NCBI GenBank assembly: GCA_047495785.1 | Contig: JBLDXI010000020.1 | Location: forward strand, 1,798,001 to 1,862,000 | Source of the DNA: Lepidodermella squamata | Taxonomy: Eukaryota; Animalia; Gastrotricha | Length of the DNA: 64,000 bases | Direction: 5' to 3' | Shown here: in pieces, positions 1 through 64,000 of the stretch | Layout of the letters: every line of letters starts with the position of its first letter | Numbering within the stretch: position 1 is the first letter of the stretch | Position numbers and translations under genes: made by a program | Notes under the pieces: model-generated | Seen by the model: the letters and a program-made list of their open reading frames with translations, nothing else | What the model was told of the DNA's origin: nothing | Databases searched by the model: none

Positions 1-870
1 AAAAATCCCAGCAGCAAGATAGCCGAAATGCTCACGAATTTGAATATCATTCTGTATAAAAATTATTGGAAATCTACCGAAAAAAAATAAAAAATGAGTT
101 GCATAAATATACGACGAAAATTGGTGTTTTCGAGTCTAATTTTAGTCGGGGAGCTTAACTGCATTAATCCGAGGTGGCTTAATCATCGCTTAAAAACCTC
201 AGAATAATTGCCTTCTTGAAATGGCTGTCGTCATCAGAAAAGCTTATATGAGTCGACAAATCACATTTTTGCCCGAATATCAACAGGAATAATTGGACAT
301 TGGCGTAGCCGCAGTGACGCAAAAGGGAGAAAAACATTTCAAGTAAAAGATTTTCGTTCATCCCGATATAATCGACAAAAATCACGGCTTTGATCATCTG
401 AATAGATGATGGGCCGTTATTTGATGAAATTCATATAAGATGAACGACTCTCAATATCGCAATTGAGTACGATGCTTACTATTTGTTATTCGGTGATGGA
501 GAAAGTGATCGATAAGGATATAAGTGCCATGAGCAATAGAAACAGGTTCGAATATGAAGTGGCCGTGATGTTGAAGTAGCTTTTAAAACACGACATTTTC
601 CTCTTAATTCAACGGAAGAATGAACGTTTGTTATGCGTTCAAAATCGGCTATATTTATCAGAGGGGGAGGAGGGGGTTCCAATTTCATCATGTGGCAAAC
701 TCAGATTTCTCCAGTAAACTTCCTATAAAAATAGGGTCCCAATAGATTAAGCGGAAACGATTCTTCTATAAATGAAAGATAAACTTTTTGAACCTGGAGT
801 TTTTACACGGGCCCTAAGCTATTTCGAACAAATTATTGATGTTTAGGCTCCAAAACGGTTAATATATCTG

Positions 871-1118
871 AAAATCACTGATTTGTAAAATCGATATTGA
901 CTCTGCACTCACTCCTAAACTAGCCAAAAATCGATCATTTGAAATCAATTCAGCGAGCGCGGGAAATCCTATGTCCATTTGGTACTAGCATAAGGCATGA
1001 TAGCATTAAAAATTTAGATTCTAATGATGACATGAAACTTGAAAACCCTTATTTTGGGGAAGTCTAGTGCCAGAGTCCCAAATTTAGTGCTGGAACCCTG
1101 AGTTTAGGGTGCCCACTT
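871..1118 (+). repeat. Dispersed repeat, second copy at about 17194-17371
   Basis: Shared AAAATCACTGATTT..AAAATCGATATTG and AAGTCT.GT...GAG....AAAT.TAGTGCTGGAACCC blocks. Confidence 0.6.
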
Positions 1119-1339
1119 GGCAAAACCAAATTGCAAGTTCCCGTAAAAGAGGCCGATCAAGATACCGATAAGCAATGTAGTAGCCAGCCTTCATAATTTA
1201 TTTCCAATCGATTGCCACAAAATTGCCAGACTTCGAGCTATATTTGGCACACCGAGTTGCAACAATTTATTTTTCAACAATAAAAAATGGAAATGTTATG
1301 TACAATTAATGACGTATTAGAAGCAATAAAAAGGTTACG

Positions 1340-1735
1340 CTAGCCGAATACAGCGAATCTGTGGCTGGTCAGTTCCTTGAGATTCTTCTCCATTACAGCG
1401 GGCTTCTTAGCATTTCCAGAGGGCGAATTAGAGTCTGCCGATAATAGCTGCTCTATAGCAGCAGATACCAACTCTTCCTTAGCTTGTTTGGGGTTCGATG
1501 GATGAGGATTCTTTCGGTCCTTTTGCTTGCCTTTGTTCTGAAATCGCAAAGGTGAAAAAATGGCCGTCGGTTTTGGGCTGATTAGCAATTCGCCGCGGTC
1601 TAAAAACCCGGATGACTCATGCGATTGATCATTGACGCTACGCTGTGCTAATTCAATAGCTGGCATTTGCAGTGTAAAATCGAACAGCACCACGCCAAAA
1701 ACACCTATCACCACGATATTTGGCAAGCAGTTCAT
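1340..1735 (-). CDS. Secreted prepropeptide, predicted C-terminal amidated peptide ...ELTSHRFAVF-NH2
   Basis: Hydrophobic signal peptide (IVVIGVFGVVLF), KK site, terminal Gly directly before the stop (amidation donor), downstream AATAAA. Single coding exon. Confidence 0.75.
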   Translation of the reverse strand: MNCLPNIVVIGVFGVVLFDFTLQMPAIELAQRSVNDQSHESSGFLDRGELLISPKPTAIFSPLRFQNKGKQKDRKNPHPSNPKQAKEELVSAAIEQLLSADSNSPSGNAKKPAVMEKNLKELTSHRFAVFG

Positions 1736-2047
1736 GTTTCGCTACTAGAAAATGTGAATATTAAACCACGGGTGTGACATATAGTATTTAAATTCGAAGT
1801 GACCCTTGTGGATAAAATACATTATCGGTTAATTAAAAATGACTGTAGTTTTTATTTGATTAAATTATAACAAGAATCAGTCACGCCCACCGGTCTCAGC
1901 AGACCTTAATTTTATTCGAGAAAGGTGTCGCGCAATAAAATGATGACCTTTTACGATGTAATTTGGACAGAAAAAAACTATTTAAAATTAGAGAACTGTC
2001 TATTATAAAAAATGACCTCGAAAGGTCATGTGACTTTGATTTTTACA

Positions 2048-2515
2048 TCAGCCGATGCGAACCATGCTAATTTTGCGCAAATTTCTCAGAACTCGAGCCA
2101 TGTTGGTCAGCGAGAATGACTCGGCACCCCATTTAGGCGGGTTATTGGCTACTACAGCCGCGCTGCTAGTTGAATTTGTCGCATTTTTCGAGGTCACTTT
2201 CGAGGCCGCCGGCGCACTTTTCGGCGTTGTCGCTGCGGATTTAAACAGGTAACTGCCGCCGAAATCGACACCAGCATCAGCCGCGCCGGTGAAATGATCG
2301 TCGTTGTTGTGCTCTTCGTGGTTATTCTTATTGTTGTTGTTCGAAGTCGGCGCTAAGGAGTCGTAGTCGTAGTACCGCCCAGATGGCGAGTAGGACGATG
2401 AAACAGAATTTTGAGCTTCTTTCCAGTTGGACTGTTCATAGTTATGATCGTCATCGAAAGGCCGCATGAGCGCTGTTCCGAAAACTGGGAGCAGAGATAA
2501 AATTATCCACCGCAT
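2048..2515 (-). CDS. Secreted prepropeptide, GVDFG family, with a CRF/DH44-like amidated C-terminus (...SFSLTNMARVLRNLRKISMVRI-NH2)
   Basis: Signal peptide MRWIILSLLPVFGTA, acidic spacer, GVDFGGSYLF motif shared with paralogues, terminal Gly-stop. Confidence 0.75.
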   Translation of the reverse strand: MRWIILSLLPVFGTALMRPFDDDHNYEQSNWKEAQNSVSSSYSPSGRYYDYDSLAPTSNNNNKNNHEEHNNDDHFTGAADAGVDFGGSYLFKSAATTPKSAPAASKVTSKNATNSTSSAAVVANNPPKWGAESFSLTNMARVLRNLRKISMVRIG

Positions 2516-3575
2516 TTTGTAATTTTTTTTATGAAAAAAATTAGATGGAGTGAGATTTCGCCCGCCATTCTGCCTGATTTTGAAGGTGATTTAATCCCGA
2601 GGATTATACGAGCAACCTCTTGTAGCCTTGTGACGTTCAGAAGCTTTAAATTACAATAACAAAAAAAACTAATTTTTCGAGAAGAAGCGGTGGTGGTTAA
2701 ATCCGGGGATCTAAGTGGTTCTCGATACTTTTCTGATGGGGGAATCACTTTCTGAGAATAGCTTATTGATTAAAAGTGTGGAAATTACCGACTGAAAACC
2801 CGGCAAAAAGCTTTTAGGATCGACCCCGCAATCTTTGTTCGGTATCAAGGGATAATATCAACCGGCAAGATGGTGATCTGGAAAAAATGAAAAGGTCATT
2901 ATTTCATATCGGACTGTTCTCGAATGTGCACCGTATAAAACGAGGGGTAACTTTAGGGAAAGCAATGTTTTTCAGAACTTGAAAATCAGCTTTTACTCAA
3001 AATTTCAACCAGAAGTGGGCAATACGAATCCTGGATGTCCTACAAATTTCGAAAATTTTTCATTTGCTTTGATTTTTGGGAATATGGGCTTTCTGTGAAC
3101 GGCCTCGTGATGAGTTGAAAAATTCGCACTTGAAATGTGGGTCAAATGTTAAAGAACATTTCGTCGCCTGCGCGGACACGTCACCAAACGCCTTTTTGAG
3201 ATCAATCCAGAGAACGCATTTTCTCAACATTTTCTCAACTTTGAGAATCTCGCAACATCCAAATTACCAGTTTGAAATGTCACCGATGCCTAACGGATTC
3301 GTATTTTTTGCGCCAAAGGTAAAAACAAACATCGCTTTTTGGCTTTTTGCGGGCGCCTCGGGTTCGATTCTCTGTGACCACCATGCAGCTTAAATGCTAA
3401 AATTTTCAATTTTTATATTTTACTTATAATCATTATGATGAACCGATTTGCAAATGTTGAGCTCATTTGAGAAGCGCCAAGGCTGTTTATTATTGGGACA
3501 GTTTCGCGCTTATCGTCGTGTATTCGCTCTGAAAATTCACTTGTGAATATTGATATTATAAGTTATTACAATATA

Positions 3576-3955
3576 CCGTACTGCCCGAAAAAAAGCCAGC
3601 CTCAAATAAATGGCAGAGATTAGAGGTCGTTCGAAACAATAAATGTCAGGCCCGAAATAAATGTCAGGTCAATTGCAGGAACTATACTGAAGATCACTAA
3701 TGAGGTAATTATAGCCATTCTGAATGGAGATAATTTCTACTCTTGGCTTATAGTAAGGTCAGGGACCAATTTTTTGGTCAAAATACGTAGAATCTCAGGA
3801 AAATATATACGCCATTGTGGCACCCAGGCAAGTTACTAGTTGGTTCGAATAAATAAATTTCAGGTCCGAAATAAATGTCAGTCCCTTTCAAATGTCAGGG
3901 GTTCATCAGCGTTTGAAAAAAACAAATGTCATGGTTTTTGTTCCGGGCAGTACGG
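3576..3955. mobile_element. MITE, Tc1/mariner (pogo/Tigger)-type
   Basis: TIRs CCGTACTGCCCG(G)AA ... TTCCGGGCAGTACGG flanked by TA on both sides; internal AATAAATGTCAG repeats; no ORF. Confidence 0.8.
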
Positions 3956-4405
3956 TAATTTTTTACGATTTCTGTGTTGGTATTCACTTTTTTTGTGGAC
4001 TTGGCTACATGCTGTCGACTTGGCCTGTTGACTTAGCGAAAATGACCTCGTAAAACGACGATCCCGCAGGACATAGCTCTGTTGATCCCATTTTCGGCGG
4101 CCGGGTATGGGCATGGCACTTGTTTCCCCTCGCTGGCGACCAATTTATGACATATATCAGCTGTTTTTTATTCAAGAAAAATTAGTGACAGATATTTATT
4201 GATAGGGTCCAAAATTATCCGATTTGACACCAGAACTTTAGGTAGATGACAAGCTTGAGGAAAAGCTTTCTTCATGGACTTTAAAGAGTTTCAAAAAAAT
4301 TTTCATTCAAAGATTGCTGATTCTTATGGGAGTCCAAAACGAAAGGCAATGGCAAAACGAACGGCGGGAACTTGAACTTAAATATCCCGCTTTACGGTTA
4401 ACATT

Positions 4406-4696
4406 TTAGAGTGGTGTGAACGGGCTGCTATTTTCCTTGACTGATGCGGAAGAGATTTCGCCGAATTCATCCGAGAATCCGGGGGTGTCGTCTTCTTCTA
4501 GCGTTGTACCAGTATCGCCCTCGAAATCGCTGTAGTAATTCCAATCGTGACGATCAGGGTTGTCTTCGTAAGCTGCAACTTCGCCGGAGCACCAGATTTG
4601 CCGCAAAAAGCCGAAAGTGCAACACGCGGAAACAGCTAAAATGTTCATAAGCATTATTATTTTATTTACTTTCCGCGCACACTCTGCGGCTAACAT
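4406..4696 (-). CDS. Acidic secreted peptide precursor, divergent relative of the GVDFG family
   Basis: Hydrophobic leader; acidic EEDD...DEFG segment resembles EEDDGY...VDFG; TATATAAA about 75 bp upstream; TTTCCAG immediately before the ATG. Confidence 0.55.
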   Translation of the reverse strand: MLAAECARKVNKIIMLMNILAVSACCTFGFLRQIWCSGEVAAYEDNPDRHDWNYYSDFEGDTGTTLEEDDTPGFSDEFGEISSASVKENSSPFTPL

Positions 4697-5150
4697 CTGG
4701 AAATTCCTTCCAGGTTTCCTTGTAATAAACAGGCTGAAATCGAATACTCAGGGCCCAACTGAAGTTGTTTATATAAAGCCGTCATTAAAGGCGTCAACAA
4801 TAATAATAAAGCCATTACGATTAGCGCATTTATGAGAATTTTCTTTCTTCTCGTATGAGAAAATTGAGAATTGAGAAAATATATGAGAACATTTTTGAAA
4901 TTTCTAATTAATTTACTCTTTTGAAGTTTGGAGCTTGAGGGAACACAACCAACAATCATAATAAAAATTTCAGCTAGGGTTTGACTAGGGCATAAAATAG
5001 CGTATTTTTGAGGTTATAAATTTTCCAGGTTGCACTAAAATTCAAACAAAATTATATTCAACATTTTTTCAAAAATAAAAAAGTTGTTGCCGCCTTTCAC
5101 ATTTATTAAAACTGAGAAAACGATATAGGTATTACGATGCTGGACATTGT

Positions 5151-5474
5151 TTACAAAAAGTAGGCCAAATAGCGCGATTTGGCTAGCTTATGAACCGGAT
5201 TTTTGTTGTGCGCGCTTTGATAAAATTTCTGCATGAAAGCATCAGCCGCCAATTTATCGCTGAAAACAGACGCATCGCCGCCAAAATCGACGCCCATGGC
5301 GCCGGCCGATACGTAGCCATCGTCCTCTTCACTGACAGCCGATCGCTCCTGCTCTTCGATGCCAGCATTAGCATTGTCTTCGCTGTAGATTCCGAAGTCG
5401 TCGTAACACGTTGCGCATGGAATCATCGCACAATAAATTGAAACAATTATCAATAAATTTACGTAGAGATGCAT
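5151..5474 (-). CDS. Secreted prepropeptide, GVDFG/DH31-like family
   Basis: ATG at 5474 (MHLYVNLLIIVSIYCAMIPCATC signal); EEDDGYVSAGAMGVDFGG...FSDKLAADAFM; close paralogue of 6011-6328. Confidence 0.8.
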   Translation of the reverse strand: MHLYVNLLIIVSIYCAMIPCATCYDDFGIYSEDNANAGIEEQERSAVSEEDDGYVSAGAMGVDFGGDASVFSDKLAADAFMQKFYQSAHNKNPVHKLAKSRYLAYFL

Positions 5475-6010
5475 CTGAGACACCGCAGTTTTCTGACCTT
5501 TACCGAGGGACAATATTTTATTCCCACGTTTTTGCGAAAAGTGAATTCAACGATACAACTCGGCATCGCAAATATTTTGTTACGCGGGACAATTCCACCT
5601 CGTCGTTTACGAATCCCAAAATTAATGAAATTTTTTTTAATAAAAAGTGACATTATTTCCTGACAGGCCCGAATGCAACTCCTGAAAAAACAAACCATTT
5701 CATCTGTTACCAACCACGCAAATTGTTTAAACTGATATTGAGCGTGGAACTTCTAACCGTTTGTCCTATTCAGAACAATTCATAAAAAATATTGGTAAAA
5801 GGTACAATTTTTTGAGATTTAATCTGTACCAATGCATTTTTCCCTTTAAGCGAAGCACCGAAAAAAAATTCAAATTTTTCGGACTACGAAATACTCGGCT
5901 AACAAATTTTTGTGATCCTGATTCCTTTAGCTATTGTAATATAAATTCTAAAATTTCGAAACAGTTCATTTTTATTGAGAAGACAATAATTAAGTAATGC
6001 TCGACATTGG

Positions 6011-6328
6011 TCACAATAAATTAGCCAAATAGCGCGATTTCGCGAGTTTGTGAATCGGATTTTTGTTATGCGCTTTTCTATTGAATCTCTGCATGAAAGC
6101 ACTAGCGGCCAATGGATTGCCGAAAATGGACGCATCGCCAAAATCGACGCCCATAGCGCCGGCCGATACGTAGCCATCGTCTTCTTCCCGAATAGGCAAT
6201 CGCTCCATTTCAACGCTATTTTGATATTTGTCCTCGGTTCCAAAATCGGTCGCATCGAATTCGTCGTAACAGGTAACCATCGAAATGATTGCTAGTAAAT
6301 TTAGAACTAGGAGCTTTGACCGATGCAT
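6011..6328 (-). CDS. Secreted prepropeptide, GVDFG/DH31-like family
   Basis: Signal peptide; EEDDGYVSAGAMGVDFGDASIFGNPLAASAFM...AHNKNP; C-terminal half nearly identical to 5151-5474. Confidence 0.8.
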   Translation of the reverse strand: MHRSKLLVLNLLAIISMVTCYDEFDATDFGTEDKYQNSVEMERLPIREEDDGYVSAGAMGVDFGDASIFGNPLAASAFMQRFNRKAHNKNPIHKLAKSRYLANLL

Positions 6329-6781
6329 CGAAATTTTTTTATTTTTTCTTAAATGGCTAAAAATATCGTGTAACGGGAACTTAGGATATATCGTAGTCGC
6401 GCGATCTCACAAAATTTTATTGCAGGGGCGATGGCAATGATTAATCTATTTTTCGGTCAAACGCAAAAATAGACCACGCGAAATAATATCCTCATTTCCC
6501 CCACGCGCTACTATGTATGTGATGATATTAAATTATTTTACATGTTTCCTTCCTGAAAAATGCACTGTCTATAATACAGTTATCTATTCCTCGGACATCC
6601 TAATATGCGTGCTCACTCAATCAGAATAAATGAAATATTCCACCTTAACTTTTTTATTGTAATTCAAACCGCACATTTCGCTACAAATAAAGAGCCACAA
6701 AATTCGCGAAAATCATATTATTATTATTATAACCGTGAGAGTTTTATATTCAAATGAGTGATGACAATTAGAATTAAAAGC

Positions 6782-7108
6782 CTAGCGCCGTCGACGTCCG
6801 CTCAACTTGACGCCATTGAAACTTCGCTGATTGCTGCCGATGTTCTGGCGACGGAATGAACCGAATAGGCTGTTTTTGTCGGAGATAGACCCGCCAGCTC
6901 CGAAATCGACACCGAAATCAACGCCAACTTCACCCTGGCCCTGGTAGCCGTCGTCCATTTCAGCGACTCGAGGTTCCTGATCATGGCTCGTACCCTCGCC
7001 ATCGGAAGTCAACGCCTCATCGCCTTGGTAGAATGCCTCGTCATCCTGAGCGTAAGACACAGCTACAAAGCAAGCGACTGCTAGCAAAACGTTCAAATAT
7101 CGGTTCAT
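6782..7108 (-). CDS. Secreted prepropeptide, GVDFG family (motif doubled), ends GRRRR
   Basis: Signal peptide MNRYLNVLLAVACFVAVSYA; DDGY...GVDFGVDFG; terminal G-RRRR amidation/cleavage signal. Confidence 0.8.
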   Translation of the reverse strand: MNRYLNVLLAVACFVAVSYAQDDEAFYQGDEALTSDGEGTSHDQEPRVAEMDDGYQGQGEVGVDFGVDFGAGGSISDKNSLFGSFRRQNIGSNQRSFNGVKLSGRRRR

Positions 7109-8548
7109 ACTAAAGCAGCTATAGTTGGAAAAAACCAGAAAATTATTTTGATTTTTTTAGAAAAAAAATTTCGCACGGCCACTAAACTAGGATATTTAAA
7201 AGGAATAAATCCCGCCTTGAGTGCGCTCTTATCCCTGATTTTTGGGGTGTGTGAAGTATTTATATTGAATTTATTTCTAATTGAATTCTCGCGCTTAGTT
7301 TACCCGCCTCGCCACGCGAATGAAAAATCATCAATCATCAATCATAATAAAAGGGGCGGGCCAGCAATTACTTCACAGACAAAACGGTGGTATATATCGA
7401 TCAATTTTTAAAATTTTCAAAACGTCAACTTCTCAATTCAGGGTATTTCCATCGAAACGAGAACACAAGGAGTAAAAATAGCAGATTAACATTAAGTTTT
7501 AATAAATATTTTCTAAAATAAGGAGCCGTGATCGAAATTATTTTTACGCGCACGGAGGCGGCCGCCAGATCATTAGACTGGCCGCTATCAAGAGTGAACT
7601 CATTCCTAGTTTGCGTGCCTGTTTTCGCCTCGTTGGACGGTTAAAATTGCGAGGCGAAGAGGCGTTTTCTAACGTAAGAATATGTAACGACTTTTTTCCG
7701 AAAAAATCAGTTAAAAAATGCGGTGAATGAGCTGTGGTAAAAACATTTTTCGCGCTTAAATCTGAGATAAATAATTAGTCGCCTAATTCATGGTTTAATT
7801 TCCTAACTTGCGGTGATCCAACGCATCCTGTCACATGGTATACTAGACAGCCGTGGATGCCAAGACTTGTTTTCCGAGGTAGAGAAAACGGAAATTCATC
7901 ATTAAGGTCATGAATGGGATATTGAGACAAATTAAAGACCAACAAAGTCTACCATCAATTAAAATCAGTTCTGTTGAGTGGCATAAAAGAACTTTTAATT
8001 CAAAATTATTGATCTGATACTCCACCTTTTGGCGTGATTCAAAAAGTGGGAAGGCTCCTTGGCAATCGTCTCTGGATAGCCCCAGAGGAGACCCAAGCCT
8101 ATATAGAGACATTTCCAATGACACAGGTCCTATAACTGTGCAAGCAGCCATCTGGGAACACTTTTTCATCCTACGTTTCGTTGCGTAAAGAAAATCCCTT
8201 TTATCTTAAATTAGCTGGATTTATGAAAGAAATTGTGGGTGAAAACCGCTAAAATATGATGAGGTGATTTTTTTCCAGATTTGACCCGAAAACTGACAGC
8301 GGTAAAATGTAAAAAACCCACCGAATTTGATGTTTAAACTTCCTTAAAATTCCCTCCTTGAATTATTAGAGAGGCTTTCCATATGTGAGACGTTAAAAAA
8401 TCAGGAATTTATAGGGTTGAACGAGTCTTAACTGAAGAGTTTTTACGGCAGTGCTCTGCAACTAAAACTGATATTAATTGCTAAATGAACCAAGCGAAAT
8501 AGCTCAATATCGCACTTTTTCGACCATAATTCCAATAAAATGCGCATC

Positions 8549-8616
8549 ACCGGCTTCCGCAAAATCTCTTAATGGGCTCCTCTCCCCCATACTTTGATGA
8601 ACTCAAGCTTTGCCAT
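8549..8616 (-). pseudogene. Possible frameshifted remnant of a glutathione S-transferase first exon
   Basis: Reads MAKLEFIKVWGR/EPIK/FAEAG across two frameshifts, similar to the GST N-terminal pattern KLxYFxxRGRAEPIRxxFAxAG. Very short. Confidence 0.25.
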
Positions 8617-8807
8617 TAGACTTCCGCTTTTTTCAAAAAAAAAAACTTTCCTTTTTCGCTGAAATAAAAAATAAAAAAACCGCACTGCTTTATTTTTTCA
8701 TTCTGAGATTTTCAATAAGAATTTATTTCAAGTATAATTCTGCATTAAACTGCGATGCTAAAATATGAAAAATGGTCGTCGAACCGCAGCAGTTGAATTG
8801 AATTATT

Positions 8808-9047
8808 TTATCTGCCGAAAACCAGTCCGCGAGCTTGCCCGTGCATTATCCTTCGCCGCAGGCTGTCGTAATAAGCCGGCTTCATTCTGCCCTGCGAAGG
8901 CAGGTGGAAATCGATGGCGTGGTCCTCGAGCCAATCTCGTTTCTCGATCGGATACTTCCATAAAACCTGACCATTCGCGACTTCTATGAAGCCGAGGAGT
9001 ATCAGCAAAAAGATGGGTAAAAAGAATGCGATCCTGATTTGGTTCAT
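8808..9047 (-). CDS. Secreted prepropeptide yielding a ~40-aa amidated peptide DWLED...HGQARGLVF-NH2
   Basis: Signal peptide, KR convertase site, terminal GR; C-terminus shared with 16021-16305. Confidence 0.8.
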   Translation of the reverse strand: MNQIRIAFFLPIFLLILLGFIEVANGQVLWKYPIEKRDWLEDHAIDFHLPSQGRMKPAYYDSLRRRIMHGQARGLVFGR

Positions 9048-9183
9048 TTGAAAATAATCCTATAAAATATTTTTCTCTGGTTTTATTCCTCAAAATTATT
9101 CTTAAAAATACATCCGTGTAAGCAAATATTTGGCTATCATTATTCTCAGATTATAAATCACCGCGCTAGTTTTATCTACGTCA

Positions 9184-9390
9184 CTAAAATCGAGGTGAGC
9201 CGCGGCTGAGGCCGTCGATGAGTAATCGCCGCAGTTTGGCTTGTTTACGAGCCGTATTTCCGTAGCTCTTCAGGTCGCGCTCGATGTCGAGGATATTGTC
9301 ATGCTCGCAGTTGATAGAATCGATGAGACAGATGACCATCACTGTCAGGACAACAATTAATAGCAACTGACTCAACACCCTCAGCGCCAT
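9184..9390 (-). CDS. Secreted peptide (68 aa), LRR..G..RG..F family, non-amidated SPRF end
   Basis: ATG at 9390 (MALRVLSQLLLIVVLTVMVICLIDS); LRRLLIDGLSRGSPRF aligns with LRRRIMHGQARGLVF. Confidence 0.7.
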   Translation of the reverse strand: MALRVLSQLLLIVVLTVMVICLIDSINCEHDNILDIERDLKSYGNTARKQAKLRRLLIDGLSRGSPRF

Positions 9391-9718
9391 GTATATAGAT
9401 GCAGCTCCTTTTAAAAATTCAGAATGAAAATGGAACAGAAACAATGATTTTTGTGTCACACGATGGCGGCAAAACAAATCAATCAATGATAATAACATAT
9501 CCCTACTCTCGCTTTTCAGGGTTAAATTATTTAGAGAAATGCATGGCATAATTCCGCCGACGCTTGAGTTGCATCGCCCCATGGGAAGACAACAATCATC
9601 AATAGGGAAAATCTCCGCAAAAAAATTGGATTAAAATTAATTAATTGTCCCGATTAATCATGTGGGTTGAATTTTTATTTCAATGAATAATTTCCAAAAT
9701 AAAAATGCCTCGAGTCTA

Positions 9719-10114
9719 TTATTTTCGACCCCAGCTATTCGACATTAAATTGTAGAAGACTGCTTGAATTTTTTCAGGCTTGATTTTGGCCTGACCAAAT
9801 TCAGACGTTCCATTAGCTAGGCGACGAATATTTTCCAAAACGCGTTGTTGCTTTCGACGATTTAACAACAGCAACTGGCGCTGGGTCAGTTTTTGATCGA
9901 CTTGATCTATAAGCCGAGCCTGTTTCCTCGTTAGCTTAGAAGCCAGCTTCATAAATTCATTGTTCAGATCGGACATTTTGAGCTTGCTCGACAGAGATTT
10001 GCCTGGGGCTCGATTTTCAGACCGACTTTTCCTCGTGTTAGGGCTCGAAACGGTTGTAGATAGAACGAAAGGCGATAAAAAAGTAGCCATCAAAATTAAG
10101 GTTAATAAATTCAT
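9719..10114 (-). CDS. Secreted prepropeptide, W-amide family (FYNLMSNSW-NH2)
   Basis: Signal peptide, helical pro-region, terminal WGRK; paralogue of 11561-11968; TATATAAA upstream near 10245. Confidence 0.85.
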   Translation of the reverse strand: MNLLTLILMATFLSPFVLSTTVSSPNTRKSRSENRAPGKSLSSKLKMSDLNNEFMKLASKLTRKQARLIDQVDQKLTQRQLLLLNRRKQQRVLENIRRLANGTSEFGQAKIKPEKIQAVFYNLMSNSWGRK

Positions 10115-11560
10115 CGCGATTTAATTATTACTAAATTCAAAGAAAAAAATCAAACATTTTCATGCAAAAAACTGAGAACTTTGTAAAATTCTTTTGGGAA
10201 CAAAAATCGAATAAATTAAGTGTAGATGCTAGATTTGTCCCTTTATATAGAGTATATACATTTTTCTTGCTTTCATGCAAATCGAAAGAATATATATCAC
10301 GTTTCGAACAAGACTATATGTGCTTGCGTGGGGTTTGAAACTAACAGCGATTTTTACGGAAATTTCGTCCGGCGTGTTCGAGAAATTAATGATTTATATA
10401 AACTTGTGATGATGGCAATGTCAGGGGACTTGTTAATAATATGAATGAAATACAGGAAATGTTTCTCAAAGCAGTCCGTTCGTCTCGCCTACCTCCTGCT
10501 AAATATTCTAGTATTTTGATCTCAAATGGAAAATAAGCAAATTATCGCAGCGATAAACTTACCGGAGATTTCAATAGAAATCAGAATTAGTAGCCGATAG
10601 ATTCCAGGGAAACAGAACCCGGTTTGATTTCCTAATTCAGCTCTCCAGATACAATAATATATTGGGAAATTCAGGTAGGATGTCCTGTTAATAGGCTGAG
10701 GTCAGAAAATATAAAATGTAAGGCAAAGCCGGATTTCTCGACGTACCCTGTTAAATTGAGCGGACAATCACATTTGACCTAAAAGTTAGGCCAACAACAA
10801 CCTCATTATTTTAATATTAAATCTCTGATGTGATATGACTGAATGAATGAATCATGCGTATAACTAAGTTCTCATCCGCACTATATTATGGTTTATTGAA
10901 TAAAAAATTCCAAAGTGAATATCCTCAAGTTACACCTAAGCAAGATATTTTTTTGAGATCAAAAAATCAGCTTTCAGCTTATCTACTTTCCCCATAGTCT
11001 CAGCGGAAATGACAAAAAGCTTATGATTCACAGCTTCAGCAAAGTTCCATTCATATTATTAGGTATTACAATTATTAGGCACTGGCTTCTGTTTTTTTTC
11101 GAAGGGCCACGGCTTAAATTCTTAGGAAGGATCTAGCCCTGCCCTTGATATCAGTCCTACCTTTTGTAATTCAGTATTTAGTATAATTTCTTCCCGATCT
11201 CCTTTTTAATTAGTTTTCTTTAATTTTCTCTAATTATGCTTTCTTTAATCAATACTAAAGTAGTATATTTATACATCAATTTGTACATGACAGGATGATA
11301 CCGATTAAAAAATTCTGGATAAAAGATTAAGGTTCGGCCTTGTTTAGCAGGGAAGGTACAGTACTCAGTTGGAGAACATCTAGGGCAGTATCTTCCAATT
11401 CGGTGAAGGCGAGATACTTCAATCAAATCTAGTAGCCAACCGCTGAACCTCTCAGTTTCAGTGACTGCTGAAAAAATGAATTTTTATTGCTAAAAGCTGC
11501 AGATTACAAAGGACTGAAATAAACACTGATATAATATGGGACTGAAAATGCGCTGGCAGC

Positions 11561-11968
11561 TCAACGACCCCAACTATTCGCCATCACATTGTACCAGACG
11601 GCTTGAACTTTTTCAGGGTTGATCTTGACGTTGCCCATCCCCGCCATTCCACTCGCCAGTTTACGAAGATTCTCAATGATTTTCTGGTTTTTGCGCTGAA
11701 TATCAGTTGGTGGCTGTGGTTGCCGAACGGAGAGCTTCTGTTCGATTTGTTGCAGCAATTGCTCCTTGTTGCTTGCCCGTGAAGCCGCTGATGCTAACGG
11801 AATTTTGTTCTGTAGCACAGACATGGTGTTTCTGGTTGCTCGGTGAACAAAATCAGTCTCGCTCTGCTTCAAATTTGCGTTTTGCGAGCCATCGTCGAAA
11901 AGTGGCGTTGTTTTTGTAAACGGGAGAAAAACGGCTGCTGAAGCGATGAATAACAAAAAATTCATCAT
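11561..11968 (-). CDS. Secreted prepropeptide, MIP/AstB-like W(X)7W-amide (WYNVMANSW-NH2)
   Basis: Signal peptide; terminal WGR; KIxPEKxQAV[WF]YNxMxNSWGR shared with 9719. Confidence 0.85.
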   Translation of the reverse strand: MMNFLLFIASAAVFLPFTKTTPLFDDGSQNANLKQSETDFVHRATRNTMSVLQNKIPLASAASRASNKEQLLQQIEQKLSVRQPQPPTDIQRKNQKIIENLRKLASGMAGMGNVKINPEKVQAVWYNVMANSWGR

Positions 11969-14662
11969 AAAATTCTAGATAAAATTCAGAAATTTTAAAA
12001 TTATTCTCAGCATAAAAATGAGGTTTAATCAAGCAATATTGTTGGCCATTTTGAAATATTAATTAATAAAGTAGAACGGGTATACGAGGAGGCCATCTCA
12101 CTTCCTATATTGATTAAAGACGGGCGAAGATGCGGGGGTAATAACATGGATTCAAGAAGCAGAAATTTAACTCAGGCATGCATATCAAAGACAGCATCGG
12201 TTTCAGGCTTCGATTAAAACATCATCTCCGATGATTTGTTCCCAATCGATAAATCGTCCTTTTGCTACTGCATACTATTCGCTACGATTGAAATTAGAAT
12301 TATAGGAGCAATGGTGACCCTCTATATATTTTTTAACTATAACATTTTTTAGCTCGGCTAATGTTTGGGCTAAAACATTTCGAATGTCATACGGCTCCAG
12401 ACGAGATTCAACGACTTGAGTGATGCCGCCTACTCTGATATTGAATTAACAAGCCAGGAATAATTGATTTATAATTGCAACACGTTTTTGGCGCTTGAAA
12501 AACCGGAACAAAAAGCACTTACCGTTCCCGACCTAATTTCGCGCAGTCGATGATACGATATACTTATAATTGACTATTTAATTAGACGAACATTAGCGGG
12601 GGAAAGTGGGGTGTGCTGAATTTCCAGGAAATCACAAGAGAATTGATGAAGTGGAACGATGATTGACTTTCCATATTCACTATGCCCTGGACCGATTTCT
12701 CAGGAAATTTCTCGGGAATTCCTAAGGTTTAGACCTCTTGCATGACCCTTCTTAACGGTGTTCCTATATCCTCCTAAAAAATGCGAAGCCATGAAAAGAA
12801 GGCTACTACTTTTCTACAAATGATGTTTTTACCAAGCGCGATCCCGAACTGTAGAAATCCCTAAACTGGAAATCGACTGGGTGTGTGAGAAAAAGTAATA
12901 AAATGTTAAGTGATGCATATTTATTATATAAGCGCGCGCATTATCTCATTGCGCAGCCTAATTTTTCGGAAGCCGCGAAATTCGCGCATTAGATAATAGA
13001 CCAGACAGATTACCCGTGGGTAATTGATCGGAGAAATTGACCGAGCCTGTGTTATATTTATTTAAAAAGAATCCGGTCTCGTTTTATTGTCCAAATGGCG
13101 ACCTTTTTATCGGCCTCGGATAAAGAGCATTTTACGTAAAAAAAAACAGAATATCTTTTAGCGGAACAAAATCTGCTTGTTGCGGAACCTAATTTTAGGT
13201 CGCTTTCCGAATATTTCTACGAATTTGAGGCAAATTATCAACTCTGTAGTAAAGGATGATTCTTATACAGAATTCTACGCTGAATTGTAGGATGATTTAT
13301 TATAAATTCATAAATTTATTATAGGTTTCAGGCCTATTGAATAATTAATTCAATGGAAATATGGAAAATTTGATTTCCCTTATGGCTGAATCAACTTTTT
13401 AAGACGGACTTTTTATTTTATTTTTTTTACGCTATTTTCATAGGGGTATGACCCTTTAACATCCCAAAAAGTGGCTCCAGATACTGCGCATGTAGGAATA
13501 GGATTACTCTATGGCTTGTTCGTTGTTCACAAGCAAAATAGCATAGTTGGGCACGAACCAGCAATTTTCGTTCGTTACAACAAAAGTTCGTTATATATGT
13601 GTCGTACCGTTATGAGCAATCCGCCCCAATTGGCAATTGGGTTACCTTAAAGAGAAATTGCTCTAAAAATCCACTTTTTAAGCAAATTAATAATTCCCTA
13701 AATAATTATTTCCCAAAACGATACATCGATGACCGATAATCGTGGTATTTTCAATTTATTCTCTACTTATTGTCACTTTTTGGCATTAATGGCTGGAAAT
13801 TTCAAATAATACTCAAATTTAAATTTTCTTAAAGGATGTCAACCCTAGCAGTTTCATTTGTGGTTCCCCAGTTCTATAGTATGTGATTCCCCTTGCTTGA
13901 ATTTTCAGATTCCTTTTTCCCACAGAAGTTTATCCTAGAGACTCTTTCAAGCTCCATGAGATACGATTGATGTGAACTATAGGGGGTTGGGTTTACTTTT
14001 TAGACTGATCAATTGCTTTAGATGACGAAATCAATCAGTCGGAACTAGGATCATTATCTTGAACCTTGAAGGTTCAGCAAAAGTTCCAGCTGCCAACTAT
14101 GACCTATTAGTCGGTTTTTGGCGCTTGAACTTCGGGAAAGCTTTCTTATATCTCTATCAACCCACCGAGTTAGAGATTTAATCAGTGAGCAACCTTTTTA
14201 GGCTACAGGAGGAAATATTCGGTGTTTCTAGATGCTGTCAATTATTGTCCTTAGCGGTATCTTAATATCTCCATCTAGGCATATTGCCTCATGGGTTATC
14301 CCAATTGCCTTTTGGGAGGATCGCCTAAAACGGTACGACATATGCAGAATCGTTCCTTATAACGATTCTTCAGTGTATATCGATCTAGAGACAACCACCT
14401 CAGTGACTCAGCTTGACTCGCCGTAGCCCAATTTTCCACGTACAGGACATTAGGATTTCCTCATACACTTTGACCTCGATATTTTATTATTCGATATAGA
14501 TATACCAATAAATAATAAATAATGTACCAATTACAATTGAACACCAAATTTCGTTGGCGAATAGCCAATAAAAAAGGATGTTACATGAAGTTAACGGCCC
14601 TCGTTTTTTTACATTAAATGGTACCAGAAATCTTTGTTTTTGTTGCCAACCAGATTATCTGC

Positions 14663-14959
14663 TTAATTGCCGAGCTTAGTTCGTAATGCGTTCATAAAAC
14701 CCGGTCGCAGCTGACCTGGCGCAATCCGGTTCGAACCTTCAGCTACCATTGCCAATTTGTGCTGCAAAAACGGCGAATTCGTTCTGTGAGAATTGAGGGA
14801 AGCATAGCGAGGCTGGTTTAAACCGATGGGCCGTGATAGTAACAGGTTACGTTGGGCTTCAGACCCTGAGACCCCAACAGAGTTCGACTCTGAATAGGGA
14901 AAACATAGGACGCCTTGAAGTAAAATCACGGCAACGAGAAAAACTTTTAATTCAGCCAT
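14663..14959 (-). pseudogene. Truncated duplicate of 15377-15793
   Basis: ATG at 14959; a deletion of about 39 bp and a TAA cut the ORF before the still visible ADNLVGNKNKDFWYHLM* tail. Confidence 0.7.
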
Positions 14960-15376
14960 GTCTCTGGGGAAAAATCTAAAATATCGATGAAAGGAGCAAT
15001 TTAAGAGCAGGAAGCCCATTGAAAACACCAAAATTTGTTCCACTGAAAGTAAGACCCAAAAACCTCTACTTTCTCGATTAATCTCCAAAAGCCTTGAAAA
15101 CTAAATCAAGATAGTTTCACAATGCCTTCAGTTCCGCAAAGCCCAAATTGTCTAAGATTTTTGACAAGTTTTTAGCTGCGAACACACCGATATGAAGCTG
15201 TAAAATGAAAATTATATTGAGCTAGAGACAACCACCACAGTGACTCAGCTTGACTTGCCGTGGCCACGCAGAGGAAATTACGAGTTCCTCACACTTTGAT
15301 CTCGTTATTTTATTAATCGATCGATGTACCGATACAACATTAGAGGATAAATTGTGTTGTGTTGGCAAAGAGGCTG

Positions 15377-15793
15377 TTACATGTTGTTAACAGCCCTTGT
15401 ATTTGCCATTAAATTGTACCACAAATCTTTGTTCTTGCTGCCGGCCAGATTATCTGCTTCCAGCTCCTCAGCCTGGTTTCTGTTACTAGCCGCCCCGATA
15501 TTGCCGATCTTAGTTCGTAGTCCCTTAATAAAACCCGGCCGTAGCTGACCTGGCGCAATCCGGTTCGAACCTTCAGCTACCATTGCCAATTTGTGCTGCA
15601 AAAGAGGCGAATTAGTCCTGTGAGAATTGAGGGAAGCATAGCGAGGCTGGTTCAAACCGAAAGGCCGTGATAGTAACAGGTTACGCTGGGTTTCAGACCC
15701 TGAGACCCCAACAGAATTTGACTCTGAATGAGGGAAACATAGGACACCTTGGAATAAAATCACAAGAGCAAGAAACACTTTAAATTCAGCCAT
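15377..15793 (-). CDS. Secreted prepropeptide, degenerate W-family member (LWYNLMANTRAVNNM, no amidation signal)
   Basis: ATG at 15793 (MAEFKVFLALVILFQGVLC); WYNLMAN matches 9719/11561 but SWGR is lost. Confidence 0.75.
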   Translation of the reverse strand: MAEFKVFLALVILFQGVLCFPHSESNSVGVSGSETQRNLLLSRPFGLNQPRYASLNSHRTNSPLLQHKLAMVAEGSNRIAPGQLRPGFIKGLRTKIGNIGAASNRNQAEELEADNLAGSKNKDLWYNLMANTRAVNNM

Positions 15794-16020
15794 ATCTCTG
15801 GGGAAAAAATCTAAAAAAAATTTCGATGAAAGGAACAGGAAGAGACAATTGAATTTCAAACAAGGACGATGGCTGATGCAATTTCCTAAATTAGCTGCAC
15901 ATGAATAGGCCCTTATAATATAGTTTTGGGAATTGTGGGTGAAAAATTGATTCATTTATTTTTCGTCTGGCTTCTAATTTAAGACATAATATTTGATTAT
16001 AGACATTTCAGAGTTTGCCA

Positions 16021-16305
16021 TCAGCCAAAAACTAGATCCCGCGCCTGGCCGTGATTGATGAGCCGCCGCATCGACTCCCACGAATACGATTTGTAGCCTC
16101 TAGGTGGCGTTGTTCGAAAGTAAACCCGTCGCCTGTTGCTCAGGCTGCCGCCTGGCCAGAAATTTTCATTGATAGCCATTGTTACAGGAACCATAACAAA
16201 CCCGCCGCCGCCTTCCATATCATCTTCAACGTTATTCCGCGAGAAGCCTGGATCAGTTTTGGCTAAGGGAACCACGAGGATGAAAATCAAAATAAATCGC
16301 AGCAT
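16021..16305 (-). CDS. Secreted prepropeptide yielding a ~33-aa amidated peptide VYFRT...HGQARDLVF-NH2
   Basis: Signal peptide, RRR cleavage site, terminal Gly-stop; paralogue of 8808-9047. Confidence 0.8.
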   Translation of the reverse strand: MLRFILIFILVVPLAKTDPGFSRNNVEDDMEGGGGFVMVPVTMAINENFWPGGSLSNRRRVYFRTTPPRGYKSYSWESMRRLINHGQARDLVFG

Positions 16306-16472
16306 ATTTTGAACTCAAGCCAATAAATGAGTCGAAAGCATTGACCAGTGACCACTCGTTCAATTTTACGGCTCGGAAAATTTCATTTCCTGATAAATCT
16401 GAAGTATATAAGATCGTTCAATTTGTTTATTTCTTTAAAAATGAAAAGATGGTGAATAATACAAATAATAAA

Positions 16473-16793
16473 TTATTTTCTGCCCCAACTATCGGCGATT
16501 TTATGCCATTTTTGAACGTCACCGCCGTTTTTCAGTAGTAGGCGGGCTTTTTGCGACGATTTTTGATCGCCAGTTGATTTGCGGCTGCTCATTTGATTGT
16601 TCGAATCGTTAACAAGACTTTGCAGGGCCTGGATGTTTTTCAAATCTTTCGATAAATTGTTGGCTCTTGTCGGGACAACCAATAACCGCGAACCTTCACA
16701 ACAGGTGTCGAGCGCCATGAAAATCGCAAAGAATCCTAATGCGTACGAAGTGGCGTGCATTGCATGAAGTTTAAAAATACCTAAAATTGACAT
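16473..16793 (-). CDS. Secreted prepropeptide, MIP-like W(X)6W-amide (WHKIADSW-NH2)
   Basis: Hydrophobic leader (start may be the Met at 16760); terminal WHKIADSWGRK. Confidence 0.85.
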   Translation of the reverse strand: MSILGIFKLHAMHATSYALGFFAIFMALDTCCEGSRLLVVPTRANNLSKDLKNIQALQSLVNDSNNQMSSRKSTGDQKSSQKARLLLKNGGDVQKWHKIADSWGRK

Positions 16794-17631
16794 AAAATTC
16801 TGGTAATTATATTTTGGGAAAATATCTCCTAATTAATTGGTAAATAGTGCAGTAGCATAATAGTTTTGAGTTTCAACTAATAGTTCCGCCCACTGTATTT
16901 TTCGCAAAAAAATAGGAATATTTGTATTTGGGTGTTTACCGATGTGACAATTACTATCGTCTGTTGACAATATTATTCAGTGGTCATTCGAATGAAATGC
17001 CATGACAGCCAAGTTGATCTGGGACGCTTTGAAGCCGATATAAAATAGGTCCGAAGATGCACACCTTTTATTTAAGGTTCTAGTACTAATTTTCCCGACT
17101 TTCCATCCTATAGGATTTTATATTTTAGCAACCAGGTACCCTCATGAATGTCTAATGTTATAATGCCGGCTCACTAGACTGGTGAAATCGGGAAAATCAC
17201 TGATTTTCAAAATCGATATTGGAAATCGATATCGGCTATGCGGGAAAAATACGCATGATAGTGATGAATTAAGATTCGCAGGAGATCGGGAAAACTCGAA
17301 AAGCTAGGAAGAAGTCTTGTACTGGAGCCTCAAATGTAGTGCTGGAACCCACGAAGTGTCAGGTTGCACTTACCCACGTCCTCTACAAAAAATGGCAGCC
17401 CGGTTCCGAAAGTGTAGGGGCGGCATCGGCTAGAATTTCGGACGCATTGAAACTTGTACCAAGATGTTTAATTCGATTTCTTTGGGACCTCTTTTTATAC
17501 TATTATCATAGTCAAATTTATGCATATCGAATTTTCACCATCTTTCATCTTGCGTGGAAAAAAGTACGAAACAACGCTAATTTTTATTATTTTAGCAACA
17601 TTAGCCAAAAATAAATTGACCGAAGTTGATA

Positions 17632-17985
17632 TTATTTTCGGCCCCAGCTGCTGCCGATCACGTGCCACATCGCGTTGTCGGCAGGCAAGTCGCCGTTTTG
17701 TTCCATCCACGCCGGCCATTTGCCATTGATTGATTGATGCACCAATAATTTCGGCGGTTGAACTTTGATTATTATAGCTGGCACCATAGGTCGGCGAGCA
17801 GAAGCTAGTCTCAAAGATTCGTTGTCATTTTCTGAAAAGATCGAAAGCTCCTGATCTTTTGCCGCATTTTCGATTTCACTGACAAGATATGCTTCGATTT
17901 TAGGTAAAAATGGCGCAGATCTGGTCATCGGCATTGCGAGAGAAATCAAAGAAATAGCGAATAATGATAATGATAATCGCTTCAT
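17632..17985 (-). CDS. Secreted prepropeptide, MIP-like W(X)6W-amide (WHVIGSSW-NH2)
   Basis: Signal peptide, RR site, terminal WGRK; recent duplicate of 18438-18797. Confidence 0.85.
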   Translation of the reverse strand: MKRLSLSLFAISLISLAMPMTRSAPFLPKIEAYLVSEIENAAKDQELSIFSENDNESLRLASARRPMVPAIIIKVQPPKLLVHQSINGKWPAWMEQNGDLPADNAMWHVIGSSWGRK

Positions 17986-18437
17986 TTGAAATGTGTGTAT
18001 TCTTTCAACTAAAATTCTCCAAGTTTTAGATGTTTATAGCTGGAAGTACATAAAGCTTGAATGTAGACTGTTTCGAATAAATTATTTGTCATATCCATTA
18101 TTTTCTGAAAGAGACCTATTTTTAATCGATATATAAAAAATTGTCGTTTTATTATAGCGCAACTTGTCCTCCACCTACTCAAGATTCCCATCTATATAAC
18201 CTTAATATAATACAGGGATTATAAACAATTAAAAATTCAAAAAATCGCCTGCTAAATTTGGGCGTGGTAAATTTGGACAATAAGTCATGTGATTCAATAT
18301 TCGACGCCTGTACAAGTTAGAACGGACGCACTCCTCGCACCTGTAATTTTGAGGACTCGGAAATTTCGAGTAAAAAGAACGCAGCGAACAAAAAACTCAT
18401 TTTTATTTGTGCGCTGTAATAATAATCGAACGCAATA

Positions 18438-18797
18438 TTATTTTCGGCCCCAGCTGCTGCCGATCACGTGCCACATCGCGTTGTCTTTGTTGTCGGCAGG
18501 CAAGTCGCCGTTTTGTGCCATCCACGCCGGCAATTTGCCATTGATGATTGACTGAGGCGCCATTAATTTCGGCGGTTGAATTTTGATTATTATAGCCGGC
18601 ACCATCGGTCGGCGAGCAGAAGCTACTCTCGAAGACTCGTTGTCATCTTCTGGAAACAGCGAGAGATATTTCGCCTCATTTTCGATGTCACTACTGACAA
18701 GATTTGCTTCGATTTTAGGTAAAACTGGGGCAGATCTGGTCATCGGCATTGCGAGAGAAATCAAAGAAATAGCGAATAAAAAGGACAATCGCTTCAT
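18438..18797 (-). CDS. Secreted prepropeptide, MIP-like W(X)6W-amide (WHVIGSSW-NH2)
   Basis: As 17632; upstream flanks are also duplicated (unit about 0.8 kb). Confidence 0.85.
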   Translation of the reverse strand: MKRLSFLFAISLISLAMPMTRSAPVLPKIEANLVSSDIENEAKYLSLFPEDDNESSRVASARRPMVPAIIIKIQPPKLMAPQSIINGKLPAWMAQNGDLPADNKDNAMWHVIGSSWGRK

Positions 18798-19173
18798 TTT
18801 ACTATAGATAATCTTTTTTCAACTACTATTAGTGATTATCAAGTCAGACGACTGTGTTTCCAATAAGATGAAGAGGCTGGGGAAGTCAGTTATTTGTAAT
18901 ATCCATTATTTTCTTGCACTCTGAGAAAAAATAATCGATATATTAAAAATTGTCATTTTATTATAAAGCGCAACTTGCCCGCCGCCTACTTAAGATTTCC
19001 AACTATAGCCGGTAATTTAATACAGTGATTAAACGATAAAAAATGTAGAGAAACAGCTATAATGTCGTACCAAAACGGAATTAATTACGCTAAGTAATTT
19101 TTCAAAGTGAGGAAGAATCGCATTAATCACAAGTCATCTCCAGAAATTCGTCATTTTCCTGGAAATTCTGAAT

Positions 19174-19473
19174 TTATTTTTTGCGGCCCCAACTGCCAGC
19201 AAATAAGTGCCACATAATGACATCTTTGCGCTCGAGGGGAGCAGTAGCGTGCTCAGATAATTTTCGACCTGCTTTATTGCGTCCAAATTTTATTTCGATC
19301 ACAGGTATCAAAGGTCGACCCGTCGCATTATTCAGGCCGCTGTGATATTGCTGCTTCAAAGCCGTATTTACCATTTCAACGAGCTGAGATTGCCGCTCGA
19401 AGTGACTGGTCGAAAAATCACATTTCAGTGATAAAATTAAAATTATGGAAATTAAATTCTTAAAATGCAACAT
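19174..19473 (-). CDS. Secreted prepropeptide, MIP-like W(X)6W-amide (DVIMWHLFAGSW-NH2)
   Basis: ATG at 19473, signal peptide, RK site before DVIMWH, terminal GRKK; RPLIPVIEIK resembles RPMVPAIIIK of 17632/18438. Confidence 0.85.
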   Translation of the reverse strand: MLHFKNLISIILILSLKCDFSTSHFERQSQLVEMVNTALKQQYHSGLNNATGRPLIPVIEIKFGRNKAGRKLSEHATAPLERKDVIMWHLFAGSWGRKK

Positions 19474-19689
19474 AATAATGAAATGTCCGGAGGGTATTTG
19501 TTTCAATTATTTTTGTACTTGAAATGGGTGCCCGTCAAGTTTCACATTTATTTTTGTCCAGCACAAATGTTTAGATAGACAAAATCGCTGCCAATATTTA
19601 CAGGTATCCATAGCCTGATTTTTTTATTGATTACTTCTTATTATCAAGTGTATAAAATGCCGTCGTTTAATAAATTTAATAAAACATTA

Positions 19690-20025
19690 TTAGCGGCCCC
19701 AACTGCCGGAAAAAACATGCCACATGATGACATCTGTCCGGTTTAGCGGCTTCATCCGCTCGCCATTCCTGTTTACAAGATAAGTCTCTGCTTTGCCAAG
19801 TTTTCGGCCGTTGTTGTTATTAATATTATTACTCGGCTGTTGTTTCGCGGCGAGTTGAGCGGCGGCTTTGTTCAATAATTGTTGCTTGACCTTCTCCAGC
19901 AGCAGAGGTCGTCGTTGCAGCAGTTTCTCGGCTGAATTTCGGTTCGAAACTGTGCCGTCGCAAATTTGCAGAATAACAACCCATAAAATTAACAGCAGCC
20001 AAAGCAGGCTATGATAATTTCTCAT
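19690..20025 (-). CDS. Secreted prepropeptide, MIP-like W(X)6W-amide (DVIMWHVFSGSW-NH2)
   Basis: ATG at 20025, Leu-rich signal peptide, terminal WGR. Confidence 0.85.
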   Translation of the reverse strand: MRNYHSLLWLLLILWVVILQICDGTVSNRNSAEKLLQRRPLLLEKVKQQLLNKAAAQLAAKQQPSNNINNNNGRKLGKAETYLVNRNGERMKPLNRTDVIMWHVFSGSWGR

Positions 20026-20972
20026 TGTAGACAAATTGATTTTCTAAATGAAAATCAAAAGCAGCAATAATTTTTCGGGGTTGATGATTAGTGATTTAAA
20101 TCTGCGGTAATGCGTGAAATAATCGAAACAACTAACAATCACATATTGCGACCGGATAATTGACGGCGGAATGAAAATCCCGTACTAAAACGGCAGCTGT
20201 ACCTATAAGGAAAATCGACTTTTATAGGTTTACGTGCTGTTGCGGAACAAATTTCGAGTGGACCTGGCGTCTATTTTTACGAAACGCCTACAGGTTTCAA
20301 CGCCAATTAATGTAATGCATTTCTACCACTCCTTAAAAATGTCGGCTAAAATAGGGGAATAAATCTTTTAATTTAAAATTAGGTACTAATTGTCGTCAGA
20401 ATTCGCCATGAGCCATGGAAATAATAGGAAAATTTTAATAAAATTATTAAACAATTACGAAAAACTGGTCTGTTCAAAAAGCGAAAAATCGAATTTTTTC
20501 GCCATATATCGCAGTCAGAGCTTCAACTATACTATTGACCCTATTTTACGACCCGTGGAGAAGTTATCATCCGAGCTTTATCACGGTCATCACGCGATCT
20601 TCTCCGCACATGATTATCCGCAATAATTGGGTAATAATCGAAAAAAAACAAATTGAGCCTGAGCCATATTATATCTTAAAAAATATTAATAATGACAAAT
20701 TTGAAGCTTTCAGGGTTTGCGGGGCGGGACATCAAGAGTAAGATTTTGTCTACATCTGAAATTTTCATTAATTATATATTGATCATTTCCTCGTGGGAGT
20801 TCCCCATCATTTTTCTTTCGCCATTTTTTCGAAGATGCGGGACACGAAACAGAGGTTGGAAATGTATTCAAAAATTTATTATTCACTACAAAATAATTAG
20901 AAATATAATAGTATGGTGGACACATGTATCATCCAGTCAAAACAACTCTCATTTCCGAATTTCGTTCCAGTT

Positions 20973-21230
20973 TTACTTCTTGCCCCAAGTTTCCGCCAAA
21001 CTGTGCCAGCGTTCGTTAGTATTCTGCACATTGGCGATCTTCTGGCGGCCAGCGCGGGCGACAAGTCGTGGAGCCTCGAAAACAATGCTATCACCGCCGT
21101 CGCTTACAACAAGAGCGTCGTTATCTTCATCGAACAGAACAGACCGTTTTGATGGGTTAGCGTTTGCCATTGAAATTATGACGAAAATTGAGGCAAGCCC
21201 CAGAGTCACTAGAAGAGTCGACGAAGCCAT
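20973..21230 (-). CDS. Secreted prepropeptide, MIP-like W(X)6W-amide (WHSLAETW-NH2)
   Basis: Signal peptide, KR site, R-WHSLAETW-GKK; the most canonical MIP-like member. Confidence 0.85.
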   Translation of the reverse strand: MASSTLLVTLGLASIFVIISMANANPSKRSVLFDEDNDALVVSDGGDSIVFEAPRLVARAGRQKIANVQNTNERWHSLAETWGKK

Positions 21231-22303
21231 TTTCGCTTTAATAATAAAAAATCTAAAAAAATTGAAAAATTATTGAAAAAAACAAGCGTGAAAAATAGGA
21301 ACGTTCCAAGCGATATTAACGATTTTTTAAGTGGGATTTTTTTAGCAATGACCCTCAAGTTATCGAATGAAAGAGTGGCAAAAAAACTAAAGAGGGGGCT
21401 CGATTTTATTTCCCTGGAGATTATACAACGCCGTTATCGTTTATATATAGGGTATATCGGAACGCCAAATCGGCTTTTTTGTGCCATTTAGCAAATAAAC
21501 GCCTCCTTCTGCCGATGTCTGAATAGGAAAATTAAATAAGGATGGATATATCGTTTAATCAAAGTTGACGCGTCTAAATATTAACATTATATTTAAACCC
21601 TCTATTTATATTTACTCATTCCTATTATGCGGCGTGGTATATGATAATGAGGGCAACAAAAATATTTAAAAAAGCGCGTTAAAAAAATCGGCCAGTTTAA
21701 CCTTCAAATATGGGAAATATATACCCCAAAACTGATTATCATGGATACGTCAATTTTCATCACAAGATTACTCGGTATAAATCTGGCTTATCGATTATGA
21801 CGATTAAACTGTTTCTAAGACTTCAATAGGTGATCAATACTATAGCACCGGGCATAGGCTTAAACCGCCTCTTGAGGGTGGGTCTTGTTTCTTCCGCCTG
21901 GTAATTGCGCTATCGAGTTAATAATATAGTCTGCAAAATACAATGCAAGGTGTGGTTGGTAATGAGGTTCACACCTTGCACGCAAAAAAGTAGGATTAAT
22001 TGAGAAAAAAACAACACAAAATTTGGCAAAAGTTCGAGAAATTTTCAAAAGTGCCAATCGACCTGCTGATTTGCGCGCCAGCAATCATTCAATTAAGGTG
22101 AGAGCAATAATTATTTATGCAGCACTGGCGGGGGTGTATAACGAACATTTGTCGGAGGGGGTGTCTGGGCTGTCTGTTAAATCACGAGGTTGTTTTTTTC
22201 AAATTTAAAAATATCTGCAGCAGGCATGTTTTTACTTCCACATCTCTGTCCGAGTTTTACAACGCAACGACTTGATTTAAAAAAAAAGTCAGAAAAATAG
22301 TGT

Positions 22304-22657
22304 TTATCTTGGCACGAATGGGCGCGAGACCAGGCGAGCCCATCGCCGCTTTTGCTTCCCGCCGGCAATCGCATCAGGCGCTGCGATTTGATTGTGCTGC
22401 TGAACCGGTCGTTTCTTAGACTGTTGCGGCGCGGCTGTTGTTGACTCACCTTTAACCACCGGTGGCTTCGGAAGAGTCATGACAAAATCATTCGTATGGC
22501 GGCTGTTCGCCATGAAAGTTTTCAAACGAGTCAGGCGCGTTCGGGCTTTCGCCTCAGAATAAAACGCCGAGCCGTAAATTCCGCCAGAAATCGCTAAATC
22601 GTGAAGTATAAAAACAGCCGCGACATAAATAGCTACCGCACTTGAAAAAACCGCCAT
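22304..22657 (-). CDS. Secreted prepropeptide ending KRR-WARLVSRPFVPR
   Basis: Signal peptide, KKR and KRR sites; same strand and architecture as the rest of the array. Confidence 0.7.
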   Translation of the reverse strand: MAVFSSAVAIYVAAVFILHDLAISGGIYGSAFYSEAKARTRLTRLKTFMANSRHTNDFVMTLPKPPVVKGESTTAAPQQSKKRPVQQHNQIAAPDAIAGGKQKRRWARLVSRPFVPR

Positions 22658-22822
22658 TTTAAAATAAAATGATCATTGCTCGGGAAAAAATCCACCTTGA
22701 TAATGAATTTAGCTATAACGCGAAAAAGAGATTTAACACAACGAACTTTTAAATCACAAGCGGATTTATTTTGTCAGAAAAAGGTTGAAAATTTGATTGT
22801 TTCTTTATATTCAAGTCATTTA

Positions 22823-23797
22823 TTAGTCGGCAGTAGGCACCTTGGCGGCAAACTCTTCGCTAAGCTTCCAAAGCCGTTCGGCCATCACGTCATCCGACGC
22901 GATCGCTCCTGGATCAACCACTTGACAGTTACTGAAATAAAGGGACAATTTATAACCTGTTTTTCATCGGACGGGGATTAAAATTTACTCGAAATATTTG
23001 CCGGACAGATTTTCGATGCCAGGTTGAGATGCGCAGTAGACAGTAGTTTTGGCGCCATTTTCAGCAGACATGCCAAATACGTTGAACAGGGTCTTTAAAA
23101 ACCAGCCCTGATTGCGATCGATATCAGTCTTAATCACACCCGGGTGCAAAACGTAGGTCGTCACGTCTTTCGCACCACTGGCCTGGAGCCGGCGATGAAG
23201 TTCCCGAGTGAACAAAACATTAGCCAGTTTCGTCTGTGCATAGGCTTGAGATGGCGAGTAAGCTCCAGGTTTTTCAAAGTTGACATCGTCAATGTGAAAC
23301 CCGGGTTTACTAGCCCAGAATGCAATACGATGCGCGGCCACATTGACAATTCGACTCGGGGCTGAGGCTGTCAGTTTTTCGAGAAGTAAGGTCGTCAGTA
23401 AAAAATGGCCGAGATGATTAGTCGCGAAGCAAACTTCATTCCCATCGACTGATAGAGTCCTCTCAGCCGGCCCGTAAAGACCAGCATTGTTCACTAGAAC
23501 GTGAATTTGAGGCTCAGCTTCGATGACCTCAGCCGCGAATCGGCGGACAGATTTGATTGAAGAAAGGTCGAGTTGGCGAACAGCGACTACGTCCTCCTTA
23601 ACGCCGGCTTTTTCTCGAATTTCTTTAGCTGCCTCCTCGGCAGTTGTGACATTTCGGCAGGCTAGAATGACCTTTTTCGCGCCACGCCTAGCCAACTCGA
23701 GGGCAGCAGTTTTTCCAATGCCGGTATTAGACCCGGTTACGATGCAAACTTTGCCAGTAACGAACCACTGCGGCTCTTGTTCTGCAGCTTTTGCCAT
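22823..23797 (-). CDS. Short-chain dehydrogenase/reductase, RDH11-14-like (SDR copy 1; exons 23797-22989, 22931-22823)
   Basis: TGSNTGIG Rossmann motif, NNAG, FATNHLGHFLLT, YAQTK, HPG; GT-AG intron restores DNC...LWKLSEE. Confidence 0.9.
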
Positions 23798-25240
23798 TGC
23801 GATTGATTTCAGTGGGGAAAATGAGAATAATGAAAATGATCTCACGACTAACGCAGAAATTTTATGCATAATAATAATAATAATTTATCTCGTTTTCTCT
23901 TATAGTACTGCTCTAGCACGAGAGAGAGAGAGAGAGACAACCTCATATTTCAAGACGGCCTGGTTTTAGCAGACACACTCACACACAGCGCACGTGTAAT
24001 ACAGCTGATATGCCGTAGTGATGAATCACGCGTAGTAAAAAAAATCCATACGCTTTTACGCTGTGCGTTATAATAATGAATGGCAGCAGCCAGAGTATTC
24101 ATCTGGTACTACGAACTAGTGGACTTTGCCTGGTTTGAAGTTTGAGGTCAACCGCAGTCGGCTGTCTTACACATTAGGGTTTTAAATCAAACGAAACGCT
24201 TTGGGGGTTGCAATAACGGCAAAACGAATTTTATCACCGTAGCGCAGGATAAAATTGGACACTTCGGCTTTGCAGCTAAATAGGTTTGTAACGCCGTACG
24301 ATAAAAACACATGGTGTGTTGCATAAAATACCTCGTTTCTTGAGCTCTCGAATGGCGCAAGTCCCAAGGTGATTGGAGCAACAATCGATTTTTTAAGAAA
24401 TATTACAAGCAAGTCAACTTGAACGTGGCTTTGGGCCTCCCTCTTATCATCTCTCAAACGAATAAACATTGTGGGACGAATAAAATTTCTCTCTCGCAGT
24501 TATCGAAAGAAAAATGAAGATCGAACTATTGGTTTTTGTAGGGCATTCCCCTGAATGTTTCAGGTGAACATCGGCTAATTTTGGACCGCTGCGCAAACAT
24601 TTATTTCTCTTGTTTTTCGTTTTTTATTCGTTGTCTGTTCATAATTTTTTCCAAATTTGACTCAAAGCGCTCAGAAAAAACTGACAATTCCCAATGGCGT
24701 TCCGCATGCAAATTACTGGCAAATGAGTGGGTCCAATATGTCCAACTAGCCATGAATGCTTTTGATCGCCAAAAATAAGGAAAAAATCGTAAAATCACCA
24801 AGTTTTACCGATAAATCGGGGATCACCCTGCACACCTTTATACCAAAAACCATCGATTTCAGAATCAAGACTGATTTTTAATATTCGAAAAACATGGTAC
24901 CCTCCCGCACGGTATGGTAAGTGGGAAATATTAAAAAACAATTCATGCTGGGAGATTGAAACCTTCAACAGTTTAACGCAGCTCTCACCGAGGCATGGGG
25001 TTGAAAAACGAAGCCCAAAAAACAATCCGCTTGTCCGAAAAAAGACCACGCTATACAGTACACGCGAAAAACAAGTATTTTTTCTTGAAAACTTGTTCAA
25101 GCCCGAAAGGCTATTACAACAATCATCCACACGTTACAGGTATGAAGCCAACTTTCGTCTGTAATGCAGGTCAATAAATCGACACTTCATATAAATTGAG
25201 CAGAAATAACTCAACATCTCATTATAAAAAACTATGCCTA

Positions 25241-26908
25241 ATGAAAGCTTTCCAGTATTTTTCAGTTTTAATTTTGACATTCTTCATTGAGCATATTGAT
25301 GGCTCCAGCGAAAGCTACAGATCGGAAAAATTGGATCAAATTAAGAATAACATCTCTCCCGGTCTTGTGAAAACGATTGCTCGGCCAAGATATGTCTTAT
25401 TTGTTATGGACGTGGCCTCGAGATCCCACTTTAAGCCGTTGGTACTGCTTTCGAAAGCTCTGATGAAGCGTGGCCATCGCACAGCGCTTGCTAGTCTCTT
25501 CGACGCAGCGACATGGTACAAACCTGGCCAGTTTGGCAAATATTACCAACTGAACGGAACCTTGGAATACCTATCAAACGGCTCAATCGCGCAGGAAAAA
25601 TCTAACGATTTTATGGCTGGAATCGGCAGGGAAGCGTCAAAGGCTGATACATACGATGGCATAAACAAGCTTCTCATGGCGTTTTCGAAATTCTTCTACG
25701 AAGGCGCCTATCTCAGCCTGAAAGATGCTGTCACTGAAGATCGGCCTGACATTTTGGTCTGCGACTGGATGAGCTTCTCATGCATGAATGTCGCGAAAAA
25801 ACTCGGGATACCTTACGTTGTCACATCGGCCGCGTCAACAGTTCCGAACGCCCCAGACCTTCCGGGTTACTTACCATCACCCTTTGCACCTTCCAGTCTT
25901 GGAGGATTGGGTATATTAGAAAGGCTGTATGTCAAATTCGTCCTGTGGCCGAAAATAATTTACCGATTCATTCCGTATTTCACTGAGATCAAGCAGCTTG
26001 GTGTAAAACTCGGTCTTGATCAAGTTAGCCATATGCTGCAACCAGAGAAAAATGTTCATTTCTTCATTCACAACTTCTTTGGCTGGGACTACCCGCGCCC
26101 AATGTCGCCATTCCTACACATACTAGGTCCTATTGTTGAGCCGGATATCTATGAAATGGACCCTGGACTTCAGAAATGGCTTGACCAAGCTCAGTCTAGG
26201 AAGGAGAGCGTGATCTACATCGCATTCGGATCTGGCTTTCTGCCGACTGATTCAAGGATTTCGGGTCTGTTGAAGGGCTTCCAATGCAGCTCGTCCCAGG
26301 TCAACATTTTATGGTCTTATGGCGGCGCTAATCTCACTGCAATAGTTCCTGAGGAAATTCTCAAGAACCCGGAAAAGCATCCTCATTTCAGACTGGAGAA
26401 ACGCGTGGCCCAAATCAAGGTCCTCAACCACCCGGCTGTTCACCTGTTTGTAAGCCATGGCGGCATTGAAAGTCTGTTCGAAGCATTCTTAGCCACCAAG
26501 CCGATTCTTGTCAATCCTATCACGGCAGATCAGCCATTGAGTGCTGAGCGTGTAACAGAGCTGGGCGTTGGCCTTTCTCTAAGCCACGATTCTGAGAACA
26601 TTGAAGACGAGGCATGTAAGAAATCGACGACTTTGCTGCATCGGTACGTGCAGAAAGATCCAGAGCTGATGCGAAATCTAATGAAAATGGGCGCTTCCTT
26701 ATATTACAATGCCCAAAGGATTGAGGCAGCGGTGGACATCATAGAAATGGAGATGACAATCGGGTCCGAGCACCTGCGAATGTTTGAAGATGAAGCTCCG
26801 TTCTACAGGATACATGATTTGGACCTTTATGCTGTCGTTCTACTTATTTTAGGTTTCATCATTGTTTTGATTCGCGGAGTAAGGAAGGCAAAGTCGAAAG
26901 TTGATTGA
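25241..26908 (+). CDS. UDP-glycosyltransferase (GT1/UGT), intronless, with signal peptide and C-terminal TM
   Basis: SH catalytic His (SRSHFKP), CDW, UGT signature AQIKVLNHPAVHLFVSHGGIESLFEA...P...DQ, TM helix and KSKVD (KxKxx) tail. Confidence 0.92.
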   Translation: MKAFQYFSVLILTFFIEHIDGSSESYRSEKLDQIKNNISPGLVKTIARPRYVLFVMDVASRSHFKPLVLLSKALMKRGHRTALASLFDAATWYKPGQFGKYYQLNGTLEYLSNGSIAQEKSNDFMAGIGREASKADTYDGINKLLMAFSKFFYEGAYLSLKDAVTEDRPDILVCDWMSFSCMNVAKKLGIPYVVTSAASTVPNAPDLPGYLPSPFAPSSLGGLGILERLYVKFVLWPKIIYRFIPYFTEIKQLGVKLGLDQVSHMLQPEKNVHFFIHNFFGWDYPRPMSPFLHILGPIVEPDIYEMDPGLQKWLDQAQSRKESVIYIAFGSGFLPTDSRISGLLKGFQCSSSQVNILWSYGGANLTAIVPEEILKNPEKHPHFRLEKRVAQIKVLNHPAVHLFVSHGGIESLFEAFLATKPILVNPITADQPLSAERVTELGVGLSLSHDSENIEDEACKKSTTLLHRYVQKDPELMRNLMKMGASLYYNAQRIEAAVDIIEMEMTIGSEHLRMFEDEAPFYRIHDLDLYAVVLLILGFIIVLIRGVRKAKSKVD

Positions 26909-27035
26909 CATTCCGTGCGTTTTACTTTTATGTCACTCGAAATTTTGGAATGTTTATATATCTTTTAATAAATATATGATAACACTTTGAGAAATGTTTT
27001 ACTGAGAAATATTAGATCATCCCTTTAAGCCCAAA

Positions 27036-28007
27036 TCAAGGCACTTTGGCGCATAGTTGTTCGCTCAGATCCCACAACTTTCCCGCCATGACGTCGTCAG
27101 AGGCGATGGCCCCAGCATCGACAGCCTGACAGTTCCTAGAAAACAATTTTCGTTCAGAAGAGCTCGGAACTGATAAAAGTGAATATGAAACTAACGCAAA
27201 ATAGCTGCCCGATAGATGCTCAATTCCAGGCTCTGAAGCACAATAAACAGTGGTTTTTGCCCCGTCCTCAGGGGAAAGCGCGTAAAGCCTGACAAAAGCC
27301 CTTATGAAGCAGCTAAGGTTTCGGCCAAGCTCAGTCTTAATCACTCCAGGATGGAGAGAGTAAGCAGTCACATCCGTCGCCCCGCTGGCTTTCAGGCGGC
27401 GATTCAGTTCCCGAGTAAACAAAACATTGGCCAGTTTCGTCTGTGAATAAGCTTGGACAGAAGAATAAGCGCCTGGATTATTTTCGAAATCTACATCGTC
27501 AATGTGAAATCCGGGGCGACTCATCCAAAATGCGATGCGATGCGCAGCAACTGTAACTATTCGACTCGGGGCTGATGCTTTCAATTTATCGAGAAGTAGA
27601 TTCGTCAGTAAAAAATGGCCGAGATGATTAGTTGCGAAGCAAATTTCGTGCCCATCGACTGAAAGGGTACGTTCATCCGGTCCCATAAGGCCAGCATTGT
27701 TGATCAGCACGTGAATTTGAGGTTCATTCGCGATGACCTCGGCCGCGAATCGGCGGACAGATTTGATTGAAGGCAGGTCTAGTTGGCGAACACCGACTAT
27801 GTCCTCCCTAACGCCGGCTTTTTCGCGAATTTCTTTAGCTGCCTCCTCGGCAGTTGTGACATTTCGGCAGGCTAGGATGACCTTTTTCGCGCCACGTCTA
27901 GCCAACTCGAGGGCAGCTGTTTTGCCAATGCCGGTATTTGATCCGGTTACGATGCAAACTTTACCAGTAACAAACCACTGTGGCACTTGGACTGCGACCT
28001 TCGACAT
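27036..28007 (-). CDS. RDH-like SDR copy 2 (intron 27195-27136)
   Basis: Same motifs as copy 1; the 60-nt intron happens to be in frame and stop-free. Confidence 0.9.
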   Translation of the reverse strand: MSKVAVQVPQWFVTGKVCIVTGSNTGIGKTAALELARRGAKKVILACRNVTTAEEAAKEIREKAGVREDIVGVRQLDLPSIKSVRRFAAEVIANEPQIHVLINNAGLMGPDERTLSVDGHEICFATNHLGHFLLTNLLLDKLKASAPSRIVTVAAHRIAFWMSRPGFHIDDVDFENNPGAYSSVQAYSQTKLANVLFTRELNRRLKASGATDVTAYSLHPGVIKTELGRNLSCFIRAFVRLYALSPEDGAKTTVYCASEPGIEHLSGSYFALVSYSLLSVPSSSERKLFSRNCQAVDAGAIASDDVMAGKLWDLSEQLCAKVP

Positions 28008-28466
28008 TATAGGAATCTTGGATTTTGGAAGAGGCGAAAATTTGCTCGCTTCTAAGGTTAAATTTGTATCAATGCCGTCTTGGATTTTATAATTATTTAC
28101 TGCGCATGTGATAGCGTGTCATAAAATTTGACCGCGCTATAACCCATCAGGCGTTTTTGACCCGTCATTGGCACACATCTTTAATGCTGCCGCCCGCTAT
28201 ACATGTATTGCGATGAATCATTTATGCACGAAAAAACTGTGCAGTACGTTTTACTTCGCTGAAAATTTACAAGTATAAGTAATGGGGAAACATAATAAAA
28301 AATGTCTCGCTCAACCCAACAAAAGGAAAAAAATAATCTAAACCAAGAGCTGAAGACATTTTTGAATTATTACAGTTTGCCAAAAAATCATGCACCAGAC
28401 AACGTTTTAATTACAATTTACAACTTAAACCATAGATTCTAAATAAATGATCGAAGGAGTTACAAA

Positions 28467-29170
28467 TCATGAGCTTCCCAAAAGTTTGTCAATGTCCTTC
28501 GCGATCGAACTCGGTTCCGTAGTCGGGGCATATCGGCTGATGGGCTTGCCAGACTGATCGACCAAAAACTTGGTAAAATTCCATTTAATACCCCTGAAAT
28601 TATCCAATATTCGAGTGAATTAGCTAAAATTGGCTAAGATTCTTACTCGCCGAACCAGCCGCTTTGTTGGCTTTTCAAGAACTTGTACAACGGCGCGGCG
28701 GTGTCGCCATTTACGTCGATCTTATCGAACATATCAAAGGTGATCCCCTTCTTCTTGATAAATTCCTTGATATCAACAGTACAGCCAGACTCCTGGTTAC
28801 CAAACTGGTTACACGGGAATCCAAGAATAGCCAACTGGCCGTCGTATTTTGTGTACCTATACGAACATTAAATACTAGAAAATTGAAGAGAAAATTGAAT
28901 TTCTTTACAGCTGCTGTAGCTGTTTGTAGTTAGGCCCAGACAGACCGCAACTTGAAGCTACGTTGACGATCAATGCCGGTTTGCCCCTGGAATTTCGCAA
29001 TAAAAATTAAATATTTAGTTTTATTAGAAAAAACCTGTATTTTTCGAGCGATACATCTTGACCATCAATGTCCTTGACACTGAAATCATAAATGGTTTTG
29101 GCTTCTCCAGTCTTAAAAAAATGCAACAAAAAATATTACTTGCAATAAAAATTGGCAAAAAACAAACCAT
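28467..29170 (-). CDS. Cys-type glutathione peroxidase (PHGPx-like) A, 5 exons
   Basis: Spliced: [18 protein letters not shown]...VNVASSCGL...FPCNQFG...[11 protein letters not shown]; active-site codon is TGC, not Sec TGA. Confidence 0.9.
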
Positions 29171-29583
29171 AGTAAAACCGAGCTTTTACAAAAAAGAATT
29201 AATGGAAATATATCCTATAGGAATGATAGCAACAGCTGGTTTCATATACTGTGATGAATAATTTGAAAACAGTTCGGTTCATATAGCTCGATGGACAGGC
29301 TATTAGTACCTAATCGGCTGGAACTTCAAGCTGTCATGATTAATCTGTAATTTAATGCTTGAGTCTAATCTAATTTTTTCCACAACCGCAGATAGCGACT
29401 GTAAAATTTAGAAAACAGTACAAAAATGAAGAAAATTACCAAGTCAGAACCCGAATTTATGATATATGCAATTTTTATTGATCGTAGTCGCGAGACAGGA
29501 ACAAGAAAATAATCACAGCGTATAATATACAGCATAGTATTTCGGTCTCTCCGGGTAAATAATTATTCGGAGTACTTTTGTAT

Positions 29584-30281
29584 TCAAGCGACCAGGGCAT
29601 CGATGTCCTTGGTGATGTCTTTCGGCTCGACAGTCGGCTCGTAGCGGTTAATTGGCTTGCCGTTCTGGTCGACCAAAAACTTGGCGAAATTCCACTTGAT
29701 TTCGCTAAAATTAATTAATTAATTTTACTTTTCAAATTTTATGATTTTTTTTACTAACTTGCCACCTTGCTGGGCCTTGAGGTATTTGTACAACGGGGCA
29801 GCAGTGTCGCCGTTGACGTCAACCTTGTCGAACATATCGAAGGTGATCCCCTTCTTCTTGATGAATTCCTTGATATCGACAGAGCAGCCGGGTTCCTGAG
29901 CTCCGAACTGATTGCAGGGGAATCCAAGAATCGCCAATTTTCCGTTGTACTTCGAGTAGCTATAGGAAAAAATTATCAATTTAACCGTAAATTCAATATA
30001 AAAATATACATCTCTTGAAGCTGCTTGTAGTTGTTAGCAGTCAAGCCACATTGAGAAGCAACGTTGACAATCAAAGCCGGCTTTCCCCTGAAATTCACAA
30101 TTTTTTTGAAAATAAATAAAATTTAAGGTAGATGGTAATACTTGTATTTGTCGAGAGAAACATCCTGGCCATCAATGTCCTTGACAGTGAATTCGTGAAC
30201 TGAGGCAGCCTTAAAAAGCGGGGAAGACGTAGAGTAGCAAGCTCTATTGAGCAAATTAAGTGTCAATGGAAGACGAACCAT
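29584..30281 (-). CDS. Cys-type glutathione peroxidase (PHGPx-like) B, optional mitochondrial presequence
   Basis: [38 protein letters not shown]...VNVASQCGL...FPCNQFG...[11 protein letters not shown]. Confidence 0.9.
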
Positions 30282-30630
30282 TTTTTGAAATTGGTTTGCT
30301 GAAATAATTAGATATCAAGATCCTCAAAATTGGAGCTATAAAAGCAAATGCAGAAACACGTAACAATGCGCCGGGAAAAAACCGATCTAGGTCAAAATAA
30401 TTTGGATGTTATTGGCGTGGCCCCATTCATTTGCCCAAAAAAATAGCGGTGCTCAAAGTCCATCACGCTGCTTTGTATAATGAAAAACTCGCTATCCTGC
30501 GAGCTCATAATATCTCGTGTTTTTATCGGAAAAGGCACCTTATCTCTCAACTTCCTGATATACTTCCTTACATTGATTTCGAAATCTCGAGGGCATATAT
30601 AACGGATTTATTACTCAAATTTCATTACAA

Positions 30631-31571
30631 TCATGATACAAGTTTCTCGCTTATTTTCCATAATTTCTCCCTCAATTCACAAGGGTATTTTCCCGGGTTA
30701 ACTGCGACACAGTCCCTGTAAAAATAAATTACAATTTTAAGGTGGATAAATTAAAAAATATTAGAAAATATTACATAAAATACTGCGACGATAAATGTTC
30801 GATTCCCGGCTCGGTCGCTAGGTAAACCGAAGTTTTCGCCCCAGTTGCCGGTGTTTTCATGATTAATTTATAGAGATAACTGATCAACCAACCGAAATTA
30901 CGCGTCACATCTGAACCGATGATACCAGGGTGGACGGAGAACGCTGAAACTCCCGAGTCTTGACACCGATCATGAAGTGCTTGGGTGAATAAAATATTCG
31001 CTAATTTTGACTGGCCATAAGCGATAGGACTAGAGTATTTCGAGGTCGGCTGCTCGAAATTCGGATCATCGACCAATTGATTTCCATAGCCAGCGTATAT
31101 CCATATGAGCAGCCAGTGAGATGATACGTTAATCACGCGGCTAGGCGCTGATTTTTTCAGTAGGTCAAGTAATAAATTTGTCAGAAGAAAGTGACCTAGA
31201 TGATTAGTTGCAAAGGTCAACTCATTACCGTCGGCTGATTGCGTCAAATTAAACGGGGCCAACATGCCGGCGTTGTTGATGAGAACATCCAATCTTGGCT
31301 CAGTTGCCAAAAAATCAGCAGCAAATTTTCGAACTGAGTCATTGGAGGAAAGATCGAGCTGTTTAACGACGAGAGTTGTGGAGGAATTAGCCGCAATTTC
31401 GCTCGCGGCTTTTTCGCCGGCTTCGATGTTTCGGCAAGCCATGATGATCCGTTTGGCGCCTTTTTCAGCTAGTTGTTGGGCCGTCGCTTTTCCGATACCT
31501 GTATTCGCGCCGGTTATCAGGAAAACCTTGCCGGACGCTTCACCTTCATCCAAGTCTTCATTGCACTTCAT
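30631..31571 (-). CDS. RDH-like SDR copy 3, the most divergent
   Basis: TGANTGIG, NNAG, NVSS, YGQSK, HPG; second exon 30715-30631. Confidence 0.88.
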
Positions 31572-32545
31572 GATAGTTGGTATAACAGTCTAAACAATTG
31601 CACCACTAAAATTAAGGTTCCAACACTAATTTCTTTTTAATATTTTTGTGATTGTGAATTTTTCCGAAAACAATCCGAGAATTAACATTGCCCCTATCTT
31701 TTACCTTCAGCTAAGTTGAACATGTTCGATTTTTTTGGCTCTCAAGACTGCTGATGTCAAAAAATCACTTGTAAAAAATTGATTTGTAAAATCGATAAAT
31801 CTCGGAATAATCGCAAATAGCGCAAAATTAGCAAGATCTATCAGCTTGGCATTTTGGAATAAAAAATTTCGAAATTCCAAGCAAAACCTGAGCATTTTTC
31901 AAAATATTTAATTCTAAACCATATTTTGGTAAATTTCAATGCTGGAACTATCCATCCCTTCAGTGGATCTGACTTGGTGTACTCCCCTTTAGAAAAATCT
32001 GAAAATCAGAAGTTCTAGAAATTTTATCTACCGACAGAACTCACGCTGATAGTAGGTTCGAAACGCCATCATCACCCCATCAGATTTGATAGCCAAAATA
32101 AGAGAGATAAGACGTGATAAAGCCGTAACACGTTTTAGCTGTCGTAGTTGAATGAATCCTATGGAGGTTCTTTGTCTGTATTATAAAAAGTGCTTGCTGA
32201 CAAGTAAAACGTGGCGCTTTGTTACGTGAATGAAAGCGGCCAACAGAATGACTTTTCACTTGCCATAGGTACCTTAAAACTGACGTAAGCCTTCAACGGC
32301 ATCATACAATTTTGGGAATTATCTTGAGCGTCTCAGAGTGATCATGATTCATTTAATTTTCTCAACTTCTAATAATTAAAAATAATTTCCCGAAAATTTA
32401 GAGAACCATTTTTGAAATAATAATCTGATTCAGATTCCTGTTCAATTTTTCTGATATTTCTCTGGGATTATTTTGAGTTCGATATTGAATTTGATTTTAT
32501 TCTCACGCGCCGCAATAAAGTCAGAGAAATTATTAAAAAATCGTT

Positions 32546-33951
32546 TTATTCAGCATCAGGGACTTTGGCAACGAGTTGTTCGCTGAGTTCCCAAAGCTTT
32601 TTCGCCATTTCGGCATCGTTGGCCGTCGCACCCGGGTCTACTAGTTGGCAGTCCCTAAACAAGATGAACGAAAAATTAATCGAAATATTTATGGTTCTAT
32701 GTCAATTGAGCAAACGAAAATTGAGCAACGAAAATAGAGCAAGGGCTTTTGAGCAACGATATTAGAGCAAACGAAATTAGAGCAATACGACTTTTGAGCA
32801 AACGAAATTAGAGCAATACGACTTTTGAGCAAAACGAGATTGGAGCAAAACGACACTAGAGCAAATTTTATTTACAATAAGTAACAGCTGCAATTAATTA
32901 TTAAATTTGCTCTAGTGTCGTTTTGCTCCAATCTCGTTTTGCTCAAAAGTCGTATTGCTCTAATTTCGTTTGCTCAAAAGTCGTATTGCTCTAATTTCGT
33001 TTGCTCTAATATCGTTGCTCAAAAGCCCTTGCTCTATTTTCGTTGCTCAATTTTCGTTTGCTCAATTGACATATAACCATATTTATTTGAAAAAATGCTA
33101 AATTTTATAAACAAAATTGAATAAGTTGATTAAAACATTTTTAGTTACTGACCAACTTACACAAAATATTTCCCTGACAAGTTTTCGATGCCTGGCTGTG
33201 ATGAGAGGTAAACAGAGGTTTTTGCGCCTTCCTGTGGGGATTTCGTAAACCACTGTAGCAATTTGCGTACCACAACGTTCAAATCTCGGTCAATATCTGT
33301 CGCAACAGCACCAGGATTTAACGAGTAAGCCGTCACGTCTTTATTGCCCGATTCCTGAAGACGTCTATGCAAATCACTAGTAAAAAGAACATTCGCCAAT
33401 TTCGTGTAGCTATAAGCCGAAAAACTGCCATAGGAGCCTGGCTTTTCGAAATTCCAATCGTCGATGTGGAAACCGGGGCGAACTGCCCAGAACGTTACTT
33501 TACCCGACGAAACTGTAACAACTCGACTCGGGGCTGACTTTTTCAAAAAATCCAACAGTAAATTCGTCAACAAAAAATGACCCAGGTGATTTGTGGCCAG
33601 GGTCAATTCGTAGCCATCAACCGAAAGAGTTCGCTTTCCCGGGCCAGCAATTCCGGCATTGTTGATCAGAACATGCAAAGCTGGCTCTGAGGCTATAACT
33701 TCAGATGCGAATTTTCTCACTGATTTGATTGAAGATAAATCGAGGTGGCGAACTACGACCGATTCTTGACTCAAGTTCGATTTTTCGCGGATTTCTGTAG
33801 CGGCTTCTTCGGCTTTGGTGAGGTTGCGACATCCTAGGATGACCTTTTTAGCCCCACGACGGGCGAGTTCGACGGCGGTGGCTCGGCCAATACCGGTATT
33901 GGCTCCGGTTATCAAAACGGTCTTACCAGTTACAAAATATTTAGCAGCCAT
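32546..33951 (-). CDS. RDH-like SDR copy 4 (intron contains a MITE)
   Basis: TGANTGIG, TVSS, YSYTK; exon 2 at 32654-32546. Confidence 0.9.
32693..33078. mobile_element. Foldback MITE (near-perfect palindrome), 8-bp TSD ATATTTAT, Merlin-like ends
   Basis: ~175-bp inverted arms built from GAGCAA-cored tandem units; ends GGTT...AACC; TSD at 32685-32692 and 33079-33086; absent from paralogous introns. Confidence 0.9.
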
Positions 33952-35210
33952 TTGATGAGTTTAATTTTCTTAACTCATTTTGAAGAATATGAAACAGTGA
34001 GTAATGATAAGAGCAGTATGTTATCGTACAAGCTCTCGGCGATAGCCGCTCGCAGTGAATATTATCTGACGAGGCGTCACCCGAATCTCAAAAAGTCGAG
34101 GCTTAGCCATAGAGATGATTGAGTGCTCACTCGCCAGCAAAAACATGGAACGCAATAGGCTCATATGGCAGGGAATTGACTCATTGTCCTGGAGTAAAAA
34201 ACTGAACTCGTTACAAATCGATCGATCGCACAAATCGCTGGCGCCAAGGCTTCGATTTTTGGTTCCCGGGTTGAGCTTTGGATCATCGCTTGACTAAGAA
34301 ACGGCCGATATTTTTATACCAAATTTGCTCAGTTAGGATATTTAGAAGTGGCCGATAGGCGACTAAGAAGTCAACGTCCCTTTTCGACTACGACCTTTTA
34401 GAGCGGTGCACACCTGGATCTAAGGTGAAATTTAACGACCTTTTAAAGCTAAATTAACCAGGTCGAGATGATCATTTTGACACCTGATTTAGATCTGGAA
34501 CCATCATATTTTGATGGCTACGAATTTTTGAAATCCACCTCATTAAACTCCACCTCCTTTGAAATCAAAATTTATTTTATAAGTTTTTCCATGGGTGCGC
34601 GCGAACGACGATGAATCATCGCCTCGAAGCCTCTCAAATTAAGCAAATTGGCGCAAAAAAGTTCTTCCTTGAAATATACGCAACACTGCTTTTCAGTCAT
34701 AATTTATTGACAGCGTTGCCAAATAAATGCTCCGCGGCGTGGACTCGAAATCTTGTTTCGTACTTTGTCAAGCTTTCTAGAAGAACATCCAATGCCATAC
34801 TCGGCCACTGAACATATTCAAAATGAATATTTAATTATTAGAGCTATTCGGAATCATGGTTCCATTGGACCTATTGAAACGTGTAAAAATGCAAAAATAT
34901 CAGAGGGAAATTTTTACCGTACAAAATTACCATAACCAAGACTTAATAATTGGCAAACTTTTTCTTTTTCCATAATTTCTTCAAGTCATGACCGGGGTCT
35001 CATAGGGTCTCGTATTATTACAAATAATTTCCCAAAAATTTTAAAAGCTATTTTTGATCTAATAAATATTTCTCAATTTATTTACTCCGCTATTTAGTAA
35101 TTTCTCTGGTATTATTGTGGCTTCGATTTTTGAATTCTACCATGGCGTCCCAATTTAAGATTTTATTCTCACACGTCTCAAGAAAATCAGTAAAATTACA
35201 AAAAATCGTT

Positions 35211-36255
35211 TTATTCAGCATCAGGGACCTTGGCAACGAGTTGTTCGCTGAGTTCCCACAACTTTTTCGCCATTTCGGCATCGTTTGCCGTCGCACCTGG
35301 GTCAACTGGTTGGCAGTCCCTAGAAGATAATTAAAAAATAATAAAAAAACATGAGTTTGAAAAATTCTAGATTTTATGAAAAAACAGGAAAAATTAGGAT
35401 ATGAGGAATTACTTGAAGTCATGCCTGGATTATCAAGATTTGTTAGTTATTGGCCAAAACTTACACAATATATTTTCCCGATAGGTTTTCAATGCCAGGC
35501 TGTGATGCGCAGAAAACAGAAGTTTTCGCACCTTCCTGTGGGGTTTTTGTAAACCACTGAAACAATTTGCGTGCCACCACGTTCAAGTTACGGCCAATAT
35601 CCGTGGCAGCGGAACCAGGATCTAAAGAATAGGTCGTCACGTCTTTAACGCCCGATTCCTGTAGACGTCTATGCAATTCATTAGTGAATAGAACATTCGC
35701 TAATTTCGTGTAGTTATAAGCTGCCGCATTGCCGTACGATCCTGGCTTCTCGAAGTTCCAGTCGTCGATGTGGAAACCAGGTCGAACTGCCCAGAAAGCT
35801 AATTTACCCGAAGAGACTGTAACAACTCGACTCGGGGCTGATTTTTTCAATAAATCCATCAATAAATTCGTTAGCAAGAAGTGGCCCAGGTGATTTGTTG
35901 CGAATGTCAATTCGTAGCCGTCGACCGACAAACTACGTTTTTTCGGGCCAAAAATTCCGGCATTGTTTATCAGAACATTCAAAGCTGGCTCTGAGGCTTT
36001 GACTTCAGCTGCGAATTTCCTCACAGATTTGATTGAAGATAAATCGAGGTGGCCAACTACGACCGATTCTTGACTCAAGTTCGATTTTTCGCGAATTTCT
36101 GCCGCGGCTTCTTCAGCTTGGGTGAGGTTGCGACATCCTAGGATGATCTTTTTCGCCCCACGACGGGCCAGTTCGACAGCGGCGGCACGGCCAATACCGG
36201 TATTGGCCCCGGTTATCAAAACGGTTTTACCAGTTAAAAATAACTCAGCAGCCAT
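35211..36255 (-). CDS. RDH-like SDR copy 5
   Basis: Close paralogue of copies 4 and 6; YNYTK; 2 exons. Confidence 0.9.
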
Positions 36256-37467
36256 TTGATGAATTTCGTTGTGAGAAACGGCGAGTATAAGATATGAGTA
36301 TGCTATCAGACAAGTTCTCGGCGATAGTCGCTCGTGTGCTGAGTATTATCTGACGAGGCGCCGGCCGAGTCCCAAAAAGACGAGGCGTACAACCGAGTCG
36401 GGGCACAAGCAGCTATATTTCAGAGAGCGAGGATGCATAACAATTCGTATACCACACCAGATGTTGATCGCTTGACGATTTAAAAATGTTTGCTGAGTAC
36501 TTATCAGGAGAAGTTTGGAATATTTACTAACAATTGTGGCCAAAATTATTTTGTTTTCAGGGTTTTCAGGGTAACATCAGACTGAAAAACAACGCCAAAT
36601 GCTGCTCGTTAATTTCGAAGCTTTCCGTGAGTGTAGTTATTTAGGACAAAAACATGGTTTTCAGCACTAGAATATCAGAAATAATTATACACATGTGAAA
36701 AGTTCACGGCACGAGGGGGGGGGGGGACGTATCCCTTTTCTGTGCAAAATTTGGTAATTTTTAATGTTTCCATTTTACCACGATTTTATAGAAATACTGA
36801 AAGGTTTAGCTACATTTGGACAGCGTTTCACATGCCGAATGGCGCAGGTAAGAATCAATTGTTGCAAAAGAGACATTTGTGGCTCCTTCGTGAATGTTTT
36901 CTGTGAAATATCTGGAGCGAATTTCCTGTTGCAAAAAAAAACTTACCCGTATTACCATTACTGTAACGATTGGTGTTACGGCGGCATCCCGGTCATGACT
37001 AATAAGATGAATAACCATAGCTGTGATCTAGGACTTGTGATATATGATCATGTGATAACTAATTAGGCTATGTAGTGCGTTCTATCAAACTAGTATTGTC
37101 AGTACTTAAGCTCTCAATTTGCCAGTGACTGGTGTTCAGTTTATTTTCAATGAATAAATCATTAAGGGTAGCAGTTGACTGTTTTATGTTTCCGTGACAA
37201 TAACCAAGACTCAATTGGCAAACTTGTTCCATAATTTCTTCAAGTCATGACCGGGCTCCCATAGGAACGTGTATAATTACCAGCAATTTTAAGAAGCTAA
37301 TTTTGAGCTAATAAATAGTTCTGATTTTTGCTCCGCTTTTTTGTAATTTCTCCGGAATTATTCTGGATCGATTTTTGAATTTAAAAAGTAGTCAACGTCC
37401 GTATTTAAGATTTCATTCTCACACGTTTCGGAAATCGAAAAAATCAGCAAAATTATAAAAAAGTGTT

Positions 37468-38516
37468 TCATTCAGCATTAGGGACTTTGGCAACAAGTTG
37501 TTCGCTGAGTTCCCACAGCTTTTTCGCCATTTCGGCATCATTTGCCGTCGCACCTGGGTCAACAGGTTGGCAGTCCCTAATAGAAAAAATAACAAAATTT
37601 AACAAAACATTGATTCGACAAATTATAAATTTTACAAAGAAAACAATAAATATTTTAATAAGGAATTATATAAAAAATTGGATTCCTTGATTAAAATTGT
37701 TAGTTATTGACCAACTTACACAATATATTTCCCAGACAAATTTTCGATGCCAGGCTGTGATGCGCAGTAAACAGAGACTTTTGCACCCTCTTGTGGTGAT
37801 TTCGTAAACCACTGAAACAATTTGCGTACGACCACATTCAAATCTCGGGCAATGTCCGTGGCAACAGCACCAGGATGCAACGAATAGGCCGTCACGTCTT
37901 TATCGCCAGATTCCTGAAGACGCCTGTGCAATTCACTGGTGAATAACACATTCGCTAATTTCGAATAGTTGTAAGCTGTTGAACTGCCGTAGGAGCCTGG
38001 CTTCTCGAAGTTCCAGTCGTCGATGTGAAAACCGGGTCGAACCGCCCAGAAAGCTAATTTACCCGAAGAGACTGTAACAACTCGACTCGGGGCTGATTTT
38101 TTCAATAAATCCAAAAGTAAATTCGTCAGCAAAAAGGGACCTAAATGATTTGTTGCGAGGGTCATTTCATAACCATCGGCTGAAATAGTCCGTTTTGCCG
38201 GTCCGAAAATTCCAGCATTGTTAATCAAAACATGCAAAGCTGGCTCTGAGGCTATGACTTCGGCCGCGAACTTCCTTACTGATTTGATTGAGGATAAATC
38301 GAGGTGGCGAACTACGACTGCCTCTTGACTCAAGTTAGATTTTTCGCGAATTTCTGCTGCGGCTTCTTCAGCTTGGGTGAGGTTACGACAGCCAAGGATG
38401 AGCTTTTTCGCCCCACGACGGGCCAGTTCGACGGCGGCGGCTCGGCCAATACCAGTATTGGCCCCGGTTATCAAAACGGTCTTACCAGTCACGAAAAATT
38501 CAGAAGTTGCAGCCAT
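37468..38516 (-). CDS. RDH-like SDR copy 6
   Basis: TVSS, YNYSK, HPG; 2 exons. Confidence 0.9.
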
Positions 38517-38679
38517 TTGATGATATCGAGAAATGTAATTATCTTAGCCCAGTTTGAGGGACAAGAGAAAGAAAAATGGCGAATAATGATAAGCAGCGGC
38601 CTTTTATTATTAGTTTTGAAGATAAAAAAAAAACAAGTTGAGGTCAAAGTTCATTGGAGTGGTTTGATAAATCATTTAA

Positions 38680-39667
38680 TCAAGGCACCTTCGCGCACAT
38701 TTCTTCGCTTAGATCCCACAATTTGATCGCCATTTCAACATCCGAGGCAATTACTCCTGGATCTACGATTTGACAGTCCCTGAAATAGCACAATAATCAC
38801 AATAAAAAATAGTGACTCATCAAAAATTTACGAAAAATAGCCGCCAGATAAATGCTCAATACCAGGCTGTGAAGCGCAATAAACTGTGGTTTTAGCCCCG
38901 GCCTCGGCAGTCGTTCCAAACAATTTGAACAAAATTTTCCAAAACCAGCTCAAATTCCGATCGATCTCGGTTTTAACGACACCTGGAAACAGCGAGTAAG
39001 TCGCCACATTTGTTGCGCCGCTAGTCCGGAGACGGCGATGAATTTCCCGAGTGAACAAAACATTGGCCAGTTTCGTCTGTGCATAGGCTTGAGGCGGCGA
39101 GTAAGAGCCTGGCTTCTCGAAATTGACGTCATCAATGTGGAATCCTGGAAAGCTGATCCAAAACGCGATGCGATGCGCGGCAACATTGACAATTCGACTC
39201 GGGGCTGATGCTTTCAACTTATCGAGAAGTAGATTCGTCAGTAAGAAATGGCCGAGGTGATTAGTTGCGAAGCAAACTTCATTGCCATCGACCGATAGGG
39301 TACGTTCAGCCGGCCCGTAAAGACCAGCATTATTCACTAGAACGTGAATTAGAGGCTCAGCTTCAATGACCTCGGCCGCGAATCGGCGGACAGATTTGAT
39401 TGACGACAGGTCTAGTTGGCGAACAGCGACTACGTCCTCCTTAACGCCGGTTTTTTCTCGAATTTCTTTAGCTGTGACATTTCGGCAGGCTAGAATGACC
39501 TTTTTCGCGCCCCGCCTAGCCAACTCGAGGGCAGCTGCTTTGCCAATGCCGGTATTTGACCCGGTTACGATGCAAGTTTTTCCGGCAACAAACCAGGAAA
39601 CAGCATTCGCCGTTGTCTCAGTATTTTTGTCGTTTGATGAAAATATTGACGACAGCAAATTTATCAT
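38680..39667 (-). CDS. RDH-like SDR copy 7 (5-aa in-frame deletion after CRN)
   Basis: Paralogue of copies 1/2 (NVAAHRIAFW, YAQTK); RNVTAKEI versus RNVTTAEEAAKEI. Confidence 0.88.
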
Positions 39668-40207
39668 AATATTGTGCTCATAAAGGTTTATGCTGGGAAA
39701 TCAAGAAACGGAAAAAATTCAACTAGAAATCATCCGCTAAAATATTGAGACTCGAGAAGCTATTTCAGGCCTATCTTTGTCTTTATACTCATTTGAAAAG
39801 ACAGCGGCTGCCATAATATATATAGTCATTATTACGCAACTAATACCGAGAATAAAAAGCAACGTGGGATAAAAATGGTTTCTAGGGACTCATCTTCTGT
39901 GAACTATTACGAATCATGCTTGATAAAAATAAAAGCGAGGTTTTTTCGTGAATGTTTGTAAGGCGAATTTTTTTCTTCATTTTTCCCAAAATATTACGCT
40001 CATTCATATTTTTTATGAAATATTATCAGTTCTACAAGCCAAACCCGGAAATTTGTCGTCCATTATCTTTGCAATTTTCCACGTTTTACCTTGAATTAAA
40101 TCAACTGTGTATTTGGAAAATTGAGACCCATGAGAGGCTCCGACTTTGTTCTGTTTCGCAAACAAAACAGCTTATTTTTAGGAATTTTAAGAAATAATAT
40201 CTCCAAG

Positions 40208-41916
40208 ATGGCTGCAGCTTCTGATTGTTTCGTAACTGGTAAAACCGTTTTGATAACCGGGGCCAATACTGGTATTGGCCGAGCAGCCGCCGTCGAACTT
40301 GCCCGTCGTGGGGCGAAAAAGCTCATTCTAGGCTGCCGCAACCTCACCCAAGCCGAAGAAGCCGCAGCAGAAATTCGCGAAAAATCAAACCTCGGTCAAG
40401 AATCGGTCGTAGTTCGCCACCTCGATCTATCCGCAATCAAATCAGTAAGGAAATTCGCAGCTGAAGTCATAGCCTCAGAGCCAGCTTTGCATGTTCTGAT
40501 TAACAATGCTGGTATTTTTGGCCTGGATAGACGGACCCTTTCAGTCGATGGTTATGAATTGACCTTCGCAACGAATCATCTTGGTCACTTTTTGCTGACA
40601 AATTTACTGTTGGATTTATTGAAAAAATCAGCCCCGAGTCGAATTGTTAACGTTTCGGCTCACAGGTTGGCATTCTGGGCTTGCCGTCCCGGTTTTCACA
40701 TCGACGACTGGAATTTCGAAAAACCAAACTCCTACGGCAGTTCCACAGCTTACAACTATACGAAATTAGCGAATGTTCTATTCACAAAAGAACTGCATCG
40801 CCGTTTGCAAGAATCAGGCGACAAGGACGTTACGGCGTATGTTCTACACCCAGGTGTTGTTGGCACAGACATTGCGCGAAATTACAACGCGGTCCTGCAG
40901 AAAATGTTCAAGTGGTTCACGAAAAGCCCGGAGGCCGGTGCCAAGGTCACAGTCTACTGCGCGTCCCAACCTGCTATCGAAAATTTGTCTGGGAATTACT
41001 TTATGTAAGTGTTAAATCTGTAGATTTCAGTTTGAAATGCCTATTATAACATTTCACAGTAATTCTATCAATTTTTGTCCTAAGGCAAAAAAGTATTTGC
41101 TGTTCATTAAATCAGGTTTAACGATAAATTAATCATTCAAATTTTTCGGCATCGAATTCCAAATTTGTTTGAATATTGAAATTGAATAATTTATAAATTT
41201 GGCCGTTGATAAGTGAAAAGTGGAGTTGGGCGTATTTTCTGTATTTTCCAGCAAATCGCACAAAGTTTGTTGGCTTGAAGAGAGGCGATACTTAGATTCC
41301 TAGATGATCTTATACTCAGCTATTATTGATTATTTTGAATTTTCAAAATTCAGACCTATAGGAGGCTCCCATCTCCCATCCACCTCAAATGACGGGACAT
41401 ACAGTGCCGCCGAAAGGGCTTATCGATTTAGGTTTACGTGGAAAAACTAGCTTTATTCCATTAACATTTTTGAATATCTAGCAAGAATCCTCACCTCAAA
41501 TTACCCCAAAAAATCTCGACTGTGCATAAGAAAAACATCAAATTTTATTGCCAATTTAAGCTTAATTTTGTACATTTCTCGAAATTAGCAATTTCCACCC
41601 GGGAACTTTGAAGCCCATTCCCTCAGAAACCCTGATGACTATCAATCTCTTTTTGATATCATTCGACTCGTTCATTTAAAGCAGGATGAAAATCTCACGA
41701 TTTCGAAAATTTTGCCAAAACCCCTTTCACATGTTATTATCGAGTTGCATTCAATCTTTTTATTTTACTTTATTTTAACTTCATTTTTCTTTTTCGGCTC
41801 ATTTCAGGGACTGCCAACCTGTTGACCCAGGGGCGACGGCAAACGATGCTGAAATGGCGAAAAAGCTGTGGGAACTCAGCGAACAACTTGTTGCCAAAGT
41901 CCCTGATGCTGAATAA
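40208..41916 (+). CDS. RDH-like SDR copy 8, inverted (exons 40208-41004, 41808-41916)
   Basis: ATG at 40208; NVSAHRLAFW, YNYTK; exon 2 DCQPVDPGATANDAEMAKKLWELSEQLVAKVPDAE. Confidence 0.9.
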
Positions 41917-42965
41917 AACGCAAAGAATTTACACGTTTAAAACGGCATGATAGTAATACCGAGTGACGTGAATAAAATCGGACAGTTTGAACCACGAAGA
42001 CACAGGACACATTGACCTTCAGCAAGTTCCAATGAAGATTCGAGTTTTTACTCGCAAATTCCTGACGGCGGAATTATATTTAGAGAAGTCACTTATCTTA
42101 TTGTCACTCATCAATTAAGCACAATTAAGCGCCTCATTCGCAAAAATTCAAATAATTAATAGAAAGGTTCAAAAGGTCTTTTCTGAAGTTATTGTTCCCG
42201 TTACACGCCCATTATCGACTAATATAAGTGTCACGACGGACTAACCTTTGAGAAATATGAGCATAGACTTTAAATTGAATTTCCTGGCCAATTAACAAGT
42301 TGTCGAAGTGTTCAAGTTGACGGAGTTCGGCGACAATATATTAGCCAACATGGGCCGTGAACATGGCTAGAATCTGACAAAATGAGCTCGTAAGAAAACA
42401 AGATAATTAACTTCAAGGGTACACATCAATCAAAGTTTCAGAGACGATCCTCATTTTTGCCTCATATTGCACTGAGAGGTACATGTCTTAAAGGCATGCC
42501 GTCAGATAAATAATCAGCTCGGTGTGGCCCAGCTTGATAAAGACTAATTCAATATCCCTTTCCGTCCTTTTCATCTTGACCATAGACACACAATTTAATC
42601 AAATGTTATGACAACGTCTTTATTTAAATCAACTGTCCTTATATCAGTGTGACACAAGAATTAGAAATAAACTCTAGAGACCTCACCGCGGTGATCTAGA
42701 AATTAAGCCAGGTAGAAAAAAAGACACGGAAAACGCACTCCGTACAAGTTTGGCTATCAGGCCATTCCGATTAAAAAAATCAAGGAGCATGCCAAGACAA
42801 TGAATCAATAAGTCTGTTGTGATTATAAAAATAATTGATTAAAATCTCCCAGTTTTCCCCGAATTTTAAAATTTTGAAAGACTCATTGGAGCAGTGTGAA
42901 GATATGCAAAGAATTTTGAGAGATAAGGAATGACCCAATCTATGATACACATAGATGGTGTAAAT

Positions 42966-44315
42966 TTAACAATCGAACATTTCAACGAAAAGAGCATCGC
43001 TATGATAGATATTTGGTTGAGTTTCTTTCAGCTCGGCGACACAGGCGTTGAACGAACTTGCTTGCAGCTTCAGCATACTGTACACCTGATGGAACTTGAA
43101 CATCTGAAAGAACGAAAAGAAAAGTTCACATCAGAATGTCTTGCTATCAAAATTAACCAACCTTAAGATTCGGATCCATCGAGTACTGAGACGCCAACGA
43201 CTGCAATGAGTTGAGGACGATCTGGTGGTACTCAGACGTAGTGTTCAAGAAGCCTTCCAACGAATCTTGATAGAAAAGTAGGGCCAACATTAAAGAAAAC
43301 TCTTGTTGACTTGGATTCCATTCCGCCAGAGCGAAGGCTATATCGCTCGCTTCGTTTTCAAGGCGTTGAAACGATGGGAAGTGATACATGAAGAGCTGTC
43401 TAGTCGCTTCATTCATTCCAAATGCGCTCGAGCTACTCCTGAAGTAAGACGCCATACACAATGGTATGAAACTCGCTCGGAATAACGCTCTCCTCGTGGA
43501 TGATGGCAGGGTACTGAACCCGGGGAGGCTTTTCGCATACTCCAGGCAAACCCCAACTTCAAACTTGAAGTGATCAATGAAGCTAGACCAAATGTTAGGG
43601 CTGGGTAGCAGCATCATTTGGCCGTAGTCCAATTCGAAAGGTTTGCTCGGCAGTTGCGACAAGATCCCGCCAGCCGTAACCATGGTGTCGAAAAACGAAG
43701 GCGGTGGGCCTGGAACAAATTGTTGATTGAAATCGCTGTGATTCGGCAAATTGACAAAAGTTGGCGAATAAGATGGCAGGGGCTGTTGAAATGCCGAGTT
43801 TGGTCGGAAGGGATCGCTAGATTGGCGGCTGAGAGGTTCATGGCGAACCTCCATTGAGCTTTCAACTGATGCCGATGAAGTAGAGGCTCGATTTGTGTTT
43901 ATTGGCTCACAATCTGGTTGAAAATACGAAAATTTAATTATTTCTTTTCAAAAATTCATTAGATGTCTCTTACCTTGAATGCGCATCCCAACAGCTAGAC
44001 ATTTAGCTAGCCGACATCTTGGGCAGAAAAGTGCCTTTCGGAATGGTAGACTTGCCGAGTCAGACGGTCGAATAACGGAGCAATTATTTGTAGCATTAAC
44101 GCATCGAAGGTTAGTCGAGTGATTGCGGCTAAAGAATTTCTGAAAAAGTTAAGAAATTAAAAAAATTAAGGAGGGGTTTTTAAAGTAATTACTCGGCAGG
44201 CACTGCATGTGTAGACGCCACATCGCATGCGCAGATTCGCTCGAGCGCAGCAAACCATGCATAGCTGATTGCTGCGAACCATAGCCAGAGTTTTGCGTTG
44301 TTTCATCGCTGACAT
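42966..44315 (-). CDS. Divergent nuclear hormone receptor 1
   Basis: CMVC...CGVYTCSACR/KFFSRNH...C...C...CPRCRLAKCLAVGM zinc fingers; LBD YAKSLPGF, QEFSLMLALLFY, AF-2-like LFVEMF. Confidence 0.85.
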
Positions 44316-44920
44316 TCACTAAATAATTATGATATGAGATAACGGTTTTATAGGCTGATGGTCACTTCTGGAAATTTCGCCGGCTTATATATGCCTGATT
44401 GCCGCCTACGTTATGGTGATCTGGTAACAAGATGATTATTTTTATGCTAACATACCGTCAAGGCACAGACACGTGGCGATTACAGGTTCTATATATTAAC
44501 GTCTCTCTGATTAATTAACGCAGTGGCCCGTCTTGGTGAGAAAATCAAAGTATATTCGAGAATATACTGTGCTAATTCAATCAGACACGGGACTCATTCA
44601 TGCGTGCCTGGTTCGGCGAGATGGCGAAACTTCGCGAAAAACATGTCAAGGTGTCATCTAGGCTATCCTTGTTCGCACGAGCGTGATGACAAATCGTGCG
44701 TAAAATGTAGGCGTAGTGGGCGTAGTTATGAATGAAACTCGTAGTAAACTACGCAACTATGGCCCGCGACCTAAATATATCGGTGACCGCGAAAGTTCTT
44801 TCCCAAATAAAGACACTAAGTGTTTTTCTGGGCAAAAAGTTCATTTTATTCTAAGGCAATTAACGTATCTATCAATCAAGTTCATGAGCAAACTGATTCA
44901 TGGTCTGAGAATTACCAGGA

Positions 44921-45096
44921 TATTGAATTATCTTTCGGTCCAGCACTATGGCAAGATCGGGCTGAATCGGGTGCTGGATGAGAGGCTGGATTAAATGCCC
45001 AGCACTGCCCTTCGCAGTTCAATGCTAGCCGTCCATTGTCCACCCTGAATGCTGGACAGCTGCTGGATAGGTGCTGGACCGAAAGTTAATTCAATA
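44921..45096. mobile_element. Small MITE-like inverted-repeat element
   Basis: 26-bp inverted repeat TATTGAATTA[TA]CTTTCGGTCCAGCAC with 1 mismatch; internal GCTGGA repeats. Confidence 0.65.
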
Positions 45097-46099
45097 CACT
45101 AGACTGGTCAATAAAAGCTGACCAGCTTGCTAACAGATTCTCGAAGTTATAATTCGGTTTATCCCAGTAATGCAGGTTTCACGCCTTTTGGTTGAACTAC
45201 GAATCCAAATAGGTCGCATCGATACCCCGATTAGGATTAGGGGAAACCTGCACAACAATCCAATTGCTGTCGAATGCCAGATTACTGCTCGAATGCTACC
45301 CTGAACGACAAGGATCTAACCCCAAAATCTTCTTTTTCAATATGGCTAAGATGTTTTACCCGTCATTTGGTCTATTCAGGGACTTCGAAGCTACAACGAT
45401 TGGCTACCCTTTGAAACTCGAGAAGCTGCAAACATTTCGGGTTTCACGACTTCAGCACATTCCTGCAGGATGGCATGACAACTTATTTATAGTTATAACA
45501 GAGCTTTCAAGCGATTTCGTAATGAGCTAGGGAGGATGGGACGAGTTGCCGACAAGCTTTTTCCGCGGTTATTCAAAAATAATGCATTTCTAACATCACT
45601 ATGTTGATTCTTGATTTTTGTTGTCGTATGCCGTCGTAGAGTATGCTACTGGGATCGCACAACAACGGGGGATAGCGAGAATCCTCTTTCCAACGGTTGT
45701 AGACTCGTAAAAATGACCAGGAATGGAGAATGGAGGTTGACATATCTCCCATTCGGAAATGGAGGATTCCAAGCTCGTCGCGCTAGATTTAATTCGATCT
45801 CGGTATGACAAAGCAGATTTAAATGAAATTCAATGCAGGAAGGTTCCGTTCGGCCGAATATTTCGAAGGCAAACAGAGATCTATCCAAGACATTTGGGCC
45901 TCGGCGAGCAGAATGAATATATTGAAAAACTCATTCTTTCAAGTCATCGTCAGCTGAGCTCAGGACTCGGTGAAAGAATAACCTTCGGCAATACAAATTC
46001 AGCAATACGCGGAAGGAAGATAGCAAAATAATACACATTTCACAGACTGTAAGCTTCACATTTCCTGATTATACAAGCTTTGAACTATTTGTCACAGAT

Positions 46100-49000
46100 C
46101 TAAGTATATAACTCAGATTCAAGCAAGAAATTACTACGGCTCCGCTTAGTGCTATCAGCACAACCAGAAATGGACTTGAAATTTCGGATCATTACCTTAG
46201 CAAAGATATCCAGAACGAGCTGATTCAAATACTCTCAGATGCAGTGTCCCAACTCATATTGCAACTAGTGAAAGAGGCGAAATATTACTCAATCATAGTT
46301 GATTGCACACCAGACGTCTCCAACAAAGAGCAGGTATCCTTTTCTATCAGATTCGTTAACTGTAATGCAACTGCACCTGAAAACCCGGAACGAGTCAATT
46401 ATGCCTGGAACCGTCACAAAAAATCAAATCCCGCAAATCGACGAGTTCGAATCGAGGAGCATTTCTTGGGCTATATCATCACCGAGGATAGTACTGGGGA
46501 AGGAATGACTGATCTGATCTTGAAGACTCTGCGCGACAAATTTGGATTGAACGTGAAGGATTGCCGAGGTCAAGCGTACGACAATGGTTCCAACATGAAA
46601 GGAAAACATCGAGGGGTTCAGATGAGGATTCGCCAAGTGGAGCGCAGGGCTTTTTATGTTGCTTGTTGGTGCCACACCCTCAATTTGATCATCTGCTCGA
46701 TCGCTAAATCTTGCATCGAAGCCATTTCGTTTTTCGGGCTGCTGCAGTCGATTTTCAATTTTTTGTCAGCGTCAATTGGCAGTTGTTGATGAGCAACAAT
46801 CCAGTTTTCACAGTAAAAACCCTATCTAAGACGCGATGGGAGGAGCGGATTAAAGCTGTGAAGCCGTTAAGATTCGACCCTGTTTCCGTCTTTGACACCC
46901 TGGACGAGCTGGCTAGAATTTTGCCGAAGCCTTCAGACAAGTGAGTAATTGCGATATAAATAAAACGTGTGCATAAAGTACGTTTCGTTGTTAGATTTGA
47001 AAGTCGAAACCTTGCCGATCAAATGACTCAGTCGAAATTCTTGTTAGGAATCGTCATTTGGTTCGAGATTTTGTCGAAGGTCAATGTTGTGAGCAAGTTT
47101 TTGCAAAGCCAAGATGCTGATTTGCAAGTCGGGTTGGAAATGTTGGAAGAGCTCCGCAAATGGTTGCTCGAATTCAAAGCGAATGGTTTCCAAGGCTGTG
47201 TCGTCGACGCCAAGACTCTGGCCCTGGAAAAGCTGTTCCTCGAAGATTTTTCGTTTCCCAAGCCTGAGGATGTGCGAGTCAGGCGAAAGCCGCGTCGGCT
47301 AATCGAGGAAGAGGACATTGAAATGTTCTCAACGCCAACCCCGACTGATCCGTTGATGAAATTCAAATCTGAATTCTTTGATTCTATTATCGACCTTGCT
47401 ATCGAACAGCTGGACGAACGCTTCGTTCAAATCAAAGAGCATTTGACAGTCTGGAGCTTTCTTTTCGACGTGAGAAAATCAGTCTCAGATGACAAAGAGG
47501 CGAAAAGATTCAAATCCGGCGGAGAAAGTTTTGACCTTGAAAGGTGCTGCAAGGCTCTGCATCAAGAGCTAACTGACGAAACTGGGTCAAGCGATATCAA
47601 CGGCGGCGAGCTGTTGCAAGAATTGAGAACCTTGGCAGCAGTTTTGCCCGAAAACGCTGTAAAGCCCATCGATGTTCTAGAATTCTTGGGCCGGCCGACA
47701 CAATAGCTAATCCACAATAGCGAATCCACAATAGCGCGCGACTAAATAGCGAGAATATAGTGATGCCCACAATAGCGTGCGACTATTTAGAAATCCCGGA
47801 ATAGCGCGCGACATATTAGCGAAATTATCAGTATCACCATAATAGCGAGTGACGAAATGGAGAAATTATCGTTATTCAAAAATTGAACATCAGGTTTTGA
47901 TTATTATTCAATTTGTGTTCATTTTTACTATTTAAAAATGGACACCTCAAAATTAAATAGGTCGCACTGTTTTATAAACATGGCGCGCTTTTCTATCGAT
48001 GGATCTATTTCTATCGATGTTAATATGTTTTCGTCGATTAGCGGTTAGCTTTTATTCTTTTATCAAATAGAAAAAGGTCAGGTTGACCGGCCGATAAATT
48101 GACCGTCGCCTGTCAGGTATGGGTCGGCTAAATTCCGGCCGGTTGACCAATAAGCTGAACTATTCCTTATTCCAAAGAGTGCCTATACTTGTGATGCTTT
48201 TAGATGGTAAATCTAGCCATGTCTATCAACTGTGAGATGTTAAGAAGCATGATCATCAATGCTTGGATCTCTGAGCGATTACCTGCTATCTACCCATTAC
48301 TCGAAGCCTATAAGACTTGGAGAATAAGCGCATGTAAAAGCACTGCGCACCGCTCAATAACCGCAATAATGCATTAAATCGCTGATGGTACGAAAAACGT
48401 GTGTCCAAGCTCGAATGAACGCGCGAGAGTGAGACATGCGGCGGGCTCCCGCAGCGTGCGCGATACAATCTTGTTAATAGGCGATTACACACCGGATTAC
48501 ACTTCTCTGAGCTAGAGGAGGCGTCTAAGAAGCGGAAAAACCCTGTAGCGCACCGCACTCGCTGCGCTGAGTAGTGAGGAGTAGTGAGGTTGGAGGATTA
48601 CCCACAGTCGAGCGCTTTCGCACCTGTTTATAGCCACTTGCTTATAGGTTTATGATAGCTGAAACTTTAATAATTCCATTGATTATGACATTTTCTGTGG
48701 CAGTTTCAGACCACCATGTAGAGAATGATGCACTTGGCCACGGTTTTACAATTTAACTCGCTGTAACGAATAAAACAATCGGAAAAAAGCAAATTGACTC
48801 TGCGGGTCAAGAATAGAGGTATAATTGAAAAAATTAAGGAATAATTACCAATATCCATAAATTTTTAAAGAAAAACTGTTGCTTGTTTCTATAACTCGTC
48901 AAACTGTTCAGAAAACTGTTCAGAAAAATGATAAATCAAGGGTGGTGCCCTGACCTAAACCATAAAAAATTCACCCTAATTAGGGTTTATACCAGGCTTC

Positions 49001-49694
49001 CACGACTCCTATTTTCGATATAAAATCTGATTACATGTTTACGATATCTCGCACTTCCATTGAGGCCGCAGGTAATATTCGCCATATTGTCGCCTTCTAT
49101 TGTGTCGCAGCCAGATATTTCGCTATTATGTCGCGTGCTATTCCGGGCAAGATAAATTTTCGCTATTAAGTCGCTTTCTATTTTGTGCCTCGCTATTTTG
49201 GGGTTCCTCGCTATTATGTCGCATTCTATTGTGTCGCCCGGCCAATTCTTGTACTCGAATCAGCTTCAGAACGGCTTTCCCAATATCTTTATCAGCTTGA
49301 GGATATTGCTGACATTGCCAGTGACGGTGGCTAACGCTGAACGCAGCTTTTCGGTATTGAAAATCTTGAAAAACTACCTTCGAAGCACCATGGGACAAGA
49401 TCGTCTTTTAGGTTTAGCGTTGATCGCGATTGAACATGAACTAGCCGAATTATTGGATTACTATCAACTAGTTAAAGTTTTCGCTGAACTCAAAGCTAGA
49501 AAATGCTTTGTTAAATAAATGCATAGACTAGATCTAGCGATGACTCAGAATTCGATGATTAATAGCATCGTTGAAATTGAATATGCAAACATAAGCTATA
49601 AAAAATGTTATATGTTATTTTGCCTATTTTAGATACTTAATAATAACGTGAAGTTATCCCGCCTCGGTCGCTCTGAAGGCTAACGCCGCTCCTG
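46100..49694 (+). mobile_element. Decayed hAT (ZMYM1/DUF4371-type) DNA transposon
   Basis: YLSKDIQNELI, IIVDCTPDVSNKEQ, GQAYDNGSNMKG, CWCHTLNL, KTRW, C-terminal dimerisation domain ANAERSFSVLK; frameshift near 46780; hAT-like right end ...CGCCGCTCCTG at 49694. Left end not found. Confidence 0.9.
47689..49243. mobile_element. 1.55-kb non-autonomous TIR element inserted in the hAT transposase, 8-bp TSD AATTCTTG
   Basis: TIR GGCCGG[CG]CGACACAATAG, subterminal AATAGCG tandem units; TSD at 47681-47688 and 49244-49251; removing it rejoins VLEFL-YSNQLQNGFPN. Confidence 0.92.
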
Positions 49695-49746
49695 TTGAAA
49701 TATTGCACCAGAAATGTTTATAGCACACAGAAGTCGTTATTTTCAT

Positions 49747-51336
49747 TCAATATCCAGCAAAATTAGCAGGCAAATCTATGAGATGAAGGCTTTGCTGGGC
49801 TGGTTCCGGGGAATGTTCATAGTATGAATCACAGTCGCCGGCTGCCGTTTTTTCAGGCGGGTATAGTTTAGCGAACATTGCGTACGGTTCAAACAAATCC
49901 GGGCGTAGCCGAGCAAAATTTCCAATGCTGTCGATAGTGAATTGAGCCGACCATTTCAGCAAACGGTAAACTTCACAAAAGTTGTTCCACTAAGCAAAAA
50001 TTCAGTAAAGAAATCAAACACTGTAATCTCGCCGTATTCAAACTCACTCTCGCAGTTGCGCCATCACCTTGCTGCTGCATGAAGGACTTCACCGCGAATA
50101 ACAGCAGACAATGAACCTTCTTAGCGATATCTGGCCTTTGCAATGGCATTTCGTTTTCTAGAAATCCAATTTTCAGAAAAGGTTGCACGTTGCGCGACAA
50201 GAGCGTACCCGAATAGAAAAGCAAAGCCTGAAGCAAGGCGTATTCGCCGAATGTCGGGCGCCATCTTGCAAAAGCATTCGCCACGGTTTCAGTACATCTT
50301 TCAAGTGGCTTGAAAAAAGCGAGAACACATTAAATTGAATCCTAGCTGCTTGACAGCTGGCTCACCGAGAAAAACGGGAAGAAGTAGAACAGAGCTTCTC
50401 GAATCTTCTCATTCATCGAAAAGAAAGGCGATCCGGTGGGATTTGACGGCAAACAAGCCTCAGCGACACACATTGGAAAATAAGCCTTGCTGAACAAAGC
50501 AGTTCGATCTTCGAATGGCAGTTCATCGTAACCTAAAATAAATCATTACGGCATACGGCATGGAAGGTAAAAGAACCTTACTCGGAAGTTTGCGGACAAA
50601 ATCAGCGCACAAGGCCGAACATCGTTGAAAATCGACCATCATGCCATGCCAAACGCCTTCAGGGGTGTGCAAGTTTGAGAAGTATTCGCTTGGTTTTTGG
50701 GGAACGTTGCTCATGACAACGACTGCTTTTGCCGCAGAAGACAGTATAACCTCGGCCGCGGAGCATTCGAACCTCTTGGGACCCCGGATGACTTCAGCCG
50801 AGATTGAAGGCTTCATTGCTTCACTATTGCTGCTTTCTTGGCTATCGAATCTTGTTCGAGAGCTTGATTCGTCGGGGTCGATTCTTGTCGTTAATCTCTT
50901 TGTTTTCGGCCGTCTTCTTCCTGAAGTTTCAATAGGCTTATAGTTCTAAAATATTTATTTGAATTTTGTAATAACCTCCCACTCTCATCCCAGCCGCATA
51001 ACACTTTTCCAAACGGCATTTCGTACAATTGAACCTTTTACTGCTTCCACCTTCTTCGGCCGCTGTTTCTCTCTTAACTACACATCCGCCCTGTGAGTTG
51101 ATGCACTGAAGGTCGTCGAGAGTGTCGTGATTTCGAGAGAAAAATTTCTGCAACAAAAAAATGATTGATGAATGGGGGATGAGGGTTAGAGCGCAACTCA
51201 CCTTGCAAGCCTCGCATGCTATTATGCCGTACTTGGGTTTATCGTCCGTGAACGCTCCACATACCTAGAAATAACGTAAAATAAGTAAAACACTTCAATT
51301 TATTATTTTTCCTACCAAGCAGGTTTCTTTTTTCAT
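49747..51336 (-). CDS. Divergent nuclear hormone receptor 2
   Basis: MKKETCL/VCGAFTDDKPKYGIIACEACK/KFFSRNH...CTKCRLEKCYAAGM; LBD FVRKLP, GEYALLQALLFY, RPDL. Confidence 0.85.
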
Positions 51337-51641
51337 TCTGAATGGTTAAAATCCGCAGTTTGATGAGTTCAAAGGAATTTTCCCAAAATCGATTTACGCG
51401 TTTGTATTAGAAATAGAACATCACGCATCTGATTTTAAATGCGTCTAGTACGAGTTTTCACTTTTTATATATCAATGAAAAGGCTTCTCCTTGACGTATT
51501 GTTATTTATCTTCTATAATACTTATAATCGCATCAAAATCACGGTACATGGGTGATAAATCAACATGATCGATTTCGACAGGTATCGAGAAAAATTGTGC
51601 GTGACGCGTTAAAATCTTAGTTCACCGATCTGCATGAGGAG

Positions 51642-53092
51642 CTACTTGTTGTTACTTGTCTCATTGAGAACGCTCATCAGTTCGCACCAAGTGCGGCTAT
51701 GTGAAGCAAGATCTGGTCGCGCTTGAGATATGCGACGCATGAATAAGCCGTTTCGAATGGACAAGTCGGCCAAGCACGACCGTAATCGATATAATACTTT
51801 CATCTACGTCATGGAGAAGTGTCAATAAAGAAAATGACAAAAACAGGGTTGATCGAATCTCACCCGGTTTTCCGCTATTATGTTACATCTAGGCTGTATA
51901 GCTGCCAAGGCGAGTTCCAGCGTTTCTAACAGGTTACGAGTGACACCAGGATTTTCCAGAGCATTACTTTCACACCCTAATACAAAGCAAAAAGATTCTT
52001 TGAACCACAACTCGTTCTATGCAAAAAGAGTTACCTGAATAGAAAAAGGATGCCGCTAGCAGTGCTGATTCCTCCCGAGATAGCCTGATTTCACACAGTT
52101 CTGAAGTCGCTCTGTCGACTTCATTCACTATCTCCTATGTAAAATAGCATAAATTATAAATTTGATATTAAAAGCATTTTCAAGCAACCATTTCCAGTTG
52201 AGGGAAGTGGCTGACAAGCTTCGACGTGTTCTCTAGGCTCGCTCTCAAACTAGGAGTTGGTTGTTGTGATCGCCAAACCAAAGCAATCGGCAGGAATGAA
52301 CTTCCAAACAGCTTGCAGCGATCTGATAACGGAATGTCCGTGAAACCTAAGCACAACAGCGGAAGTGAACAAATGAATACGAAAATTTCTATCCGACCTG
52401 GCAGATTTTTAATGAAACCAGTGCAACAAACAACGAAATGCGAAAGACTTTCCATGGCGCCTTTCCAGCTCATCGAACCATTATCTGCTGCAAGAGTTCG
52501 CATTTCGATAGCATATTGTAGCTGTAAACTAAATGTTTGGAAAATTACATTGGGAACCGCTTATAGAAACCTACGAGGAACACACGATCGAATTCTTTGT
52601 GCGCAGCAGTGACTGCGTGCAACATTCTTTCGGCGTTGATTGCCGTGAAATCGCGAGGTATGATTGCTATCTCAGCTGGGCTTCCAACACTCGAGTTGCA
52701 TGACGAAGATGGCGCAACGTCTGAAAGAGATGCATTTTTTCGGACCTTGATCAGAACATGAGTCTCCTACCCTCGATTTTAGGTGTGTATCTCTCAATTC
52801 GTCCATTTTTCCCAAAACGCATGCCCACAGAAAAACAGGCATGCAAGCGGCAGGCGAGGCAGCCTTTCTGGGCAAGGAATGAATTTCGGCTAATATCGCA
52901 TTGGCCATTTTGTCCTTGACACATAACAGTTGCGATTTTGCCGTGATGTCTCGTGAAGAATTTTTTGCATGCTTCGCAAACGTGTGCACCATACCGAGTT
53001 CTTCCGTCAGTTTCCGAACTGCAAACCTGTTATAAATTGTACGCTTGTAGTACGAGCACGACTAGACGATCATCGCAAACCTGACATGTCAT
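51642..53092 (-). CDS. Divergent nuclear hormone receptor 3
   Basis: MTCQ/VCSSETDGRTRYGAHVCEACKKFFTRHH...CLACRLHACFSVGM; LBD FIKNLPG, EESALLAASFFY, RPDL. Confidence 0.82.
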
Positions 53093-53792
53093 TGATCCGT
53101 TCATTTCTCAGAGTCTTTTTACAACTGAATCTCACTTCTGCTTTCACGGTCGGAACAAATAGGCGATGACATGTTCTCATTTACATTCATTGATTTGTCA
53201 CTCTCTTTTCCTGATTTTCTGAACTCCATCAAGTATATCACTAACTGCGCTGCCATTCAAATTAGAGCGCGTGAAATGGGGCCATCAGCCAAGTAGTCGC
53301 GCGCTCGCTTGTGAAAAATAGCACATAGGATTTGTACTGTTTGACCCACAGTTGAAAATTGACGCAGCATTTCGCTTTTTTAACGCATGGTTTGCGGTCA
53401 CAGGTTCGATTCTCAGCGGCCACAACATTTTCAATGCTCGGATTATTTTAGAGCGCGATGAGGAAGTTGTGAATCCGTCAAAAAGGGAATTACGGCCTGG
53501 AATAGATATTTTTTCCGTTGTTTTACCGGCGAAAATATGTCAAGGTTGAGGATTTTAAAATTCTTCAGATCCCCTTTCAACAAAGTAGCCATTTATTAAA
53601 AATTAGCATGGGTGCAGCCATATTACATACTTCAAGCAACCGGATAGAATTCTATTACTATGCGGATTCTGGAACCTCAAGCCTCATACATTCGAACGCG
53701 GTTATCTCAATTATGCTATGGATCCTCGAACAACACCTGACCGTATCCTAAACTAGACAGCAAGACAAGACTATTTAGTCTAGGAAAACCTG

Positions 53793-54624
53793 CTAAGCAA
53801 AGTATATCTTTAGAAGCTTCTCGGCAGAGTCAGCATATTCTACAGGAGCTTGGCATAATAATTGCGTGATAATAAGACTCCAGTTAAGCTGGACCGAATC
53901 AAGTTCAGCCATAATTGAGCTGCGGAGTACATTTTCGGAATTTTCGCAATGGAAAGCATTGCCGTGGCACAAATCAGCGGTATACCGACTCAAGCCTGAT
54001 GAATACCAATTGATAGGAATGTTGCACGATCATTACAATCAAAGTCTTACTTTTGTAAACGAAGAAAGCGGCAAATGACGCCATTTCCTGTCTTGAAAAA
54101 TTTGCCATCAACAAATTTTGCGACAGTGATCGAAGGCAAACATTGAATTCATTTGCGACTTGACTACTGCGAACTTGAAAACATGTGATGAAGCCTCGGC
54201 CACTAAGAGTGTTCGCGATGACCAACGCTTTCAATCCGCCGTAACAACAACGCAACAAAAGTTTGTCAGGGATTTCATTTGGTATGCCTGGTAAGAACTT
54301 GACTTTAATATGTTACATCGAAGTATGCTGTGGTCAACCTGGCAATTTTCGGAGATAATGCAGAATAATGGAGCTTGTTGTTTCAAATTCGATCGAAATC
54401 AAAAGAAACATGAAAGAGTTGGATGTAATAGGAACTTGATTTGGAAACAAAGGAATCTGAAATTCAAATAGTTTGAACGATAGGCTAAAAATTCAGGTAC
54501 ATACATGCTGAAATCTGGTAACTAGTTCAAGGAAAGCTGAAGATAAAGATTCGGTGAACTGTAGGCTGTTTTTAAGCTGGTTACTGATTTCGCTATTCAT
54601 AATTTTGCTAAGGTGCTGCGGCAT
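53793..54624 (-). CDS. Nuclear-receptor LBD-only gene, or NHR pseudogene with a decayed DBD
   Basis: Open spliced frame with HYLRKLPG and QEMASFAAFFVY, and intron positions matching the neighbours; only an out-of-frame RCNKCR..LAK remnant of zinc finger 2. Confidence 0.55.
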
Positions 54625-55551
54625 TTGTTGCACCGCTGTTTGGCTATTTCAGTTGAACCAGTCTCCAGTTTTAATGTCAGATCAGAAAACGATTAAAAAC
54701 CTCAGTAAGTTGATTTACCCTATTACGGTGTGTTACGCTAATTTACCGCAAATGTTGAAATAGCAGCCCGGGTTTATGAAAGGTGCCGCTCAACGACTGG
54801 GCCCGATTTGGTCGATGATAGAAAATTGTCCTTACCCAATTACGATACGTCCCTAAAGGGTTGTGTGTAACTTATGTACTGATGTTATTCGAAACCTGAC
54901 ATAATTGTGTCAATTTCGAGATAATCTTAATGATGACATGCCGTAATAACGCCTACTTGGACAAAGCCATCTTTCCCGACAAAAAATGCTGCAATTCAAA
55001 CCAATGGTGGGCTAGGGCAAATTGTCCTGAAAATAAGAGAACGTAGCTTATTTTTGAAACTATTCGACATTTATGCACTATTTATATTCGACAGCGGCCC
55101 CATAGGATTCAAGCGAGATGCACTGCTTGAAATCCTATGCCGCAAAGATTGAAGGTTAGGAAAAGCTGATGAAAAAAATAGTTGACTGTTGATTATTCCA
55201 AAGATCCCTTAAAAGGACTGCCCCACGCCCCAAATGAAATCCGATGACAAACTATTTATGATTTTTCCGAAATCCAAGTTTACTCCAAAGACCTCAGTGT
55301 TTATGCAAATCGAAAGCTGACGAAACAGTCTGCAATTCCTTACTTTCAACTTTCACTTCCAGCGAAGTACAAGTGGTCCAAGGTTAATCTGTCCACAAGC
55401 ATTACGTAACCCCAATGATTCCTTTTATATCAATACATAACTATGATTATGTTTGAAATCTTTTATTAATAAAAATACTCTCATTGTTAGGTCTCAAGGT
55501 CTCAAGAGTCGGAATTCCCAGTTGAATTTCGAAGTTGAATTTCGCGATGTA

Positions 55552-57026
55552 TTACTTCGCGCCGTCGTCAATCTTGTTCTCGGCCAGCATTGCAATCATT
55601 TCTGAGTATGCTTGATTTGAGAAAACTAAATCAGGCCGAGTTGCTTGGAATTGCGTGACCAGATCCCCATGATTTGCAGCCATAATTCGCAACATGGAAA
55701 ATATTCCATAAAACCTTTCGCACTACAAATTAGGTTAGAGAAATATAAATGAATATTTTCTTGAGCTCTCACTCGATCCTGGCACATCAATGGATTCTTT
55801 GCCAAGTAAGCTTTCAACGCAAAGTCGATGAATGCTGTCCTTTCTTGAATTTTCGCTTCTGTATCAAGAATTTTGGCATTGAAGCTACCTGCAAGAAATG
55901 AATATATAGCTATGATTCAGTGAACTTTGACTCACTACCGCGATAGAATAACAAAGCTTGAAGCAGAGCAGATTCAGCGGGGGAAGGTTGCCATAATCGA
56001 ATCGCTCTCTCCACTTCGTCAATTTGCGAAGCCGTCACCTTTTAGATCGAAAAATCAAGGCCAATTATAGGAAAACCTAGAAAATTCGCTGAATAACCTG
56101 ATAAATTGGAAAATGATGCAGAAATTCACACCGATTGTAGTCATTCATTCCCCATAAGGGCTTCCCATAAGTACACAACTGAGACACTGCAATTGGGATT
56201 ATCGATTTTCCGAATAACTGACATCGATCTGATGCAGACATCTCCGAATAACCTAGATTCAGATTACTTTTGGGCATGATTTTTATTGAATTAGACAACA
56301 AACCTGGCAGATCCTTGATGAAGTACGAGCAAGCCCTTGACATCTGCGTAAAATTGTTCATAGCTCGCAGCCAAACTAGCCTGCTGCTATCAAGCGGAAG
56401 CGGTGAGTTTGATAGTGACAATGGGAGCTTAAATTCCAAGTCACGGCAAATGATAACAGAAAACCGCAAATTCTCACATATTGAAGATCTGCCAAAGATG
56501 CTTGCGCGCCGACTGAAGACCGAATCATCATCTCGGCATTGGTGGCTATCACATCCGGTGGATCATATAACAATTGAGCTGGTGACATGGATGGTGAAGT
56601 TTCTTCCATTTTAATCTCAGGATCAGCTTTAACTTGCTGATTGATCGCTCTTCGAGTTTCTCCTGCCATTATATTCATAATGCTTAAACTTGATTCCAAC
56701 CAACTCAGATGGAACATACCTCTCACTCTCATTCCTGCCGCATAACATTTCGCCAATCGGCACTTTGAACATGGTGGATATCCCCAATGGTAAATAATCT
56801 GGCAATTGTTCGTGCCGGTTTTACACTGCACGGAGCCTGTCAACAATCGATTCCTCAGAAAGAATTTCTGAAAAATCATGTAAATTTTTCTTACAATAGA
56901 TTCATATTTTGTTACCTTGCAAGCTTCGCAGGCGTATACTCCACATCGTATGCTGGACGTTGGCTTGGCGCAGACAGTGCATGGAGTTTCGCGTGGAAGG
57001 GCGCGTGCCTCGAGCGGATAAATCAT
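55552..57026 (-). CDS. Divergent nuclear hormone receptor 5
   Basis: CTVC...IRCGVYACEACK/KFFLRN...CSKCRLAKCYAAGM; LBD FIKDLPG, ESALLQALLFY, RPDL. Confidence 0.87.
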
Positions 57027-57288
57027 GGCCTAAACTTTGATTGAAAAGCGACAAATAGAGTTCGCTGGCTAATTTCGGACTCTACTAATCAGAGGAATAA
57101 AAGAGGTGCAAATAAAGGCTGCAGTATTCCTATTGAAGTGTGATTGATTAGAGGAGAATTAATCTTGACTGTCTAGCGGAAAGTAATTTACGTCATCAAA
57201 ATTGTACCGATTTCTATGAAAAGGCCCTCAATCGCTTCTAATGAAGTGCTTCTAGAAAACAACACTACTAACTCTGATATGATAATTG

Positions 57289-57434
57289 GGCAGACCGTCA
57301 TAACAGAAAATACCTAAAGCAGCAAACGCGACATAACAGCAGAAACCCGTTTCATCTTTCACATAGTAGGTAGTAGGTTTTCGTCGTTTTGTCGCATTCG
57401 CTGTTCTGCGAAGTTGCTGTTTTGTCGTCGTACC
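57289..57434. mobile_element. Old MITE, GG...CC ends, 8-bp TSD GATAATTG
   Basis: Imperfect inverted arms with AACAG/CAGC units; TSD at 57281-57288 and 57435-57442. Confidence 0.6.
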
Positions 57435-58215
57435 GATAATTGAACGTTTCGCCTATCAGTATTCTGATCGAACTTCATTATAGTGAAAAATTTCGGATAG
57501 CAGTTGACTTTAGCCAACTAAGCCGATTTCCAAATTAAATTTATTTTCCACCTGTAGCAGTAAGACACCTTCAAAAGCTGGTTTCCTCCTGGGTCTTCGG
57601 CGATTGAACAGAACTAACAGATGAACAGGGAGCAGGCATCTTCAGATCTGGTATTCCAGCCTCTTCTGTCCCACCCAAATGAAAGGAGATGACATGCTGT
57701 CGGCAGCGTCATCGGTGCCCATATTGCAAGCCGAAAATCCGCAACGACTGTCACGTTTATTTTTAATTGTTTATTAAATATATTATATTAAATAATAATA
57801 TTGTTAATCGGAATACAATGAAAATATTAAATAGCAACCCCTTCAACGTTCAACGTTGCTAGGGGGCTCGGATGCGGTTTTTTCCCTAAAGCGGCAGCTG
57901 CTTCTAACCACTTGACGTCGTTATTCGCGCCAATCTGAATATCCCTGTATTGTGACTGCTGATAGCATTGCTTTCGCTTTGCTTAAGGAATGACTAATTA
58001 TGTTGATATACCTCGCCCTGCTGTTACGCTAGTTTCGCCAGTTCAGAGTTAGTTCTGCCATGAAGCATTTTCTTATCGGATGGTTGCTTATAGGTGTTAC
58101 AAATTAATCACAGATCAAAGTTAATCACAGAACCATACATGATGCATTTCAAGCGGGCATGATGTGTTTACCTCTTTGTTTCAACTTTTTAAATGTATCT
58201 CTAGATTTTTACTTG

Positions 58216-60925
58216 ATGTCAAATCACAGTCTTGGGTCGGCAGGTTTGTTGAAGAAGTTAATGCTTCCAACTGCAACTACTGACGATGCAAGTACCCCTC
58301 GTGTTCTTGGAGGTTTCCTTCGATTTCTTTGAAAAAAACTGTGAGTCTCCTTCCTATATTATTTTTCAGTCCTCAATGGTGCCTCTGCGATTCGGAGATC
58401 TCCTATGTTGCCTCTTTCGCCTTTGGTTTTGTCTATTGTCTCTACTCCGAAAGCTGTATTGTCGCCGTATATCGGTATTCTTGCCATCGATAAAAAAATA
58501 GTTGCAATTTACAACTTTATTTCTTACTGGTATTAGCAAACTCTGCTAGTTCAGTTTTGACTGCAGTCACACCGTCTAGAATCGCCCCCAAGCGGTCGTT
58601 AGGCGCAGAAGCTGCTCCTCCTATTGGGCTAACACCGGCTAAAACCGTCCCCAAGCGATTGCTAGAGGGGAAAGCTTTGGAAGACTACAAAACAATCCGT
58701 TCATTAGGTGAGCATTTTATCTATTATGCCAGAATTTCCCTAATAATTGATTCTCAGAAGCTCAACTTGCTGCTACCAAGAGCAATCTTGACGAATGTCG
58801 CCGTGAGAGGGACATTTTTAAGACTTTTGTACCTCAAGGATTGGCCCTCAACGTCAAGGAACAAAATCCATTAGCTTTATTGAGTCGCCAAAAACGATGC
58901 GATCGGCACAAAGGGCAGCTAATCAAGCCCTTGAATGCGCTGTTCGGGAGACTATCGAGCTTCGGTAGTTTCTATCCTGTCACCTCCCTGTCTGTACAAG
59001 TTAGTTTTTTTAATTATCGCTCAGAATTCATCTACACCTCACTCGTTGTCTAGGTGAACTTTAGCCATGGTGTTGCTGCAAAGAAAATTTGGGTTGGTGA
59101 CGATGAGGCTAGGAAAACAGCCCTTAGAAGGTAAGGTTTAAACTATTGCTAGCAATTAGTAGCAACTGATGACTTGTTTTAATCTAGTCTCGTGCGAGAT
59201 TACTCCACGAAGTATTGGTCCATGAGGACGGTGTTTAAAATACTAAAAACCTCAACATATCAAATAACTCAGCGCGAATTCGAACAAGAAAAGAAAATCC
59301 TAGCAAACATCCTGCCCATCCAGGTTGTTGTCGTTCCAGAGGGTAAAGACGTGACCAGTGCTGCTTTCGTGCTTCCTAGTCGTCAGATACCTTACCTTTT
59401 TCGCAATGGAATCGTTCCGAAGCCCATGGCTCCAACTGTCAACATCCGTATTCAAGGCAAATACATTTTAAACTGAAATTTCCAATATTTAATTTTTATT
59501 TCTTTTCTAGGCGATGGTACGATTTTCCGGACGGGCAAATTTCCTCATTACCGACTCAATTACGGCTTTTTTCATCAGAAAGTCGCCGTCTCAACTGTAA
59601 CCGAATACACTGCGGGCGTGTTTTTTGGCAAGGAATCGCGAGAAAACCTGGAATATTTATTGCCAGTATTCGATGATTTTAACGAGCTGAAAGTTACAGG
59701 CCTCACACTTGATGATGGTGTCAAATTAGATGTTACACTGTAAGTTGCCTCAGGCTTTTTCCAGAAGTCATTTATTTCAATATTCTTTAAATATAGTTCC
59801 ATTTGCGCTGATCTACCGGCTATTGGCAAGCTGGTTGGAACTAGCCACACCGACGCGCTTGGCTGCCCATGTTGCGTCTTCAATTTTGTTGACGACGCAA
59901 AGCCTTTGAATGTTCTCATCGACGAAAACGATCGCAAGCCGAAGCGCGATCTGCCTTCCAGCCTCGTTAAAATCGACGCTGACGACATTTACTGGTGCTC
60001 TCTTCACTGTGCCTTGCGTATCGCGTTCCTTGTTCTTCGAGCGGTAAGATCGTCATATCTATTCTCATTGCTTTTAATATATTTTATTTTTTTTTTATAG
60101 TTTTTTCTGTTTATGAAGGAGTCCGTGGTGGATTATGAGCTACGCATCTCCCAACTCGTCCAAAGTTACGACCGAAAGGCAGTTGTCAGCTTTGAAAAGA
60201 GCGAGGTGAAAATCAGCAACATGAATCACCACACGCTTTTCAAGCTGCTATTCGATGCTGACGAACTGTGGTCGCCGATGTCGGTCTGCAGGGGTGGTTG
60301 GGAAGTCGATTACGTCCTGAAGCAGCATCGCGGCTCGAAACCATTTAGCGACTTCCTCGCGCAAAAGCAGATTTCCGCCAAGTCTCTCACTCGCAAGGAG
60401 CTTGCTAGCGCAGCCGTTGACCACGGCTTTTTGGTCGAAGGGTCCCCGATTCAGGCCAAGTTGGTCCAGTTCGCTGAAGCCAAGAAGCTCTACAAAAAGC
60501 TATTCGCTCTAATTCGCTGTAAAGATCAGTCTATTCCGATTCCCGATTCCGACGCTGATTTTCACGCTTTCGCGAACCTCGTCCGTCGGCTTTCGGGATG
60601 CTATACCCCCTACCTTCACATATTTCAATTCCACACTTGGGATAGACTTGAACGTCTTCGCCTCGCTGGAACCTATCTTGCCGCCATTTCAGGTGAAAAT
60701 GTCGAAATCCTGCACAAGATCGGGAAAGAACAGCTTGCGCATCAAGTCTGTCTTATAGGCGGTCATGAGAGTCAGCAGATTATGGAATTGTGCAATGTCC
60801 GTTTGGCCTCGGATATTGGTGCGAATAATGCTTACATCGAATCTCAGCCAACTGTAGTTACATCAGCTGTCAACTTCAGCGATTCTAATGACTTCGAGCC
60901 ATTCGATTTCACGTGCGATTGTTGA
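58216..60925 (+). CDS. RAG1/Transib-like DDE transposase, 9 exons, about 753 aa
   Basis: Manual splicing (58216-58312, 58370-58474, 58537-58707, 58758-58999, 59054-59130, 59188-59456, 59511-59739, 59797-60043, 60101-60925) gives an open frame with QGDG, GKESRENL, CADL...G...CPCC, SLHCALR, TPYLHIFQFH and SGENVEILHK in RAG1-core order. Confidence 0.75.
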
Positions 60926-62152
60926 TTTTTCTTATTTCAATACGACTAATATTCTGAGTATTAATCTGAGTCTTTCAATGGATGTTTTGCGTGGTTTTGT
61001 TGACTAAAAATGAGTATTCGTTCATTACTTTCATTTTTCGATGGCGATCTCGTTGTAGTTATAATTCGCAAAAAATCTTGTTTTCAATCTTGACTGAATG
61101 ATAATTATTTGTGGTCTTAGCTAGTCCCACTAATCGATAGGCAATATATTTGTTTAACGCCGCCTTAATAATTGCTTGTATTACTGATTAGAGGATACGT
61201 CTCTGAGAATACGTTTTTCAAATAGGAATAATTGTGGTTTCATATATTCATTTTGTATAAAATTGACTACGCCGCTTTTCAATCAACACTATGTATTAAT
61301 TCCTCTTTTCTTCGTGACTATTGATCGTTCCATATGTTGTTAACCCGTGCAAACCGACATCGGTGATCAGTTCATCATCATCGAATAGCTGTTTGAAAAG
61401 CGTGTGTTTTATTCTATTTTAATTATCACGTTCTGAGACGTCAACCGCCTTAATGATTTGGGGTCTTACCCAGTCCTACCGGTATTTCGATAATTCTCCA
61501 CCTTAAATAATTACAAAAATTATAATTATATTATTGGAAAAATCTATCCGGTGGAATGTCGGTTTTATGGCCATATAAAACCGCCTTGATATTGTTTAAT
61601 AATGTATATTTTCTTCTCTGAGTTCGTTTTTTATAACGAAATCTCGTGCTTGATTAATATGGCGAATTCATTATTTTATTATCATCGGCTGGTTTCATTG
61701 ATATACGCTTTCCGATTTTCGATGAATTCGTATTAATTTAGCTCGACTTTCGTTTTCAGCTATCTCAATATTTTTTGTGATATTATTCGATAATTTCAAA
61801 GTTTTACGCCGATAATGTATAGCGGTATACAAAGCCACCTTAATAATATTTATGAGCTCCTAATTGGAATTATCTCCTGATTTGCTATAAAATAGCATCC
61901 TCTCATTGAAACTCAGCTCTTTCTAAGCCGTTCTGTTATCTCTGCACCGACCTATTAATGGTATTGTTCGATCTTCCGAGCTAAAAATCTTCACTAATTT
62001 GCCATTCGGTAATAAATAAACAGGAAACAAATAAAAAGCATGCCATGCGTGTGTTTTATTACGTGTTAAAAATTGCGATTGTACAATATTGCGTTGAAGC
62101 AGCCATCATTCATTAGACAAAAAGCAACGAGAAAATCGGACAATTAAATGTA

Positions 62153-62590
62153 TCACTTCTTGAACAAGCGCTTAGGTTTCGGCGCTGGTTGTATTTTGCC
62201 CAGCCTCGAACAAAAGAGCCGAAATAAGATCCGGCGTTCCTGCTTGGCAGCACTGCTGTTGCGATCGTGATCGGGGTAAAGTCGGTATCGATTGCTCATA
62301 AGCACGCGAGGCTCGAGATCGAAATAGGCCGCCACCTCCTCGTCGGTTGTAGGTGTTGTAGGGTGGATACGATTATCAGGATGCTAAAATATAATATAAC
62401 ATAGAGCCAAATAACAAAAATGAAATTAGACTAAAATTACCTCTTCAGCGGTTTTGCTTGGCGTCGTCTTCTGACGATCAGCCACGATTCGGGGTTGTCG
62501 CCGTTGTTTCGGGGTACTGGGAGTAGCCTTAACTTTTCGCTCCATGATATCTACCTTACGACAGGGGCGCTTATGACTTGTTGATGACAT
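62153..62590 (-). CDS. Small basic orphan protein, 2 exons
   Basis: ATG at 62590, canonical intron of about 55 nt near 62440-62385, open frame MSSTSHKRP...KPKRLFKK; Lys/Arg-rich. Confidence 0.5.
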
Positions 62591-62631
62591 GTTAAATAAA
62601 ATGAGGTTCTAAAATAAATAAAAAACAGATT

Positions 62632-63222
62632 TTAGAATCGAACTGAATTTATACGAATTATAGCCTTGCAAATGGCTTGCGGCGAGTTTTCAATAATAGG
62701 TTTTTTCATAGAAAACGAGACGTTATTTACAAGGCTAGTTCTAGTGTTTCTTTTCACGGCAAACAGCGAAACGGCAAAGTCGAAACGGCTGAAAATTTCG
62801 GCGAGATGTTCGGCCGATAGTTGAATGTAGCGCTTTTTCTCGCTACAAAATTCAAACATTTTACTCGATATCACATATTAGTCACTGTTTACCCACCTTT
62901 TAAAAATTTCCAGCTGAGCCAACTTACCTACGGGAAAAACGCAATGACGGGCTACGACCTTGAGCTGATTCAGCATTGGCTTAGCTGCATCGCGATTAAG
63001 CTGGGTTTCGAGTGCTAGAGCCACTTGGTTAGCCAGAAATAGCATTTCTTTTCGGCGATCAAAAACAGCAAAAGGATCGAACAGCTTGAGTTCAAGGACG
63101 CGTACTAGCCGCACTTGTTGCTGTTTCTTTAAGTAATCGTCGACGCGCCGAAATTCAGTCACGGCAGAGCCATAAATCACAGGCTTCTTCAAAGTTGCGC
63201 GCTCTCGCAAACAATAGGCCAT
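62632..63222 (-). pseudogene. Orphan ORF of about 196 codons interrupted by one in-frame TAA
   Basis: ORFs 62878-63222 and 62632-62874 are in the same frame (NSD*YVISSK). Confidence 0.4.
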
Positions 63223-63801
63223 AATTAAGGTGTATAATTAGTTAATGACAAAACTAAGGATCAAAAATATTCAATAGTATTAAATAGGTAGATATATACA
63301 GAAATATCGAACAAATTAAGGTGGCTAACTGATGCCCAAACAAAATGAGCAATTAATGAGCGCGCAGCTGGATCAATGCGTAGAATATAGAAACGCTTGG
63401 ATGAGAAAAAACTAATGCCGCAATAATTATTATAATAATAGCACCAAGCCGCGGAATAGGCGCACTTTCCGCCTTAAGTAAAAAGATTTTTAAGGTGGAG
63501 AGCGCAATATATGATAAGTCTTATAATAAGTGGTAGAGTTGTAACTGGGCCAAAGTAAAATATTTCGCGAATTTTTGATATATGTCACTCAAACCGACCG
63601 ATGCCGCGAACACATGGAAGATTGAGATCGCTATTTCGACCGATCGTACATCAGAGAGACACACCGTGAATTCACGCCGCCTTAATAAACGCCGGGCGGC
63701 GGGCGCGTTACTGCTTGGAGCGCGCGCACGCATATATAGCTTTACCAGGCACCTTCTAGGCACCAACAGGTGCGCTATACAACCTGAATTTCGACCCTTC
63801 C

Positions 63802-63833
63802 GACCACGGAATGACCACGGAATGACCACGGAA
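63802..63833 (+). repeat. 11-bp tandem repeat GACCACGGAAT x3
   Basis: Directly visible. Confidence 0.85.
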
Positions 63834-64000
63834 AGGTGTCAATATTTGAGAATAAAAGAATTCAATACGCGCGCAGAAGAATGGCATACGATCGAACAAT
63901 CGCACACCTTTCAATGCGCTGCGCGCGCGCATTCGAGTGGATAGGCGCTAATATTATTACGAATTGAAGCAAGTGGGAAGAGGATGAAAAAAATTAAATA

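Follow-up and report, generated by a model that had tools for sequence, protein, structure and literature searches.

A tandem array of 20 small genes encoding candidate amidated signalling peptides beside an SDR cluster in Lepidodermella squamata

Do 20 neuropeptide-like genes packed into 21 kb of the Lepidodermella squamata genome serve the animal's own signalling, or do their products act on other individuals? Endogenous neuropeptide genes are not usually packed so densely, a pattern better known from families of secreted effectors, which in itself weakens an endogenous reading. On balance, the locus is nevertheless somewhat better explained (probability about 0.55) as a lineage-specific tandem array, formed by birth and death of genes, of secreted, cysteine-free precursors of endogenous amidated signalling peptides, i.e. 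neuropeptides or peptide hormones.

Gene content of the array

In the window (the whole stretch of 64,000 nucleotides analysed), the minus strand from 1340 to 22657 is filled by 20 small ORFs, one per gene, each start being placed at the Met ahead of the hydrophobic core. The sequence-only reading had listed 20 consecutive minus-strand ORFs of 68–155 amino acids, each opening with a signal peptide; all coordinates and sizes were verified, and a signal-like start was found in 20 of 20 by a simple criterion. For positions 1001–23000, this signal-peptide criterion selected 20 minus-strand and 2 plus-strand ORFs; in Markov shuffles the mean count was 0.42 (maximum 2), and 2 were counted in the remaining 41 kb of the window. 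Ends consisting of Gly or Gly plus basic residues, reported earlier for 12 genes, are indeed present, with a corrected count of 13 of the 20 (shuffle mean 0.01). The signal AATAAA was located 3′ of 19 of the 20 genes, against 39% in the control.

Acceptor-like sites were identified upstream of the ATG in 12 of the 20 genes (15% in the control), and their location just 5′ of many start codons suggests 5′-UTR introns or trans-splicing, so that the unspliced state is demonstrable for the coding part only. To this extent the reported absence of introns stands, but it is not peculiar to the array, since the coding region of the neighbouring UGT gene is also uninterrupted. Tandem duplication and trans-splicing are likewise traits of the published chaetognath genome, a resemblance that carries no weight as proof here. 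After the signal region, 19 of the 20 genes encode at most one cysteine, and the predicted end peptides contain none and have net charges of −2 to +2. AlphaFold models, of low confidence (pLDDT 58 and 51), displayed isolated helices and no compact fold. Rfam and tRNA scans of the window returned no matches, PDB searches with two nuclear-receptor pieces gave no informative result, and no convincing upstream k-mer was shared across the array genes.

Pfam scans of all 20 proteins gave no family match at E≤1. A word-based search with g15 against 5.8 billion clustered proteins found no homologue, and neither did an exhaustive profile search with six W-x6-W members against 1.84 billion proteins find a credible one; against collections this large, a motif of 10 residues is too short to score as significant. 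The sole marginal profile match, to a spacer region inside a 1131-aa protein, was judged spurious. Exact-sequence look-ups of 19 members and a UGT control were likewise blank in the protein collection, in which the organism is therefore not represented; these blanks say nothing about annotation elsewhere.

The W-amide genes and the neighbouring SDR cluster

Six genes (g14–g19) end in W-x6-W-Gly(-basic), the motif of invertebrate myoinhibitory peptides (MIPs), and two genes carry an x7 variant, g10 with W-x7-W and g9 with Phe replacing the first Trp. These eight genes constitute families A and A′:

9719..10114, minus strand: g9, 131 aa, family A′; ends F-x7-W-Gly-Arg-Lys
11561..11968, minus strand: g10, 135 aa, family A′; ends W-x7-W-Gly-Arg
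16473..16760, minus strand: g14, 95 aa, family A; Lys, then W-x6-W-Gly-Arg-Lys
17632..17985, minus strand: g15, 117 aa, family A; W-x6-W-Gly-Arg-Lys, 80% identical to g16
18438..18797, minus strand: g16, 119 aa, family A; recent duplicate of g15
19174..19473, minus strand: g17, 99 aa, family A; dibasic site, 12-residue W-x6-W peptide, Gly-Arg-Lys-Lys
19690..20025, minus strand: g18, 111 aa, family A; W-x6-W-Gly-Arg
20973..21230, minus strand: g19, 85 aa, family A; Arg, 8-residue W-x6-W peptide, Gly-Lys-Lys

All eight ends are followed by Gly and Arg/Lys and preceded by basic residues upstream, and a six-frame scan detected one W-amide motif per ORF. The predicted peptides are 8–13 residues long in seven of the eight genes; in g15, which is devoid of a nearby basic residue, the predicted peptide has 25. 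With MIPs defined as W-X5-8-W-amide peptides of 9–12 residues (PMC6380545), the likeness to MIPs noticed earlier holds at motif level for six to eight genes. Seven genes have Ser, and g19 has Thr, before the amidation-site Trp; the residue is thus small and not aliphatic, which is at variance with the W-amide superfamily criterion for this position. As the searches recovered no named neuropeptide families, the W-amide assignment rests on the short motif.

The array is bordered by a retinol-dehydrogenase-like tandem cluster, the first gene of which was used as a positional anchor:

22985..23869, minus strand: first SDR gene of the cluster, outside the array

This gene is 78% identical to an SDR gene on contig L001 of a relative, i.e. 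a related organism in an ENA metagenome (samples ERZ23486787 and ERZ27333047). The relative's contigs L003–L005 carry four SDR genes in tandem and, 3′ of these and on the same strand, a 96-aa ORF with a signal peptide and the end Arg-W-x6-W-Gly; this peptide gene, the one of its kind seen, adjoins the SDR cluster in the same arrangement as in the window. The end motif is conserved between the relative's gene and the array genes, and nothing else; g19 is the member closest to it in form. The contigs returned by a metagenome scan based on an SDR sequence were all distant (≤50% identity, mostly high-GC), and none contained peptide ORFs.

Other families, duplication history and selection

The blocks other than the W-amide genes comprise orphan families (B, C and D), and on the basis of subfamily profiles four further genes (g1, g3, g8 and g20) had no tie to any subfamily:

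1340..1735, minus strand: g1, 131 aa, orphan fitting no subfamily profile; Phe-Gly end (amidation donor)
2048..2515, minus strand: g2, 155 aa, family B (common GVDFG core); Ile-Gly end
4406..4696, minus strand: g3, 96 aa, acidic orphan without amidation signal
5151..5474, minus strand: g4, 107 aa, family B; free C-terminus, strongly conserved with g5
6011..6328, minus strand: g5, 105 aa, family B; duplicate of g4
6782..7108, minus strand: g6, 108 aa, family B; C-terminal Gly followed by four Arg
8808..9047, minus strand: g7, 79 aa, family C; tribasic site, then predicted 11-residue Phe-amide peptide
9184..9390, minus strand: g8, 68 aa, orphan; 40-residue product right after the signal peptide, Arg-Phe end, no Gly
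14663..14959, minus strand: g11, 98 aa, family D; without amidated end, frame stopping 40 codons before that of g12
15377..15793, minus strand: g12, 138 aa, family D; tail is a decayed A′-type peptide, no Trp-Gly-basic end
16021..16305, minus strand: g13, 94 aa, family C; dibasic site, then predicted 12-residue Phe-amide peptide
22304..22657, minus strand: g20, 117 aa, orphan adjoining the SDR cluster; without amidation signal

In total, seven of the 20 members are devoid of an amidation signal, and the GVDFG core of family B has no flanking cleavage sites. Calcitonin-like DH31 has about 31 residues and terminates in Pro-amide; no array member ends in Pro-Gly, and with the blank Pfam scans (E≤1) the suggested likeness to DH31 found no support, nor did that to CRF (CRF/DH44), the defining ends of which are absent as well.

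The arrangement of subfamilies in blocks was mostly confirmed, and the duplicates described as recent are real, with dS values of 0.14 (g15/g16), 0.29 (g11/g12) and 0.70 (g4/g5). Repeat units measured about 815–860 nt, and growth of the array by birth and death is supported. No separate frame-broken copy was found by translated search, so the pseudogene of the sequence-only reading was not retained; nearest to one is the decayed tail common to g11 and g12, both of which are under purifying selection. DNA beyond the g11 stop is still alignable to the g12 tail, and a peptide string derived from g9/g10 recurs in g12 only, with a chance expectation of 4e-4. Owing to this decayed copy of the x7 peptide in g11/g12, one subfamily is seen to have arisen from another.

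The per-region dN/dS check proposed earlier was run on paralogue pairs and gave values below 1 (0.17–0.53 per pair), lowest, or with zero change, in the C-terminal mature peptide and the signal region. For the last 20 codons of five pairs, dN/dS was 0.07–0.47 or there was no change: these codons are identical in g15/g16, where the spacer is fairly relaxed (dN/dS 0.65), and reach 0.07 in g4/g5 at 56% overall identity, and the C-terminal value for g17 versus g18 was 0.18. In families A, A′ and C, conservation centres on the end peptide; in family B it falls on a mid-protein core and the free C-terminus, and in family D it extends over the whole length (g11/g12 88% identity, dN/dS 0.21). Between subfamilies, as with the relative, the end motif alone is in common.

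Competing readings and comparison with known systems

The array exhibits the generic traits of neuropeptide precursors, i.e. a signal-like start, basic sites, a Gly donor, and an end peptide to which conservation is restricted. By analogy with established prohormone processing, the signal peptide would direct the product into the secretory pathway, convertases would cleave at the basic residues on either side of the C-terminal peptide, and a carboxypeptidase would trim the trailing Arg/Lys, after which the exposed Gly would be converted to a C-terminal amide. The outcome would be one short peptide per gene, of 8–13 residues in most W-amide members, and the W-x6/7-W-amide products may act on MIP-type GPCRs, related to the sex-peptide receptor; the window itself contains no receptor gene. 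A W-amide gene already next to the SDR cluster probably seeded the array, which unequal crossing-over would have enlarged in steps of about 0.8 kb; the copies would then have diverged, and the g11/g12 lineage would have lost its W-amide end while constraint came to bear on a different part of the precursor.

Endogenous signalling is favoured by the ORF excess, strand bias, AATAAA signals, acceptor-like sites and dN/dS below 1, by the amidation-type ends, the match to the MIP definition, the lack of cysteine and the net charge of −2 to +2, and by the positional motif in the relative, the absence of a compact AlphaFold fold and the A′-type string in g12. It is weakened, in addition to the dense packing, by the failure of the searches to recover a known MIP precursor or any named neuropeptide family, by the single peptide copy per gene against five to seven in MIP precursors, by the seven members without amidation signal and the four outside subfamilies, and by the spacer dN/dS of 0.65 in g15/g16.

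The sequence-only reading had proposed a gland-expressed peptide cocktail. That the array encodes a gland-made venom, pheromone, seminal allohormone or host-hormone mimic aimed at the GPCRs of another individual is unlikely, albeit worth weighing. It would account for a large one-stranded array with one peptide per gene, and for several unrelated-looking families and orphans without database homologues, and it has a precedent in the Drosophila male sex peptide, which acts on the MIP receptor (PMC6380545). However, no positive evidence for it emerged: the paralogues are under purifying instead of diversifying selection, with the mature peptide most strongly constrained, and the cysteine scaffold and accelerated, diversifying mature region that characterise venom and toxin arrays are absent. 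Moreover, the relative conserves the motif and its genomic position, the window shows no sign of parasitism or a venom apparatus, and the relatives were found in an environmental metagenome. A cocktail delivered to mate, prey or host that descends from a multiplied and diversified ancestral endogenous W-amide gene, as a larger independent parallel to sex peptide, is distinctly unlikely.

Small secreted proteins without signalling function (e.g. adhesive, mucus or egg-coat proteins), with incidental Gly-basic ends, would agree with the seven members lacking amidation signals, with the mid-protein core and free C-terminus kept in family B, and with the full-length conservation of family D. This is quite improbable when Gly(+basic) ends are found in 13 of 20 genes against 0.01 expected, families A, A′ and C are conserved mainly in the end peptide, and no fold is predicted. 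Antimicrobial peptides of several invertebrates are small, secreted, often amidated and encoded in tandem arrays, and a host-defence role would fit the array, small secreted products and amidated-type ends seen here. It is very improbable, however, as the predicted end peptides are short and, at net charge −2 to +2, not strongly cationic, and the W-x6-W spacing kept across paralogues and in the relative points to receptor recognition, not membrane attack. Chance ORFs in AT-rich non-coding DNA, in favour of which speak nothing more than the small size of the ORFs and their lack of database matches, are already refuted by the shuffle, strand, polyadenylation, selection and conservation statistics, the strand-biased ORF count being about 50 times the shuffle expectation and the motif being kept in a second organism.

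Few records exist of how neuropeptide families are born, since the rapid evolution of their precursors erases homology. Here, a single locus contains at least five families at differing stages, from fresh duplicates to old paralogues sharing the end peptide alone, and the g11/g12 lineage is caught after loss of the W-amide end with the rest of the precursor still constrained, so that the birth of one peptide family from another is, unusually, recorded directly. Each gene of a multigene array would, moreover, encode a single MIP-type peptide, in place of one multi-copy precursor. If gland-expressed, the array would represent a new case of neuropeptide genes recruited to act on other individuals.

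Compared with MIP/allatostatin-B precursors (C. elegans MIP-1 = NLP-38, insect MIPs), the W-amide genes likewise encode putatively secreted products with a C-terminal Trp predicted to be amidated via Gly and basic residues, a second Trp 6–7 residues upstream, inside the published W-X5-8-W-amide range, and predicted peptides of similar length (about 8–13 residues). They differ in having one peptide copy each in six to eight separate tandem genes, where the canonical MIP precursor gene is single and encodes five to seven, in Ser/Thr instead of a small aliphatic residue before the amidated Trp, and in His after the first Trp, and no sequence homology to known MIP precursors was retrievable. The orphan g8 resembles NPY/NPF-type precursors in carrying, immediately behind the signal peptide, a product of about 40 residues with an Arg-Phe end; with Arg-Phe right before the stop, hence no Gly amidation donor, and no Pfam match, it was rejected as a member of that family on present evidence.

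Head-to-tail order, local duplication and orphan sequences are shared with the nlp/cnc defence-peptide clusters of nematodes and with venom peptide arrays. Products of those loci are rich in Gly/Tyr or in cysteine, and often evolve fast or are induced by infection, whereas the present array has no such composition and its peptide end is under purifying selection. Drosophila sex peptide, a male accessory-gland ligand of the MIP receptor (PMC6380545), is a precedent for an externally delivered ligand of that receptor. Like the W-amide products of the array, it is encoded by a single-peptide gene and has two spaced Trp residues. Sex peptide is not amidated, contains one disulfide and derives from a single gene, whereas the array members are cysteine-free and predicted to be amidated.

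Gene models and predicted peptides of the array

The window is metazoan DNA with a G+C content of about 40%, and between positions 1340 and 22657 it holds 20 complete ORFs (g1-g20) of 68-155 aa, all on the minus strand, when the Met ahead of the hydrophobic core was chosen as the start. A simple signal-peptide criterion run over all six frames returned 20 minus-strand versus two plus-strand ORFs in 1001-23000 and two in the other 41 kb, including a UDP-glycosyltransferase (UGT), against a mean of 0.42 in Markov shuffles (n=100); the array proposed in the sequence-only reading is thereby borne out. The amidation-type ends claimed there were likewise recovered, with 13/20 array ORFs ending in Gly or Gly plus Arg/Lys (shuffle mean 0.01). 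Of the 20 genes, 19 have AATAAA no more than 250 nt past the stop (control 39%, P about 2e-7), and 12 have an acceptor-like, pyrimidine-rich AG site in the 45 nt ahead of the ATG (control 15%, P about 5e-6); each ORF is therefore a transcription unit of its own. Processing at the 5′-ends probably involves a UTR intron or trans-splicing, and the unspliced state is therefore demonstrable for the coding part only: the earlier claim of single-exon genes holds for the coding part and, given the acceptor-like sites, not for the whole transcript. Judged by sequence, these are real genes for secreted peptides, largely amidated by prediction.

Subfamilies of the array, grouped by all-against-all BLASTP and family profiles
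Family A, minus: g14-g19, contiguous
Family A′, minus: g9, g10
Family B, minus: g2, g4, g5, g6, with a common mid-protein GVDFG core
Family C, minus: g7, g13
Family D, minus: g11, g12
Orphans, minus: g1, g3, g8, g20

Family A terminates in W-x6-W-Gly plus one to three basic residues, and family A′ in W/F-x7-W-Gly-Arg(-Lys). In g14 and g19 a basic residue immediately precedes the first Trp; in g16-g18 it lies further upstream, at a distance of a few residues. Amidated peptides of 8-13 residues are predicted accordingly. For family C, cleavage at di- or tribasic sites is predicted to release Phe-amide peptides of 11-12 residues. No cysteine was present in the mature regions of the array precursors, and the net charge of the end peptides ranged from -2 to +2. 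AlphaFold models of the family A′ and B alignments (pLDDT 58 and 51, pTM about 0.2) had isolated helices only, which would fit unstructured prohormones, as weak evidence because the alignments were shallow.

Mid-precursor, g15, g16 and g17 (17.6-19.5 kb) share another conserved module, in which a hydrophobic stretch is preceded by Arg-Pro and followed by Lys; in g17, Gly-Arg comes next. Some array members may thus yield a second amidated peptide.

Neighbouring genes and the related organism

The neighbourhood of the array is of detoxification type (SDR, UGT, glutathione peroxidase), with introns of about 45-65 nt in the window. Together with the acceptor-like sites ahead of start codons and the divergence of the nuclear receptors and the UGT, these features suggest a small, fast-evolving invertebrate as the source, with a partial match to chaetognaths, rotifers or nematode-like lineages.

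Other features of the window
22985-41008, seven minus and one inverted copy (40121-41008): at least eight tandem retinol-dehydrogenase-like (SDR) genes
25241-26908, plus: intronless UGT of 555 aa, signal peptide, C-terminal membrane anchor
28460-30290, minus: two tandem glutathione-peroxidase-like genes (Pfam GSHPx), tiny introns
32513-32684, 35178-35349, 37435-37606, 41803-41920, both orientations: short dispersed repeat, about 115-170 nt
32683-33088: near-perfect inverted repeat, 189 nt, 28-nt loop
43153-43854 and 56077-57026, both minus: two divergent nuclear hormone receptor genes (ligand-binding domain; zinc-finger domain)
46244-49518, plus: hAT-family transposase remnants (DUF4371, hAT dimerisation domain)

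Each SDR gene consists of a long first-exon ORF, an intron of about 60 nt and a short last exon. The GSHPx genes, with Cys at the active-site position, form a 1.1-kb repeat within the SDR cluster. The dispersed repeat copies (86-96% identity) lie between SDR paralogues, and the inverted repeat looks MITE-like. The hAT domains are split over at least three separate ORFs, leaving no single intact reading frame. The receptor ligand-binding domain had no PDB match, and the best match of the zinc-finger domain was weak, to steroid-receptor-type DNA-binding domains; Cys-Glu-Ala-Cys-Lys-Val of its first finger may be read as an unusual P-box. The UGT has diverged strongly, with a Pfam E-value of 1e-19, and word-based search returned no protein at E≤1e-20.

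Neither the 19 array members looked up by exact sequence nor the UGT, used as control, had an entry in a 15-billion-protein collection, so the source organism is simply unsampled there. A word-based search with g15 and an exhaustive profile search with the six family A members returned no true homologue. For the SDR genes, queried with the long first-exon ORF only and not the joined model, the best matches were ENA metagenome proteins (53-63% identity), with named animals all near 50%; in local comparison, the SDR on one metagenome contig of a related organism (L001) was 78% identical to the array-adjacent SDR. Three further contigs (L003-L005) carry four tandem SDR genes and then a same-strand 96-aa signal-peptide ORF ending in Arg-W-x6-W-Gly, followed by a ribosomal protein S17-family gene, a GTPase and Med15. 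This ORF is alignable to the window genes in the end motif only, and shares their gene build (TATA-like box, acceptor-like site, single ORF, AATAAA). A W-amide gene adjoining the SDR cluster thus predates the split of the two organisms. In the relative, that locus has one W-amide gene; a larger array is possible past the ends of L001 and L002, since both contigs break off directly behind the SDR gene that is the nearest orthologue of the one adjoining the array. A JGI metagenome scan returned no close relative.

L001 also contains several Cys-loop ligand-gated channel exons (2838-7466), in a neighbourhood unlike that of the window.

Duplication history and selection

Birth-and-death evolution, as proposed earlier, is supported by duplicated units of about 815-860 nt, flanks included, and by a decayed A′-type peptide in g12; translated search revealed no copies beyond the twenty ORFs. 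The g12 tail retains the defining seven-residue string of the g9/g10 end peptide (three occurrences in the six-frame translation versus 4e-4 expected), without the Trp-Gly-basic end. Compared with g12, g11 has an ORF shorter by 40 codons, and DNA past its stop still aligns to the g12 tail. Together these show descent of family D from a W-amide-type gene, with constraint moved to the former spacer (dN/dS 0.11). The whole array is best read as a product of birth-and-death evolution that started from an ancestral W-amide gene.

Nei-Gojobori dN/dS of paralogue pairs was 0.53 for g15/g16 (dS 0.14, last 20 codons identical), 0.21 for g11/g12 (dS 0.29) and 0.28 for g4/g5 (dS 0.70); over the final 20 codons of the latter pair it was as low as 0.07. 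The pairs g9/g10 and g17/g18 were saturated overall, with C-terminal peptide values of 0.27 and 0.18. Purifying selection is concentrated on the signal and end peptide, a pattern of neuropeptide-precursor rather than venom type. Endogenous signalling is the best-supported use of the array peptides (probability roughly 0.55). An externally acting peptide cocktail, as first suggested, is unlikely; no positive evidence for it was found.

Comparison with known peptide systems

The suggested likenesses to DH31 and to CRF found no support in Pfam or end features. Myoinhibitory peptides (MIPs) are defined by a C-terminal W-X5-8-W-amide and a length of 9-12 residues, with five to seven copies encoded in each precursor, and act on sex-peptide-receptor-type GPCRs (PMC6380545); MIP systems are restricted to protostomes (PMC8557429). 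The proposed MIP likeness of families A and A′ stands for motif and peptide length, and fails for the multi-copy feature; furthermore, in both families Ser or Thr takes the place of the small aliphatic residue that is usual in the W-amide superfamily. As candidate rather than proven members, families A and A′ would on paper work like MIPs.

Follow-up and report, generated by a model that had tools for sequence, protein, structure and literature searches.

Gene content of the cluster

Positions 9719-21230 of the window (i.e., the whole 64,000-nt stretch of DNA that was analysed) contain eight intact ORFs, all on the minus strand, each specifying a protein of 85-135 aa with a signal-like N-terminal core. 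These genes are tandem, same-strand and intron-less, and the family also includes two decayed copies and one dispersed intact copy, designated WHM. Each of the nine intact members ends in W-G-[K/R]1-2-stop, a predicted amidation signal, with a second aromatic residue six residues upstream (W-x6-W in seven members, Y-x6-W after W or F in the other two). The mature part of the cluster proteins (after residue 30) contains no Cys. Only one copy of the peptide, at the extreme C-terminus, was found per gene rather than the repetitive multi-copy precursor of MIP/AstB. All eight C-termini quoted in an earlier, sequence-only reading of this DNA were recovered by an ORF check, on the minus strand and where that reading had placed them, and its claim of a single peptide per gene was borne out. 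The W-x6-W spacing that it described also stood, but the two 'x7' members were better aligned as Y-x6-W after an extra aromatic residue.

The FYN gene (9719..10114) specifies a 131-aa prepropeptide with an N-terminal hydrophobic core of KD 2.5 and the ending EK-IQAVF-YNLMSNSW-GRK-stop; its ATG is preceded at 16 nt by an AG acceptor-like site, and its stop is followed at 39 nt by AATAAA. The 135-aa product of the WYN gene (11561..11968), which is 42% identical to that of FYN, ends in EK-VQAVW-YNVMANSW-GR-stop. For WHK (16473..16760, within an ORF at 16473-16793), codon 8 of the longer ORF is a stop in organism B, and translation was therefore taken to begin at the second Met, giving a 95-aa prepropeptide that ends in QK-WHKIADSW-GRK-stop. 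WHVa (17632..17985) and WHVb (18438..18797) specify prepropeptides of 117 and 119 aa, respectively, both ending in DNAM-WHVIGSSW-GRK-stop, which in WHVb is preceded by NK; AATAAA occurs 30 nt past the WHVb stop. The 99-aa product of WHL (19174..19473, ORF 19174-19506) ends in RK-DVIM-WHLFAGSW-GRKK-stop and is alone in having a dibasic site ahead of the core. WHVF (19690..20025, ORF 19690-20034) and WHS (20973..21230) specify prepropeptides of 111 and 85 aa, the endings of which are NR-TDVIM-WHVFSGSW-GR-stop and ER-WHSLAETW-GKK-stop, respectively.

Both decayed copies are likewise on the minus strand. The pseudogene at approximately 14594..14959 has two in-frame TAA stops and a peptide remnant, WYHLM-stop; its DNA aligns to WYN/FYN and is 89% identical to a neighbouring copy over 300 nt (repeat family D1). 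In the motif-less paralogue at approximately 15377..15793, which ends in WYNLMANT-RAVNNM-stop, the terminal Trp is replaced by Arg and the Gly by Ala. Family decay thus comprises two dead copies and a possible WHVa frameshift allele noted in both sequencing runs. An unrelated gene ending in LVF-G (16021-16305) lies inside the cluster interval, and the window is rich in other small genes with a terminal amidation signal that belong to unrelated families. Similarity of the FYN pro-region to the gene at 2048-2515, from a neighbouring peptide family, was not significant (E 0.12).

The ninth intact member, WHM (C20:2134007-2134348, 272 kb downstream of the cluster), is a signal-peptide ORF ending in the motif; it was absent from the first genome profile search and was recovered by DNA patterns applied to the whole 121-Mb genome. 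Numbers of matches to these patterns were comparable with those of reversed-pattern controls, being 13 versus 13 for W-H-x5-W-G-R, 27 versus 36 for W-x6-W-G-x-stop and 21 versus 16 for x-x6-W-G-R-basic-stop. The only matches genome-wide that ended a signal-peptide ORF were the cluster genes and WHM; other matches (on C1, C9, C10, C13, C24, C29 and C42) did not end secreted-protein ORFs and so yielded no further members.

Transcripts and sequence constraint

Contigs of run X1, which by inference is RNA, were aligned to six cluster genes and were found unspliced on five of the six; several intergenic stretches had no contigs, and none lay on WHK. Coverage of WHVa extended over 17556-17923; in X1 and X2 alike, 7 nt are duplicated in tandem after 17777, which, if uncompensated, would put the gene out of frame. 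WHVb was covered without a joint by a single 562-nt contig over 18389-18899, the approximate limits of its mRNA, with a poly-T loose end at 18389 that represents the poly(A) tail of an mRNA read from the minus strand. Coverage of WHL was from 19028 to 19395 and that of WHVF, unspliced across the stop codon, was by contigs at 19597-19898 and 19869-20013. The WHS contigs extended over 20919-21254, with a poly-T loose end at 20863 and a loose 5' end at 21254 whose sequence matches, in reverse complement, the 3' end of a spliced leader attached at the TTTTTTAG acceptor; the WHS mRNA thus runs from 20863 to 21254 and carries the leader. Poly(A) tails were therefore seen for two genes (WHVb and WHS) and a trans-spliced leader for one (WHS). 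Onward splicing to additional peptide exons was rejected for WHVb, WHVF and WHS because contigs cross their stop codons unspliced.

The spliced leader derives from SL RNA genes arranged in tandem, the donor of which reads AG|GTATGT. A search of Rfam with the SL array gave no match, the published rotifer spliced leader was not found in the genome even at three mismatches, and the leader string was printed in no paper found by literature search.

Comparison of paralogues indicated where selection has acted. The sequence-only reading had described the pro-regions as largely unalignable while the terminal motif is held. The first statement applies between subfamilies but not within them, as pro-regions of the WHVa/WHVb pair (17632/18438) are 84% identical, those of 9719/11561 42%, and members of the WH group share an internal motif, RP-x-VP-x-I-x-IK. 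The second was confirmed by Nei-Gojobori estimates, pN being 0.07-0.39 over the C-terminal 16 alignment columns and 0.45-0.61 over the pro-region, with pS of 0.7-0.9 in old pairs. Thus, although synonymous sites are saturated between old paralogues, the last ~14 codons have diverged much less than the pro-region, which in these comparisons is close to neutral (pN/pS about 0.5-0.75). The only stretch reported by the repeat search as common to five genes was the peptide-coding 51 nt (63-100% identity, family D2), and of the differences listed for organism B relative to the window, those in or beside the terminal peptide were all synonymous. By these sequence comparisons, the last ~14 residues are the only strongly constrained part of the predicted prepropeptide.

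These results bear on the possibility that the ORFs arose by chance or lack function, the motif being a repeated DNA remnant that specifies no protein product. Such an explanation would accommodate the two decayed copies, the lack of X1 coverage of WHK and the possibility that WHVa is frameshifted in other strains, but it is extremely improbable given polyadenylated and leader-spliced transcripts, a signal-like core in all nine intact ORFs, strongly reduced nonsynonymous change in the tail despite saturated synonymous sites and genome-wide controls in which the pattern did not behave as a common repeat.

Predicted processing and searches for relatives

The sequence-only reading had also noted that most members lack a dibasic site before the core. 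This is literally correct for all genes but one; however, Lys or Arg occurs 0-5 residues before the core in eight of the nine genes, the exception being WHVa, where no basic residue is found within 17 residues upstream. Ordinary peptides of 8-13 residues are therefore the simpler prediction, and the long N-terminally extended products that had been expected are correspondingly less likely. Each gene would give rise to its own short mRNA of ~0.4-0.5 kb, trans-spliced to the leader and polyadenylated as shown for some members, and the predicted signal peptide would direct the product into the secretory pathway. A carboxypeptidase would trim the terminal Lys/Arg, leaving a Gly from which peptidylglycine monooxygenase would form the Trp-amide, and cleavage by a convertase at Lys/Arg 0-5 residues before the core would release [W/Y]-x6-W-NH2 peptides of 8-13 residues. 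Genes for such enzyme families are present, the genome having 35 matches to the Cu2_monooxygenase domain (best 140.9 bits) and 10 to the proprotein-convertase P-domain. Predicted amidated products include DVIMWHLFAGSW-NH2, DNAMWHVIGSSW-NH2 and WHSLAETW-NH2, all candidate ligands of the Wamide/MIP type, for which the most likely targets, by analogy, would be GPCRs of the MIP/SPR type and/or DEG/ENaC channels gated by MIPs.

An alternative is that the products are secreted as whole, uncleaved proteins or are exocrine (mating, pheromone, adhesive or defence) products in which the Trp-rich tail serves as a binding or anchoring motif. Consistent with this are the near absence of dibasic sites and of any nearby basic residue in WHVa, the second conserved motif inside WH-group proteins, and a history of birth-and-death and tandem expansion typical of secreted effector or reproductive proteins. 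This alternative nevertheless appears improbable. The tail alone is conserved and the pro-regions are near neutral, and an invariant Gly-basic-stop fits amidation while having no obvious role in an uncleaved protein. The conserved distance of a basic residue before the core in eight of nine genes also argues for cleavage. Arms-race effectors usually conserve the pro-region and vary in the mature part, which is the opposite of the pattern noted here. No fold was predicted; a folded small protein was rejected on the basis of a low-confidence AlphaFold model (mean pLDDT 54.8, pTM 0.14).

Searches beyond this genome returned neither homologues nor the cluster proteins themselves from the protein collections covered. 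Thus, no homologue was found by a word-indexed search of 5.8 billion proteins with an eight-member alignment, 1.84 billion representatives searched exhaustively with hmmsearch contained no match at E<=1e-3, and none of 82 matching pattern stretches in JGI metagenome contigs was confirmed. Pfam searches with ten proteins gave sub-threshold noise only, and the cluster peptide strings were printed in no paper found by literature search. Homology of the precursors to MIPs of other animals is consequently not demonstrable, and cross-species conservation could be shown only as far as the near relative in run X2. As the family is invisible to homology-based annotation, motif-aware scans are needed for genes of this kind. 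A weak lead was provided by language-model neighbours of WHVb, which were mostly peptide-hormone precursors.

Six matches were obtained in a search of the genome for Srw-type GPCRs. The best candidate (exon 1) had no named orthologue, giving no match at the strict threshold of E<=1e-10 and only generic GPCR clusters in Atlas. In a separate observation, the best named matches to an SDR of the window were 45-48% identical (fish, amphioxus and arthropods), and a metagenome protein was 70% identical. Neither COX1 nor a mitochondrial contig was found in the genome, and a cellulose synthase was likewise missing, which speaks against a tunicate. A search for the N domain of nematode cuticle collagens gave no match, but it gave none in any control genome either, and this negative therefore does not indicate absence.

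Canonical genes of the same genome and known peptide systems

The normal form of MIP precursor, described as multi-copy in the sequence-only reading, was found on the same contig, where two W-x6-W-amide precursor genes were confirmed 1.6 Mb upstream (C20, about 198.4-200.4 kb). Together they specify six dibasic-flanked W-x6-W-G peptides (two and at least four copies). These peptides, of WKAMENSW type, resemble the YNVMANSW and WHVIGSSW cores of the cluster. In a comparison by hhalign, the family profile matched one canonical gene with E 3.6e-5 and 71% probability over 22 C-terminal columns, which correspond to the peptide only, and BLASTP gave no alignment between cluster and canonical precursors. 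With similarity confined to the peptide and no BLASTP match, convergence on a short motif is possible. The observed score for core similarity was reached by 25 of 720 column permutations (about 3.5%) overall, by 10 of 720 for YN cores and by 42 of 720, a marginal result, for WH cores. YN-type cores share five of eight residues with canonical WQVMENSW, to which the WYN core is the nearest in the cluster, and provide a bridge to the WH type.

The reading that we favour, with a probability of about 60%, is that the cluster is a lineage-restricted expansion of single-peptide prepropeptide genes of the Wamide/MIP type, the products of which are ligands of that signalling type. Most simply, the family would have branched off from the canonical multi-copy genes, with which it shares a contig, and isoforms would have been split into separate genes, each of which could be independently regulated. 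Against this stands the explanation that the genes specify real secreted peptides but a convergent, unrelated family with amidated Trp that acts through other receptors, the W-x6-W spacing being coincidental or biophysical in origin. It gains from the restriction of homology to 22 columns at 71% probability, from the negative BLASTP result and marginal WH-core test, and from the many unrelated small amidation-signal genes in the window, the abundance of which makes rapid de novo birth at this locus plausible. Other neuropeptide families also end in Trp-amide, as a review of Wamides warns (PMC7270403). On the other hand, the match of YN cores to WQVMENSW, the location of the canonical genes on the same contig, and the common spacing, hydrophobic position 4, Ser at position 7 and Trp-Gly-basic ending all argue for descent, and convergence is accordingly considered rather unlikely.

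The cluster and canonical genes share a contig and an M/I-x-x-S-W-G-basic ending. Canonical exons end in G-K/R-R directly at a splice donor, and since the donor (GTAA or GTGA) supplies an in-frame stop, canonical exon 1 alone would already resemble a cluster gene. Canonical genes differ in being spliced and multi-peptide, with acidic spacers and dibasic flanks, and in an invariant Glu at position 5 that is missing from the cluster peptides. Conversion of a multi-copy neuropeptide system to one gene per isoform through duplicated, truncated first-exon copies of a MIP-type gene, with some ligands perhaps specialised for a GPCR as opposed to a peptide-gated channel or, as fly sex peptide, for non-neural use, is a speculative and quite unlikely extension; were the host a rotifer-like animal, it would also overturn the absence of Wamides reported for that group.

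Many invertebrates use Wamide/MIP peptides to control settlement, metamorphosis, feeding and gut activity, and these peptides are textbook products of repetitive precursors. The one-gene-one-peptide layout is unusual for a hormone family that is normally multi-copy per precursor. A genome with both multi-copy genes and at least nine single-peptide genes offers a natural experiment on isoform diversification, in which isoforms within one precursor can be contrasted with isoforms across separately regulated genes, and about eight short, easily synthesised candidate ligands are available with which receptors of a poorly sampled animal lineage could be deorphanised.

Among known systems, plant CLE, IDA and CEP families have precursors of ~80-130 aa that combine a signal peptide and a rapidly evolving variable region with a single conserved C-terminal peptide of 8-14 residues, and are often encoded in tandem. 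The likeness is one of architecture only, as kingdom, modifications and receptors differ, and implies no homology.

Sex peptide has a W-x8-W spacing, as compared with W-x6-W in the cluster. With that difference and no Cys, nothing in the cluster is specifically sex-peptide-like, and the parallel with sex peptide drawn in the sequence-only reading is not supported; nor does anything in the cluster point to male-specific expression. Drosophila sex peptide and DUP99B resemble the cluster in having one ligand per gene; both are ligands of the MIP receptor SPR, with a Trp pair important for binding (PMC7270403). Sex peptide is, however, a 36-aa, non-amidated peptide with a disulfide bridge (PMC7270403), whereas cluster products lack Cys and carry a Gly-basic amidation signal.

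Differences from MIP/AstB precursors are also evident. Wamides are defined by a repetitive proneuropeptide with many copies between cleavage sites and are reported absent from rotifers (PMC7270403), whereas cluster genes specify one C-terminal peptide each, have mostly monobasic upstream sites and encode precursors for which no homology to a database protein was found. Position 2 of cluster peptides is His or Asn, and the first aromatic residue is Tyr/Phe in two members; His at position 2 occurs in none of the MIPs in part 1 of the supplement to PMC7270403. Sequence hallmarks of MIP/AstB-type Wamides are present in the cluster peptides, in which an aromatic residue is followed after six residues by Trp-Gly-basic, position 4 is hydrophobic and positions 6-7 hold a small residue. 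Like MIP/AstB/prothoracicostatic peptides, the predicted cluster peptides are short, with a Trp-amide end, an aromatic residue six positions upstream and a Gly-Lys/Arg signal, and both are hydrophobic at position 4, with a small residue preceding the final Trp. The predicted length of 8-13 residues matches the 9-12 quoted for MIPs, in which both Trp residues are needed to activate the MIP GPCR and channel and replacement of the C-terminal Trp abolishes activity (PMC7270403). Published MIPs such as oyster WKSMSNSW-GKR and fly AWQSLQSSW-GKR (supplement to PMC7270403) resemble peptides of the cluster in having M/L/I as the fourth residue and SW as the ending.

Gene content of the cluster

The cluster consists of real, expressed, lineage-restricted prepropeptide genes, each encoding a single peptide with an MIP-type Trp-x6-Trp-amide end. 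An ORF listing over 9000-22000 contained eight such ORFs, all on the minus strand, at 9719-10114 (FYN, ending in FYNLMSNSW-GRK), 11561-11968 (WYN, WYNVMANSW-GR), 16473-16793 (WHK, WHKIADSW-GRK), 17632-17985 (WHVa, WHVIGSSW-GRK), 18438-18797 (WHVb, WHVIGSSW-GRK), 19174-19506 (WHL, WHLFAGSW-GRKK), 19690-20034 (WHVF, WHVFSGSW-GR) and 20973-21230 (WHS, WHSLAETW-GKK). The eight C-termini quoted in the sequence-only reading were thus all present and exact, and its proposal of one peptide per gene was borne out by the single terminal motif of each ORF. A ninth gene, WHM (ending in TR-SDLIT-WHMISGSW-GRR), was located by genome-wide motif search at G000:C20:2134007-2134348 (G000, the 121-Mb assembly of this genome). 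Two decayed relatives lie inside the cluster, one with in-frame stops at about 14594-14959 and one at 15377-15793 in which the terminal Trp-Gly has become Arg-Ala. The family, with nine intact and two decayed members, shows birth-and-death turnover.

The W-x6-W-G-basic motif is not widespread across the genome. Three degenerate DNA motif patterns gave 13/13, 27/36 and 21/16 matches (pattern/reversed control) in the 121-Mb genome, i.e., no excess, and the only matches that ended signal-peptide ORFs were the cluster genes and WHM. Cluster proteins, counted from the first ATG, are 85-135 aa long and contain a hydrophobic 10-residue core in residues 1-20 (Kyte-Doolittle 2.5-3.6 vs 0.3-1.9 elsewhere) and no Cys beyond residue 30. 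No homologue of the precursors was found in any protein or Pfam family searched, nor in metagenome contigs. The probability that these genes encode secreted precursors of amidated peptides is put at roughly 0.85.

Other families occupy the same window. A second small secreted family, with endings HGQARGLVF-GR, HGQARDLVF-G and the variant GLSRGSPRF, is interleaved with the cluster on the minus strand at 8808-9047, 9184-9582 and 16021-16305; the last of these differed from X2, a sequencing run from a close relative, by 3 synonymous and 0 nonsynonymous changes among the differences listed. Further small secreted ORFs (endings HRFAVF-G and MVRI-G, and a GVDFG family) on the minus strand at 1340-7108 make up, with the cluster, about 19 co-oriented peptide-like genes within 21 kb. 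Similarity between the FYN pro-region and the tail of the 2048-2515 ORF was not significant (E 0.12). The stretch at 17188-17371, between WHK and WHVa, is a high-copy dispersed repeat, X2 contig depth being 9937 there vs about 100 (~100-fold), with many loose contig ends at 17187-17237. Eight tandem short-chain dehydrogenase genes, similar to retinol dehydrogenase/DHRS13 and mostly consisting of a single large exon, occupy 22985-41008 and enclose a UDP-glycosyltransferase-like ORF (25196-26908); their best named homologues were just 45-48% identical. Four tandem nuclear-receptor-like genes follow at 43153-57026, with introns of about 50 nt, zinc-finger DBD motifs (e.g., CRLEKCYAAGMRV) and ligand-binding-domain exons; hAT/ZMYM-type transposase fragments were noted at 46244-47706 and 49183-49518.

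Transcription and trans-splicing

Expression was assessed from X1, a 2015 run labelled just 'RNA?' that we take to be RNA, over 15900-21400, which holds six cluster genes, with FYN, WYN and the decayed copies lying outside. Contigs were present on five of the six genes, WHK being the one for which none was found, and several intergenic stretches were without contigs. At WHVb, WHVF and WHS, contigs passed through the stop codon without a joint, and poly-T loose ends at 18389 and 20863, which lie 49 and 110 nt past stops and directly beyond AATAAA, represent the poly(A) tails of mRNAs from the minus strand. With X1 read as RNA, the cluster genes are expressed.

At its 5' end (21254), the WHS contig runs on into 18 letters foreign to the window. 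Read on the mRNA strand, these had 39 genome copies (<=1 mismatch) vs 0 for the reversed control, many of them in tandem arrays where AG|GTATGT comes next. They stem from a spliced-leader RNA gene, the exon of which ends in GAATTTGATTTGTGTCTAAG before the donor GTATGT, and WHS is trans-spliced at an TTTTTTAG acceptor 23 nt 5' of its ATG. An acceptor-like AG was noted 6-30 nt 5' of the ATG in seven of the eight remaining genes and was not evident upstream of WHL. The arrays, with a unit of ~680 bp, were found at G000:C17:1137000-1142600 and about 38 other genome places. Rfam gave no match on the array, 5S rRNA gene included, and the leader string was not found printed in the literature searched. 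As to the affinities of the animal, the genome lacked the rotifer leader described in the literature, and the outcome of a cellulose synthase search (no match) argued against a tunicate; a nematode marker gave no match, but it gave none in the control genomes either.

Predicted processing and conservation of the terminal peptide

The ending Trp-Gly-Lys/Arg-stop is invariant across the family, and carboxypeptidase trimming and amidation would suffice to mature it. Matches to the copper monooxygenase (PHM/DBH-type) domain numbered 35 (Cu2_monooxygenase) and those to the convertase P-domain ten in the genome. Contig C13 carries most of the former as a single large tandem array (about 1.99-2.36 Mb), and many of them have stop codons; this expansion is unusual, and the enzyme family includes the peptide-amidating enzyme. 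Lys or Arg stands 0-5 residues before the 8-residue core in eight of nine genes (WHL RK-DVIM, WHVF NR-TDVIM, WHM TR-SDLIT, WHVb NK-DNAM, FYN EK-IQAVF, WYN EK-VQAVW, and WHK and WHS with QK and ER directly before it), WHVa being the exception with its closest basic residue 17 residues away. This spacing argues against the long N-terminally extended products earlier expected and predicts amidated peptides of 8-13 residues.

Most paralogues are old, synonymous differences being saturated (pS 0.7-0.9), and pN was 0.07-0.39 in the last 16 alignment columns vs 0.45-0.61 in pro-regions. Tails of the young pair WHVa/WHVb were identical, and the 51 nt encoding the tail were the sole stretch common to five genes in a repeat search. 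X2 contigs span the whole region; among 40 of 91 differences from the window, no terminal-peptide residue was changed and two synonymous changes fell at Arg codons in or adjoining the terminal peptide. AlphaFold predicted no fold (pLDDT 54.8, pTM 0.14). A conserved tail, a drifting pro-region and no predicted fold together indicate that the functional unit is probably the C-terminal peptide rather than the entire protein, and the first two argue for a receptor-constrained signal over a toxin or antimicrobial product. Compared with the window, X1 and X2 both have a tandem duplication of 7 nt (CTGGCAC) in the WHVa coding region (17777-17784), which would be a frameshift allele unless offset by an unlisted indel; with its mature peptide also encoded by WHVb, WHVa could be dispensable.

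Relation to canonical MIP-type genes

The single-peptide cluster co-exists with canonical multi-copy MIP-type genes. These are two spliced genes on the cluster's own contig, 1.6 Mb upstream of it, encoding six dibasic-flanked peptides (WQVMENSW, WRAMEQSW, WKAMENSW, WRAMEHSW, WVNMESSW and WLRMESSW, each then G-K/R-K/R). Canonical WQVMENSW has 4-5 of 8 residues in common with the YN-type cluster cores (YNVMANSW, YNLMSNSW), and the hydrophobic position 4 and Ser-Trp end of the canonical cores are retained in WH-type cores. In a column-permutation test, the observed similarity was reached by about 3.5% of permutations overall (YN 10/720, WH 42/720). BLASTP gave no alignment between cluster and canonical precursor; hhalign of the family profile aligned the last 22 columns only (probability 71%, E 3.6e-5). 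The permutation and hhalign tests lend modest support to a link with MIP genes and, with the likeness of the cores, make descent from MIP-type genes the best reading, short of proof. In canonical peptide exons the G-K/R-R end directly abuts a GTAA/GTGA donor, and intron retention leads to an in-frame stop. Because this donor gives a stop, a duplicated first exon would have been a 'signal - spacer - one peptide - stop' gene from the outset, and such an exon-duplication route is plausible.

Both Trp residues of MIPs, of which the C-terminal one is essential, are required to activate the MIP/SPR GPCR and the annelid MIP-gated channel, and isoforms of one precursor may favour different receptors (PMC7270403). 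This analogy marks out the cluster peptides as candidate ligands for either receptor type, and separate genes would permit separate regulation of each peptide. A two-exon Srw-type rhodopsin-family GPCR (G000:C54:4133228-4134614), the best PF10324 match of the genome (52 bits), is a candidate peptide receptor; no named orthologue was found with exon 1 as query (E<=1e-10). That the cluster is part of the Wamide/MIP system, by function as well as by descent, is judged fairly probable. The predicted 8-13-residue cluster peptides are of the usual MIP size, and the canonical peptides of this genome are like spiralian and arthropod MIPs in the supplement of PMC7270403, which include oyster WKSMSNSW-GKR and fly AWQSLQSSW-GKR.
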